A stretch of 61,263 bases of DNA from Spongospora subterranea f. sp. subterranea (taxonomy: Eukaryota), in assembly GCA_049724395.1 (NCBI GenBank), contig JAUGWO010000004.1, positions 1 through 61,263 on the forward strand. Reading direction: 5' to 3'. The notes under the pieces are model-generated. The model saw only the letters and a program-made list of their open reading frames with translations. It ran no database searches and had not been told where the DNA came from. How positions within the stretch are numbered: position 1 is the stretch's first letter; the number at the start of each line of letters is the position of its first letter. Of this stretch, positions 1 through 61,263 are shown piece by piece. Position numbers and translations under genes: made by a program.

Positions 1-687
1 ACGTGATTCTGCCTCTGCTTCTGTCGATGTTGTTTCTTCTTCAGATGATGACAACTTTGTTATTCACGATGCAGATGAATGGCTTCGGAACATGGACAAT
101 GTCATGGCTGATCGCGTCGAGGAGACTTTTCTGACTTGGAAATCTGGAGCAGGATCACAATTTAGAAAGCCGTACACAGGCGATTCACGAGCTTTCAAAT
201 TCAGGAAACAAAAAGCCAGGCGATTAAGAGAAGAGACAATGATTGGCTGCAAGCGAATTTCCCATTGGCAGAAATCACGCCATTCATTATTTCGATAGAT
301 TCATCACTTGAATGAAATAGTTCTTCATCGTCGGCTTGTTCATGATCGTCTTGCACTAATTGCAATTCGTCGGGAAGATCACATGTAGTTTCTGCTGCGT
401 GATCTCTGTCTTGACTAAACCAATGGGAAATTCGCTTGCAGCCAATCATTATCTCTTCTCTTAATCGCCTGGCTTTTTGTTTTCTGAATTTGAAAGCTCG
501 TGAATCGCCTGTGTACGGCTTTCTAAATTGTGATCCTGCTCCAGATTTCCAAGTCAGAAAAGTCTCCTCGACGCGATCAGCCATGACATTGTCCATGTTC
601 CGAAGCCATTCATCTGCATCGTGAATAACAAAGTTGTCATCATCTGAAGAAGAAACAACATCGACAGAAGCTGAGGCAGAATCACAT
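1..687. repeat. Long inverted repeat, arms 1-268 and 420-687, spacer about 150 bp
   Basis: The arms are reverse complements with few mismatches; the ORF track gives near-identical peptides on opposite strands (92..298+ vs 201..596-; 64..252- vs 436..624+). Confidence 0.95.
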
Positions 688-782
688 GTATCTGCAATAT
701 CGTCACAATCGCTTTGGCAAACCCTGAAGCGTGAAGCTGTTAGATTGGCAATCTGCTATCTTCGCTTGTTCAGACGCGGCAT
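1..782 (-). mobile_element. Relic of the 5' region of a Tc1/IS630-like transposase, folded into an inverted repeat
   Basis: The minus strand from ATG 782 reads MPRLNKRR*QIANL...LTWKSGAGSQFRKPYTGDSRAFKFRKQK, which resembles N-termini of fungal-type Tc1-like transposases; it has an in-frame stop. Family assignment is from recall only. Confidence 0.45.
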
Positions 783-1034
783 GTGGAACGAAAACTGATT
801 ATCCAACGTCAAACCAATCACAGTTGAAGGTGGTCCGCAGTTTGTTTGTGCGTCAGTGAACATGAAAAAAGCACAGTCATTGTTATATACACTCCTGCGC
901 ACATTTCTTCCATATATACAGTATCATTTCAGGCCGCTGCCACTACACCGGTATTAATATGTAAAAGTGCTACTCCCATATGGCATTTCCTGGTGGGAGC
1001 CCAAAATAACTTAAAAAGTGCGTATGATTATTAA

Positions 1035-2817
1035 CTCCCTCTGTGTCAAAATGATTGTCCGATTCGCGCACTTTGTCAAAATAAAGAAAGGAAATAAAAA
1101 AAACTCCGGTGGAAATGACTTTTTTGCGTAGTGCTCGTCATTAGCTCTCCAACCACGTCAGAACCCTGTATTTTGCACCACTGGGTCCCATGTACGGGGC
1201 CTCCCAAATTTTGCATTCTTGGAGGGCTCCCTCAATCACCCGCTGGAACTTCAGTATCTCCTGTAAGCGGACGTGAATGGTTCCAGAAGACGTTCCACAT
1301 GGCACCAAGCCTAATTTAAGTGATAATGAACGTAACGGGGTCTTACAAGATCTATTGGCTCATTCAACATCCGGAACTCTTGAAAAAGGCGCTATTAAGG
1401 CTACTGCTGCCAAATTTGAAGTCTCACCCAAAACAGTTTCCCGAATTTGGAGCCGTGCAAAAGAATGTTTAATCCAAGGAAAAAATTTTGCTGATGTGAA
1501 ATCAAGAATTAAAACAAAATCCGGTAGAAAAAGAAAGGACCGTGAGGAAATCGCTAGCAAATTCAAAGAGGTGCGTTTGCGTCAGCGGATGACTTTAAGA
1601 TCCCTCGAACATGCATGCAATGTTCCAGCGAAAACCCTTCACCGTTTCATGAAAGAAGGTGGATTAAAACGGATATCCAGTACGATAAAGCCTACCTTGA
1701 CAGCTGCCAACAAGAAGCAACGTCTGGAGTTCGCTTTGTCCATGTTAGAAGGCGACTCTGACCTTTTCAGTCCAATGTTGGATACGGTGCACGTGGACGA
1801 GAAATGGTTCTATCTCACAAAAATCAAAAAGAGCTTCTACCTTCTTCCTGACGAAGAGGGTCCTGAACGGTCTTGCCAAAGCAAGTGTTTCATCACCAAG
1901 GTAATGTTTCTTGCAGCTGTAGCTCGACCGCGTTACGATCCTCACCGTAAAACGATGTTTGATGGTAAAATTGGACTTTGGCCGTTTGTTACAGGTGAGC
2001 CTGCCAAGCGTAGTTCCAAGCATCGCACCCGAGGTACGCTTGTCACGAAGCTGTCGAAGTGAACCGAGTGCAGTACGTGAAAATGATCCTTGACAACGTG
2101 ATTCCGGCCATCAAGCAGAAGTGGCCACTTGGCAGCCAGACGATGCATTTAAAAATCCAGCAAGACAACGCTAGACCACATGCTAGTGTTCTTCAGCAGG
2201 AAATTTTGGAGGCAGGCAATTCGGAAGGCTGGAATATCAATTTGGTTTGTCAACCACCCAATAGTCCAGACTTCAATGTCCTTGATCTGGGCTACTTCAA
2301 CTCCATCCAATCACTACAACACCAAAGCGCCCCGAAGAATATTGACGATATTGTCGAGGCAGTTCATCAATCTTTCGACTCTCTCACAACCGAGAAGCTC
2401 GACAATGTTTTTCTGTCATTGCAGAAAGCAATGGAGTCGGCAATGAGAGCTCAGGGCGGGAATAATTACAAGCTTGGCAAAGCTCAGCTGCGACGTAATG
2501 GAACATTGCCTCTTTCAATCCACTGCGATCCAGAGGCAATAGCTGTAGCTAAGCGTTTGATTTTAAGCTAGTAAACACTTTAGTACTATCCGGGAAAATC
2601 ATTTTGAGCGTTTGATTTTAAGCTGAGCTTTGCCCATATGAGCGAGCTTGTAATTATTCCCGCCCTCAGCTTTCATTGCCGACTCCATTACCCAGATCAA
2701 CGACATTGAAGTCTGGACTATTGGGTGGATGACAACTGGTTAGTAAACACTTTTTAGAACTATCCGAACACTTTAGAACTATCCGGGACATTCATTTTGA
2801 CACAAAAACAGAGGGAG
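1035..2817 (+). mobile_element. DD39D (plant-type) mariner transposon
   Basis: TIRs CTCCCTCTGTGTCAAAATGATTGTCC (1035) and GGACATTCATTTTGACAC..ACAGAGGGAG (to 2817), followed by TA on the right; transposase ORFs lie inside. Confidence 0.93.
1277..2571 (+). pseudogene. Mariner transposase (DD39D), one frameshift near 2051
   Basis: Motifs VHVDEKWF, KVMFLAAVARP, QQDNARPH, QPPNSPDFNVLDLG, with 39 residues between the 2nd and 3rd Asp; ORFs 1277..2062 and 2059..2571 are in different frames. Confidence 0.92.
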
Positions 2818-4079
2818 TATACGAGTACCTAGATCATATGGCCATCAGGGCTAACACTATATGTCAACTATAGGACAATTAGTGTCACTCACACTAATAC
2901 CTGTAAGGTACAGTACAGCAGAGAATCGGTGGTTGAAAAATAGTGTCACTCACACTAAATACGGTAAACGGTGTAGTGAGGTGGATGGGACGGTTAGATT
3001 CGGTACCAACGCTTCTGCCAGAGACAAAGTGCTGTTCCAAGCAATCGCTCAGATGTCCCACGCTGTATTAATGACAGAACTATCAAACGTTGTCACACCA
3101 GAGATGTCACGTTCGAGAGAGGAGGAGGTTGATATTGGCAATATAAGGGACCAGTGATGCTTAGATAATTGGACGTCGTCCGAACTGAGCATTTGCCCGG
3201 AACAGCACCTTTTCTACCGCAGAAGCTTTAATACCGAATCGAACCATCCCATCCACCTCACTAGGTAAGTGTGAATGAAGTTCCTGAAGTGTGAATGAAG
3301 CTCCTGATTAACAGATCGATTCATCCTCTTCAGCAAGCTCCACATGTCATCTGAGAATAATCGTGCGTTTTGGTTGTTCAGGTGATTCGGCAGCTTTGAA
3401 TACATCCCCAATTGTCGGTGCATTGTGAAAAGTCTAAGGAACTAGCAAAGGGATTGATAACCGAATACAGAACATCCAACGCACTTACAATCATAGTCTT
3501 CTGACAAACCAAGAGCAACTGAATTAAGATACTGGCGCGCGTTTTTAAAAAAATTATCCGCCTTGTGAAGCTTATGGCGAGAACGACTGACTAGACAAGT
3601 ATCAATGTATCAATCAAACTGAAGCCAATTTGCTTGTCGGCGTGCCCTCGAGGACGGCAAGGCGATGCTGAAAGGCGGTGACGAAGTTGAGATACACCAC
3701 AACGAGCTCTTCGTCGCTCGCCGACTCGGGCCTCCTTCAGCTTCGCCGTGGCAGAGGCCAAGTCGGCCTCAAGCTGCTCCATTTTTTGTTGTCGCGACGA
3801 CATCTTTTGAAATGCAATGACGAGACTCCGTGGCACAGACATCTTCGAGTCGCATGCGTCAAGTGTTAAAGGAGGGCACTCCATCGAGTCTACTGTACTA
3901 CTGTGCCGCGCCGCGTGTAACTAATGAAGAGTGTATATAACTAAGTTAGTCCACTGGGGCACTTATTTTTGGGTGGACTGTCCACTAGTGGACAAAGACA
4001 CTTCCGGTTTAAGACCTTACATACGGTAATCTGTATTTTGGCCTGTATTCATTTCGTTTGGTGTTATTTATGGGATGAC

Positions 4080-5850
4080 ATATTTTGAAAACTACTTTTA
4101 ATATTGTTTTGAAGACATAATTAATGAGGACTACAAATTTTACAGTGATGTTCATGTTTGTGTGAGGACATTTAGGGTTTGTATATTCGTATTTTATTTC
4201 TTTATTTTGAGATTCTGGTTTTAGATTTCAGAATTGTTGGTGTCATTCTTCTAATGTTTGTATGATTTATCTATATTGTGTTTCTCTGTTCGTGTTTGTA
4301 ATCAATAACATATATTTGGTAAATGTTTGATTTGGCATTGACATACCTACATCAATCGTTGAGATAATCAGTCTGTAATGGTTGTGGTGGTTGAGGAAAG
4401 GAAAACGAAAAGTACAAAAACTAAAGCACAAACACTTACTTAAGCTGGCAAAAGAAGCTAGTAATGACAATACAGGAACAGCAACGTGGAAGATGCTGAA
4501 AACTCTGGTTCCGCAAACAAACAAAAACATCGTATCTTCGCAATTCGTACCAACATGCAGTTGAAGAAGCAAATCTAATCGCCGAAAATTTCAGCACCAT
4601 TTTTTAATCCACTCAATCTTGAGCTATCCAAGAAAAAGCGAACAAAATACAATGAATTGGTCATGGACCTAAAATGACCAAGGGCTTGTAGCCATCCACC
4701 ACTCATTAGTGACAGCCCTCGAAAACCAACAATCTCATGATATGGGACTGTCCAAATTCACTGCAATTCTACAACAAAGCATTCAATACCGATACGTTAG
4801 AGTGACCAGGTGCAGGTTCTGGAACAAACACCTGATGGCGGCACTTAAATTAACAATCAAATTCAGACGCAAATTACTCACTGCGATACGCTCTAAAACA
4901 AACGAAACACAAATTACAAAAAGAAAAGAAGCACTAAACAAAGCGGCAATAGAATTTAGGAAACAATATGTCAAAGCCAAAAACAAACATCTAACAAAAA
5001 TACTCAAAACAGCATGTGAGGATAAGACAGGAGCACAAATTTGGAGACTGGTAAAACAGGTCAGCCCACAAACAAACAAAAGAAGAAAGAATTACGAAAC
5101 CAAGCCAAAAAAGAGGTGGAAAACATCGCCTCGAAATTTGAAATAATCTATAGTGCACCAGATCTCGAAATGACTGAAATAGAAAAAATGGAGCACCAGC
5201 TACTGCTGGCAGAATTATTGAGAGAACGACTGAAAAAACCAACAGCAAATATCACAATCAAAGAGCTAAAACGAGCAGTTAAAAAGCCAACAGCAAGTCT
5301 GCTGGAGTCAACAGCTTGATCGAACATATGTGCACAAATTACATAATCAAGGACACATTCTAAAGGCAATCAATACCGACATGATTGGGTACTTTCCACA
5401 GGAAATGACGATCGCCAAAATACGGCCACTACCGAAAGCGAAATCAGGAGAATATCGACCGATATCATTATTGCCTAACATAGCAAAGATTGTGGAAGGA
5501 ATAATTGAACATAGAATAAGACAACAAGCGAGCGAACATACACCAGATAACCAATCTGGATGTCGGCCAGCACACAGCACAACCCATGCATTGTTAAGAC
5601 TGCTACATAATGCAGGATTAGCGGCGGCAAAAGACCAACAATTCGCCATGATTGTATACGATTTCATGAAGGCATTCGATAGAGTGCAACGAACACTGCT
5701 AATCCAGAAAATGAGGAGAATGGGGATAGATCAATATCTGTTATTACTGATTAATGACTGGCTAACAAACAGAATATTTGAGGTGAATTACAGAAACACC
5801 TCTTCGAAATTACATAGACAGGAGAATGTTATTCCACAGGGATCCAATAT
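4080..5850 (+). mobile_element. Fragmented non-LTR (LINE) retrotransposon relic, RT truncated at the PQG motif
   Basis: 5330..5932 contains YRPISLLPNIAK, QSGCRPAHST, DFMKAFDRV, WLTNR, IPQGS. 4405-4530 is a paralogous fragment of 4960-5080. About 4080-4400 is T-rich and probably an inverted piece of the same kind of element. Confidence 0.85.
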
Positions 5851-6339
5851 AGGTCAGCTTTCCTCGAAGCGCCGTTCGATCAAAACAATTATGGTGATGC
5901 AAATGAATCAGGGCGCGCTGCTGTTGCCGTAAACGATTTTTTCATGAACCAGTTGAACAATCCATGATAGGTCAAGATACTTTTTTGCCATTTCATTCAA
6001 GGGGCTGAACATAAACCATGTGAAAGACGGTTTTGCAATGATTATGAGAAGTTGCCGTTGTTCGTGCGAGTTATATCTATCCAGACCCTGCTCAAGAAAT
6101 GTGCCTCCTCTTTGAATATATTGTCATCAATTTATTCATCAAGATCATAGCGAGTCTACGTCGTAGCACAAAAATGGGAGTGGTCATGGGGATTCGCAAT
6201 TGGCGGATTTGGCTGATGGTACAACCGCAACCATTGGGCGGTGATCACTGTGAATAAACCACTGAACGTTCCATGGTTAAGCAATGGCAAAACTGTTGTG
6301 TAGTTTATGAGGATAGACCACGTTAGGAAATTGTGCCGT

Positions 6340-9300
6340 TTAGCGAGTTTGTCTAGAATTGCGACGCTTCTGCAGTTGAACGTCCCAAGATGCCGGATCA
6401 CTAGACGATGATTGACGGCGGCTTTTCAACTTCTTGATGTTCGCTTGGATCACCTCGTAGTTGACCAAACAGAGCACCATGACGAATCCGATCAATATCG
6501 TGAAGACCGAGCTACCCTGAGCGGGATGTACAGGAGGAGGTAATACTGGGTCCGATGGCAAGGCGATGGAGACCGGGCCATGAACAGCGACGGGGAACGG
6601 GTTGGAGCTCAATCCGTTGGTGATGGCGGTCACCGTATATTGACCGAATGGAACATCAGCGAAAAGGAAGAACCGCTTGGAAGGGCTACAGTGAACAGTC
6701 TCCTTGATATCACCCTGATGGACATCGTCGTCAGAACGCCACAATTATTGTGCAGTGTCGGATGGGCTCACCGTCTCGTGATGTTTGAGAACCACGGAAG
6801 TGAACGCCGATCCCGGTGGCAGAACACCGAACAGATCGGCGTACGATGGCTGGCGATACGCTATGAAATTCACATCCTTGACATCAGCAGCGGGCATATG
6901 CACATGATGTTGAGCGGGTTGGGCACGCTCCAATGCATCAGTGACTTCGCCGCAATTCAGCGATACGCTGTAGTCTTTTCCTAAACGCACAATACGACAG
7001 CTTAGAACAGGGGAACAGCGATCCCAAAACAAAGTGCAGACCTGGAGTCAAGCCACGAATCCGATAACTTCCGTCGGCGTTCGAGCTATAGATCAGAATT
7101 TTGCTGAGGAGAAGTTGCCAACAGTTCGGCCGGATATACTTACACAGATTCGACCCCAACCGTCATCTCCATCAACCGTTGCTTTGACAACGATATTTGG
7201 CAAAGGATGGCCCGAAATGGATTTCACCGATCCGAAAATGCCTGATCGATTGATCGTTATGTCTAGGGTGAAAAAACAAATGATAGGGACGAACTGTATG
7301 CGACACGTTCAGCTGCGAATTTGAAAGAAAGTTTCTGCCCTTGATCAAGACGAACCGAATGAGATGACGGGCGGAAAATGTATTCTTTGAGAAGAACGTG
7401 CAGGAAGTACTGCGATGCGGATAGACTCTGAATGAGCAGCAATGCCGTTAGAACCATTCTGAATACTGGTATGGAGCCGACCTTAAACTGCACAACGCCG
7501 TTGCTACTGGTCAGACTGTTGTTCCGATAGTTCGTAGACGATAGTGACACCAGAACGCCTTCAATCGGGGCGCTAAATCAATATTATGATTGCTGCTGGC
7601 GATAGGACGTGACCGATTAGTACCCGGAAACGATATCAGTAATCTGAGCTTCTAACGACGAATATTGAACGGCTTCGAAATCGCCGTTGCCAACAGGTTC
7701 AAACTAACGCACATAGGACAGTAAGATGATGATTTTTCAGAATGAAAAATGTGAGACCTTATAGTCGGGATGATGCACCTTGATCGTATAACCTCCTGCA
7801 CTTGAAAATGGACCAAATTTATACTGCCCTGGAATGTTTGCAGACGAGAGTATCAGCAAGTATGCAAGACTGCACAAAATCGGGATATATACCGGTGCTG
7901 GATACGGCGACCTCAATGGGAGCTGAATCACGATGAGAATCTGCTGCATGGTCGCCGTCGGGCGTCAAATACGCATACACCTTAGCGTCTGGGCGATTCA
8001 AAGAAAAACGGATTACTGCAAGTTAAAACCCAAGGTCGACGCAAACACTGGTACCAGGAATGACAGGGCTGATTTTGCCGGTTCGGAATAGGCCAGCACG
8101 ACCGACGATAGCCGTGACTGTGATCGGCTTCTTGTTCCAGTTGGATGGAATGTCAACCTGACAACAGATCAATAAAAAACCCTTTGAAAATCAAATCGAG
8201 TAAAAGTACCTGCTGCGGATCAGGGGTGAATACAATATCATTGTATTCGGAGACCCTGATTGAGCATTTCTGCCCGAGAGGGGACCAAAAGCTGTAGCCG
8301 TAAGTAGCGACATCCCCGCTAACGCTGATGAAATCCGACTTCACGACCTCTTGGAATGAAGAACAGGTAATAGTGAGAGAGGGATGCATTGATAACCTTG
8401 AAGGAAGTATAACAGTTCCAGTGACCTGCGCAAGAGCAGGAGTTCAGCCCTTTTGAAATACAATTTGACAAGGGTAGGACGAGACACACTTTAATCTTAT
8501 CAAGTTTAAGTTGAATGGGAGACCCATGAACGATCGGCATTGGAACTCCTTCGAAAGAGATGGCTGATTCCGGCAAGGCGTCTAATGTATAGCGCCCAGG
8601 AACATCAGAGGCTATGCAGAACGAACTAGAGCCAGGTTCAAGCGAAACTGTTGAGAACAATGAGGTGACTGATGAAACAGAAAGTTATGATGGCTAAACA
8701 TACTGGTAAATGAATCGTCACCACCACTCACACGCATATCTGATGAATACGATGTTAATACATCAATCAGAACACCCTTCTGCGATATTGTAATATCAGC
8801 AACATCTTCTGCCTCCACTTTGACCTGCATTGAAGTACCAATCAACAAACTCGCCAATTTCTGATAAGTGGCATACATACGGGTACCGAGCCAAAACATG
8901 CACCAACAGCATCAGCGCGAAGTTCATATTCTCCAGGAGTCACTTCGGGAAACTCGAAAGTGTTCACCGCAGATACAGTTGTAGTCAAAACAGAACCCTT
9001 TTTAGAATGTAAAGACAGGGAAACGCTCTACAAATGAGCCATCAAAAACTGCACAAATCGTGCAGAGAACGAGGGTCAATTTACCTGGCAAGACAATGTA
9101 TCAAAACAGACAACCTGGCCTTTGACAGACACAGCAATCTGATAGAAATCCACATTATCGATGGGAGCGTTGGTGACAGTAACACGACGGGATAATGGCG
9201 ATAGCAGCCCAAGACTTTTGGACGGGCGGAGAATAACCTCGCCAGGCTGATTGGAGGAATGGCATCAATAGCGAAAATCAAAGAATTCATATTCAACGGG

Positions 9301-10920
9301 TTACCTTTGCTGCATAACAGAACAAGCCGCGATGGTCAATATTGACCGAAGCAACAACAACCCCGTTGGCGACGACCTCAATATTGTGGTCGGATGACGC
9401 AATACCGGATACAGAGACGTGTCCACAAATGTCGTAACTAGTGGTACATGATGACCATTATCAAAGGATACCAACCATAGCATGGAGCAAACCTTTCAAC
9501 GACAACATCAGGGACAGCAGCACCGATAACATACGGAGGAAGAGATGAAAAGCTATATCCTTTCTTGAGGACCTGTAAATAAAACAGCATCAGAAGCGAA
9601 TCGCTGATCAGATAGATGAGATCTGACGTTGATGTTGTGAAATCCTTTATCACCGCTATTGGCGGCACTCCAAACATATAACCCATCATTGTCGGTGATA
9701 GCGGTTTGAACCCCATCAACGAATACATATGCGTCAGCGATACCTTCATTTGTCAAAGGGTCTCGTACGTATCCAGCAACATTTATGCCCGTAATGATGA
9801 ATGTTTCAGAACCTGAACGAACATGAATACCGAAAACACAACGACACTAGAGGAAGTAGTACTAAGTTGAAGTGGCTCAAACGACACCTCAATCGGGGCC
9901 ATATTACGATTGAGGGAATACGTCACAGCTGATCGGCTAACATCGATATGGAGGTCATACAATCCACAGGCAACGTCCTGATACGAAAAATGACCATCAT
10001 CTGAAACTACAAAATAACAGGTGCGATCTCCAAATGAACAATCATCACGAGACGCGCCAGATGGGACAATGATTACGCCAACTCCTAGATCACGTTGTAA
10101 GAGTCAAAAACGTGCTAAATGTTGCCGAACAGAAGACCCTTAGCGGATATGTCGGATTTGACAACTCCAGATATCGTAGCGCCAGGTATATTGAACGGGT
10201 CAAGATTTGATTCGCCCCAGGCCACAGAATGTTCCAAGTGCGGGCGAGACGTGATTCCAGATGGGTGAACGGCTTCAATTGTGTAGTTATCAGGACGGAT
10301 GCCCTTCAGCATGAATTCCCCGTTGGACTCTGTCCGGATTGACAACTCCTTGGTCTTGCCGGTGGATGACGACCGCAGTATTACATTCAGCGATTGGGAT
10401 GCAGGTGAATACTGAGCCCGGCATGATGGGAGTTGAGGAGCGTTGATAGAGCCATGAATGGGAAACCCTGCAGAAATTAATACTTGGTCATGTCGATGGA
10501 ATCAAACGTCCTACCGGTCAAGCGAAAATTGATATCTCCTTCACAAAACTGATCATACTCATTGGCGGTGAATTCCACTTCCGCAGGTTCGAACGACCAT
10601 TGGTTGGGATGTTCAACCCGGAGAATGAACGAGCCACTTTCGTAAATGAGAGCACTATAGAAACCATTGGGAGCACAGTATACGCTGTCCTTCTGTAATC
10701 CCGACTTGGTCAATACAGTCACTTTGATCAGCGAATAATCAAAATCCGGAGGAGCAAATCTACAAAATCAAAGATTGAGCATGTGTTGAAACGTGAAAAA
10801 AAAACCATCGAGAGCGTACTTTAATATGGAAGGGGATATTGATACCTGACCGCCGCAAGTTATAACGGATTCCGCATAGGCGATGGTCAGGAGTACCACG
10901 AGACCAACCGTGGCCCACAT
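6340..10920 (-). CDS. NOMO: Nodal modulator (NOMO)-like ER membrane protein, multi-exon
   Basis: Signal peptide MWATVGLVVLLTIAYA, then CGGQV...DYSLIKVTVLTKSGLQKDSVYCAPNGFY...YESGSFILRVEHPNQWSFEP, matching the NOMO N-terminus; repeated beta-sandwich motifs (DGSYRIRGLTPG); C-terminal TM (VFTILIGFVMVLCLV). Exon boundaries not fully resolved. Confidence 0.88.
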
Positions 10921-12189
10921 GTGACCCAGAATATCCCCAGACCGTTGGCGACCAGAACCAGCGTCTTGCGGAATACGACGGCCCGAGGGAGGAGGGCGGG
11001 GGGGGGGGGGGGTCGCGCATGGCGCACTTACGGCATCCCGGATCAGGTGATATGCCGTCCCGCAGTATCGACTACTGTCATCACAGTGTACACATGATGA
11101 CGGCTGACCCGCCACAAAGTGTGCGCAGCGGTATTCGAATTTCTTCTTTAGTCCTGATTTTCAGATAACGTCGTCGCAATTTTGCCATCTCTCATTTTGA
11201 TCTCTGTTTAGTGCCTGAAATTGCAGATAAAACTATACAGGTGAGGTGTCTGAAATGATTCGAGAATCTGTTGGAAGTTGAGTATCACTCGGATGTGGTA
11301 GTGATTGTCGAAGCTGGGGGCGTTTCGAGAACGGTGGAATCGTGGAGGACTTAACGGCGGGTGAGGTCCGCCGTCCGGACCGGTGGGGTGGGGTTACCGG
11401 TTCCCCGGCACACTCCACTCATACCTGTTACCGGCAATACAACGTCGGAAGACATTATACGGATTCGCAACAACAATATCGCGCTACCAAATGTGTTCTT
11501 TCCGAATCAGTTTGATCAGCTCATTACAAAGTCAAAACCCCGAAACGTCCAGAGAGATCCGCGCACAATTTATATTTGGGAGTGAATGCGGATTGTTTCG
11601 AAAAACTTTTGAAAAATCCATTGGCAGTTCCGCTGCACAAATCTACGAATCTCCTTCATCCAACAACCAATGATATTGCAATCACACTGCAATGCAGAAT
11701 ATGTGCTGGTATTATCCGCTGCTGCAACAGCGATTGCCAAGTCATCACGCGGCCTGACCAGAATAGGCCATCACAGATCAAACAGAAATTCGTTCTGTCC
11801 TTGAAAATAGCCTAATTCAACTCCTTGCTATATTGCTCCTATCAGAATTTGTTTAGCCAACTTTGATCTTGTCATGTGCGAATGTAAGAACCTGTGGGGC
11901 TCATCAGTGGTTAAATAACCGCTGCATCATTTTTGCAGCGGGACTGCCAATCATCACCTCAGGTTTTGAGAACAAAAAGTTCGAATGACGTATATCCTTG
12001 TTCGGCCTGTCTTTTTTCGACATTTGTGCCCGTGGAAGCTCGTTTGAGTCGTTTCGACTACATGATCAGGTCGAGCACAATTGTTTCGTAACTTAGTAGC
12101 AAATAGCAGGCTCATCCTTGCCGATAAACACTGAGGAGAGGACGACCTGCGCGATCTCCGTCTGGTCGACGATTCCGACCAGTATGAAC

Positions 12190-12298
12190 CACTCTCGTAA
12201 AATACGAGCACTGCAGAAACCATTGGGAGCACAGTACTCGCTGTTTTTCTGTAATCCCGACTTTGTCAATTCAGTCACTTTGGCCAGCGAATAATCAC
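12190..12298 (-). pseudogene. Duplicated fragment of NOMO exon 2
   Basis: Diverged copy of 10633-10741 (DYSLAKVTELTKSGLQKNSEYCAPNGF vs DYSLIKVTVLTKSGLQKDSVYCAPNGF) in an unrelated context. Confidence 0.85.
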
Positions 12299-14102
12299 AA
12301 TCATTGTCATATTCCGGCAGACACTGATCGAGAATCGCAGAGGAATCGTCCACCATATGGAGTTCGCCCAGGTCAACAGGTTCACTCCTTTGTGGTCACC
12401 ACGAGCACAAAGACGCCACGACACGAGCCGACCACAAGTAGTGGCATGAGGCGATGACGGAAGAATATCGATCGCCTATGGGAAAACAACACATGGACAC
12501 TCTGTATCTTCAGATCCATAACGTCATCAAATTCAACCTTTTGGCGCTGGATATCTCCATCAACGTTGACGGTGGCTCAGTTTGGTTTGATGACAGTTCG
12601 ATCATGAAATATCGCACAGAGTGTCCCAGTATTGTTGTCCATTGGCGATGGGTTTTCTTCGTCATCGCCTCTTGCCCAGTCTTGTTGTGACGTCCTTGCA
12701 CGTGGTTGGCTCTGTGATCACAAGGGCCTTGTTCTTCGGTTTAGCGAACTGCTGTTGTGGCTGGCGGGCATGTGCCCCTTCCATGTTGTCGTTCGAGGCG
12801 CTCCGGTCTGTCAGTTGTGCGAGTTGACGACCTTTGTTTCAATCGGGCAGAATTCGTCAGGTCTGAGAAGGATCGTCGTCTCTGCACGGGTCGTTTGGCA
12901 ATTTTGTCGGCGCAGGAGCGGACGTTGCCGATGGTGCTGCTTCTGTTGGTGTCGGTAGCTCCTCGCCCTCGAATTCGTGCAACACTGAGGGCAGGAACGT
13001 CACGGCTGATAATGAGCTTTAGTGTCGTTTCTTCCTGCAGTTGGTCAGCTTTGCTGCTCCGTTGCGTTCCCACAGGAACTTGATTTGGATTCAAACTTGC
13101 GTCTCTGGGTATGTCAGCCAAAAACTCGTAAATGGGCATGGTCGTAAGCAACGGCTCTTTCTGAGCGTTCGGCTGATTTCTGGTCGATCGACCATTTCTT
13201 CTTCCTACCACATGCGTTAATGAACAGCGCTGTATATCTGATGTGTCTGAAGTTCGTTTGTTGTTTACTACAGGAATTGTTCTACGCTTTTATTCAGGAC
13301 GTGTCTGCCGTAGTTCGCAGCAATGAACTTTTCTAACGTGTTGGATGACCTATTATGTGCCTATGATGTCCTTTTGATTATGTCACCCATAATCACCTTT
13401 CGACATCGTTCCGCAAACACATTCAAACTCGATGCGAACGGCATGAGACAGAGATACGACCATGAATTGAAACGGTGCTGCGATCAGTCAAACGATGGAC
13501 ATTGCTGGCGGCAGGGTGGGTTTCTGCAGAATCCCACACAGGATCTTGATTCTGTGCCTACAACGACGGCTCTTCTTGCGTTTTTGACAATTCGCACCAA
13601 TCTCTGGTCTGCAGTGATGACATACAGAGAACGTCATGGGTCGGGCGCATGAAATCAGAGTGATTATCATGTCGTTACCTCGGGTGCTCGATCGCCGCCC
13701 GAGCCTCTCGGTCCAATCTTACTGTCTCCTCCGACAGTTTAGGGTCAAGTTTTGACGGTTTTACTGTGGTTGCCTCAAATTCTATTACTCCACTTCGTCA
13801 GTGACATGAACTGTACCGAAAGGGTTCGGGCGGCCATCGATAACCCAGGCGACTACACGACCCTCAAATTTATTATCACAAATGTTTTGGCATTCATTCT
13901 CTTATAAATGGGTTGGTTTTCAAGCCGACCATGCAGATACACATTTTCACGTATTTGCACAGATTTCAGCCTGTTTGGTTTAGGTGGAATCAAATCGAAT
14001 CAATGGGATGTTCATCTTGTTAGCCTAACCACTTAATCCTGTTGACTCACCATTTTTCCTGATTTTTCATACCACTTAAGCACTGCTCGCAATTGTAATT
14101 TA

Positions 14103-14529
14103 ATGGACTGGAGAGTAATTATTGGTATTTTAGCGATCTGGTCTTCTGTTGGTGCGATTTCGGCAAACAACGATAAAGATCCGAATAAAGGCCGGTTGGC
14201 CGCAATCAAAGCGCTGTCGGCAGCAAGTCAGATAATATCTAACCAAACGTCTAATAGTTCAGGGATCGCCCGGTTGAAGGTTCCAATGGTTCGCAATGGA
14301 ACTGGCAAAACCCGTCACGATCGATCTAAAATTATCTATTGGGCAACCGAAAGTGACGGTGCATAACTACAGCGATCCCGTCAAACGCAATCAATCCAGT
14401 TCTGCTCCTATACATTCAACATTGCCAAAGCCTGGCAAACGTCTTGCACTTGATGACGTGATCATCAAAACAGGTTTGAAGCCCAGCATACAATCGGGCT
14501 ATTCTGATTTGCACCGCAGATCGCAATAA
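14103..14529 (+). CDS. Putative small secreted protein (frameshifted or spliced)
   Basis: MDWRVIIGILAIWSSVGAISA looks like a signal peptide; two overlapping ORFs, 14103..14366 and 14296..14529; no recognisable domain. Confidence 0.35.
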
Positions 14530-15075
14530 CGGAACAAAATATAACTCGAGGTCTTCTGGTTCGGTATCCGGACAGAATCGAAACCAAGAAAGACGCGGCA
14601 TAAAAGCAGTGCCGACTTGTCGCGAGATGAAAGATGGTGAGTTATCTGATGCTTCCTTATGATTATGTTGTAAAACGTATCATACAGGTCCATGTCATGA
14701 GGAATAGTACGCGTTTACAGCCAGCTACATATTTGAATAAAGTGCATCGCAGGAGCATTGATCAATGAGTATTAGTAATAAACAAACGTGATCCTGCAGA
14801 TTGGTAATCGGTTCAAACCGACATGATGTTTGGCCGATCGCCCCTGAAGAAGAAGGAAAACAGCATTGTAAGGTAAAATACAATGGACGATGTGGTGCGT
14901 TCGGGGTTTAGTCAAGTCAAACTCCGGGTTACGCCATCACTATGTTACCCAGTAATCTTAAACCTGTATATCTCCACCCTCTCACTGTCACTAATCTAGT
15001 GCGCATATTCCACCTTTACAAGGCGACGTTGCGTTTGTGGATCGCTGTTCGTTCATTTGAGGAATTCCATCGACC

Positions 15076-16149
15076 ATGTACCGGAATCAGTACGATGATA
15101 GCGTCACAACCTACTCCCCTGTTGGCCGCTTGCATCAGGTCGATATCCGCTATTGCGGCGCACTCACTGTCCATTGATGGTCCACAATATGTATAGGTTG
15201 AATATGCTATGGAGGCCGTTAAACAAGGCAGTGCTGTTTGTGGTCTCCGTTCGAAAACAACCGCTGTCAGATTTCTTGATATTTTCATTTAATCTTTCGA
15301 ATTTTCACATTGTCTTTGTCTTATTGTAATACTTTTGAGAAAAAACTTAGTTTCGATTTTCCACTTCAGGTATTAGCCGCGCTTCGTCGGACACCATCAG
15401 ATTTGGTGCAGCACCGCAGCAGAAATTATTCCGCATCGATGGTCATATGGGGATCGGCGTTTCCGGGTTGATTGCCGATGCTCGAGGCCTCAGTGTTTTC
15501 ATGCGAGGTGAAGCGCTCAACCATCAGGTGTAATTTAGATAATCTAGAGCTGAACGACGTCTTGCTTACATGTTTCCTGTAGTATACCTTTGGCTCTGCT
15601 ATGCCCATTAGCCGACTCGTATCGAAAGTGTCGGATATTTCACAGCGTTATACACAAGAAGCCTCCAAGCGGCCCTATGGAGTAGGACTCTTGGTTGCGG
15701 GCGTTGATAAATCGGGTGCTCACTTGTTTGAGACTTCTCCATGGTAATGGGATAGGCTTTTTCTATCAAAATCTCATTGTTGGTATTATCAGTGGTATCC
15801 ACTATGAGTACGTTGCTCAAGCACTTGGCGCCCGTTCGCAAAGTGCCAAGACGTATCTTGAAAAGCATTTCGAGACGTTCGATAACGCCAGCGATGAAGA
15901 ATTGATCGAATTTGCGATCAAATCGTTAAGAGGCCCATCACCCACAGGTTCGGGCACCATTCAATGACTTATTTCACTATTCAATCGTAAATAGGGGAAA
16001 TCACGGTGGACAACATCGAAATCGCGATTGTAAGCACATCGCGGCCTTTCACTATCATTGGCGAAGAGGAGTTGACCGCACGAATATCGAGCGCCAATTC
16101 GGATGGACTTGGTGGGGCCCGAACTGATGTGGACGCTATCAAGGATTAA
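15076..16149 (+). CDS. PSMA1: 20S proteasome subunit alpha type-1 (alpha-6), multi-exon
   Basis: MYRNQYDDSVTTYSPVGRLHQ/VEYAMEAVKQGSA, IDGHMGIGVSGLIADAR, RPYGVGLLVAG, ALGARSQSAKTYLEKH; GT-AG introns; apparent indel near 15406. Confidence 0.95.
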
Positions 16150-16699
16150 TGGCAGTACTTTCAAGTTGCATAAACGGTTCCTTTACCAAGATTTATCAAC
16201 TATAGTGTGATGAGGCAATCTCAGAATAGTTTCGGGTTTTTGTATTCGCTTTTGATGACGCTAAGCCGAGAATAGAAAGTTTGGATACAGCAAACTGGTG
16301 TCACTGTTCAAATGTATTCTTCGTCAGTGTAAAAGGCGGGGTGTATAGCATGGAATACGGCCAGGGATCACAAGGCGATTTCCTGTCATGGTCGGAATCT
16401 TGTCGGATCTTCTAATGTCTCCGTCTCAAGAAAACAGATCTAACGTGATAAAAACGGGGAACAATGGATGATTTCGGGATTTTGCGAGTTCAAGACCTGG
16501 TGGGACAACAGAACAGACAAGAAAACTACCATTCACCATGGCGATAACGTAGCCGAGTATATATCTATGGGATTCGGTAGGTGATTCAAGACCGATGGAC
16601 TAGAGCTTTACTCAAATGTTCTCTTTGCCTAAGAACAAAATCTGACTGGGCGAGGTCATCTTATTATGTTGATTTCAGCCAGAGCGATGATAGAGAAGG

Positions 16700-17800
16700 C
16701 AATGTTTCTTGACACGAAGCTACTCCTAAAACCTGTGTTCACGACCAGCAAGCAAACGATAACCTATCATAATTTTCAACAACCTAAAGTAAGGTAGGCA
16801 GCCAAAATCCCATAAAAAATCAAACAAACAGCGGATAATGCACAGGACAAAACCTACACATTACAACCATCTCCGAATCCAATGGACCATATGCCGACAG
16901 AATAAACAAGAACGACACGACATGGATAGACAAGCGTACGTGTATGGCATACCGAAATGGGAGGTCGATAGCGGCCACGTTCATAGCTCCATCACGCCTG
17001 CAAAAGCCATAACCATTGCTAACAGATTATCACGCACCGAACCGCAACGCAGGCACAAGAGGCACTGCCAACCAGCAACATCACTCATGGTGTCCTACCT
17101 GTGATAACTGGTATCCCGATGGTACATTATCGCGTCGCTTTAGGAATTGGAATGGCGTTAGCAAAATCACCTTTCATCCGAAACACTGGATGGGCAAGCC
17201 GGGCTGTCTCAAATATTTGGAATGGCTTCCGTCGTGCAATCCGGCAGAGAGTTTGGGGATGCCGCTTCAAGCAACTTTTTGCGAAGCAGTTCTCGAAAGA
17301 GCGGCTGAACTCGACATCACTTTGGGATTAAAATTCGTGACTTGATTACGAACAAGCTGCTGAAGCAGTCGTTCAAAAAGTGCTATGCGTCTTGGAAAAC
17401 GCGTTTAGATCCCGGTCCCGGAGGCCAGTTCAAAGTTGACCGCAAAGATGTGATACAATGGATGGAAGAAGCTACTGAAGAGGTGAATGACAAGCTGTCA
17501 TCAACACTCTTCAAGGCCTTTGCCACGTATGGGCAAGATCACCGATATGAAGATCAGTCGCTGTTAGCTTCGTATCTTGCAAAGCAAGAAGAAAATGGGG
17601 TTTACAAGTCACTGTTGGCCAACCAGCAAGCTATAGAGTTAGATTGAGGTCGAATATCGCCTCTCACGAGGTTGTGGCATTTGAAAAATTGTGGGAAAAA
17701 ATAACAAAATAAACACCTTTTTTGGTCAATTCTTGCACCCTACATTAAGTCAAACACAATTTGAAAATAGGACAGGAGTTCTTTTTGTTAAGTACGGTTC
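16700..17800 (+). mobile_element. Degenerate pogo/Tigger-like (DDE_1) transposase relic
   Basis: Fragments HWMGKPGCLKYLEWL, FCEAVLERAAELDITL and VDRKDVIQWMEEATEEV...KAFATYG resemble the pogo DDE_1 C-terminus; multiple frameshifts; boundaries approximate. Confidence 0.55.
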
Positions 17801-17929
17801 CACAATTTTTCAAAATGCCACTACCTCGTGAGAGGCGATATTCGACCTCAATTTAACTCTATAGCTTGCTGGTTGGCCAACAGTGACTTGTAAACCCCAT
17901 TTCTTCCTGCTTTGCAAGATACGAAGCTA
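17565..17929. repeat. Inverted repeat, arms 17565-17694 and 17800-17929
   Basis: About 130-bp arms, reverse complementary with a few mismatches, covering the 3' end of the pogo-like ORF. Confidence 0.95.
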
Positions 17930-18024
17930 CAGTAACAGAAAAAAACTCCTTTACTGCTGGGTGAACTTTGTGTTTGTCTTCATTTATCTGGTCGTCTTCA
18001 TACAGTACCAAAATTTCATGGACT

Positions 18025-19025
18025 TTCCGGTCAGGTGAAACGTTTCTGGCCAGGTGGCATTTTTCCGGTCAGGTGAAACGTTCTGGCCAGGTGGCACATT
18101 TCCGGTTACCCCTCATCACCCTCACATCCTCACCAGCCCTTGTGCATCTAAGTAACTCTGCTGCAGACACGCACAGACTTTGAATATGAATCGGATAGCA
18201 GGCAGACCAGCATCAGCGAATGTCAGTGACACAGAGGGATGGCAAACATTGCCTATCTTGCACCCTACACTTGTGCTGATGTGGGAAGATCCTGTGCCCT
18301 GCACGGATATGAAGTCAAGACACGACACCCTAGCCATCCCGAGTAGTGCGACCGGCACTTCCCTGATATAGTTGTTGGTTCATAATATCCCTCATTCCCC
18401 TGATGGACTCTCGGATGAAGTACTCGTCGCTGTCTATATTCTCCATCATCGTGTGTAGCATGTGAATGGACTCGGGCTTCACCTTTGCTACCTTCATAGG
18501 GTAAGTCACCTGAACACCGCGCATGATCTCACTGAGATTTACAGTGGTGTGCTTCATAAACGTCTCTTCGGTACTTCTCTCCATCAGGTAGCTGAGACGC
18601 TATTGCATCCGATTCGAACAGAGGTTTGGTCTGAATACTCCACTTCTCGCATTCTGCAACTGAGGTCGGATCCTTGAGAAAGTACAGTTGCGCCTGCACG
18701 AAATCTTGCGTGGTACTCCTGACAGTTCTCTGGAGCCGATGCGAGAAGTGGAGTATTCAGACCAAACCTCTGTTCGACTCGGATGCAATAGCGTCTCAGC
18801 TACCTGATGGAGAGAAGTACCGAAGAGAGACGTTTATGAAGCACACCACTGTAAATCTCAGTGAAATCATGTGCGGTGTTCAGGTGACTTACCCTATGAA
18901 GGTAGCAAAGGTGAGGCCCGAGTCCATTCACATGCCAGGTGAAACGATTCTGGCCAGGTGTCACCTTTCCGGTCAGGTGAAACGTTTCTCCAGGTGGCAC
19001 CTTTTTGGTCAGGCGGCACGCTTCT
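18025..19025 (+). repeat. About 35-bp degenerate minisatellite clusters at 18025-18105 and 18935-19025
   Basis: Unit TTCCGGTCAGGTGAAACGTTTCTGGCCAGGTGGCA, 2-3 copies in each cluster, same orientation. Confidence 0.85.
18458..18935. repeat. Inverted repeat, arms 18458-18652 and 18739-18935
   Basis: About 195-bp reverse-complementary arms; the peptide ETFMKHTTVNLSEIM.GVQVTYPMKVAKV appears on both strands in the ORF track. Confidence 0.95.
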
Positions 19026-19399
19026 GGTCCCAGCGCCGGAATCGACACTGTAATGAATATATAGAGACCGGCCTATCCCCTCTACCGCGCGCGGTTCAAC
19101 CGCGCGAGATGTTTGGACATTCGCACAAATAGGGTACACTATTGACTGTGACTCAGTCTGATGGATAATATTGTCATCTACGGTAATGCAAAGACATACT
19201 CCTATATTGCACTGAGCGAGGGTTGAGATCGCAGTTTAGGGTTTCGGATCACGTCATTTTATGCCGAATCGATTCTCTCTTCATCTAGTGTCTTCTGTTT
19301 CAGTTTCAGCAATGCAATCTTCGAGGTGATGATTATTTTCTCATATAATTAACGGTTCAATTATCTCTGATGGTTTTTGTTTGGTCAACTATCGCCTAG

Positions 19400-20664
19400 C
19401 ACTTATGCTGCCGTCGCTGAGATGGCTGTATGGGAAAGGTTTTTTATTCATACTGTTCTTCACCTTAACTCCTTTATAGTGATTCATCAGTAATCGCCCG
19501 GTGATGTTTATCCAGGCTATACATTCATGGTCTACCAGGATCTGCTGTCCAAAATCCAAACTTTTGCGAGGTCGCAAATTTTCACGTCAACCGGAGCCCG
19601 CATCGAATGGATGCTCAGCGGGCAGTGAAATTGTTTGGGGTAGAGTCAATTGTCCAGCGCGGACGATTTTATTGCAGACATTCTGCTTTAGGTCGTGTCG
19701 AGTCGTGGACATGTGGGTGGGATGCCCAAGGCGACCACACGCCCAAATTCATGGAACTTGAAAGAGTCCTGCTGGAGGAGAGCCGTCGCCTCATCGTGGT
19801 CGCCGACAACACATGGTTCGTAGTCGACGACGACACGATTAGTTTAAGAGCACAGCGTTCATAATGCCGCAGAATCTCATGAACTACCACCCGTATTGTT
19901 CAAAATTCGAACTCCAGGCCTCCAAGGCTGCTGATACCTTTAACAAGGCCAGGCGGCAAAGTTATGTAATCGACAACATCAACAACAGTGATGATGACCT
20001 AGCTGGTGATGGGCAAAAAAGAGCTGGACGAATCAGACCAAGACATACCTGGCCTGTTCAGTACTGACTTGGGTTCATTCGGAGCATTGGGTGATGCCAG
20101 ATGCTCCATTATTAGGCCATGATGAACTAGCAGCGTCGAAAAATGTCAAGGTGCTGGGTCAGTCCAACGCTGCTCCAATGCAATTGGACGCAATCGCGGT
20201 TCGAGAGCGTGGCGATCAAAAGGCCTGTAAAGTTTGAGGTTTTATTCTCTCAAGCATTCCTTCTTTCCTTCACAAATGGATGGCCGTTTAGCATCCATCA
20301 TCGAAGTCCAACGCAACGATTACGATATTCTACCCTCGGTTTTTGATTCCGAGGAATGGACAGCGATTGAGATCGTCGCGCAGCAGCCATGTTCCTGTCC
20401 TGATCGCGATTGATCCTAAGACAAAACAACCGTTCAAACGAGCTCGACGGTGCGTGCTATGCACAAAGAGAAGTGAAGAAGTACTGCAATACGTGCCGTC
20501 AGTTTATGTGCACATCGGTTGTTGGAAAACAACGGACGCCATGCGCTGTTACTTGTCACCAGCGAAAGAAACTGGCGACAGCGCGAGATACTACCCGCAC
20601 TAGAACGAACATCGAGAGGTTTGCAGACAACTCGGCAGAAACAGTCAACATCGCCTGCTGTTGA
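19400..20664 (+). mobile_element. piggyBac-like transposase relic
   Basis: RRLIVVADNTWF (piggyBac xxDNWF-like), AADTFNKARR, and a C-terminal Cys-rich RRCVLC...YCNTCRQFMC; many stops and frameshifts; TIRs and TTAA not located. Confidence 0.6.
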
Positions 20665-21415
20665 TTTCAATGGCTGGGAGACGGGAGATAACAATGAAGA
20701 CGTGGTTGTTTTGGAAAATGATGAAGTTGCTGATGGGGAACGAGCAAATGTTGTTATAATTCATTTTGGTGCCCGACACTCAAAATACGTGCATCGGAGT
20801 GGCCAAAATGACAACGGGAATAGTGTATTCAGGTTCTTGAAAAATATCTCAAGCGTCATCCAGACCATATGATTGCATGAAGGCAAGCGACGATCGAGCC
20901 GAAATTGACATCAAAATAGCCTTGTGAGATATTCCTATTTCTCCGTGACTTTCCCCTATAAAAACAAAACTCTGTTTTATGCGGAGTTAATCGAAATGTA
21001 TTACGATTATGTGTTTGAGAGCCTGTGAAGAGAGGAGAGATCACGCGAGCGAGAGAGTGCAGGAGCGAGAGAAAGCGGGAACGAGAGAGGGGTACATGCC
21101 CGCCAGCAAGACACCATCGGTCATAAAGAGGCACAACGGTGAGACAGCATGGGACGCTCTGGGAGGCGTGACGAGGACATCGCCAGGGCGCAAAACGCAG
21201 ACCAAAACCTCTGAATGTCGACATAGATCAGCAAACGAGGCGATGCTGGGAATTTTTGACAACGCCGTCAAATGGAAACAACAATTTCCGTTGGCACTCC
21301 AAATAACCCATATTATACACCAACAATACAAAGGAATGTGATTCTCTCCCCTGCGGCATTTTCAAAACGAACCTGGTTCGGTTTGAAACGAACCTGGGTT
21401 CGAAAATCGATCGGG

Positions 21416-23754
21416 ATGGATCAATCCCAGGTCGATGTGGGGGATACCGCGGCCTTAGAAAGGCCGCACGACGTCAGGAGACGGCAACTCAAACAATCGC
21501 CAACGCGCATGAAGGGTCTAACGCCGGCTGAGGAGGATGCTGTGGCGAGCAAGGTTCAAGACGTCATGTCTCGAATGGACTTGTCGCTGTCGGCAACGAA
21601 GGTTGGCCTGATGGGGTCGCGAGTGTTAGCGGCCAATTCCTCCAGGCAATACGGATCCGTTTTCCGGGGTTTGATATTGTTTCTGAAGAGAATTGGTGAT
21701 TTTGCGTCTCTCGTCGTTTTCAGCGAGAACGCACCCTTGGAATTCTGTCCGAGCATGAGCGCCGATTCGCTTATGGCCTATATCGACTTTAAGGTATGGC
21801 ATCTCGCAACTCACTTGCCCATTGCTCACATGGCTTATATTGGTTTCAAGGTGCTGCCTTCCGGAACTCCCTTGTCGATATTTGCCGATGCCGCATCAGA
21901 CGCATCTCGTGTTGGCCCGATCCGGGATTACTTTACAGGCACGGCAATCGTGTCGTCGGGGGCATGGAACGATCCCGGCGCTTGTAATCAGCTCCTAAGT
22001 GCTGTCTCGAACCTGCACGTGGCGAAGAATCAGGGAGGGCCGTATCAAGAGCCATGCCACAACTGTATCACGCTCTATGATTCGGGAGTGTTGAGCGGTT
22101 GTCGTTTCCATGCATCACGTCCGCAGCTGTGGCGCTGTGGATCTCCCCGCGAACTTGCCGCTGTTAAGAACAGGTACCAAACTCCTGCAACGTGTCGATT
22201 TACTCCATCCCGGAGCTAAACACTGTCATAACACAGGTACCAAAGGCTCACTAAATTTGATTTACCGGACTACCAAGCCCAGGGAAACTCAGCGCTTCTT
22301 CCACATGAGCTTGTTGACGTTCGCACAGCTCTGTTGAGTCGAAACTCCATTTCGGCATTTCAGGAATGGGTGATGGTCCTGTTCCATGTCCAGCTTTTCC
22401 TGCGAGCCAAAGAAGGGTGCGAGTTTCAGCTGGCAGATTTTGTGCCAGGGTTAACCACTATCAACCGGGACAGCGGGGAGGTGTTGGCTCTTGGCATCAA
22501 GATTAAGGGGAAATCAGACGAATCCTTCAAGCTGATGATGATTTGGCGGAACGACCAGGTTCCGGAGCTTTGTCTGGTCAGACATTTACTGGCCTGGATC
22601 CATCTGAGACCCAGCTCAACTGGAGATTATCTGTTCCCTAACCGTAATGGCGGGATTATGGAATATAACAGGTTCAACCACAGGTACCGTTCTGTTCGGG
22701 GGATGTGTTGACTGACCCATGACACTCAACAACTGATATTGATTCATAGCTTGAAGACTCTGTTCCGAACAGTTATCGGCAGACGAGGGCCTTGGGGGAC
22801 ACACACTTTGAGGAAGACAGGGTACCTCATGGCAATATGGGGTGGTGGCCAGATCGAACAGATAATGCTATCGGCTAGGCACAAGACCCTGGCCAGCGCC
22901 CAGAAATATTTTCAGGACGCTGCTGCTCTTTTGCATCTGGCCAAGATCCAAAGGTGAAAGTGAGACGGAACTTGATATTTGTTGCTTAGTTACAGTGCAG
23001 GGATAACATTTTATTGAAATATGCTTCTGAATGGCATGCAATTCATGTCATCAACCCTGGCCAATTTCTGGCGTTAAACAGGAACGTTCAGCAAACCACT
23101 TCTCTGGAAGATCATGCTAGCAGCATGATTGCCAGCCTAGTGCAACAGAAGGCTCTGCCTGTTCATTTTCAAAACGTGCCGCTTCAAATTTCCAAAGCGC
23201 TGCTGCTGATGTCCGAAGCCACAGAGGACTTGCAGAGGGAAATGGACGACATCCTTAAGCAATTGAGAAATGCGGGCTTGGAAAGTCTGGGCTCGAGGCT
23301 TCTGCAGATAATGCAGAAATTACGTTCCGCCGCAGATGCCACCAACGATCAGGTCGACAATGATTCCGCAAATAGCATTGTGGCTCCCTCATCTGCAGAT
23401 CCGGCGGTGCAGCGGCCTGAGAAGCGCGCTCGTCCAAGCGAGCAGCTGTTTGATGTCGCCGATCGGAAAAACCTGCGCAAGGCAAAGTCCACCGCGGCGA
23501 AGCTGGCCATCGTTCGGGATATCAACGAGGCCTGTACAACAGCTGCAGAATCCCGAATGAGATTTTGCCCGGCGCTGAAAACGGTTTTCTATTCAGTGGC
23601 CGGCCCGATCATGCGGTGCCTGATCGATCACTGCTCCGGCGACGACGCTGAATTTTCCCGAAGATGGGGGTCGAACTTCTCGCACAGCGACTGGGGGCGA
23701 ACGAGGTGCCCCGGACCGGATCCCGACGATCGCTGCGGCTTTCTCCACCAATAA
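21416..23754 (+). CDS. Intron-containing tyrosine recombinase, about 701 aa
   Basis: Exons 21416-21793, 21851-22173, 22237-22683, 22750-22953 and 23001-23754 join through GT-AG introns into one 2106-nt ORF. Catalytic residues: R (LFLRAKE), K (KIKGKSD), HxxR (GTHTLRKTG), H and Y (ARHKTLASAQKY). Confidence 0.88.
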
Positions 23755-23861
23755 ACTGCCGTCGCCTTCTCAGTAAAATTGTGTGAACTTTTATCGGGTG
23801 AAAAATTGTGCGTGGCCGGTGTACGGTCAATTCGAACCAATCGAACCCGCTGATACATGCC

Positions 23862-24110
23862 TATTTTGTAACATTGTACCCTTGGACTTGGCACGACGGC
23901 GCAAGATACGTGGCCTGGGTCCGCATGGATTGGAGTCAAGCGGGTGCCATAATGCACGAAAAAATGCTGTGGTCGGATGGAGCCGGGAAGTGAAGGGACG
24001 CGGATGGAACCACAGCAATTTTTCGTGCATTATGGCACCTGCTTGACGCGGACCCAGGCCGCGTATCTTGCGCCGTCGTGCCAAGTCCTGGGGTACAATG
24101 TTACAAAATA
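23862..24110. repeat. Nested hairpin, arms 23862-23973 and 24009-24110
   Basis: TATTTTGTAACATTGTACC...GCTGTGGT / ACCACAGC...GGTACAATGTTACAAAATA are reverse complements apart from one short indel and a few mismatches. Confidence 0.93.
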
Positions 24111-24734
24111 TGGGTTTTATGGCACCAACCGGAGTGGAGCCAACGGAAATTGTTGTTTCCATTTGACGGCGTTGTCAAAGTTTCCAGCATCGCCTCGTTT
24201 GCTAATCTATGTCGGCATCCAGAGGTTTTGGTCTGCGTTTTATGCCCTGGCGATGTCCTCGTCACGCCTCCAAGAGCGTCCCATGCTGTTCTCACCGTCT
24301 GGCCCGCTGATGTGCCTCTTTATGACCGATGGTGTCTTGCTGGCGGGCATGTACCCCTCTCTCGTTCCCGCTTTCTCTCGCTCCTGCACTCTCTCGCTCG
24401 CGTGATCTCTCCTCTCTTCACATAACGAATTTAGCTGTTAAACCCACCCATCAACAACCCACGCAGTTTAAAACTGCGTACTACACGGTAACAACCCAGC
24501 CGTTTAAGTCGGTTTTTATGAGTTTTTTTGAATAAAATGACGGTCTGTGTGGTAGTGTTCCAGTACCCAGTCCTAGGAGTACTACGATCGTTAAGAGCTG
24601 TACGAATTTAGTTGTTACCCACCAATAACAACCCACGCAGTTCAAATGCACGCTATGTTAGTTTACTGCATAACTATTTCCAATGATCACATCTCGATCC
24701 TCTTTACATTTCGAAATAAAGATTATCGCTGCTA

Positions 24735-26678
24735 TCACCAGAACTCTTCATTATCGCTTTTGTCGGCTTCTTTTGCAATCCATGGATTCGCTAGGCGCTC
24801 AGCGTCCCATTTTTTTGTTTTTCTATGCCTTTCTTGTCTCCCCGCCTTTGGCTGTTGCGGTTGTTGCTGCTGCTGCTGCTGTGGCTGCGGCTGTGGTTGT
24901 TGCTGTGGTTGATCATTTCGGAAAGACAAGTGAGTCGTCAATGGTTGTGCATATAACTGATCAGAGCTTGTCATCACAAGGGACCGCTGCGGGGATGCAA
25001 TCTCCGGCAAAGTTGCCCTGGAATGAACCGATTCATATTGAGAGCGTTGGTGGATCGATGGAACTGGTTGTAGACGGGCAGAAGATGACAGATGGTTCAT
25101 AAGAGTCGGAGAGCTTTTGATGGCAGATGTCCTTTCATTGCTTAGTCCTGGTGCAGGCCCACCATTTCTCATCACGTCCATTACATTCACTACGATTAGA
25201 CCTAGAACTATGCCCACAACTATTATGATCACGACCAATATTTCTTGCGATATTCCCAGGAATGAATCCGGGGATGCTTTTGAATCTGTAAGGCACTGCA
25301 GGGGCACAGCAGAGTAGTAATCATGATCTGGACAATATTTTCTGAATGAAACTGTCGAGTCTACTTTGCTCTGCGCGGTTAGCTTGTTACTGACTAGACC
25401 GTATTGCAATCGATTTAGTGTTGGATCGCCCGATAACTGGCTTGTTATGGCGATAGGGACGCTCTCAGCCGTGATTTGCGAATGCCTGGAACGGGGCAGT
25501 ATGTCAAAACTGACATAGGTATGGCCTTGATCATCAACGGCAATAGGATTGATGATCCTAGATGAATCAATATACAATGATGTAGATAAGTCGATGACGA
25601 AGTTATTGAGATAGGGTGTCGGATCATCAACGTCCCATACGGCAGGAAACTGGATTTTCACGTGCTGACAGGTAATGGTTTGGCCAGTTGTTTGAACGTC
25701 CATTGACACGATAGGCGAGCAGGTTTGAAGGCCATCGGAAGCAATGACCGTGCTCTGCATAACGGCAGGAAGGCATGAAAGAGACGGTGAGCGAAAGATT
25801 GACCTGGAGATGTGATCAGATAAGTAGTCAATGAGCACATGAAGCCTCCTACACGAAGGTCAGGCGATTTGAGACGAGAGTAGCGGGTGGGATCCACTCT
25901 AACAGGAGGTTATCATCCATATATCTGCATGACACGCAATACACCAGACATGCTGTAGCGTTAGATGGTCTGCATGACACTACGTTACACTACTGACATG
26001 GTTCTTATGATACTGTTGGAAAACACATCAGAGGGCAACGATACGAACCGGTTATTAGTTATTGATCTATGATGTGACAGAATCAGGGTTCTCATTATTA
26101 TCGCGGTTAGACTATTAGACATACAGAGAGGTGAGATTGGTCAGATCAGAGGCCAGATTACTTGGGAGGACGACGATCTGACAACTATCCAACTGTAGCC
26201 GCGACACCCTGGACTGGTACCGAAAGAGACCTGGTGAAAGGCCGAAGGGGAATGAGTTCCTCGAGAGGTCAACACTCTGGAGACCCGTCAAGCAATCAAA
26301 CGTAGTAGGTGGCAAATGAGTGGCATTAATCTAAATGGAAGTAAATAGTATCGGTGATCGAATTATGAGGATGGAGTCTGAATCGCTTACCTGCTGATTT
26401 TTGACGATAAGGGTGGTGATGTCCTTTAACCGGACCTGTCCAAAGGATGGGTTCAAATTAGTGCAGGCACACAGACCGGATAATGAGTCAAACTGTCGTT
26501 GACTTAGGTCAGACGCTTGTATAAAAGTATTGCCATATGCATAGTCTATATTGAGGGCAATATTGCCATTACTGGACGTAATACTACTGGAATAGAATGT
26601 ACAGGGGAACGGGGTTGACATTGCCAGATGTACATTGACAAACAACATTATAGAGACGATTATACAGATGTATCTCAT
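24735..26678 (-). CDS. Leucine-rich-repeat single-pass transmembrane protein with polyQ cytoplasmic tail, multi-exon
   Basis: Signal peptide MRYICIIVSIMLFVNVHLA; LRRs (FDCLTGLQSVDLSRNSF, LQLDSCQIVVLPSNLASDLTNLTSL); TM ILVVIIIVVGIVLGLIVV; QPQQQPQPQPQQQQQQQ tract. Confidence 0.8.
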
Positions 26679-29339
26679 GGCGTTATTGTCCAAAATCTGG
26701 GCCTGGGTTACCCAATACTTGATAAGATAATGCTATTACCCCAAATATATATGAGAAACAATAGTACACTGGGTTGGTGCATTATCTAATATCTCAATCA
26801 ACAGGTACCGTGAAGAATTTCATTGATGCCCTCAGTTAATCAACGCTAGCCCGGATCCTGTAGAAAAATTGGGGGTAAGGTCAATGTCGTCAACAATTGA
26901 CACAATCGTGCGACTCCGACTCTACGGTTCTGCTTGTTATGTGCCACTTTTGATCATCCTGCCAACCTTCTGTCAATATTAGAGTAAATGTGACTAAAGA
27001 AAATAATTACGAATGTATCAATGCATTAGCAGACAATGACGGTTTGCGTAGACAGATCTTCCGCAAACGAGAGGCAGAGCGAAAAAATCGGTCAAAGGAA
27101 TATATTTTCATTCATTCCTAATGTAACTGTTTAATCAATCTAGGAACAATGACCTTGGTCTAGCGAAAACTGCCCATTGGATGAGGTACACACATGAAAG
27201 TGGCACTCCGACCAGCATGAAACTGCAGTTGCAAACTCCAATGGCATGATATTCTTTTAGCTACCGAGAGACCAAACTATAACGTCAACATATGGACAAC
27301 GTGGCATCTGTAGCGGAGCGTCGTTTAGCGATTTCTTGTTCCATTTACCTGTTTTTGCAGCGTGGGCAAAGTGAACGTTTAGGTTTCTTTAGTATTGACG
27401 GAGTTGTGTACTTTTCGACATATTTCTTTCTGTTTAATCTGTTTTGCCTTTGCATTTTAGGTCAATATACATCAGTTTTGATTTTCAAAAAATAAGAGGT
27501 CGTAGTGGTATTGAAGGGTTGATCGGGTTTCAAATCAGTGTAAACACCCGCATCAGAATTTTCAGTGATTTATAGTGTTCTGCATTGTTGTGGTGTAGCC
27601 AGCAATAGTCTTTGTTCAAAATTAATGGCAAACTTCAAAATTAAATTGCTCGCCCGCGAAAGAAGTGTTCTTGAAAGGAAAACTTCGTTGCAATCCAGTT
27701 GCGATCAGCTTTTCGCTATCGTCGGTGGTCATATATTGGGAAGCAAATCGGCCAACTAAGATCTTCAAGCACACCAAGGTCTCGGGCCATACACTTGAAA
27801 TAACACAATCGCTCAAGAAACTAGTCCACTTATCCAAAAACAGGAGCTGTAATAACCGATTGTTGATTGTTGTTGACGAAGTCGGACGAGGCCATTTACA
27901 GCTCTTTTCAACTGCTACCCTATTTCTGTTATCACCGACTATGAAAGCTCGTTGAAAGAATGACGTAATCCTGTTCATCACGCCCATGGGCTTCCTCGTC
28001 ATAATGCAGAACACAGGCAGCTGTGAGAAGGCTTCTGCGATAATCATGACGGTGAAAGGCTCGATGCAAACGGATCGCTCAGAGCATTCCAAGGGTCTAA
28101 CCCGCTCAAGGACGACCAAAAACATGGTAAAGATAAAGCGAGTATGGGTCCTGCCGAGAATGGTTGTGGTTGCCAAAAGAGTCTCGGATCATGGAAGCAT
28201 ATCGACTACATCAGGAACACACTGGGAATGAAGCGGGTACCGAAGAAAATCATTAATTTGGTGCAGCGTTGGTGCTTTGCAACTTGAAGCAAACGACATT
28301 TCCAGTGCGGCGCTGGTGCTTTGCAGCGTGAAACAGTGAGCAATTGAAATCATGGCCTGCACAGGCATCGCAGATTAGTTGCCAACGTTGATAGCTAATC
28401 GCAACACATTTTAACATCAATCAGCGGTGTTGACAACAAAGGATTGCTATCGGTAAGCGTTGCGGCATATCCGATGACAATCAACTTCTGCGAAAATTAA
28501 GAACCGATTGCTTACAATTGATTTCTGTGATGGGACAGTTTAAACTTTAAGATTTCGGCCCAAAATTATATTTTGTTTATTACAGAACCGTGATTGTTCG
28601 ATTGCACTGTATGCAGAACATTGTCGGTGAATATGAAAGCAGTAAAATATAATAACTCGCCAGGCCAACAGTCGTCCTGAATCCTATGGCTTGGACAAAG
28701 AATGGCGTCCCAATGTAGCCGAACTTGACTAGTTGTACGACGCTGGTTTAATTGTTATTCAAGCCTTATTGCCTTTTCCTGGTAACCATGTTGCAATCGA
28801 TGGACGATAATTGTGCAAATTTACCTGCTATAGTTCGATATGCACGACATGTGACTCAGTACTGAGGATTGAGGGCTCGCATCATCGAGTCAATAAGGAT
28901 ACCGAATACATTTCGAGGGTCAAATATTGAAAATAATTACAGGTGCATGGAAGGGCTACAACAGCGAAGATGGACAATCTTTGGATGAGATACGACTTGG
29001 CTGGATGGGCCAAGATGACTGCGGCTGGCTGTTACCTCCCACAGTGGCGCACGTTTCTATGAACAGCTCAGAATGAAGTGTCCCGCGTCCCCAGCCATTA
29101 TTTTCAGTGTCCCCGCTACAGTGTGTTATATACAGTAAGGAGTGGGACCTAGCGCAGCTTTCCATTGCCGGCTGTGGTATATACCAATCAGCCACTGCAG
29201 ACAACCACTGGGGGGAATGCCGAGGTGGGGTCAATGTTGCATGTAATTGCGTACACACTGTGAATGACTTCTATTCGCTATTCACTGTCCCACATTAACC
29301 AATCTCATTTCTGATCAATTCTATTGTTTCCATCGTGCA

Positions 29340-32300
29340 ATGTCGGAGGAGTTACGCCTGAATATCGGCACGGACCAAGGTTCCGATTCTGAAGGAGACG
29401 ATCGCGGAGAATACGAACGAAGTAAAGCGCGCGAAAAAGTGCTACAGGATCAGATACAGGAGCTATCGACCAAAGTGTCGGAAGAGCGCTGTCTGAGGCG
29501 GGCGAAGGTAGACAGCTTTGTATCTGAATATGGAGTTCTTTGTTACGATATCAATGATCATTGTGGGTATGGTTCGGCAAATTGACTATGCTTTCTGAAT
29601 AATTTAGGTCAAGCGTTCAGCCATGTCCCCATCCAATCCGTCGTCTGAGTCTCGGCTTCTAATCGTAGCAAATCGCCTACCAATGTCGCTAAAAAAAGAT
29701 GAGGCTACTCTGGTGTTTGGTCGTTTCAAATGAGCTCTGGTGGCTTAGTATCGGCGCTGCTAGGAATCAAGAATGTCGATATGGTCTGGCTTGGGTGGCC
29801 AGGAGTTCCTGTAGAAAATGAAAAAGACCAAGAGGTTAGCGGTTTGCTTTATCGACGCTGCGACGTCCTCTAATTTCCAAGCACGTGTAGGCGATACATA
29901 ATCTCCTTTCTGCCCAACGATGTCATCCTGTTTTTTTAACCAAACAATTGATTGATTTATATTATCTGGGTTATTCTAATAACGTCCTTTGGCCGTTGTT
30001 CCATTACATTCCTCTTCCAATTGACGACCTGAAAAATTCGGTCAAGATGTTCGAGGCATATGAAGAAGCCAATCAGCTCTTTGCCGATGCATTATTATCT
30101 GTAATGTTAAAGAGTGCAAAATTCATCATTGTGCTAAGCATACTTAGATATATCGTCCTGGTGATTTGGTCTGGGTTCATGATTACCACCTAATGCTTCT
30201 CCCGTCAATGTTACGCTCCGTTCACCAAAAAATGAAAATTGGGTTTTTTCTCCATACGCCGTTCCCTTCGTACTCCGTTATTTTTTTTTAGTTGCGTCGT
30301 GGACTGATTTTTTGTATAGGTCTGAAATATACCGAGCACTGCCCCAACGAGAGGGTAACACTGATTGTTTTTGGAGCTTCCATTTCTAAACAATTCCACT
30401 TTCAGAAATAGTGCATAGTCTGCTATCAAGCGACCTTATAGGTTTCCAAGTTTATGATGATTGCCGGTAACACTGAAGGCATAATTTATATCAGCGATTC
30501 AAATCCTTTAGGCATTTCATGAGTTCATGCACGCGCATCCTTGGCCTCGACACTCCTCCGACTGGGGTTCAATTAGGTCGTGGTCTAGCCGTCATTGGTG
30601 CATTTCCTATCGGCATTGATCCAGACCGATTTACGGTGGATATCCCTGTTAATGTGTGTTTATATTGTAACCTCTTTTATTAGGATGCACTAAACCATCC
30701 TGCTGTTTTGAATCATATCGCCGAATTTAAAGAGCAGTTCAAGGGTATGAAAATAATTGTTGGCATTGATCGACTGGACTATATCAAAGGCATCCCCCAT
30801 AAGATTCACGCAATGGAACAGTTTTTGAGTACGAATCCTCAGTGGTAAACACAAGCATCTCTATCAGTTTGGTGGTATTTATAATACCGGTTAGGGTCGG
30901 CAAGGTGGTGTTGATTCAGATTGCAGTTCCATCTCGGACTGATGTCCCCGAATATCAGGTAAATTACGTATCCAAGATTGCTAAATGTTTGTATCAACTT
31001 GTTGCAGAAACTTGCTAAAGAAACGCATGAGTTTGTCGGAAGAGTGAATGGTCGCTTTGGTTCTATAGTTCACTCGCCAATTCACTACCTTGATCAGTCC
31101 ATTCCATTCGTCAAGGTCAGTTAACCCTTTGATTTATTTAATGTCGATCCTGATTCATTGCAGATGGTTGCTCTTTATTGCGTTGCCGATACTTGTTTAA
31201 TCACCTCATTAAGGGACGGAATGAACTTGGTATCATATGAATATGTGGCATGTCAGACGGCTGTACACGGGGAAGGCGTACTGATTCTAAGCGAGTTTTG
31301 TGGTGCTTCTCAATCCCTTGGTAAGGTTTTAGACCTGAACTGTGTCTGTTAACTCACGCGTGGTCCGTTAGGTGCTGGGTCCTTAAGGATCAATCCATGG
31401 GACATTGAAGAAACTTCCAAGGCTATCCAGTATGCCCTGGAAATGTCATCGAATGAGCGAAAAGTTCTGTAAAACATTCATTCCTCTTCAGCCAATCCCA
31501 CTAAATGATGTCACAGGAATATCATCGTTACGCCATGCAATATGTTTCAGCTCATACTTCTCAACATTGGGCGGATGGTTTTCTTCAAAAGTTGAAACAA
31601 ACTAAAAATGTTGTAACGGTACCACTCGTCCCTAAACGGCTACAAATAGACGATGTTGTACATGCCTTTCAAAGTAAATCATCGTAAGCACTATTGCATC
31701 TCTTTCGCCATAATTATCCCAACTCAGTGATGTTTTAGCAGCCATAGGGTCATTATATTAGGGCTTGTTGGCACTTTAATTCAACGGCGAGCCAGGTTAA
31801 ACCGTCTTGAGCTTAAAGTTGCGCATGTGCTAAAATGCTTTCAGTGGCATGTCATATGATCGATTTCAGCGATTCGCCAAATGCAATCCTAGTGCATTGG
31901 AAGCCATACGAACTTTGGCGGAAGCACCGAATACGACAGTTATCATTCTCACCTCGAGGAACCGTGAAATGTGTGAACATGTTCTTGATGATACCTCAGC
32001 ATGGATTGGAGCTGAAAATGGGTTTTTCCTTAAAAAAGGACGCAATTTGGCATGGGAAACTATTCAGGTTTTGTATGTTAAACTCGACCGACATGTTTTT
32101 GACAATGAGAGTAGGAACCTGTGGATAACACATGGATGGATGAAGTGACAAAAGTCTTTGACTATTTTACTGAGAGAACCCCGAAATCTTTCATCGAAAA
32201 GGTTTGATATTTTGTTTATGGAGTGATTCAGTAGGTCATCGATGATTAGGAGGAAACTTTCATGTCTTGGCATTATGAGGACGCAGATAGGGAATTCTCC

Positions 32301-32889
32301 GAGCTTCAAGCTCGTGATTTGCTTATGCATTTAGTGGGCGCCATCTCTGTCAGAGCCCGCTGTAGTAACTAAGATTGCAAATTTCAGGTCGCTGGGCCTT
32401 TGGTGAATACTTCCACAGAAGTTGTGAATTGCTGCAAATTGCTTCAAGTAAGGCCAGCTGGGGTGTCTAAAGGTATAACGTTCTTCCCAATGGGCATATC
32501 TTTCCGGCTAAAGTTCATCATTCACAGGCATGATGTGTGACCGAATCTTGAACATAGTGCAAGCTCGGAATCCTGATATCGGTTTTGTTTTGTGCATGGG
32601 TGATTTTCTGAGTCGTGATGACGATATTTTTGAAAGCTTATCTTCTGCGGTGGAGCCTGCACAGGTGAGCAAAAAGATCGATGGGCTTCAATTACTCACT
32701 GAAATGAGAAATGCATAGAGTAATAGAATGGACACTCCTCGTAGAATGCCTTCAACTAAGCTACCCAAGTCATGCTATGTCGCTACTGTAAATGTTGGGG
32801 CCAAGGCAGGACAGGCGAAAAAATTCGTTCGAAGCTCCGTCGAGGTTGAGAAAATTATTACGCAATTAGCTGAATGTGCGAATAATTGA
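29340..32889 (+). CDS. TPS1: Trehalose-6-phosphate synthase with C-terminal TPP-like domain, multi-exon
   Basis: RLLIVANRLP, SSGGLVSAL, WLGWPG, YSNNVLWPLFHY, WVHDYHL, GFFLHTPFP, GIDRLDYIKGIP, SLRDGMNLVSYEY, LILSEFCGA, INPWD, IGAENG, ERTPKSFIE. Confidence 0.95.
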
Positions 32890-33080
32890 TTACCTGGCTT
32901 ACGAGATAAAATAAAAGTTGTTTTGCATTGTATTCGCCATTTATTTGAAGCTGGTTGTATTCCTGTTGTTATAAATAGATTGGGACGATGACTGATTAGA
33001 GCGCATAGAGGCGTGACAGAATGGAAATTTCACAGTGCAACAATGCGAGGAATATGTAGGTTCGTATGGCTTGCCCATAT

Positions 33081-34739
33081 TCATGAAGGAGCTGGAACCT
33101 GTTCTGAAGTGACCCATGAAGTGACGTTACAGTCCCAACCAGCGCTCAATAATTGGGCACTATCCGATGCCCAAGTGGCGCACGTCACCATGTCAGTACC
33201 GCCCCGACCTGTAAGACCGCCTTTGATAACCAGCTCACCACTCAGGTTGTACGTATTCAGTGACCCGTCATCGCCAGGAAGAGTTAGCAGCGAGCCATTT
33301 GGAGAAAAGCAGAGACGGTTGACACGAGATCCGCAAGCGATCTCAATCAATGGTTTCTTAACCATTCTGATGTCCCAGACTTGAACTGTGCGGTCTACCA
33401 AACGACGATGAGTATTCGATATGCGCAGTGCTGAAATGCTGTTAACCTTCACTAGAGCTGGCAATCATATCTGCATGGTGTCCACGAGAGAATATCGCTG
33501 ACGTGACCTCGTCCGTATGTCCTCGGAAAATAGAGACAGATTGCGATGCCTGTCTAAGATCCCAAAGGCAAACGATCTCATCTTGTGAAGACGTGAGGAC
33601 AAGGCGAGCCGTAGCGGTTGTACTCAAATTGCAGATGCGTCCAGAATGTCCCTTCAAACGACGAGAAATTGTGGCGGAGCTATCACCTAAACGATCGACG
33701 AACTTCAATTTTCAGGTGAAAATGCAGATGAAAATTGAGAGACGTACCGATATCCCATATAAGACATTGGCCGTCCCATGAGGCGGTGGCAATCTGTGTG
33801 CCATCAAACACCTATTACTCAAGATCAACACAGGGCAAACTGCTACAGCAGATGGACAACAATACCCAATCAGCAGCGGTAACTGGAGCCTCATGGCCAT
33901 TTAACATACAGTCGGCGTCGGATATGGTTAACGCTTTCGATAATGACGGTACCGAGCTGCTGCGCTTCTTATTCTGAATCTCTTCTGCACCATCACCATC
34001 CAACTCCTCAAGATTTTCGACATTTGGCCAAGACATTGACCTGGCGACCATAGGAGACACACTATGTCGGGAGTCAATATCATCTTCATTATTGACACGC
34101 ATTGACGATAGTGAGACACGACGCTGAAAATGACCCGGCTTGACGTTGACAACAGCAGCGGTATTGTCGCCAGACGCAGTCACGATGAACATGAGACTGG
34201 GATGGAATCTGGCCGAGTTAACGGCACCGCCATGTTTGAATATGAACCATTGAGAGCTGTCCTGAAGTTGCCAGATTATGGCGGTGCCATCTACCGATGC
34301 GGTCTGCACGAAGCCGACTTAAAAAAATGTGGATGGGAACTAATCAACGTTGATATTCACCGTTGCCAGGGATGTATCCACAGCGGATGTGCTGATATCC
34401 AATATACCGTCCTGATGCCCGACCAGCTGTTGGTTGGCAATCCACCTCTGCAACTCGGGTTTGGCAGCAGGCTTGAACATATTTTTGAAGCGATGATCAA
34501 TTCGGGATAACCCCAGGGTGCTATTATGAGAATGGCGAGCGCGTCGCCTAATGAGATTCAATATCAGAAGAGACTCCGATACATAATATCGATGTATTTT
34601 CGTATAAATTCCCTTAAATAAAAAAAACGCATTTAATCGTTTAAACGCACCTGAGCAACTGGTTTTCATTGGCAAGTTCAGCAAAGGCATCTGTCAGATC
34701 AGAGAGCAATCGGTCAATACGCCTTTCAATCTCGCTCAT
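33081..34739 (-). CDS. WD40-repeat protein, WDR37-like, multi-exon
   Basis: N-terminal coil MSEIERRIDRLLSDLTDAFAELANENQLL; WD repeats GHQDGILDI, HGGAVNSARFHP...TASGD, GHEAPVTAADW, GHTDEVTSAIF, DRTVQVWDIR, LLSAGWD. Start codon tentative. Confidence 0.8.
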
Positions 34740-35573
34740 CTCTCAAGCGCCCAATGATGCCGAGTGTCCGGCATAAAGAGATGGTCACGATCAATCCAGC
34801 AGGGATATGAAGGGGGTATTGACAAGGGGGCAGGTCACTCCTCATAGCCCATTCCTGCGCTGCCCTGGCTCGTCGGCAAATGGGCCGCGCCCACTCACTA
34901 TGGGCTCCTGCCACAACTGGCCCGCGCCCCGCTGACCAATAATTGAGCCATCAAGGGTGCGTTTGCTGTTCAACCGGCCCCTGTGAACAATCTGGTTAAA
35001 AATGGATTCTGTTTGACTTGATGTCGAGTCCTATCGGGAACAAAGCTCGCAATACGATTGAGTGATTGGCTCACTGATCAAATCACAGACTTCCCACGAT
35101 TGTTACGGCTGAAAATTAGGGACAAATTATGACTGTCACGCCACTGATATTGCTGTTGCCAATGTGAAGGTTCATTCGGATGCAATATAGCTCATTACAT
35201 GCTTGGTTTCAGAACTCTTTCAGCTGGCCTGTTGAGCCAACGCCCTGTACATTAAATGAAAAGATGTATTAACTATCATAAAATCTGTCTGAATTTGCCG
35301 GGCCGGAAATTGATGGCGACCCCCTAAAATGAGAGCAGAAATCCAATGAGTTGGTATTCGGGGTTAGCGGGTAGCGGCGGCAATCCATCCCATCCCAATT
35401 ACATGCTGCCTGGCCAACGCCGCAGTCAGGGCTATCCAGTCCCAGAGTGAACTCTCCGCAACTCGGTTGAGGTTACAGGTTACAAGAGCTCTCAGAGAGG
35501 CCGAGCTTGCTGTCACATATCCCATTACATTCAGGGAGGTGTAATCAACACCTGGTCGGCAAATATCGCCATC

Positions 35574-37289
35574 ATGATGCGCTTTATTCGAGCTACGCGA
35601 GCTAGAAAATTTTCAGCCCAGCCGTCTGCTGATTCAATCCGTGTTGAGTTTACAGTATGTGTTCTGTTTGTCCGGTTTTTGGGGTACAACGCCTTTGTAA
35701 GACTGATCGTATTATTTTGTCAGCCGTTCAAGATGCATAAGGCCGATGCACCAGAAAATCATACCACAACTACCAAAGAGGAGCTACTGCATTATTATTC
35801 CGAGATGCAGTTGATGCGGAGGATGGAAATTGAATGCGACAATTTGTAAATGAGAGTGTTTATCACTGTACGTTCAGCTCATTATGTTTACAATCACAGG
35901 TACAAAAACCGAATGATTCGCGGTTTTTGCCATCTCTACGATGGGCAAGAAGCAGTTGCAATGGGTTTGAATGCAGGTATAAGTAGACATGGCTACGACG
36001 TTTTCATAACAATATCCACTCATTTACTGGTCAGGTCTCAAGAAGGGGGATTACATGATTACAGCATATCGTGACCATCCACACCAATATTTTGCCGGTT
36101 AGTCAAAGTCTTTGACCCATTCGCAAACTTCATCAGATGGTAACGCTTTCGGTTTTTAGGGGATACTGTTGAATCCATAATGGCCGAGCTGCTAGGAAAA
36201 TCGACCGGATGTTCTAAAGGCAAAGGTGGATCCATGCACCTGTATTACCCTTCTGGTGGATTTTTTGGTGGTAATGGAATCGTTGGTGCTCAGGTGTGGA
36301 TTTCAATTTTTCTCCGGTGGTGAATGTTTTAAATCACGATTTAGGTACCAGTTGGCGCTGGTCTAGCATTAGCGGCTTCATATAACAAGACTGGGCAAGT
36401 GGCAGTAGCTATGCAAGTTTTCTATCAAATCAATTGTTTTTCTCTCTGATCTCTGTCTATCTACAGGTATGGAGATGGAGCATCCAATCAAGGACAAATA
36501 TTTGAGGCTGCCAACATTGCTGCATTGTGGAAGTTGCCCATTATTTTCTTATGCGAAAACAACGAATACGGGTTGGGGGAAGATTTACAAAGCCATTTTT
36601 GTTGAAATTCATGTTGTATTGTTTTCGTAGAATGGGAACGTCAATCAAACGGTCGTCCGCCAACACTCAATTTTATACCCGTGGCGATGTTATACCCGGA
36701 ATTAAAGTTGATGGAATGGATGTATTAGCATCTCGTGAAGGTGTTAAATGGGCTGCTGATTGGTGCCGGAGCGGTAAAGGTACACCTCGACTGCTCTCGT
36801 TTTGTTTTGAATTCATTATCTAAGTGTTCACCTTCCTTCAGGGCCGCTGTTCATGGAAATGAAGACATATCGGTACCATGGGCATTCGATGTCGGATCCT
36901 GGTATATCATACCGAACTCGTGATGAGGTAAGCTCCTGGCCAGCGGAACCATGGCCTTTGTAAATGTCAATTGAAAACACAGGTTAGCGCCATGAGATCT
37001 GAATTCGATTGCATTGCCAAAGTCAAGCAGCTGCTCCTTGAAAATAAGTGGTCAACTGAAGCGGAACTGAAAGCCATTGACAAGAAAAACAGGGCCTGGT
37101 AATTTTAGATGCTGGTTGTAAAAAAACTTGGGTTTTCTGACATTATCTGAAAGTGTTGATGACGCCGTAAAGAAAGCAAAGGAGGCGAAAGAGCTACCGC
37201 CTGAGGAAGTATTCACAGATATCTATGACTTTGGACCCCCAAAGTTCGTGCGATACCCAGATCTATCTAATAGCCAACATTTCCCATAA
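35574..37289 (+). CDS. PDHA1: Pyruvate dehydrogenase E1 alpha subunit, mitochondrial, multi-exon
   Basis: [82 protein letters not shown]-terminus looks like a mitochondrial presequence. Confidence 0.97.
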
Positions 37290-37716
37290 TGGCCACCACA
37301 ATAAATGATGTAGAAGGTTTTTCGATTATAGTGTTGGGTGTAGGAATTCAGGAATTCTCAGCTCACGACATACTTTGAGTTTTTCCGAAATTCTTTCTCG
37401 CAATCACTTAGGTTCAATCACTATACCAGATGGAATCCCAACAGGAAAATGCGACAAAACTTGTTGGGAAGGGGCATGGGCAAAGTCTGAGAAATTGTGT
37501 ACACTGTACAGTAGTCACCGCTCACTTGTATACACTATACACTGAACAGTAAACGCAGCCACTAAATGTACATCAGTGTCAGTGATGGGCACCGTTCTCG
37601 AACGACGGAGTCCGAATTGGCCACGGTCGCCCCTTCTCCTCTCTACTGTACTGTGTTGTCCACTGATTCCCATCCGATCAGACACATCATCTTTTAATTC
37701 CTTGTTTGCTTCAAAT

Positions 37717-38312
37717 ATGGATCAGGATTGGCAACCGGTTGTATTACGGAAGACCCGTACGGCAGGTGTTGGTAAAGCCAAGGCTCAGAAAGAGGATCTG
37801 ACGCATGCCGTCAGGTCTGGAGCTGAGATACAAACTCATAAGAAGTTTGCAGCGGGTATTGATGCATTGGACTTGATCGTTTTTTTGCTTATCATAGCTT
37901 TAGGGTCGAATCGCGCCACAGGAGCTTCCAATGCCAAAGCCCTTGATGCTGAAAACCGAAGACTTTGCCCATAAGGAGATTCCTCATGAATTTAAGGTAA
38001 TCACACGACTTTCTTTTTACGTATTTCCACATTTTCTGAAGATTTGGTTCAGGTAGCCCTTGTTAAGGCGCGACAAGCAAAATCACTTACGCAGAAAGAC
38101 CTCGGAAAGTTGATTAATGAGACCCCCAACGTGAGTTGACATATGATATTTTTATTCATTGGCTTCAACTTGACATCTTTTCAAAGTTAATCTCGCAATA
38201 TGAGAGAGGAACTGTTATTCCAAACGGGGCAATAATCGCCAAACTGAACCGGTCTCTCGGGACAACTCTACCGAAAATTCCCAAGAAAAAGGTCATCAAA
38301 GACGATTCATAA
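37717..38312 (+). CDS. MBF1: Multiprotein bridging factor 1, multi-exon
   Basis: MDQDWQPVVLRK...KKFAAG, ARQAKSLTQKDLGKLINE, YERGTVIPNG; one extra A near 37952 shifts the frame (likely an error). Confidence 0.93.
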
Positions 38313-38482
38313 TGTGTGTAATATATCACTAATGCAAATTCTATCAATCGCAAAATTATTGCCGTGAATTTTCGAATTTAGTTCCCGTCCACATGGTGAT
38401 CAACTCCGATTGATTAGAGGTTATGAGCGGAAATATCGGTCATTGACGCAATGAATCTTCGAAAGATTACGGGCAGCGACAG

Positions 38483-38696
38483 AATGAAGACCTTAATCGG
38501 GTTGTTGGGGCCTGATATATTAACCATCAAAACACGATGTGGCATTGCCACTGTGGTTGCCGGTCTGGTAACTCCATGGGCAGTTTATGTGTATTTTCAG
38601 AGAAGGCCACTTGATGTTAACCCGATGTTTCCCAAATGGGAGTACTATCCCATCTGGCCATTGCTAAAAAGTCAAGATACTCGAGAAGCACGTTAA
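38483..38696 (+). CDS. Hypothetical small single-TM protein
   Basis: Short ORF between MBF1 and the GRK gene with a hydrophobic segment (GIATVVAGLVTPWAVYVYF); no homology recognised. Confidence 0.35.
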
Positions 38697-38809
38697 ACAG
38701 GGCGAAACCTACTAAAACGACTTCGCAACGTAATTTCGGGATAACAAAACCTGCCAGCCAAACAAGAATGATTATTTACGTAATGATTATATGATAAAAT
38801 ACACGATAA

Positions 38810-41216
38810 CTATTGTATATTGCAACATCGATGTGATGATGATTCAGTTTGGTTAGGTACAGTTCTAGGTTTGGGGGCGAACTTCTCGAAATTGACACCT
38901 TCGTCGGCTCGTTCTAACACTTCGACGATTTCTCTCTGAAGCGCATGTGTGGACTTGAACGGGAAATTGTTGAGGGATTTTTGGAAATCGTTTGTTAGTC
39001 GAACTTTGCGATATTTTTCGTCGTTTGTTGTCCGTCCCACAAGCCGCATAGATTTCCGCATTTACTTCATCGAGCTAACAGCACACGAGTTCAGCGATTT
39101 CAATGGAAATCTCCACGAACGTATATTGCTGACCTTAGGAATGAATGGAGGAACCAAGTACCCAGCTTCAAGTAATCCCCAGTCCATCGAGTCAAACCAA
39201 GGATGCTGTTTGATCTCGTCAATTCCTGTTGGCATTTCCGTCGTAAATAAAAATATTGACAACTCCATGAATTGCACCTTTACTGCCAAGCCGAAGAAGC
39301 GGATCCTTTTCCATCAGACCGGAGAGTAAGGACTTTGCACTTGGTGAAAAATATTCTTCTGGATATTCAACTTGGACATTGAGGACATTTTTATCCAGAT
39401 CTGAAAACCCAGGATGAGCGCCAAACGGTTTCTGCAAAATAACGGTTGGTGTGAGGAGCGATTGCAACTAGGTATTCCTACCTTTCCAGAAAGGAATCTG
39501 TATATCATCACTCCATAACTGAAGAAATCGCAGCATTTATCGTAGAGTTGCATTTTGATGACTTCTGGAGATGTGTATCCCGGAGTCCCCGCGTAGCCTT
39601 TGACCTTGTCATTTGTCATCACGGCCAGACCCAAATCAGATATCCGACAATGGCCTCTTTCATCCAAAAGTACATTCTCAAGTTTCATATCCCTATGCAA
39701 GACACCCTAAATGAATAGCTTCAAACGGATATATCAAGAGGGCAAACGGAACGAATGGGAAGCATTGAAGTTTTAGAGTGTTCAGGTCAACCTGTAAATA
39801 ATTGACTTGGAATGAATATGCTCCAAACCAAGTAGGATTTCTGCAGCATGAAATCGCGCTCTCGCTTCAAAGAAAACCATTTCCTTGTTTAGGTGAAATT
39901 TGAGATCGCCACCCATCATCAAATCGAGCCTGTTTTCAACATAATTAAAATATGCATCAAAAGCGGTAATCACAGGTCACTAACATTAGAAAGAGCGTAT
40001 CATTATCCTGAACTGCATACTTTAGACAGCAGACAAAGTTCGAATCCATGACGGCCAGAAGGTTCCTTTCCGACATTATGGAGTCGACAGCATCGGTGGC
40101 CATTACTCGGCGTTTATCAATACATTTGGCTGCATACCTTGTGCGACCAAACGATTAATAAAACCCGCATCGAAAGGTGTTTGACATACAATTTCCCAGT
40201 ATCGGTTTTAACACAGGCATTTACCGCACCGAATGCGCCTAAATGCAAAAAATGGTTATGCTGTGCGAACGGTTGAGAAAGAGCAACATACCACGACCAA
40301 GAACTCGGAGCATCGAAAAGTCTTTACTACTCACTTCACCCCTTTCAAAACTCTTACACCTAATGTATTTCTCGAAAAATTCGCTACTGGAAAATCGAGG
40401 AAATACATCTAATCGCAAATCATTTAAAACCTGTAACCAAACAACGGTCACAAACAGCATCAGACGCTGAAGTATCCCCAAAACTACATCTTGTGCGATT
40501 TCATCAAATAACGTCTTCAATGCCTGATTCTTCGAAAGCTTCTCTTTGGCGTCGTTCACAGCTTTTCCATAGACACCAACTGCATTAGTTTTCCCGATTT
40601 GCAGTGACAATTTGGTAGAATAATCTTCAATTTCTGAATGGCCTAGAACAATGGATTGAGAATGGTTGATGAGGTGACTTCGGCAGCGTTACCATCAAAA
40701 TGAGAGGGAATTGCACTCATATCGGACCTTTTCCGTCGCCTTCTCTCAAATACGGATTCACCCATCGGATACTTGGCACCATCTTCAGCGACAAACCTCT
40801 CGAATAGCAGTTTTCCCACTTTGAGCCTGGCAGAGGGATCCCTGAAGGAGAACCACAATCAACACATAATCGAAAAAATGATATTGATGGCATCTTCAAA
40901 ACGTAAACATGTTGCGGTTGATGATCATCATCGCTAACCTCATTTTTTTATACAGCTCCACATCCGATATGAAAACCGCCTTATCCACAGAATAATCGGC
41001 AACGAGAAAGCACTTCATTAGGTAATATCCAATCGGTTCGTAGAATATATGTGAAAACGAGATCTTGTCATGCTGGCGTAATTCCATTTCATAATCAGCA
41101 AGTGAGCTATATAACGGCATTCGGCGTATCAGGTCCAGATTCGGGCCATACGTCTCATTGCGTACAGCATTCAGATACGCTTTATTCTCTGCGATCTCCA
41201 CGAAATCATCATACAT
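38810..41216 (-). CDS. GRK: G protein-coupled receptor kinase (RGS/RH domain + AGC kinase), multi-exon
   Basis: N-terminal helix [19 protein letters not shown] domain ([13 protein letters not shown]...DVELYK...[13 protein letters not shown]); [79 protein letters not shown]; ends RCCNIQ. Confidence 0.93.
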
Positions 41217-43559
41217 ATTGTGCGAAAACTGGCAGCTCCGTTATCTAGCGACCATTTGGGTGGGCGGGCGATGGCGATATGGGGTTGAACCTGGAGCTGG
41301 CCGACGAGCGAGCAATAATAAGAACCCAGACCAGATGAGAAACTGGCTGACAGTCTGAACTGAATCCCCTATAACTACATCGACAGTCCATGGGGTGTAT
41401 CCAGCTACCAGTCACACGGCGACGCCAGCAGTCATTGGCCCAATTGCATTACCCTCAGTGATCACTGGTCACCCCGAACCATCAGCCCACGCCCTGTGTT
41501 GTGTTTCGGGTTGGCGCATTGCTCTGTACCCCATTCGCCGCCATCAGTATCCCATCATGTCCTCAGTTCCACCATTTATGCAAAAGACCACCCACTGATT
41601 TTGAAGCATTACTGTCCCCTTCGGGACGCCCCCATCAAATGCTCAAACTCTTGTTCATCACAAATCAAAAACTTTCAGAAAACAACCAAGCGATTTTTGC
41701 GAATGGTTTGTATTTTTATGCTGCCGTTGCGCAAGTCTAGCAAGGGTTCTATATCTACCCTAGCTCGACCTGTGCCTATGTTTCGGATGAAAAACGGTCA
41801 CGAATGAAACATCGGCTTTACCTTTTTATCAACAACCTACAGAACGTAGAAAACCGAAAGTCCATGTCAACCAAATGACAAAAGCGAATGGTGCACAGGA
41901 CATACTGGCACATCAAGAGCATCGCCGAATACCAACGACAAACGTGCCGCCCGAATATCCAAGGAAAACGGACTTGATAGATCAACTTATTTTTTGTGAT
42001 TGCGTTCAGCACATTTGTGTTAGGTCTGTAGTACCCATATCTACGCTAGGCCTAGGGCCAGATGACGATGGCTCATCATCTGGGCACAAACTCATATGTT
42101 TGTGATAAGGACCTTCGCTATACTTTGCTCAGCAGTCTGTTCCCAGAACAATGTTAGCTAGTGTGAAATTGGGATGACCCGACTCACTAAAACCCCGAAA
42201 CCCTTTGGAACACAGGGGAAATTCCTTACGGAACGCCATTGCTGCAGGGCATGTCGCCTTCGTCGCAAACCAGCTGATTGTTTATTGTAATTGTACACCT
42301 GTTCCTCAAATAAAACATCCTCTTCGTCTTGCCGCTTTGTTCAGAATTCGATGTGTCCACAGTGCTGCCTCGAAATCTGTTTCTAATTTATCAAATTCGT
42401 CCCTGCTGCGCTGTGTAACTTGCACTGTAGTGCTGCGCAGTGTAGTACATACTTGGTGCTCTACTGTCTGGCTTTTTTCTACACCGCGCGCGGTCCGATG
42501 CTTGGACACTCGCACAATAGGGTACACTAATGACTGTGACACTGTAAAATCATTGCAAAACTATATTGCACAGTGCGCTCCATAGACCGTCAGTATACTG
42601 TATCGGATCCATCGGAAACTGGTTAACTACGATATGCCGAGACCTCTTTTCGAAAGCGTCAACATCATAAGCACTGCGAGTACTTCGGAAAGACTCAATC
42701 GCAAACTACTCTATTTTATTCCATGTAACAAATAGGGTCAGCATTTATTTTAAACTTGAATTCTTTCAACACACGCAAAATATTGAATTGATTTTGCTCA
42801 TCCATCGTTTAAAAACAAAATGTCCTGTGTACTTAGAATATTTTCGAAGCACTCGCAGTGCGTTCAAATATTGACGCTTTGGAAAAGACCTCTCGCCATA
42901 TCCTAAGATGGAGTGCATCTCGGAGTTCAACGACTCCATTGCGGATTCGGGATCTTGAGTCTCACTAGACTCGGATGGAACTGCATTGGACGAGTCGCTG
43001 CTTCGTTCGCTTGTTCGCAGCAATGAAGATTCAGGCCGGACAACCTCTTGCGTTGTGGCTCTACCAAAATGATGACGTTCATCGCAGACACTTTCAGGAA
43101 TCGTAGCAATTGACGCTACTACAACTGTAGTGTCTGGAATGTGATTGTCAAATATACTGGCAACAACAACCCCGCTAGTGGACTCTAAAGAGGTAAAATC
43201 AATAATGAAATCCACCAAAAACCCTAACATACCTGCCACTCGAATGGATTGTTCGCGTGGTTTGGAAGACATGTCGCCAATTTCTGCATCTGGGAGACAT
43301 ACATTAGAGTAATAAAACAAGCGATCCTAACTTGAGTTACCAGGCGAAACAACAGACGACTGATCCCTCTGATGTCTTGTGAGTGGGCATCTAGAACTTC
43401 CAGACGTACTGGTTCAAAAAGTGCGCGGAGGCCAGTTAAAGTGGCCAGTCTTTTACTATGGGTACAGTACGAGAATAGACTGGCCACAAACTGACTGCGG
43501 TTTCCTATTTGACTGGCCATTGTGGATTTGGGATTTAAATATTATTATATACACCTGAG

Positions 43560-44560
43560 TGTACCGTGTCAACGTAGTTGGCTTAATCCTGGCATCTTGC
43601 CGGGTTCATCCCTTTTTACGTGAACGAACAATTGTCACCGTACGGTTCAGCGAACAAAACTGGGAACTACTGACGAACGTCGACCGCCTTTTCCCTCACC
43701 GACGTAGAAAACGCTATCCTCAACACATCATTCAGGCGGACATATTCAGGTTAACCATTTTTTTCTTCTTTTAAATTTAAATCAAGTATTTACCACTAAC
43801 TTGAAATAGTTTCAAGCCAGCATAAAATCGGAAACTTCCCATTTCATCCTGTGAAAAACTGCCCACCCGTGGCCTGATTGTATTGTAAAAATGTCACCTA
43901 TATTTGGTTACCCGATGGTGTTTCAATTGATTGTCTTTTCTTTATGAAGTCCTTCTGGGCGACGAATCCTGGGGTCTGTTGGGGAGAATTTCTGCGGCAC
44001 TTAAATGCTGACAATAACATCAATCCGATTTGTGTTGGCATTAATAAGGAAACCTTATGTTTATTTTTTACCGTACGCCACATAAACGGAATTGGCGTTG
44101 AAATTTATTGGTTTCTCATCGAAAACGGCCCTTCCTCCGTTTGTAAGGTCATCGTAATGATAGAATCCTGGCATCTTGCCCGGTTCATCCCTTTTAACGT
44201 GTACGAAAAAATGCCCACCTGTGGCAGTTGTTGCAGATATTCTCCCCAAAAGACCCCAGGGTTCGTCGCTTAACAGGACTTCATCAGAACACTCAATTGG
44301 AACACCAACTGGTAGTGAAATAAACATAACAGAGGTAGGTGACTTTTTTTTTTAATTGTCAGGGTCTCGATCTGCATTGCCTATTTACAATTTTGATATT
44401 GCTACTATTTTTGGTGACATCAGAGTTCGCTTACAGCATCACAACCAGGCAGAGTACAACACCTGTGAAATTCCTTATCAAAGCCAGTCATCAAAGTTGA
44501 CAACACCGCCTGCACAGATGGTTCCTTAGAATCTATCTGCTGGTCCCTGACCTCCTATTG
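43560..44560 (-). pseudogene. Rearranged relic of a USP/C19-like domain homologous to 58210-58700
   Basis: PSVQAVLSTLM...RCCTLPGCD...VMFISLP...GRISATTATGGHFFVHV...GFYHYDDLTNGG aligns by eye with the cargo domain of the 57372 element; internal direct and inverted duplications. Confidence 0.65.
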
Positions 44561-44691
44561 TCAAATTTATAAATAAATACAGTTTTCAATGAACCGAATA
44601 GTTCAGCTCACCAGGATTGACCAAATTAATTCACGAGAATCAAGTAAGTGCCCTTTGCAGCACTTGACGGTTTTCTAAGAGAAAATGAGTA

Positions 44692-46272
44692 CAGTACCGG
44701 ACACCTTAACTCTCCAACTTTGCCACTACAGGCTACGGAGTATCTGATAACGTTTACGTCCAGGAACAAACTCGGATTACAACTGAATAAATCGATTGCA
44801 TTTGCAATTTTAAGAAGGGTGATTGAACTAGAAAATTTGAATTCGAATTATTGACTGACTTATGGGCACTCAAACTATCGACTTTTTCAAGTATTTGAAA
44901 CATTATAGGTGAAAAACAGTTTTGTCCATAGATACACTTAGAGAAATGCGTGCGCACATATTTTCGCAAAACAATGTTGCGACTTACGGACCAGTAAACT
45001 GCGCCCAGGGCAATCATTCAGGAAGGAACCCAACCAGAACAAGAAGAATCTGCATGCATTTGCTTCTGATGCTTTGGTAGCAAGCCGCTTAAACCTGAGC
45101 GATGGCGGAAAGACCCCGTAAAATCTACGAGGCCAGGATGGTACATTTTAGACTGTGTGAAAGTTGAGCATGGTATGGTGAACGAAGAAGGGCAGCAGAA
45201 AGGCTGCAGAACAATTTTACAGGAGCGCGGTTTGTGGCCTTTAAGCGGTTTATCGTTGAAAAACGCCAGGAACCTGTTAGGACAGCAACCAGACTTTCAG
45301 GAGCAATAAGAATGGCTCATCGAAACCGTTACTTCCGACCCAGATTTCATTGTGAATTCAACCACATTGAGATGTATTGGGGACAAGTGAAAAGGTATTT
45401 GAGACAATACTGCAACTATTCATACAAAGGTCTGGAAGAGATGTTACCAGAGGCGTTCGCCTCAGTTTCAAAAGCCACAATCAGGCGACACGCTCGCAAG
45501 TGCTTTCGATATATGGACGCGTACTCGATGAAAAACGGCCAATATCTTAGCATGAAGCAGGTGGAATTCGCTGGGGGCGAAAATATCGTCGACATCGATC
45601 TGTACCTAACTCTATCTTTTCAGAATTATAAAAATGTTTTCATCGCCTCTGGCACTTTGCTCACTGATCTGGATGAATTTGCAATGAAATCTTGGGAGAA
45701 ATTCAATCAGAAAAGGCTGGGTCAGATAACGGTTTCGGTGAGCAATTCTTTCCATTAGTAGAAGGTTTTCCATGCGACATTCGCTCTTTGATGTGGCTGA
45801 TAACAACAGCATATTCGACGAAGGATGGTTTCGCAACCAATTCCGTTGCCTTCGTCGATCGTCGATGACTGCGCCCATCGCCTTCGTCGATGACTGCGCC
45901 CATCGCCTTCGTCATCACTATCCAGAACGACCGCCAGCGCTTGCGCAATGACAGAAATCATCGCTGGAACAATGATCGCCGCCACTCTCCGACGACGGAC
46001 CCTCACCAGTTTGTCCGTGGCCAATCAGAACGCTGCGCATGTTTTCGGATCTCTATTTATTCATCTACATATTTCTTACTTGACCCAGGCGCCAAGTTCG
46101 TTCTTCGCGCATATTTACCTTTTTCTGCGAGCGCATATTTAGCTTTTTGCGAACTCATATTTAGCTTGTTGCGCACGCATATTTAGCTTTTTGCGCACGC
46201 ATATTTAGTTTTTTGCGTACGCATATTTGAAATTGAATTGAAACAATTGGAGAGTTAAGGTGTCCGGTACTG
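44692..46272. mobile_element. Tc1/IS630-like DNA transposon, internally rearranged
   Basis: Perfect 26-bp TIR CAGTACCGGACACCTTAACTCTCCAA with TA at both flanks; transposase core QKGCRTILQERGLW, QQPDF, RFHCEFNHIEMYWG on the + strand; subterminal GCGCATATTTAGCTTTTTGC repeats at 46105-46230. Confidence 0.92.
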
Positions 46273-47453
46273 TACAAGATGAAAAAAAAATGATTTACCT
46301 TAGCAGCTGTCTTTACATGTGTTAACCAAGGTTCGGTAGCAACTTCTTGAAGTATGCTTATAAGACAACGAAAGGGCAACCAAATTCCCCTGATTTGTGA
46401 AGCTGTTTCACTTCAATACACCACTGGGCTCTTTGGTCAGTGCGTAAGACGATGGAATAAGCAGAGAGTAATAATTATGGGCGACGGTGTCGGTCAATTT
46501 GGACAAAAAAAACTATTCATCACCGGCGTACGGTTAAGAAAGTTACGTCTTTCAACAAGCTTCTTATGTTGTTCAGAGACTAGAGGCGCCTTCTTCATTC
46601 TTGCGACCAAGTTTCTGGAGAGAAATCCCACCCGGCAGCTTTCTATCCCATCGCGAATTCGATGGCATGCAAAACAGGGGCAAGCATTGTTTCCATTTCA
46701 GCAACGATTTCTGCGCCCCTACCGGCAACTCACATTCTAAACTGGTCGCGTCCGGGGGAATCTGATGTCGTGCCCCGACCAACGACCTCGGCCTAGCGTA
46801 CTCTCCTTCAGTTACTGATCTGTCGATTGTATCTCTACCGTCCGATCTGTCCTCTCGCTCTTCTTAATCTCTTGTCAATAAACGGATAAACCTCTGCTGA
46901 CTCCTTGTCTTCCCCCGCGATAGCATAACAGGATACCCGTTGACGACAATTAGTGAGCTAATGTACAAAACCGATGTTCCGTGCATCCTTGAGGTTTCCA
47001 GCACGCTAAGAGAATTGCAGTCCTCTTCGAGTGATTCTTCGATCGAGGCAGGTCCAGGCAGCGCAGACGTTGTGCATGGCCTGTTGGTCAAGTTTGAATA
47101 AAAATTCATATCAACCAGCCAGACACTTCCCAGTCTGCTTATATACGATTGCCAATTGGCTGCCGACCTAAAAATTATCCATGTGGTTATACTGGAAGAG
47201 TGGTACCAGGGAGGTCAAATTTGCGAAGGGGCGATTTTACAAATTCCAACCGGGGTGTTTGTAAATTGACAGAAGTATAGTTGACTGGCCCACTTCTGAT
47301 CCCAATAAGATATATCCTTTAGAATAACCCGACGACGGTTGTTGACTTTTTCTCAGCAACAAGAGCTAACAAGAAAGCTGTGGAACTGTATAAATTAGAA
47401 CCCATCATTTGCTCTTTGGTTGAGCAGTTCTGGTTGTAACAAAATTATCTGAT

Positions 47454-47807
47454 TTATCCTGTTCTCTTGATGATGTGCACTCCACTTTCGGTTTCGACAA
47501 TCTCACTGACATCTCCAACAGCTAAGGAAAAAGCTGCATCCTCGAATGGCTGCTGCATTTGCCCTTTCCGAAAAAAACCTAGATCACCACCTGACTTTGC
47601 AGAGCTGCAATCTGAGTGCTCGAGTGCCACATTTTCGAATATCAGACCCCCTTTCAAGATGTCATGGCGCAGACCGGACAATAGACTTTCGGCATCGAGT
47701 TTGGATCGCTGCTTGATCAGTACCCCATCAGGGTCTTTCCATGAACCAAGTCTTCGGCTCTGACAGTGTTTGAGAAGAATGTGGGATGCTCGAATTTGAT
47801 CGCCCAT
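47454..47807 (-). CDS. PIN1: Pin1-type parvulin peptidyl-prolyl isomerase without WW domain (117 aa)
   Basis: MGDQIRASHILLKHCQSRRLGSWKDP...SDCSSAKSGGDLGFFRKGQMQQPFEDAAFSL...ETESGVHIIKRTG; no WW motif seen upstream. Confidence 0.9.
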   Translation of the reverse strand: MGDQIRASHILLKHCQSRRLGSWKDPDGVLIKQRSKLDAESLLSGLRHDILKGGLIFENVALEHSDCSSAKSGGDLGFFRKGQMQQPFEDAAFSLAVGDVSEIVETESGVHIIKRTG

Positions 47808-48631
47808 AACGTTGGGAGTTGGGGCGATGGCTTGACCAATGTTTCGTTGGAATGATGGCAAACCCCGTGATGAGGAGTTGGTCAACAATTTGTGCTGGGC
47901 TGACGTTTGGGACGATCGCCAGGATAGATAAAGGAGTACATTGATGTGATTGCAACATTTGAACACTTCATTTGTTAGCGTCAATATTCGGATCATTTCT
48001 TTGGTATGGGCCCATAGTGCAGTGTCGAGTTGCCAATCAAGGTAATCCTCTATAATTCGAGTAATACTGCACTGCTTTGAACCTTGCTCAAAAAACAGTT
48101 GGCAATTTTAAAGAAGAACGTCATGTTTACCCCAGCAAATTGATGGAACCCACAAAAGCGGCTTCTCAAGACGTTGCTCGGTCTGATACTGGCAGGATTC
48201 TCAGATTGAATTTGGCATTTCTTGCAATGTTTGGAAATCAATTCCATTGTTTATTCACAACCCTCATTTTGTGTCCTGGGTGAACAGTATTGTATCCATT
48301 GGAGCTTTTTTCGTTCATGAAAGTTTTTAAAGATTGGAAAACCGTTAAGGAATATAGGAGTTGAACAATTGAATAGTTATGGTTTCATTAAGATGCGGGA
48401 GAAACCCATTAGCATCAAAATTACCAAACACTTGATTGCGCTTGGGCATGCGAATTACACAGGATATTTTGGGGATCATGGTCCGATTGGAAAAAATTGC
48501 AATAGTTGGACATCACTTAGCCATCCAATGTATCCCTTGAATTAACTATGCCAACCGTATTTGGCGTCATGGCCACGGACTACACACTGTGACATACGCA
48601 TCTTTGCGCCAATACTGTATAATCATTAAAA

Positions 48632-48994
48632 ATGTCCAAAAAGGAGTCCGTTTTAGACCTGAATAAGAACTTGGATCAGGCGGTTCGAGTGAAGTTTACT
48701 GGTGGGCGAGAGGTGACCGGGATTCTCAAAGGTTTTGTTCTCATAGTCGGAATCGTATGAGCCTGTTTGTAATCTTTGGCGCTGCGTTTAGGGTATGATC
48801 CTTTGGTCAATATCGTGCTGGACGAGACGCTTGAATTCCTACGAGATCCTGAAGACCCATACCGTTTGACGGATCAAACCCGTTCCCTAGGTCTAACAGT
48901 ATGTCGAGGGTCTGCTGTCATGTTGATTGCACCTGTTGACGGTACTGAGGAAATCGATAACCCATTCCAGCAGGAGCAGGCTCCTCTGATATGA
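48632..48994 (+). CDS. LSM7: U6 snRNA-associated Sm-like protein LSm7, 2 exons
   Basis: MSKKESVLDLNK...VRVKFTGGREVTGILKG/YDPLVNIVLDET...RSLGLTVCRGSAVMLIAPVDGTEEIDNPF. Confidence 0.95.
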
Positions 48995-49071
48995 TATTAT
49001 ATATACCTAAATCACCAATTCGATCAACAAATCAATATGTTTATTTAGTTAATTCAGAAGACTGTCGATAA

Positions 49072-50033
49072 TTATGTAGCTGATTCTTCAACATCAGTTG
49101 TTAACCGATAATTCGCCTTCAGTGAATAATGATGCATATTTGGACCTGTACGATGCTGAGTGCATATTTGATCCAGCACCTCCTTCAAATATGCTTTAGG
49201 CTAATATTATCAAGCAAACCGGATTATTGTCAAAATCGACAGAACGTTGTTCAGGATAAGCGGTACCTGATCTGTTAACTGGACTAACTCAGAAAGGCGA
49301 TAGTGAGGTTTCGAATCAAACAAAACAAAAAGCCGGCTCTTGAGCTGCATTTCATCAATTCGTACACGTTTGTCAACTATAAGAATGTGATAGGTCAAGT
49401 TAAGGACAAAAGGGTGTTGTTAGGATGACCTGCACGATCTGCTCTTTTGAGGATAGTAGGGCGAACCGAGCGGCCGCTTGTACTAGAAGGCATACCCGAC
49501 AGCAGCTTGAACTGTTTGATAGCACCAGGGCTACCATCCTCCAAAACTATCTTCTGCGTCTGAAGATCGGCTTCATATCGGCTCTTTCTCTCATCAATCA
49601 ATGCCTGATACGAAGCACTAGATCCAATGCCAGGTCGGACATCAGCAAATAGTGCTGCTCGACCCTCTAATGAACATTGTTTAGAGGATGAAGATGGGTC
49701 CGATACAATAAGCATTGATGGTGGCTGAATTGACGATCCTGTAATAATTAGCATGATTACTGTAATGATTTGATAATGTTTGGATAAAATACCTGGAAGA
49801 TATTCAGGACGAACAAGAAATTCGAGTTCAGATGAATTGGTGCCAGGTGACGATATGGTCAACCTCTTCGGTAAATCATTTGGGTTATATTCCGACGGCA
49901 TATGTAATTTTGCAACAGCATCATTGGGTTTTGACGACGCCCGTGTGTCCCATTCTTTAAGGACAAACTCTGGAACTTTGGCGATCCACCATTCTACTGG
50001 CGTTTTTTGTCGTTTAGTGATAGGAGAGGACAT
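49072..50033 (-). CDS. GTF2F2: Transcription factor IIF beta subunit (RAP30), multi-exon
   Basis: N-terminal WIAKVPEFV..EW; C-terminal winged helix LKSRLFVLFDSKPHYRLSELVQLTDQP.AYLKEVLDQIC...YSLKANY. Confidence 0.85.
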
Positions 50034-50129
50034 GAACGGAGTGCAATCTACGGAACACCGGGGTTGACTTTACTCTAACAGTGGGGGGCATGTGGTTGAG
50101 TGGTTGACTGCACCTGAACAGTGCCGGGG

Positions 50130-50918
50130 AGATGGTTGGGAGGTTGACTTCCCCTGTACAGTGCGGGTAGATGGTTGGGATGTTGACTTCCCCTGTACAG
50201 TGCGGGTAGATGGTTGGGATGTTGAATGTTGACTTCCCCTGTACAGTGCGGGTAGATGGTTGTGATGTTGACTTCCCCTGTACAGTGCGGGTAGATGGTT
50301 GGGATGTTGACTTCCCCTGGACAGTGCGGGTAGATGGTTGGGATGTTGACTTCCCCTGGACAGTGCGGGTAGATGGTTGGGATGTTGACTTCCCCTGGAC
50401 AGTGCGGGTAGATGGTTGGGATGTTGACTTCCCCTGTACAGTGCGGGTAGATGGTTGGGATGTTGACTTCCCCTGGACAGTGCGGGTAGATGGTTGGGAT
50501 GTTGACTTCCCCTGTACAGTGCGGGTAGATGGTTGGGATGTTGACTTCCCCTGTACAGTGCGGGTAGATGGTTGGGATGTTGACTTCCCCTGGACAGTGC
50601 GGGTAGATGGTTGGGGGATGTTGACTTCCCCTGTACAGTGCGGGTAGATGGTTGGGATGTTGACTTCCCCTGGACAGTGCGGGTAGATGGTTGGGATGTT
50701 GACTTCCCCTGTACAGTGCGGGTAGATGGTTGGGATGTTGACTTCCCCTGTACAGTGCGGGTAGATGGTTGGGATGTTGACTTCCCCTGTACAGTGCGGG
50801 TAGATGGTTGGGATGTTGACTTCCCCTGGACAGTGCGGGTAGATGGTTGGGATGTTGACTTCCCCTGTACAGTGCGGGTAGATGGTTGGGATGTTGACTT
50901 CCCCTGGACAGTGCGGGT
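50130..50918. repeat. 39-bp minisatellite, about 20 copies
   Basis: Unit GTTGACTTCCCCTG(T/G)ACAGTGCGGGTAGATGGTTGGGAT, head-to-tail with no spacers. Confidence 0.97.
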
Positions 50919-51686
50919 TTTTGGAAACAGAGCTTTGGTAGTTCGCGTGAAGAGTTTAGGGTGAGGGCGATGGCCGATAAGTCAAATCGACAGAGTTGTC
51001 GTTAGCTCATTACATTGATTACCTTAATTAGTGTGTAAACCTATTCAGTGTGTACACGAATACAATGTGATAAACACCTAATGTACATTATTAACAATGA
51101 ATTAGATGCGGTCTATCTTTGGATTTGAACGGTCTTTGGCATAAGGAACAATTGTCTCCAAAACTGCAAGAAATCATAAAAAGTACCCGCACTGCAGAGC
51201 AGAGTTGGCTTGCCGAAATTGTCCTGCAGCATCGAGGCTTCATCATCGGCTTCTATCTTCAGTTTCACTGCGAATTCTTTCAGATATTTGCAAGTTGTTG
51301 TGCCTATCGCATTGGAAAGCGTGTCAACACAGGCCATACGTCGGGCAAGTTGCGATCACCTTAACTCACTGCATATTCAGCTTGCTGAACAGAGAGAGGA
51401 TTGCCATTTGCGTCAATGGCTCGATATGCATCCATATATCGGTAGCATTTTCGTGCGTACCGACGTATGGCCTGTGTTGACACGCTTTCCAATGCGATAG
51501 GCACAACGACCTGCAAATTTTTGAAAGAATAAGTACAATTCTTTCTGGTATAGCTTTTGCAGGCACCCCAATACATCTCTATATAATTAGATTCGCAGGG
51601 AAACTTAGGATAGAAGTCGATGATGAAGCCTGGATGTTGCAGAGCAATTTCGGCAAGCCAAGTCTTTTGCTCTGCAAAATCTGGTT

Positions 51687-54600
51687 TGTTGAAATTACTG
51701 TTGAGTCGTCGAGTTGCGGGCATGACAGTGATGATGTCGATCGGTGACGGGGAGGACTTTCCAGCCACTGGTTTACAGTGACCAGTCGCCGGGTCAACGA
51801 CTGGGACCAATCTGAGCAATCTGCTGAATAAACTTCACTTCCCAATTGATCAACTCTTATACAGTAGTCTCGTTTATCAGAAGACCCGTAGTTGATGGAC
51901 GACCACGATCTCAAGCAATCGGAACTGCAACCAACTTCTCAGGTTATGTGCCCAGTTCAGAGGCTTGCGTTGGCCTTCACCGGGCAGAAATTAAATGGAG
52001 AAAACTGGACTGCGTTTAAGTTCGCGTCCGAAACTCATTCAAGGAAGGCAACAGCTCCATGACGTTCGGACGAGTGACACGGGCGCAAGCAAGGTTGATA
52101 TTGATATGGCCTGTTTGATTTCAGTGCAAGCACTAGAGCCCAATCAGTACGAACATGTTTATCAACCGCATGCGCAGCGTGGTCGGCTTTAGTGGGCTTC
52201 TACGCGTCGAAGAATGCTTAAAACGTCCTGCTATCGACACAAGAGTTCCGACAGACAAAGATATCGGAGAGTGGATCGCTATTTGCACACTTTTCAAAAA
52301 TGTCTTAACTGTCCAGACGCCTCGGCAATGCAAGCGGAGCGAGCGTCAGCGACATCGACTTGCATGATTACTTCGACCGTTGTCCTGTACTTGACAACAT
52401 GCATTATCGAGAAGCACATGGTCGTCATGACGAGGCGTCTGGACATCGACTTCATGACGACCGTGTGCTTCTCGATAATGCACAGTACAGGACAAGGGTC
52501 GAAGTAATCATGCAAGAATCAGTGTTAGCAAAAACAGAATTGATCAACCGCCTGTTGACGGCAGAACATAGATTGAATCTCTGTTCCATCCCGGAACCTC
52601 AAACAGTTTTTGATGCAGAAGAAAGGAAGCGCGAGAAACCGAAGAGGAAATGCAAGTGTTATAATTGCAGGAAGGCAGGGCATTGGGGACGAGATTCTGG
52701 GTTACCCAAGAAGAATCAGAGAGCGAGTGTTGCTTCAGAAGTGATGTTCATGGCTAGTCACAAGGAGGACGACCAGGACGTGCCTGGCTGATAGACAGTG
52801 GTGCGTCCTCGCACATGATTCACCAACTAGATTCCCTGATGGACTACGAGATACTGGTGCCGGTACGACTTGTTTGGGCGATGGCAGACGATTAGAGGCG
52901 ACACAGATTGGCTGCGTAAAATTGGGAATAGGATGCAGACTCAATCATGTCCTGTATGTACCTGGACTGAAACAAAACTTGTTCTCAGTTGGAGCGGCAA
53001 CCAAGCGTAAAGGGAGATACCTGTCAAATCTCTGTCGATGTCAAGCTGGTCATCAACTAACAACGGAGTAACGGCGTATACAGATTCGAAACACTTCATT
53101 CGGAGAAGGTGTATCAAGCGCAAACTGACGTACGAGACGCATTCGAATAGCACAGGAGGTGCGGTCACGTCAATATGGAAACTCTTCGGAAGATGAGCGT
53201 GAAAGGCATAATCCCACAATTTTCCACGAATAGCCAAGTTGTGGACAAGTGCACAGTATGCGCGAAAGGAAAAATGGCGAGATTGCCAATACCGAAGTCC
53301 TCAACAACTAAGACAAAGGAGCTACCTAGGCGAATTGGTGCAAAGTGATCTGTGTGGACCAATGAGCAATAAGGTCACTGTAGGGTAACTGGTATTTTGC
53401 CGCTTACATCGACGACTATACGAACTGGGTTCATATCGCTTTTGTGGCCAAGAATCTGAACAGCTTGAAGAATTTCAATCGTTTCGTGCGCTTATGAAGA
53501 AACAGTGGGGGCGAACATCAAATGTCTACGCAGCGACGGAGGTGGCGAGTACGCAAGCAACGAATGCCAAGGTTTTCTGAAGAGAAAGGGACCTTGTGGC
53601 AACGTACCGCACCAAGGACTCCTCAACAAAACGGCAAGGCAGAGAGGATGAACAGAACGATCGTGGAGAAGGCGCGATGCCTGTTGTTTGACTCTGGACT
53701 ACCGACTTCGTATTGGGATTACGCGGTCCGGTTGGCGGCCTACGTCAGGAATAGGACAATAACGTGAACGAGAAGCCACCGTATGAACTCATTCACAAGA
53801 GGCTACCAAGTCTTGCAAGTGAGCCACTGTTCGGATCTCAAAATTCTGGTCTAATAGGTTCCTTCATTGGCTACCCAAGCTACTTGTAGCGGCCAGGCGG
53901 AAGTAGGGAAAATTCCTGGTACAGTAGTACACAGGATTACCCGACCCGTAAGAACCCGCGTACCTTTGTATACCATACCATACCTGTTCGGATCTCTAAG
54001 GTTCATGTTCCAGATTCACATCGAAGCAAGTCCGACAGCAAATCAAGACAATGCAAATTCTTTGGGATTTGCGGATGGTGCTAAGGCGTATGTGTTTGAA
54101 GACTTGAAGACGTCGAGAGAATTTATATTAAGGGGCGCAAAATTGAAGGAGACTCGCACAACACCAGTCGAAATGTTAGCGGATGACGACGAGGAAGAGG
54201 AATTCCTGCCCGCAAGTGCAGACAAAGGCCAACTATTCAAGAACGCGAATTCGAGCATGAAGGTGCAAGACAGCAGCGGCGAAGCCGCCCTCATCGAGAA
54301 GAAGAAGCTGGAACTAAGAACGAGCAAGCGAATCACCTGGAAGCCGGCACTGTACATGAACGAGTATGCCGGCTGTGCCTTGACAATTAAAAAAAATCCA
54401 GCAACACCAACTATGGCGTTGAACGATAAAAGATGGAAGAGAGCAATGGAAATGGAGTGCGATTCATTGAGCAAGAATAAGACTTGGGAAATTGTTCCGC
54501 GACCAAAGGGAAGAAATGTGGTCAGCGGCAAATGGGTGTTTAAGGCGAAAACCGATGCTGCAGGAAACGTGATCAGATGCAAGGCCCGCTACGTGGCCCG

Positions 54601-55638
54601 AGGAGTTAGCCAAAAGCCAGCGAACACGCCATCTATTATCACAACGACAAGTCTAAGTGACTCAATCGGCAAAGTAAAGTTTCCTTATTCAGCTGCTGTT
54701 GGATCCCTGATGTACCTGATGCTGGGAACAAGACCAGATATTGCAGAAGCGGTGGGAGCAGTCAGACGACACACGAGCAATCCGAGTGAGCAAGATGTAG
54801 TGGCACTCAAGAGAGGTTTACGATATGTCGCAGGTACTACGTCGATGGGGATCAAGTACGACGGTAAGATATCAAGCAGTAATCTTCTTGGGTTCGCCGA
54901 CGCCGATTATGCCGGCAGCGAGGTGAATCGAAAGTCGACATCGGGAGTTATTTTTATGATGAACGGTGGTCCGATAAGTTGGACAAGCAGATTGCAACGG
55001 TGTGTGTCCCTGTCAACAACTGAAGCTGAATACGTGGCGTTATGCTCAGCAGCACAAGAGGCGTCATGGCTTCGCGGTCTGCTTAAGGATACGGGATTCG
55101 AACAGGATGCGCCAACGATCATCTATGAGGATAATCAGGCGGCAATCGCGCTCGCAAACACATTCCAGACTAAGCGCAGGTCGAAACACATAGAGGTCCG
55201 CTATCATTATACCAGGGATCAGATCGTGAAAGGAGTGATTCAGCTGCGATATTGCAAGTCTGACGACATGACGGCCGATATACTGACTAAGCCACCTGGT
55301 CCAGTAATTTTTAACAGGCTCCGCAAAAGTTTCATCGCCCGTACGCTCGGGTGGGAGTGTTGAAATTACCGTTGAGTCGTCGAGCTGCGGGCATGACAGT
55401 GATCATGTCGCTCGGCGGAGCTTGGCGACGGGGAGGACTGTCCTGCCGGACTTTCCAGCCACTGTCTTACAGTGACCAATTGATGGATCAACGATGGGGA
55501 AAGGGGCAAGTGCAATCTGGCAATCATCCCTGAATAAACTTCACTTCTTAAATTGATCAAACTCTTCTCATATAGTTCAGAAGACCCGCGTTGATGGCCG
55601 ACCACGACCTCAAGCAAACGGAACTGCCACCTTCTTCA
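51687..55638 (+). mobile_element. Ty1/Copia LTR retrotransposon, degenerate
   Basis: LTRs 51687-51941 and 55358-55638 (TGTTG...CA); PBS GGTTATGTGCCCAG (copia half-tRNA-iMet type); PPT GGGTGGGAG; Zn knuckle CYNCRKAGH; protease IDSGASSHM; integrase TPQQNGKAERMNRT; RT KWVFK.K...KARYVARG; RNase H ADADYAG...STTEAEY...KHIEVRYH. Confidence 0.95.
53840..53983 (+). mobile_element. Short insertion with 13-bp TSD and (TACCA)n tail; probable 5'-truncated LINE or SINE
   Basis: CTGTTCGGATCTC at 53827-53839 and 53984-53996; the insert ends ...TATACCATACCATAC. Confidence 0.65.
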
Positions 55639-55688
55639 CGGGGAAGACCAAGCAAAGTGTGCAATTCTTCTTTGACCCAAGAGGCAAA

Positions 55689-56036
55689 CGTTAGGAGGAA
55701 CCAGATCCGTTGAAATAAACCGAAGTGTATTAATACAGACTATGCAAGGAGTTGACAAGAATGACCAGGCAGAGGTCATTCTTGTCGGAAAACTGCGGCG
55801 GACCTGCGGCGAAGCCGCGAATGTTAGGAATATATGGGAGTGTTCCTAACTCCTTAAGCCAGGGCCCGGCTTGGACGGGTAATCCACATGAAACCGACGA
55901 ATCGTTTCCTTTTAAGGCCGGTGTGGAACCAAGGTTACGTGCGGGCTCCCACGATCCTGGTCATTCTTGTCGGAAAACTGCGATGGAACTGATGCGAAGC
56001 CGCGAATGTTAGGAATATATGGGAGTGTTCCTAACA
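55689..56036. mobile_element. Solo LTR, 348 bp
   Basis: Ends (C)GTTAGGA...TCCTAACA; 5-bp TSD GCAAA (55684-55688 and 56037-56041); removing it rejoins the transposase frame ICGASFA-SWVKEE. Confidence 0.8.
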
Positions 56037-57029
56037 GCAAAGCTTGCACCGCAGATTCTCTCGGGCGGTTGCGATCGGAGCCATACTCGGCATTGTCGAG
56101 CAATATCTTCATCATAAATGAACGATTTAGATTTTACATGACACCCCTGCTGATGTGAAGGCAATTGCCCGGTTTTAAGAAAAAAGTCTGCCCATTTTCT
56201 GATCTTCCTCGCCTGATGGTCGGTGTTCTGCTTTGGAAAATGCTCGGCAACAACAGTTCTTGATATGGAAATCCTACTGTTGCAATTTTCAAGTAGATGA
56301 AAATACTTTTCGATTGCAAGATAACGAATAAAATCGTACTTTGAAACGGCATTCATCTGTTTTTCGTATTGCACATTACAGCGAAACTTGGTCAAGTTTT
56401 CCAGTAGTTTCAAAGCATCTTCAATGGACATGCTCGGCGTCGCAGCTGTAGAAGTGTTGATGTCAGGCTCATCAACTGGGAAAGCACTTGACGTGTCAAG
56501 ACTGCTGTGTTTGGAAGCAAAAAAATCTGTGATCTTTTTGCTGCCTTCAGAAGAATGAAGTAATGCAAGTTTCTGTTTCCTCTTGCGCCATTCAGTCGTT
56601 CTGCTTGACCCAGAGTAAACGGACCGTAGATGAGTTCCTGCTCCAGGTCTCCATGTGAGAAAAACGAAGACGGAACCGTCGACAGGTGGTCATCTCTGAC
56701 ATCGTGTTCTTCCATACTGAAATAATACAGCTCTTCGCTCACATCGTCCAGAAGAATCTCAGACTGCTTACTCCGCTTCGCCTCTCTGGCCAAGGCCAGA
56801 CGCTTCCATTGCGAATTTTTCGGTGCCATCGCAAAGGTACAGTAATCCCGAACAAGAAGAATTGCGCCTCGGGAGACTTCGCAACTTAATTTGCGCAAAG
56901 CAAAAGTGCGCACGCAATTATCAAAATGCGCACGCATTTTTATCAAATTTGATTTTCCACCATAGATGTTTCAAAACTTCGGGTCGCCTCATAATTTAAA
57001 AGTCTATCACGGGCTTCAGTTTAAAGAAA

Positions 57030-57212
57030 AGTGTCACCTAGGGTTTGTAACTGCGTGGCCTCGTGGTTCCTCGACTTTTGGAATCAGACATGACGTCACT
57101 TTGAATTTTGTGCGCAGTGGGTAAAGATACAATATCACCAGTGGAAAAAATCTAGTAAATTTGCCAGTAAACTTATTATTCGCTTACGGAGTTGTAAACC
57201 CTAGGTGACACT
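57030..57212. mobile_element. MITE-like element, about 183 bp
   Basis: Terminal inverted repeats AGTGTCACCTAGGGTTT / AAACCCTAGGTGACACT; no TSD identified. Confidence 0.6.
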
Positions 57213-58209
57213 AAATACGGTTAACGGTAAGGTGCCGTACAGTCACGGAATTGTCGGTTTACCGTAGATGACATTATTATCCATCCACATTTAGGTCCGT
57301 AAATGGATGCTAATAATGTCACGGCATATATATCGCGTAATTTACAAAATACCCCAAATCTAGATCTTTATGGGAGCAGTGAATTCACTGGCTTGATTCA
57401 CTGGCCGCACTTTTTCAAGCCAGTGAATTCAATATCTTGGTATGAGCAGTGAATTCGCTGGCTTGATTCACTGGCTTGACGCATTTATCTGAGCCAGTGA
57501 ATCAAGCCAGTGAATTCACTGCTCATACCAAGATATTGAAATCACTGGCTTACTTCGCTGGCCAGATTAACCTATCGGATCAATCGGGACCTTCGCAAGC
57601 TCAAGAAGAGAATTTGAGGATCTGCGTTGGAGAAATTATTTCATTTATTCCTTCAGCATCACAAGCAGGCCGTTAGTGACATTAGAACGTCGTTGAACGT
57701 ACACAGTTTATGGTATGGTTACCGGTCGTTGAACGTACACAGTTTATGGTTACCGGTACACCCTTTCTAGGACAAAAACTCTCCTTTGTTCATCATTAAA
57801 AATGTCATCCTATTTCGATCGGCCTGGTTAGTTGAATTGGGTTCTTTGCTTCCCATCATACTGATCAATGCAGGGAACAAAGAATCGAAAAGTGTGTTAA
57901 TTCCTCTTTATGACTTTCAGTAATTGGTGTTGTCAAAATGTTTTCTGCGATCAGTTCTGAGCAAAATAAGTTGGGTGCTTGCAATATCTCAACTTGTACA
58001 CACGGCTATAGGTGTTGCTCAAACATTGCCGGTGTGTGGCCAAACTGCCGGACAGATCATGTTTTTTTATCGAAATACTACAAGGCTTAATGACATCGGA
58101 AATAGAATGTAATCTGATTTAACGCAGCTCGCATATATGCGTATGACTAAGGCCTTCCTGAAAAGCGCTTATGATCAAAGATAGCAGACAAAGACACAAG
58201 AAATAATTT

Positions 58210-58700
58210 TCAGTTTATCTCCGGATTTTTGACGTAGAAAACGAAAAAAGAAAGTTGTTTACGCCCATTGGTGATCGGCGAGATAAGTACAGGCCTTCCG
58301 CCATTATCAAGATCATTATAATGAAACCAGCCCGGTATGGGCACATCAGCTCGTAGTATATGAGAGTAAAAGTGCATACCGGTACGTTGTGTGGCGCTAA
58401 TGCGCCCTACTTGCGTCCATTTGCAGCCACCAACATTCAGAATCAAATTACAGTCAATTTCCGCAGACATCAAATCTTGCGGTAATTCGACGAACATGAT
58501 TTTGTCCGGTATCTTCACCACAAACCGAGCATCTTTTAGCAACACCTATAGCCATGTGCATAAGTTGAGAGATTGCAGGCACCCATTTTGTTTATACTTG
58601 ATCGCAGCCTGGATCATAACATCTTCTGTCTGTCTCCTCGTACGCACCGTCGTTCATCAATACATCCAAGACCGCCTGTAAGGATGATTCGGCTGCCTGT
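58210..58700 (-). pseudogene. C-terminal half of a ubiquitin-specific protease (peptidase C19)-like domain
   Basis: SLQAVLDVL...RCYDPGCD [intron] ...IPDKIMFVELP...GMHFYSHI...WFHYND...FFVFY resembles the USP Zn motif, P..L..L box and His/Asp box. Confidence 0.6.
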
Positions 58701-59289
58701 TCGACCATCCACTCAGTGATGTACTGAAAATATCGATGCGGTCAAGGAAAACAATATGGAGAATTAATCAGTGCTGCATACCAGGATTGGCCACATTGTC
58801 AAAGCAGTTCTCAAGCTTGGTTGAACGTGATTGTTCCAGCAAATCATTTTACGCTATATCAGCCATGACTTAGTTACGATCAACGTATAATGCCTACGAT
58901 TCAAACCTGAAAATGGAATGACCACAAAGCCTGCATATCTTGTGGACATTCCAGCAAAATCTGGTTGAGCACAGTAAACTGCTTTGATCAATGTGGCCAA
59001 TCCTTGGATGCAGCACTGATTAATTCTCCATACTTGATTTCCTATATAAAGGTTATTTATATGGAAAAAACTGAGTAAATGTTATCGTAAATATCGCTAC
59101 CAGGAGGATTAGGCCTGACCATTTCGATCAGCAACTACTGACGAACCCTCGACCAGGGAAGAAAGCACATTTACGATAACATTTACTCAGTTTTTTCCAT
59201 ATAAATAACCTTTATATAGGAAATCAAGTGTTGCTTAGATTGCCATCCCCTCATCATAAGACGAACCGACTCTGCGTTGGTTCCTGGAG

Positions 59290-59947
59290 TAGGGACTAAC
59301 AATTGCTGTGCGGTCCTTCTTGGAGCTGCCATGACAATGTCCTTAGCGCCACACAACGTACCGGTGCAAAACGCCTGCTTCCCGTAGTGGTCGGGTTTCT
59401 TGACGTGAGGTATTTTATGTTCATGATTCCCATCATGAATTATGATACAGCGATCTTTCACGAAGTGTTGCACCCACATAATGGCGCATTCACAAGGATG
59501 ATGTCGCATTTCCATCGAACAAACAGGGCACCTACAGCAGGACATTGAGATGAGGTCTCATAGCAGATGTAATCACACTTACATGCCAGTTACCCTTGTC
59601 GGGTAGTTCTGGTTTGGCCGCATGCGAACCGCACAATCACCATTGGTACACAATAACACCCCACAGCACCTCTTGTAGGTTACCGAAATTCCTTTCGGGT
59701 TTTCCCCAACAGGAATATAATTCGATCGAGTACAACGCCATTGCCAGTGGCTGAACCGGGACATTAGGTTGGGTTTGACAGACATTGACTCAAACCGGTA
59801 ACAACAGTTGCCATTGATAGCAAACGGAATCTTAATCAGCATCGGGTAGATGCTGATCTGCATCAGGTGGAAAGAATTCGAACTGCTTGATGTTGAACTC
59901 GTGAATATCCCACACCTTTCGACTTTTTTGTTCCCCGCATTGAGCAC
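59290..59947 (-). pseudogene. GCM-like zinc DNA-binding domain (N-terminus of the element protein), spliced
   Basis: FSHWQWRCTRSN...YKRCCGVLLCTNGDC..RMRP...R/CPVC...HPCEC...HDGNHEHKIP follows the GCM pattern W.MR...K.CLGV..C...C...RP...CP.C...PC...G.H.HP.P. Confidence 0.75.
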
Positions 59948-60605
59948 GAAAATACAATTATGATGGGAAGCAAAGAACCCAATTCAACTAAACAGGCCGA
60001 TCGAAATAGTACATAGTACAGTTGCACTGGATGTGCATCTTGTGCATATTGAGGTCGCCGGTAATATCCAATGATGAACAAAGGAGGGTTTTTGTCCTAG
60101 AAAGGGTGTACCGGTAACCATAAACTGTGTACGTTCAACGACCGGTAACCATACCATAAACTGTGTACGTTCAACGACGTTCTAATGTCACTAACGGCCT
60201 GCTTGTGATGCTGAAGGAATAAATGAAATAATTTCTCCAACGCAGATCCTCAAATTCTCTTCTTGAGCTTGCGAAGGTCCCGATTGATCCGATAGGTTAA
60301 TCTGGCCAGCGAAGTAAGCCAGTGATTTCAATATCTTGGTATGAGCAGTGAATTCACTGGCTTGATTCACTGGCTCAGATAAATGCGTCAAGCCAGTGAA
60401 TCAAGCCAGCGAATTCACTGCTCATACCAAGATATTGAATTCACTGGCTTGAAAAAGTGCGGCCAGTGAATCAAGCCAGTGAATTCAACGTACCCGATCT
60501 TTATTGCTAAAGTACCCCAAAAACGCAGTTTTAAAAAATACTGTCACGCACTATGGTTGTTAATTCGAGGATCCCCCAATCCAGCTCGCCAATCATTTGC
60601 CTACC

Positions 60606-61263
60606 ATGAGCGAACCGTTGCAATGTTCCTTTGAGAGCATGCCCGCTTTCAGACAGGCATTTACTACGCTGTGCTTGAGGATGAACTGCGACTATGTTAT
60701 CCATACCAGTGAACCGTCGAAGTTCATTGCTATGTGACGTTCTGTGGCGGGGCTCTCAGCTCAAGAACGGATCCGACAGGATAAATGCCAATTTCGAGTC
60801 ACTTGTTATCGACATAAGGATGGGAACGTGAAACCAAAACAGTTAAACCTATACCATGCGCCGTTTTGTAAAGATTCGCTGCTGAAATCTACAACGACTA
60901 AAGCTTTGGCAGAAATTATCAAACCGCACAAAGGAATCTCTTTCGGTGTTTAACCCGAAAGATCTGCAGAACATAGTCAAAGGACAGTTTGGAGCAACGG
61001 TTCCGTATTTCACGGCGTGGAAATCTTTAGACAATCTAAAGGCACAAAGTGAAATGCTTAACGACGAGTCAAAAAAAATTGAAGATTATTTGCGGCGATT
61101 TGCACTCAAAAATCCAGGCACCCATTACGCTGTTGAGCGCCGTGATGATGACAGTATTTATCGTGCGTTTCTTTGTTTTGGATATGCTTCTGAAGCAGTT
61201 GACGTGTGTTTTCCTGTCATTGTTAATGATGCTTGTCACATGAAAAGCAAATACGGTGGTATG
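60606..61263 (+). mobile_element. MuDR/Mutator transposase relic, runs off the window end
   Basis: FESMPAFRQA...CQFRVTC...NLYH...PKDLQNIVKGQFG..VPYFTAWK...LKNPG...RAFLCF...DACHMKSKYGG; stops and frameshifts. Confidence 0.88.

Follow-up and report, generated by a model that had tools for sequence, protein, structure and literature searches.

Inverted duplications in relic DNA of Spongospora subterranea: likely template-switch repair scars that may feed RNA silencing

In Drosophila, a lineage without RdRP, the hpRNA loci that give rise to endo-siRNAs form long stems, imperfectly paired, whose sequence is copied from that of their targets. Plasmodiophora brassicae likewise lacks RdRP, although AGO and a Drosha-like enzyme are present, and where its dsRNA comes from is not known (PMC13547706). 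Mu killer duplicates part of a transposon in inverted orientation and can thereby fold into dsRNA (PMC3440606). At the level of DNA repair, MMBIR and SD-MMEJ are described as producing template switches at homologies of 1 to 5 nt (PMC7407515; PMC11724301), and yeast fold-back insertions are mostly 5 to 34 bp (PMC11724301). We analyzed a window of 61,263 nucleotides from Spongospora subterranea f. sp. subterranea (GCA_049724395.1, contig JAUGWO010000004.1), in which a Pin1 gene has its best match in Plasmodiophora. We found about 16 genuine inverted duplications and antisense patchworks in the window (Table 1), which are probably scars of template-switch repair tolerated in mobile and relic DNA, and some of which would likely feed RdRP-less silencing.

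A blastn self-comparison of the whole window yielded 25 inverted pairs with arms no more than 1 kb apart, 17 of them outside the MULE terminal inverted repeat (TIR) modules, whereas each of 30 block-Markov shuffles of the window gave 0 pairs. An earlier note, made from the sequence alone, had listed 11 inverted loci, and all 11 hold inverted sequence at or near where it placed them; loci absent from its list were found at 2974-3263, 12134-12389, 12443-12676, 42628-42905, and 59345-59369. About 16 events were locally templated, multi-switch insertions. The rest, including the MITE at 23862-24110 and the MULE TIRs, were rejected as events, being ordinary element anatomy. A Pfam search of 119 short ORFs from relic regions found no transposon family, so motifs and repeat structure are the basis for naming the pogo and MULE elements and several of the relics.

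Table 1. Inverted events and associated elements in the window
Event	Position	Strand	Feature	Details
E1	3-685	-	Fold-back of N-terminal relic (Tc1-like, DDE_3)	arms 3-268 and 420-685, 98.9%; loop 151 nt
E2	2240-2760	+	Patchwork inside mariner right TIR	mariner about 1033-2818; HTH_Tnp_Tc3_2
E3	2974-3263	-	Old inverted copy of minus-strand exon relic	82%; 3' of relic, beside terminal motif
E4/E5	12134-12676	.	Two old inverted pairs	12134-12176/12342-12389; 12443-12500/12620-12676
E6	17565-17929	+	Inverted copy of pogo-like ORF end	130 nt, 97.7%; 152 nt past stop
E7	18458-18935	-	Hairpin in RNA-polymerase relic	arms 195-197 nt, 97.9%; loop 86
E8	21024-24422	+	YR element with inverted duplicate of own 5' part	285 nt; 21024-21295/24139-24422, 97%
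	23862-24110	.	MITE-like, high copy	bounded by TA on each side; usual TIR anatomy, excluded from events
E9	42628-42905	-	Old antisense copy past stop of minus-strand ORF	84%; 75 nt past stop
E10	43568-44322	-	Antisense copy and two direct copies	3' of MULE-associated last exon
E11	45308-45750	+	Old short inverted overlap in Tc1-like derivative	perfect 29-nt TIRs; element 44689-46275
E12	51128-51676	-	Two antisense patches directly past Tc1-like ORF end	profile positions 503-557 and 574-598 of 646
E13	52310-52516	+	Insertion in Copia gag	11-nt duplication bordering two reversed local segments
	57372-60496	-	MULE-like derivative	418-nt TIRs (ordinary anatomy); 9-nt target duplication
E14	57945-58607	-	Old antisense copy of last exon	74-80%; 91 nt past stop
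E15	58980-59257	-	Filler with two inverted segments	278 nt in place of 1864 nt of full-length family
E16	59345-59369	-	Insertion, reverse complement of 58378-58400	24 nt; source about 950 nt off

Copying of nearby sequence in reverse orientation was resolved in E2, E13, E15, and E16. E2 reads as a duplicate of 2553-2569, the reverse complement of 2489-2430 and then of 2291-2247, and a resumption at 2569, with junction microhomologies of 1, 4, 0, and 0 nt. The reversed segments of E13 are the reverse complements of 52452-52514 and 52310-52324 (microhomologies of 3, 0, and 4 nt), and E12 has a microhomology of 2 nt. E13, with its duplication around reversed local segments, and E15, with 1864 nt reduced to 278 nt, have the form of break, switch, copy, and return. 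Among the 11 scoreable junctions (eight scored by script, three by eye), 6 had microhomology of at least 2 nt (binomial P = 0.003) and 4 of at least 3 nt (P = 0.002), in agreement with the template-switch repair that the earlier note names as a maker of such patchworks, although 0 to 1 nt at the other 5 counts against a repair switch. In the proposed mechanism, a DNA break would lead to a microhomology-mediated switch, copying of a local template, and a switch back, along either an SD-MMEJ/Pol theta or an MMBIR route; extra breaks at element ends may come from transposase cuts. Neither Plasmodiophora nor Spongospora was named in the supplements of the NHEJ-loss survey.

The YR element (integrase match, E value of 0.005) is flanked by the inverted duplicate of its 5' part and together with it forms E8, the best killer-like candidate in the window, whose right arm meets the MITE at TA. 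The stretch 23862-24422, reported earlier as one inverted duplication, is composite: the E8 arm is an inverted duplicate, but 23862-24110 is high-copy MITE-like anatomy, with a bin depth of 3561 in sequencing set X1 and 15887 in set X2 (against single-copy depths of 26-35 and 55-77, respectively). Other YR copies have opposite-strand joints (21719/21829 and 22149/22236) at about single-copy depth in X1 and X2, indicating that the process acts beyond the window. In E10, the antisense part is 43901-43995 (79-87%) and the direct copies are 43568-43639 and 43837-43873. The MULE-like derivative has an empty-site joint from 57362 to 60496 in X1 and X2; its transposase piece had no database match, and a 22-nt MULE pattern had 0 matches among metagenome contigs. 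E14 is common to the whole multi-copy spliced family (X2 and X7 contigs 57831-58199 and 57896-58526, with introns), so that the inverted copy previously placed at 57811-58120 is present but not specific to this locus. The X7 contig 57896-58526, which carries no strand information, includes the E14 copy together with some of the template it came from. The E15 joint, 58979 to 59258, was seen in X2 and X7, and E16 was missing from the family contigs of both.

Not all affected DNA is of transposon origin. E7, taken for a transposon in the earlier note, lies in what is left of a short RNA polymerase gene of the beta'-like two-barrel kind (18140-18745), a relic that is broken and single-copy; an X3 RNA contig without strand information, 17975-18435, ends beside it. 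E4 and E5 surround 117 nt copied from an exon of the host gene NOMO1 (10631-10746, 86%), a region in which domain searches found no transposon family. The gene family of E3 was judged by eye. The locus at 1-687, earlier called mariner, is Tc1-like (DDE_3 family). The single-copy relic with E6 was labeled pogo by motif, without a Pfam match. At single-copy depth, neither the E6 nor the E7 relic has another copy of at least 90% identity.

The junctions were compared with contigs from two separate sequencing studies, of which X1 may be the source sample of the window and X2 is independent. X1 contigs with 0 differences and a single-copy depth of 19-38 covered 51000-51315 and 51478-51897 (E12) and 52332-52643 (E13, depth 30), and further X1 contigs with 0 differences at single-copy depth covered 16538-17622, 17612-17883, 17873-18508, and 23831-24179. 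X2 gave 16538-17622, 17873-18508, and 23834-24179, also with 0 differences. E6 was matched exactly at single-copy depth, and the left junction of E7 crossed, in both studies. Several junctions are thus spanned by exact contigs at single-copy depth, drawn from two studies, so the tested structures are not artefacts, which answers a concern of the earlier note. The check took in several loci, with 1-687, 2607-2753, and 42628-45750 outside it; X3 cover was absent over 17620-17903, 18472-19039, 51000-51342, and 52029-52714, holes that carry no evidential weight. That amplification or assembly chimeras made the inverted structures is highly improbable, given these contigs and arms that have diverged by substitutions and indels, even if E1 might suit such an origin, with its position at the window edge, its nearly identical arms, and its place outside the read-checked loci. 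The E1 copy may run past that edge.

Arm identity ranges from 80 to 100%, with divergence through both substitutions and indels; the arms are aged, as noted earlier, and the graded spread indicates a process recurrent over time. The 102 arm substitutions comprise 57 transitions and 45 transversions, on which RIP-like or methylation-driven decay was rejected, and 8 of the 102 are of CpG type. Folding gave helices of at least 21 bp, long enough for 21-nt duplexes, in 10 of 14 event regions versus 0 of 6 controls. E1 has an unbroken helix of 188 bp, and E11, with a 36-51-nt arm and a fold z of -4.0, is the weakest listed locus.

All events fell within 34.8 kb of mobile or relic DNA, and none in 22.1 kb of annotated host genes, so the reported absence from housekeeping genes held. 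Since purifying selection yields the same absence, it does not support a transposon-specific process, an idea that the affected polymerase relic also speaks against. The excess over 4.4 kb of plain intergenic DNA was not significant (P = 0.15), and with about 4.5 kb of introns (size estimated by eye) added the contrast was P = 0.03, the control DNA being small and the mobile/relic annotation partly circular. The contrast drawn in the earlier note stands for genes; against non-genic, non-mobile DNA it is not significant, and the value with introns weighs against a neutral reading. Event density was about 15 in 34.8 kb versus 1-4 in 136.6 kb at mariner loci of other eukaryotes, where hairpins are under-counted because the loci are short-read contigs picked by recognizable transposase. 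Two hairpin-rich control loci, L023 and L026, were rejected as relatives, being read by eye as grass DNA with MITEs. Antisense copies lie just 3' of an ORF end in 7-8 of 13 oriented events (post hoc P of 0.001-0.06), a bias not expected under uniform neutral damage. Each of three IS630-Tc1-mariner elements has one patchwork, behind its ORF, and 5' ends of elements are seldom affected.

The 3' bias and these three elements would fit selected killer loci, born of repair and favored where a promoter is kept and antisense sequence lies behind the ORF, whose siRNAs would act in trans to shut the family down, in the manner of Mu killer. Homologous active families that could serve as targets are present for YR, MULE, and Copia, and E8 and the MULE (two alike ends with a partial inverted duplication) recall the Mu killer layout; an RdRP-less RNAi with paired phased loci exists in the relative P. 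brassicae. However, the same bias is expected if active elements inherit only ORF-sparing events. E6 and E7 have arms of about 98% identity, but a family that they could silence is absent at the 90% level, and in the MULE it is the amplified family that bears the hairpin. YR and MULE yield abundant spliced RNA contigs at high depth (although depth cannot rank genes and another strain may behave differently). The observed/expected ratio for CpG is 0.98 in mobile DNA versus 1.0 in genes, and base composition in the window, with no CpG loss, revealed no methylation footprint, in line with the few CpG-type arm substitutions. We therefore regard killer selection, as the earlier note proposed it, as unlikely.

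Slightly less likely still is rearrangement driven by the transposons, in which transposase cuts (abortive gap repair, alternative transposition, or TIR extension) would create a mechanical bias with no host role. In its favor, the start of E2 coincides with the inner boundary of the mariner TIR, E15 has the classic form of an internal deletion filled in with other sequence, E8 is joined to a MITE end on TA, and the MULE has long modular TIRs; alternative transposition in maize creates inverted duplications (10.1101/2020.01.07.897926). Yet no transposase cut site is known in the Copia gag, in the polymerase relic, or in the NOMO1-copy region, the 5' ends are largely spared, and antisense transposase occurred at only 1 of 45 mariner loci elsewhere. 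Repair scars feeding RNAi are likely, rather than a transposon-targeting machine, and a dedicated transposon-recognizing machine is not needed. Under the repair reading, persistence in mobile and relic DNA likely reflects tolerance there, with genes purged through selection.

Some of the inverted duplications would likely fold into hairpin RNA and so enter an RdRP-less silencing pathway. Among the 435 phased-siRNA loci published for P. brassicae (PMC13547706, Table S6), 89 adjacent pairs lie no more than 700 nt apart, against about 5 expected; 20 of the 89 are length-matched within 5% (4.1 expected; 0 of 20,000 permutations reached 20), with a median arm of about 277 nt and a gap of about 154 nt, and 5 of the 89 are spanned by or centered on a listed fold-back precursor. 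These pairs were judged by position and length and could be direct tandem repeats with multi-mapped reads. Because AGO and a Drosha-like enzyme occur in P. brassicae without RdRP, and its phased loci pair like arms, the dsRNA role suggested in the earlier note is plausible, but its genome-defence system targeting transposons is unsupported. Fold-backs may be one supplier of dsRNA to the relatives' gene-silencing pathway, for which no dsRNA-making enzyme is known. A more speculative proposal, which we advance tentatively, is that plasmodiophorids replaced RdRP by a mutational habit, unusually frequent fold-back repair making hairpins the main dsRNA of a self-renewing Drosha-like/AGO surveillance. 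Selfish or foreign DNA would then turn into long hairpins, often behind the ORF and read from the element's own promoter, giving genome surveillance without RdRP or piRNA.

The 2026 description of P. brassicae RNAi leaves the origin of siRNA precursors open, and repair-made hairpins are a concrete candidate answer, testable in public data. Even without function, the density of fixed templated inversions suggests an unusual repair balance in a crop-parasite lineage, and dense fold-backs will break short-read assemblies and repeat annotation in plasmodiophorids.

Compared with known systems, the events resemble SD-MMEJ/TMEJ and MMBIR insertions in that sequence close by is copied through several switches at microhomologies of 1-5 nt, but the inserts of 60-270 nt exceed the mostly 5-34 bp given for yeast fold-backs. 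The segments of about 150 bp in small inverted triplications (PMC13334657) are comparable in size, whereas most events here are not DUP/INV/DUP triplications. Elsewhere, templated inverted insertions are known chiefly from mutants and cancers, where they are infrequent; in this window they are germ-line-fixed, dense, and common to isolates. Long-TIR MULE/foldback elements and MITEs account for 57372-60496 and 23862-24110 as ordinary members of their kind but leave the locus-specific patchworks E1-E13, E15, and E16 unexplained. Mu killer and Ac killer of maize (PMC3440606; 10.1101/2020.01.07.897926) share the partial inverted duplication, and the MULE here has two alike ends and an inverted internal copy. 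Those, however, are rare single loci in an RdRP plant; their arms measure about 1.3 kb, and their silencing in trans is proven. Here the arms are 24-285 nt, relic DNA carries about 1 event every 2 kb, several events have no target family, and silencing is a candidate role. Drosophila hpRNA loci are alike in their long imperfect stems; the templates here are mobile-element relics, with a predicted small-RNA output. P. brassicae has long fold-back "miRNA" loci as well as phased ones, and its paired loci match the arm and loop sizes in this window.

The window holds an unusually dense set of real, probably repair-made hairpins, intermixed with ordinary TIRs. Inverted sequence was present at all eleven loci where the earlier note had claimed it, and one pipeline recovered 25 close inverted pairs versus none in each of 30 shuffles. 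The artefact named in that note, amplification or assembly chimera, was checked in two DNA sequencing runs. Contigs of X1, which may be the source sample, crossed junctions of the inverted duplications E6 and E7, of E12 (Tc1-like) and E13 (Copia gag), and of the MITE, with 0 differences and at single-copy depth; contigs of X2, from a separate study, covered the E6 outer junctions, the E7 left junction and the MITE, also with 0 differences. Where tested in this way, the inverted structures are not artefacts. An unbroken helix of at least 21 bp was found in 10 of 14 window regions, each of which folded with a z from -11 to -55, versus 0 of 6 control stretches. When 45 metagenomic mariner loci (136.6 kb) were passed through the same inverted-pair pipeline, four had matches, and antisense transposase was seen in one (L026, a 1-kb inverted duplication). 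Event density was 15 in 34.8 kb of mobile/relic DNA versus 1 to 4 in the 136.6 kb of mariner controls (P 5e-10 to 7e-8), a control biased against hairpins.

Features of the window and of control locus L026
Feature	Position	Strand	Remarks
NOMO1 exon copy	12186-12302		117 nt, 86%; between old inverted arms
Polymerase relic	18140-18745	minus	broken, single-copy; short beta'-like two-barrel RNA polymerase gene
Direct subterminal-like repeats flanking polymerase relic	18023-18106, 18936-19027
Tyrosine-recombinase (YR) family	21260-23757		multi-copy; Crypton-like by motif; four spliced introns; very deep contigs in RNA run X3
MITE	23862-24110		TA-flanked; depth >100 times single-copy; ordinary anatomy
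Tandem array	50078-50918		~39-nt unit; marked GC skew; TFIIF beta on one side, transposon cluster on the other
Nested cluster	51050-56970		Tc1-like element without profile positions ~262-520; Copia and further insertion inside
Copia LTRs in nested cluster	~51687-51941, ~55358-55640
Very high-copy insertions within Copia and Tc1-like relic	53840-53998, 55684-56036		X1 bin depth peaks at 36,000 and 5,500
MULE-like derivative TIRs			418 nt; 9-nt target duplication; empty site in both DNA runs; ordinary anatomy
MULE intron	57826-57872	plus	GT..AG, spliced in X3; left end of MULE, opposite to transposase
L026 mariner relic	529-2510		grass-like contig; within 1-kb inverted duplication, 85% identity; Mu killer-like layout for mariner

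The inverted sequences are a mixture of three kinds: ordinary anatomy, old family-level duplication and locus-specific templated events. E14 is an old duplication at family level, borne by the amplified, spliced MULE family, which is transcribed convergently from both ends, as read from the plus-strand X3 intron. In E13 two reversed local segments are enclosed by an 11-nt duplication. E2 is a mariner broken where its right TIR begins on the inner side, and three segments, one of them direct and the others reversed, fill this break. Within the MULE, a 278-nt inverted filler replaces 1864 nt of family sequence (E15), and a 24-nt reversed copy was inserted from a source 950 nt away (E16). The sense copy lacks 9 nt (E2) and ~24 nt (E11, Tc1-like) that the antisense copy retains. 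Microhomology of at least 2 nt was scored at 6 of 11 scoreable junctions (P=0.003), the other five having 0-1 nt. Arm identity ranged from 80 to 100%, and the events therefore recurred over time; since other YR copies carry opposite-strand joints in both DNA runs, the formation process extends beyond the window.

The window is eukaryotic with short introns and ~45% GC, in agreement with the 45.7% given for Spongospora subterranea (PMC12883290, available in part), and its Pin1 has its nearest match in Plasmodiophora brassicae (63%). The other host genes are NOMO1, proteasome alpha, trehalose-phosphate synthase/phosphatase, WD40, E1 dehydrogenase, MBF1 and a kinase. By our own assignment, host genes occupy 22.1 kb, mobile/relic DNA 34.8 kb and other intergenic DNA 4.4 kb. 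The earlier note held that transposon relics are affected and host genes are not. All 16 events did lie in mobile/relic DNA (P=1e-4 versus the whole window) and the host genes were empty, an absence explained by selection; specificity for transposons was not upheld, as the comparison with plain intergenic DNA alone gave P=0.15 (P=0.03 once introns, estimated at 4.5 kb, were counted in) and E7, among the longest hairpins, lies in the broken polymerase relic. Relatives of this relic (P0133, P0135) are short beta'-like RNA polymerases; they span 566-807 aa, one is a NADAR fusion, and the nearest Atlas clusters are viral. E4/E5 lie around the copied NOMO1 exon, which is either a gene-fragment capture or a templated insertion from the host gene. 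An antisense copy fell within ~150 nt past the ORF end in 7-8 of 13 oriented events (post hoc P 0.001-0.06), a bias not expected of uniform neutral damage.

The earlier note further proposed a repeat-biased process or selection that generates dsRNA-producing killer loci. The defining trait of Mu killer is trans-silencing of an active family (PMC3440606, available in part), and the layout of E8, with a transcribed YR 5' end directed at a reversed YR ORF, suits such a role and makes it the best killer candidate. E6 and E7 have 98% arms and arose without a visible target, because no other copy of their relics at ≥90% was found in either DNA run. The YR and MULE families still yield spliced RNA contigs at high depth, a weak argument because expression levels cannot be ordered from contigs and the RNA may come from a different strain. 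No CpG loss was found. Selected killers are an unlikely reading, and we consider a neutral origin of the hairpins likely, with moderate confidence.

A link to RNA silencing is suggested by P. brassicae. According to the available part of PMC13547706, this species combines two AGOs with a Drosha-like enzyme and lacks both Dicer and RdRP, its small RNAs are 90% phased 21-mers chiefly from 'intergenic' loci, and its dsRNA source is stated to be unknown. In the complete Table S6 of that paper (435 phased loci), 89 adjacent pairs lay ≤700 nt apart versus ~5 expected, and 20 of the 89 were matched in length within 5% versus 4.1 expected, a number reached in 0 of 20,000 permutations. At least five of the 89 were spanned by or centred on a Table S8 fold-back precursor (miR038, 088, 096, 179 and 196; by eye, over rows to miR200 and part of the later ones). 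The available text makes no remark on length-matched pairing, and the word 'inverted' is absent from the main text and the supplements searched. The pairs were compared as coordinates; direct repeats whose reads map to several places might give the same agreement in length. That hairpins of the window type are the main siRNA trigger of the lineage is less likely than not, yet a fair possibility and a stronger one than selected family killers.

Killer loci, templated inversions and hairpin siRNA loci (the last in Drosophila, from a source available in part) are already known. In our literature search, which took in few subscription papers, no paper described plasmodiophorid relics densely folded back in this way or connected them to the missing RdRP. 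The locus-specific templated events share the signature published for MMBIR and SD-MMEJ (PMC7407515), resemble that described for yeast fold-back insertions (PMC11724301) and are similar in size to small inverted triplications (PMC13334657), as given in the available parts of these papers. The length-matched P. brassicae pairs have a median arm of 277 nt and gap of 154 nt, compared with 266/151 for the inverted duplication E1, 130/105 for E6 and 195/86 for E7.

Follow-up and report, generated by a model that had tools for sequence, protein, structure and literature searches.

A multi-copy spliced tyrosine recombinase element, likely a Crypton-type transposon, nested in one arm of a foldback repeat of Spongospora subterranea

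An intact tyrosine recombinase (YR) gene of Spongospora subterranea f. sp. subterranea lies alone between two long inverted repeats, and the question raised by this locus is whether these repeats are the ends of a mobile element. The locus occupies positions 21024 to 24422 of a 61,263-nt stretch of contig JAUGWO010000004.1, which we refer to as the window. A sequence-only reading had interpreted it as an undescribed class of YR element or an invertible cassette, or else as a Crypton adjoined by a second, inverted copy of itself with an internal deletion. The inverted arms of about 290 bp with TGT...ACA ends on which that reading was based were confirmed: regions 21024-21295 and 24139-24422 are identical at 263 of 285 positions, their outermost 112 bp match exactly, and a 41-bp exact block is common to both. 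Such an architecture is not unprecedented, since CryptonF-2_PI has already been catalogued with terminal inverted repeats (TIRs) of 602 bp (PMC3212892, supplement 1).

Read on the minus strand, the right arm matches 21024-21314 and then runs unbroken into 23866-23973, so that 24009-24422 indeed corresponds to the 5′ arm joined to the latter region, as had been described. When 21315-23865 is removed, the left side and the right arm can be aligned in 425 columns, of which 373 match and 15 mismatch, and the junction is bridged by 26 identical bases. The sequence TATT is present once at this junction (24110-24107, minus strand) and at both ends of the insert (21311 and 23862). Because the left side, once freed of the insert, is colinear with this arm over a single TATT, the right arm can be regarded as the empty site. 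The alignment pattern alone fits insertion next to an empty site and, equally, an internal deletion, and it is therefore the start points of other copies that decide.

Contigs from the public assemblies of four sequencing runs were compared with 21262-21420, and three runs yielded matching contigs (X1, X2 and X8; none from X3). The other copies begin at 21309, 21310 or 21312, have four different and unrelated left flanks, and none of them contains the left arm. X1 and X2 share two of these flanks; a third, a 9-letter end, comes from X2 and the fourth from X8. The display from which the flanks were read left out 2 loose-end rows and 12 pieces. Both long-flanked copies common to these two runs are diverged, with 5 and 9 differences over a stretch of about 85 letters, and the X8 copy has an internal gap of 48 nt. 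The flanked copies of X1 and X2 are therefore not the near-identical members of the family, the flanks of the near-identical copies being outside the display. Run X1 may be the source of the window itself, and at the left junction of the window itself the depth was 0 (21298-21303), no contig of X1 or X2 crossing it.

The depth of the contigs placed on 20300-25100 gave a consistent picture. Over the gene body (21427-23841) it ranged from 815 to 2072 in X1 and from 344 to 1319 in X2; for the left arm (21105-21265) the values were 65.5 and 32.2, respectively, the same as those of a 17-kb flank contig (66.2 and 35.1). Depth over the gene body thereby exceeds that over the left arm 10-15-fold. Contigs that had 0-1 differences across 284-499 nt reached depths of 756-1009 (X1) and 344 (X2). 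Contig depth not being a copy number, these values suggest that there was a recent burst and that the near-identical copies number roughly 10-15, and the element has likely been active recently. At the right side, single-copy contigs that are exact to 24179 start at 23834 (X1) and 23831 (X2); the 31-letter words used for assembly would then branch at 23864 and 23861, respectively, which points, indirectly, to the right end of the element.

Since the other copies start about 290 bp inside the left arm, and since the arm is single-copy and the body is not, the inverted arms are not the ends of the element. The explanation that accounts best for these results, to which we assign a probability of about 0.88, is that a multi-copy element of 2,551 bp encoding a spliced YR, bounded only by a TATT direct repeat, is nested in the left arm of a foldback of about 850 bp and likely arrived as a Crypton-type transposon.

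Three other explanations were weighed against this one. The least probable of them holds that the whole of 21024-24422 is a YR transposon with TIRs of about 290 bp, being either a new class or a relative of CryptonF-2_PI, which provides a precedent. The 92% identity of the arms and their exact outer 112 bp would agree with this, but the left arm is absent from the other copies and is found at single-copy depth, unlike the gene body; moreover, TIRs would leave unexplained why the arm homology extends beyond the point of insertion, into 23866-23973. The proposed YR class bounded by long inverted repeats is therefore not supported: copies lacking an arm were what the sequence-only reading itself had named as evidence against it. 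It is very unlikely, if least so of the three, that a Crypton with ends at 21024 and near 23973 lies tail to tail with a second copy that is inverted and carries an internal deletion. The structure of 24009-24422, in which the 5′ arm and the 3′ region are joined at a 4-bp microhomology, would be accounted for in this way, similar joins are found at other loci, and non-autonomous Cryptons exist according to the relevant passages of PMC3212892. However, this explanation requires the 5′ arm on all copies of the gene, yet the left end of the family is at 21309-21316. Moreover, the exact sequence of the 3′ region is single-copy, unlike that of the body, which the copies share in near-identical form. 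What stands of this earlier proposal is the Crypton-type element; what it took for a deleted copy is the opposite, uninterrupted arm of the host foldback, which constitutes the empty site. The 23862-24110 hairpin was also considered as the element's own end and was ruled out, this stretch being single-copy in exact sequence.

The remaining explanation is that the YR, whether or not part of a transposon, inverts the segment between the arms as Flp does in the yeast 2-micron plasmid; we consider it highly improbable, marginally more so than the tail-to-tail arrangement. A Crypton YR caused inversions in Chlamydomonas, as stated in part of PMC9977147, and one X1 contig links the left-arm variant to the interior of the right arm. 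This contig is uninformative on inversion, however, because the 41-bp exact block shared by the arms is longer than the 31-letter assembly word, and graph simplification can produce such a join in either orientation. In X2 both arm variants are kept, and the contig stops at the shared block. In addition, no loxP- or FRT-like site was noticed by eye in the arms, and the clustered motifs described below are inside the element. The invertible-cassette interpretation is thus left unsupported. Flp is likewise a eukaryotic tyrosine recombinase, but at the present locus the long inverted repeats do not belong to the element. No circle junction was seen among the contig joints shown, 8 rows being outside the display.

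Without the insert, the host foldback has a total length of about 850 bp, with arms of nearly 400 bp and a spacer of 35 bp. Its left arm consists of an outer part (21024-21314, plus strand), which has single-copy depth at 21105-21265 and is outside the YR element, and an inner part (23866-23973, plus strand) that was pushed apart from it by the insertion. These are followed by the spacer (23974-24008), with contig loose ends at 23973 and 24011, and by the uninterrupted right arm on the minus strand (24009-24422). The inner hairpin has a folding z of -26. In agreement with a YR-free state of the foldback, diverged contigs of X1 and X2 span the junction of the arm and lack the YR (rows 24098-24161, as judged from the contig-end columns). 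Foldbacks are common here: the window contains 18 other long inverted pairs at at least 10 places, one of them having 577-bp arms at 57380-60487 that enclose nested foldbacks. That the foldback is an artefact of assembly or amplification was ruled out by the 15 substitutions and several indels between its arms and by the presence of both variants in X2. Sequence related to the spacer appears elsewhere to have a tandem unit of about 27 bp. The absence of a target site duplication had been noted for this locus; this is correct for the positions 21024/24422, but the ends of the foldback are uncertain, and CGA is found on both flanks, possibly by chance, if the ends are moved out to 21007/24425.

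The boundaries of the element itself, 21315-23865 (equivalently 21311-23861) on the plus strand, are based on the empty-site alignment, the starts of the other copies and the contig starts at 23831/23834. The left TATT (21311-21314) is likely the target copy, and the right TATT is located at 23862-23865. Provided that the fitted parts start exactly as listed, the five left junctions, including that of the window, have TATT in three cases and CATT in two. A 4-bp direct repeat by itself is weak evidence. The empty site together with the contig break points would place the right end to within a few bases; a similar uncertainty of a few bases applies to the ends in general, X2 contigs breaking at 21316 and not at 21312. 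Only 8 of the 30 terminal bases of the 2,551-bp element are complementary, and by this measure its ends contain no terminal inverted repeat. Near the left end, subterminal palindromes (21360-21402) contain four CGAACC motifs that are candidate recombinase binding sites, and two more copies of this motif are located near the right end (23833-23847, plus strand). Six of the 32 CGAACC copies in the window are within 100 bp of the two element ends, where 0.10 would be expected, for a motif that was picked post hoc. No loxP-type 13+8+13 site was noticed at the element ends.

The YR gene is interrupted by four introns of 57, 63, 66 and 47 nt (21794-21850, 22174-22236, 22684-22749 and 22954-23000), all with GT-AG borders. 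The spliced frame of 2106 nt runs from the ATG at 21416 to the stop at 23754. Alternative in-frame ATGs at 21272 and 21509 would give proteins of 749 and 670 residues, respectively, and the 670-residue form is identical at 669 of 670 residues to the S. subterranea database protein CRZ08553.1 (P0009). We take CRZ08553.1 to be part of the RNA-assembled protein set of this species. Its cluster holds five overlapping isoform-like records and, since the protein set of S. subterranea was built from an RNA assembly (stated in the part of PMC4471660 concerned), the proteins of this cluster are likely transcript-derived. Intron 4 was precisely spliced out in one contig assembled from an oligo-dT RNA run (X16), and an intron position matching that of intron 4 was seen by eye in two metagenomic relatives. 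The four introns and the 2106-nt frame that had been described were confirmed. In agreement with the view that this is the sole transposable element gene without lesions in the window, the list of open reading frames and a Pfam scan of 22 window ORFs revealed no other.

Numbered from the ATG of the database protein, exon 1 (21509-21793, with the further in-frame ATG at 21416) is followed on the plus strand by exon 2 (21851-22173), which encodes a Cys/His cluster (H151, C164, C167, C179 and H182); exon 3 (22237-22683), with the catalytic residues R259 and K295; exon 4 (22750-22953), with H370-x-x-R373, H396 and Y405; and exon 5 (23001-23754), for which the X16 RNA contig is evidence and which encodes a helical hairpin, a linker and a conserved domain at the C-terminus that contains C626, H630, C656 and C665. 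Conservation was analyzed in an alignment of 119 rows, consisting of 113 of the 150 matches listed plus six earlier proteins. The complete R-K-HxxR-H-Y set is present, as had been claimed, and its residues are kept in 91-99% of the aligned relatives (R259 113/114, K295 114/118, H370 98/108, R373 106/113, H396 104/105, Y405 103/109). The cluster formed by C164, C167, C179 and H182, also noted before, is likewise conserved: these residues and H151 are kept in 97-100% of the rows. For the C-terminal domain a 65-row alignment gave C626 65/65, H630 60/65, C656 57/60 and C665 55/57. Judged from these residues, both Cys/His clusters probably bind zinc. The gene is thus intact and spliced and its protein is unusual, as the sequence-only reading had maintained.

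An AlphaFold model of the YR had a mean pLDDT of 83, and the top structural match of this predicted structure was Cre of phage P1 (E 7.1e-8, TM by target 0.67). The match covers the core-binding and catalytic domains; the two proteins are only 12% identical, and the YR differs from Cre by its extra Cys/His insert and by a C-terminal extension of 250 residues. The model of the C-terminal region (pLDDT 85.6) gave no Foldseek match at E<=0.001, and with VIA-align the best Z was 5.8, obtained on a generic helical hairpin, so that the last domain was barely probed. An Atlas search with this region yielded no usable match. This lack of structural matches does not establish a new fold. Pfam searches with the individual exons gave no useful match, and only chance matches came from searching PDB sequences with either P0009 or the 119-row profile.

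A search of the full library with the YR retrieved 1,011 representatives at E<=0.001, 156 of them at E<=1e-30. Eukaryote names were obtained for 3 of the 25 clusters examined, namely S. subterranea, Plasmodiophora brassicae and, with five proteins, the chytrid Zopfochytrium polystomum; two additional P. brassicae relatives came from separate searches. One relative cluster has a member labelled as a Fimbriimonas MAG, and another contains Megasphaera fragments of 40-44 residues that were left out of account. Full-length relatives without an organism label are mostly about 700 residues long and are encoded on contigs of 2-7 kb. Three metagenomic loci (L001-L003; 1.1-2.2 kb) cover one side only and are uninformative on TIRs. 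Short-pattern scans, which are weak evidence of absence, found no YR relative in prokaryotic genomes and none in viral contigs, where one scan gave two weak generic integrases. A profile of the YR did not detect a second family member in the whole window. A FastTree of 104 of the 119 relatives, built without reference Cryptons, was used to choose proteins for look-up.

The features of the element were compared with those of known YR systems. Cryptons have short direct repeats at their ends, one of which is the target (passages of PMC3212892 and PMC9977147). The Spongospora element fits the broad definition of Cryptons given in the portion of PMC13465315 concerned: it encodes a YR with intact catalytic residues, one gene fills its 2.55 kb, and it has no reverse transcriptase (RT) or DDE transposase; it has 4-bp direct repeats, where 4-6 bp are expected, and no TIRs, its right end being placed indirectly; and it belongs to an interspersed multi-copy family with four other left flanks and a paralogous empty site that keeps one repeat. 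It thus resembles Cryptons in general in its single intron-containing YR gene, its size of 2.5 kb, the absence of a TIR, its short direct repeat, its multiple copies and its clean empty site. It differs from them in its 4-bp TATT/CATT core, in its two Cys/His clusters and in its host group, Phytomyxea (Rhizaria), which is new within the literature searched.

With CryptonF the element shares an end motif that equals a degenerate target (TATT/YATT here; CACCG/CAYCG in CryptonF-1_cRei, which according to the corresponding part of PMC9977147 has CACCG ends and CAYCG targets and excises cleanly) and a GK motif at the catalytic Lys. Weak NDC10_II matches in 4 of 46 relatives, 1 of them above the cut-off, and the Atlas feature neighbours hint at a distant kinship with CryptonF. 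The element differs from this group in lacking GCR1_C and, by eye, in having ARH (His) where CryptonF has GRW (Trp). GCR1_C, DUF3504 and DUF3435 gave no match in P0009 (E<=1) or in the 46 relatives (E<=0.01). Identity with CryptonS of oomycetes and a diatom, our starting guess, was dropped as the terminal repeats and the catalytic motifs differ. CryptonS elements also have a conserved non-GCR1 C-terminal region, sizes of 2.5-3.5 kb and short terminal direct repeats, but they end in TATGG (or TTACTG, TAATG, CTGTAAG; PMC3212892, supplement 1) and not in TATT, and they have FGRASD, RVKT and Trp at the second His position, whereas the present YR has FLR, GKxD, HxxRKT and ARH (comparison by eye with 9 CryptonS rows in the part of PMC3212892 supplement 4 concerned). 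CryptonA and Glomhopper have DUF3504 and no C-terminal domain, whereas here DUF3504 is absent and a 250-residue C-terminal region is conserved. CryptonI is found in insects and has no C-terminal domain; here this domain is present and, by eye, the HGGW motif is absent.

Starships and DIRS retrotransposons also have a eukaryotic tyrosine recombinase. The former have a DUF3435 captain, cargo and lengths of tens of kb, in contrast to the single gene without DUF3435 in 2.55 kb found here. DIRS, Ngaro and VIPER have RT and RNase H together with ITR-ICR or split direct repeats, whereas no RT ORF was found between the arms and no RNase H in the 2.55 kb. Compared by eye with the rows in that part of PMC3212892 supplement 4, the catalytic motifs are unlike those of CryptonF, S, A, I and DIRS.

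The enzyme family thus fits none of the CryptonF/S/A/I hallmarks and likely, if provisionally, represents an undescribed Crypton lineage, in a comparison that covered CryptonF, S, A and I. In the openly accessible literature searched, we found no report of this YR family or of Cryptons in Phytomyxea; among the matches listed the sole paper with the word "crypton" was a list of fungal names, and "Crypton" occurs 0 times in the main texts of PMC13746701 and bioRxiv 10.64898/2026.10.14.759018. With odds somewhat better than even, the element would belong to an undescribed Crypton-type lineage at the superfamily level, of which no member had been defined before. Its recombinase, with two zinc-site-like Cys/His clusters, would have about 1,000 relatives (50% level), distributed over plasmodiophorids, a chytrid and environmental eukaryotes, and would be transcribed and recently amplified in Spongospora; both ends and the target core of the element would be defined by the natural empty site.

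By analogy with the circle model of Goodwin et al. (2003), as described in the relevant passage of PMC3212892, and with CryptonF-1_cRei, the following mode of movement is predicted. Binding of the Cre-like recombinase close to the two ends of the element, with the CGAACC clusters as candidate sites, would be followed by recombination between the two TATT cores, which would release a circle and leave one TATT behind. The circle junction would then re-insert at another TATT or CATT, and the inverted arms would have no role in these movements. According to part of a 2026 review (PMC13565253), Crypton transposition is without experimental demonstration and the circle intermediate is only proposed.

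In summary, the apparent long terminal inverted repeats of this locus would be a nesting coincidence in a foldback-rich genome, which calls for caution in genome scans that take inverted arms as element ends. What remains is a compact, intact and expressed YR transposon whose ends and target are known nearly to the base; being 2.5 kb long and having a defined circle junction, such an element lends itself readily to a test of the circle model. In addition, the element opens up a large YR family that is unaccounted for by CryptonF/S/A/I, in a lineage for which we found no Crypton report.

The host foldback (21024-24422), an inverted repeat of ∼850 bp when its insert is disregarded, in whose left arm the Crypton-type tyrosine-recombinase (YR) element is nested, may have its ends at positions 21007 and 24425, given a 14 bp insertion within the left arm (window 21004-21027 and 24419-24428). 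With these ends, the host foldback may be flanked by a target duplication, either CGA or TA, which could also have arisen by chance. In the region 23842-24163, the depth of the contigs of public sequencing run X1 was very high (23,650), a value that does not represent copy number, and loose contig ends pointed to an ∼27 bp tandem unit. The high depth and the loose ends suggest that a portion of the inner arm or spacer of the host foldback belongs to a high-copy repeat present elsewhere in the genome.

Repeats were also found on both sides of the host foldback. To its left lies a multi-copy repeat (20292-20943) containing a Cys-rich stretch divided between two frames; this stretch, which produced no match in the Pfam scan, is reminiscent of a piggyBac C-terminal domain. 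The repeat to its right (24430-24646) is of high depth and contains a 25 bp direct repeat at positions 24448 and 24622.

Long foldback repeats are dense across the window, occurring at several places (3-685, 2430-2689, 2974-3263, 17565-17929, 18458-18935, 42628-42905, 43901-44322, 51193-51676 and 52359-52516), and no obvious target duplication was present at the subset whose flanking sequence was inspected. In addition, inverted arms of 577 bp (88%) at 57356-60487 enclose further nested foldbacks (57945-58607, 58745-59043 and 59032-59229), and no member of the YR family was found in this region. The ORF list and Pfam scan revealed Tc1/mariner, LINE-type RT and Copia-type fragments, all of them broken, as well as kinase and parvulin-type PPIase exons of the host (together 1277-2571, 5270-5932, 53858-55363, 39314-39706 and 47454-48107). 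A tandem array with a period of 39 bp, in which several frames are open, is located at 50062-50918.

Palindromes are present in two metagenomic YR relatives. One, of ∼108 bp, lies within the gene (L002:479-586); the other, GAACC-T-GGTTC, lies ∼130 bp 3′ of the stop (L003:1419-1435) and is identical to the palindrome at 21369-21379, near the left end of the YR element.

In the YR gene itself, an identical 12-nt stretch spans both splice junctions of intron 2 (within 22169-22244), and intron 1 (within 21780-21856), with 57 nt lacking a stop, has junctions that are alike in sequence. These repeated boundaries could be a mark of intron gain via duplication or insertion. Finally, the S. subterranea database isoforms P0001 and P0008 lose the reading frame past residue 422 or 338, and hence a recombinase without the C-terminal domain may be produced as an additional product.
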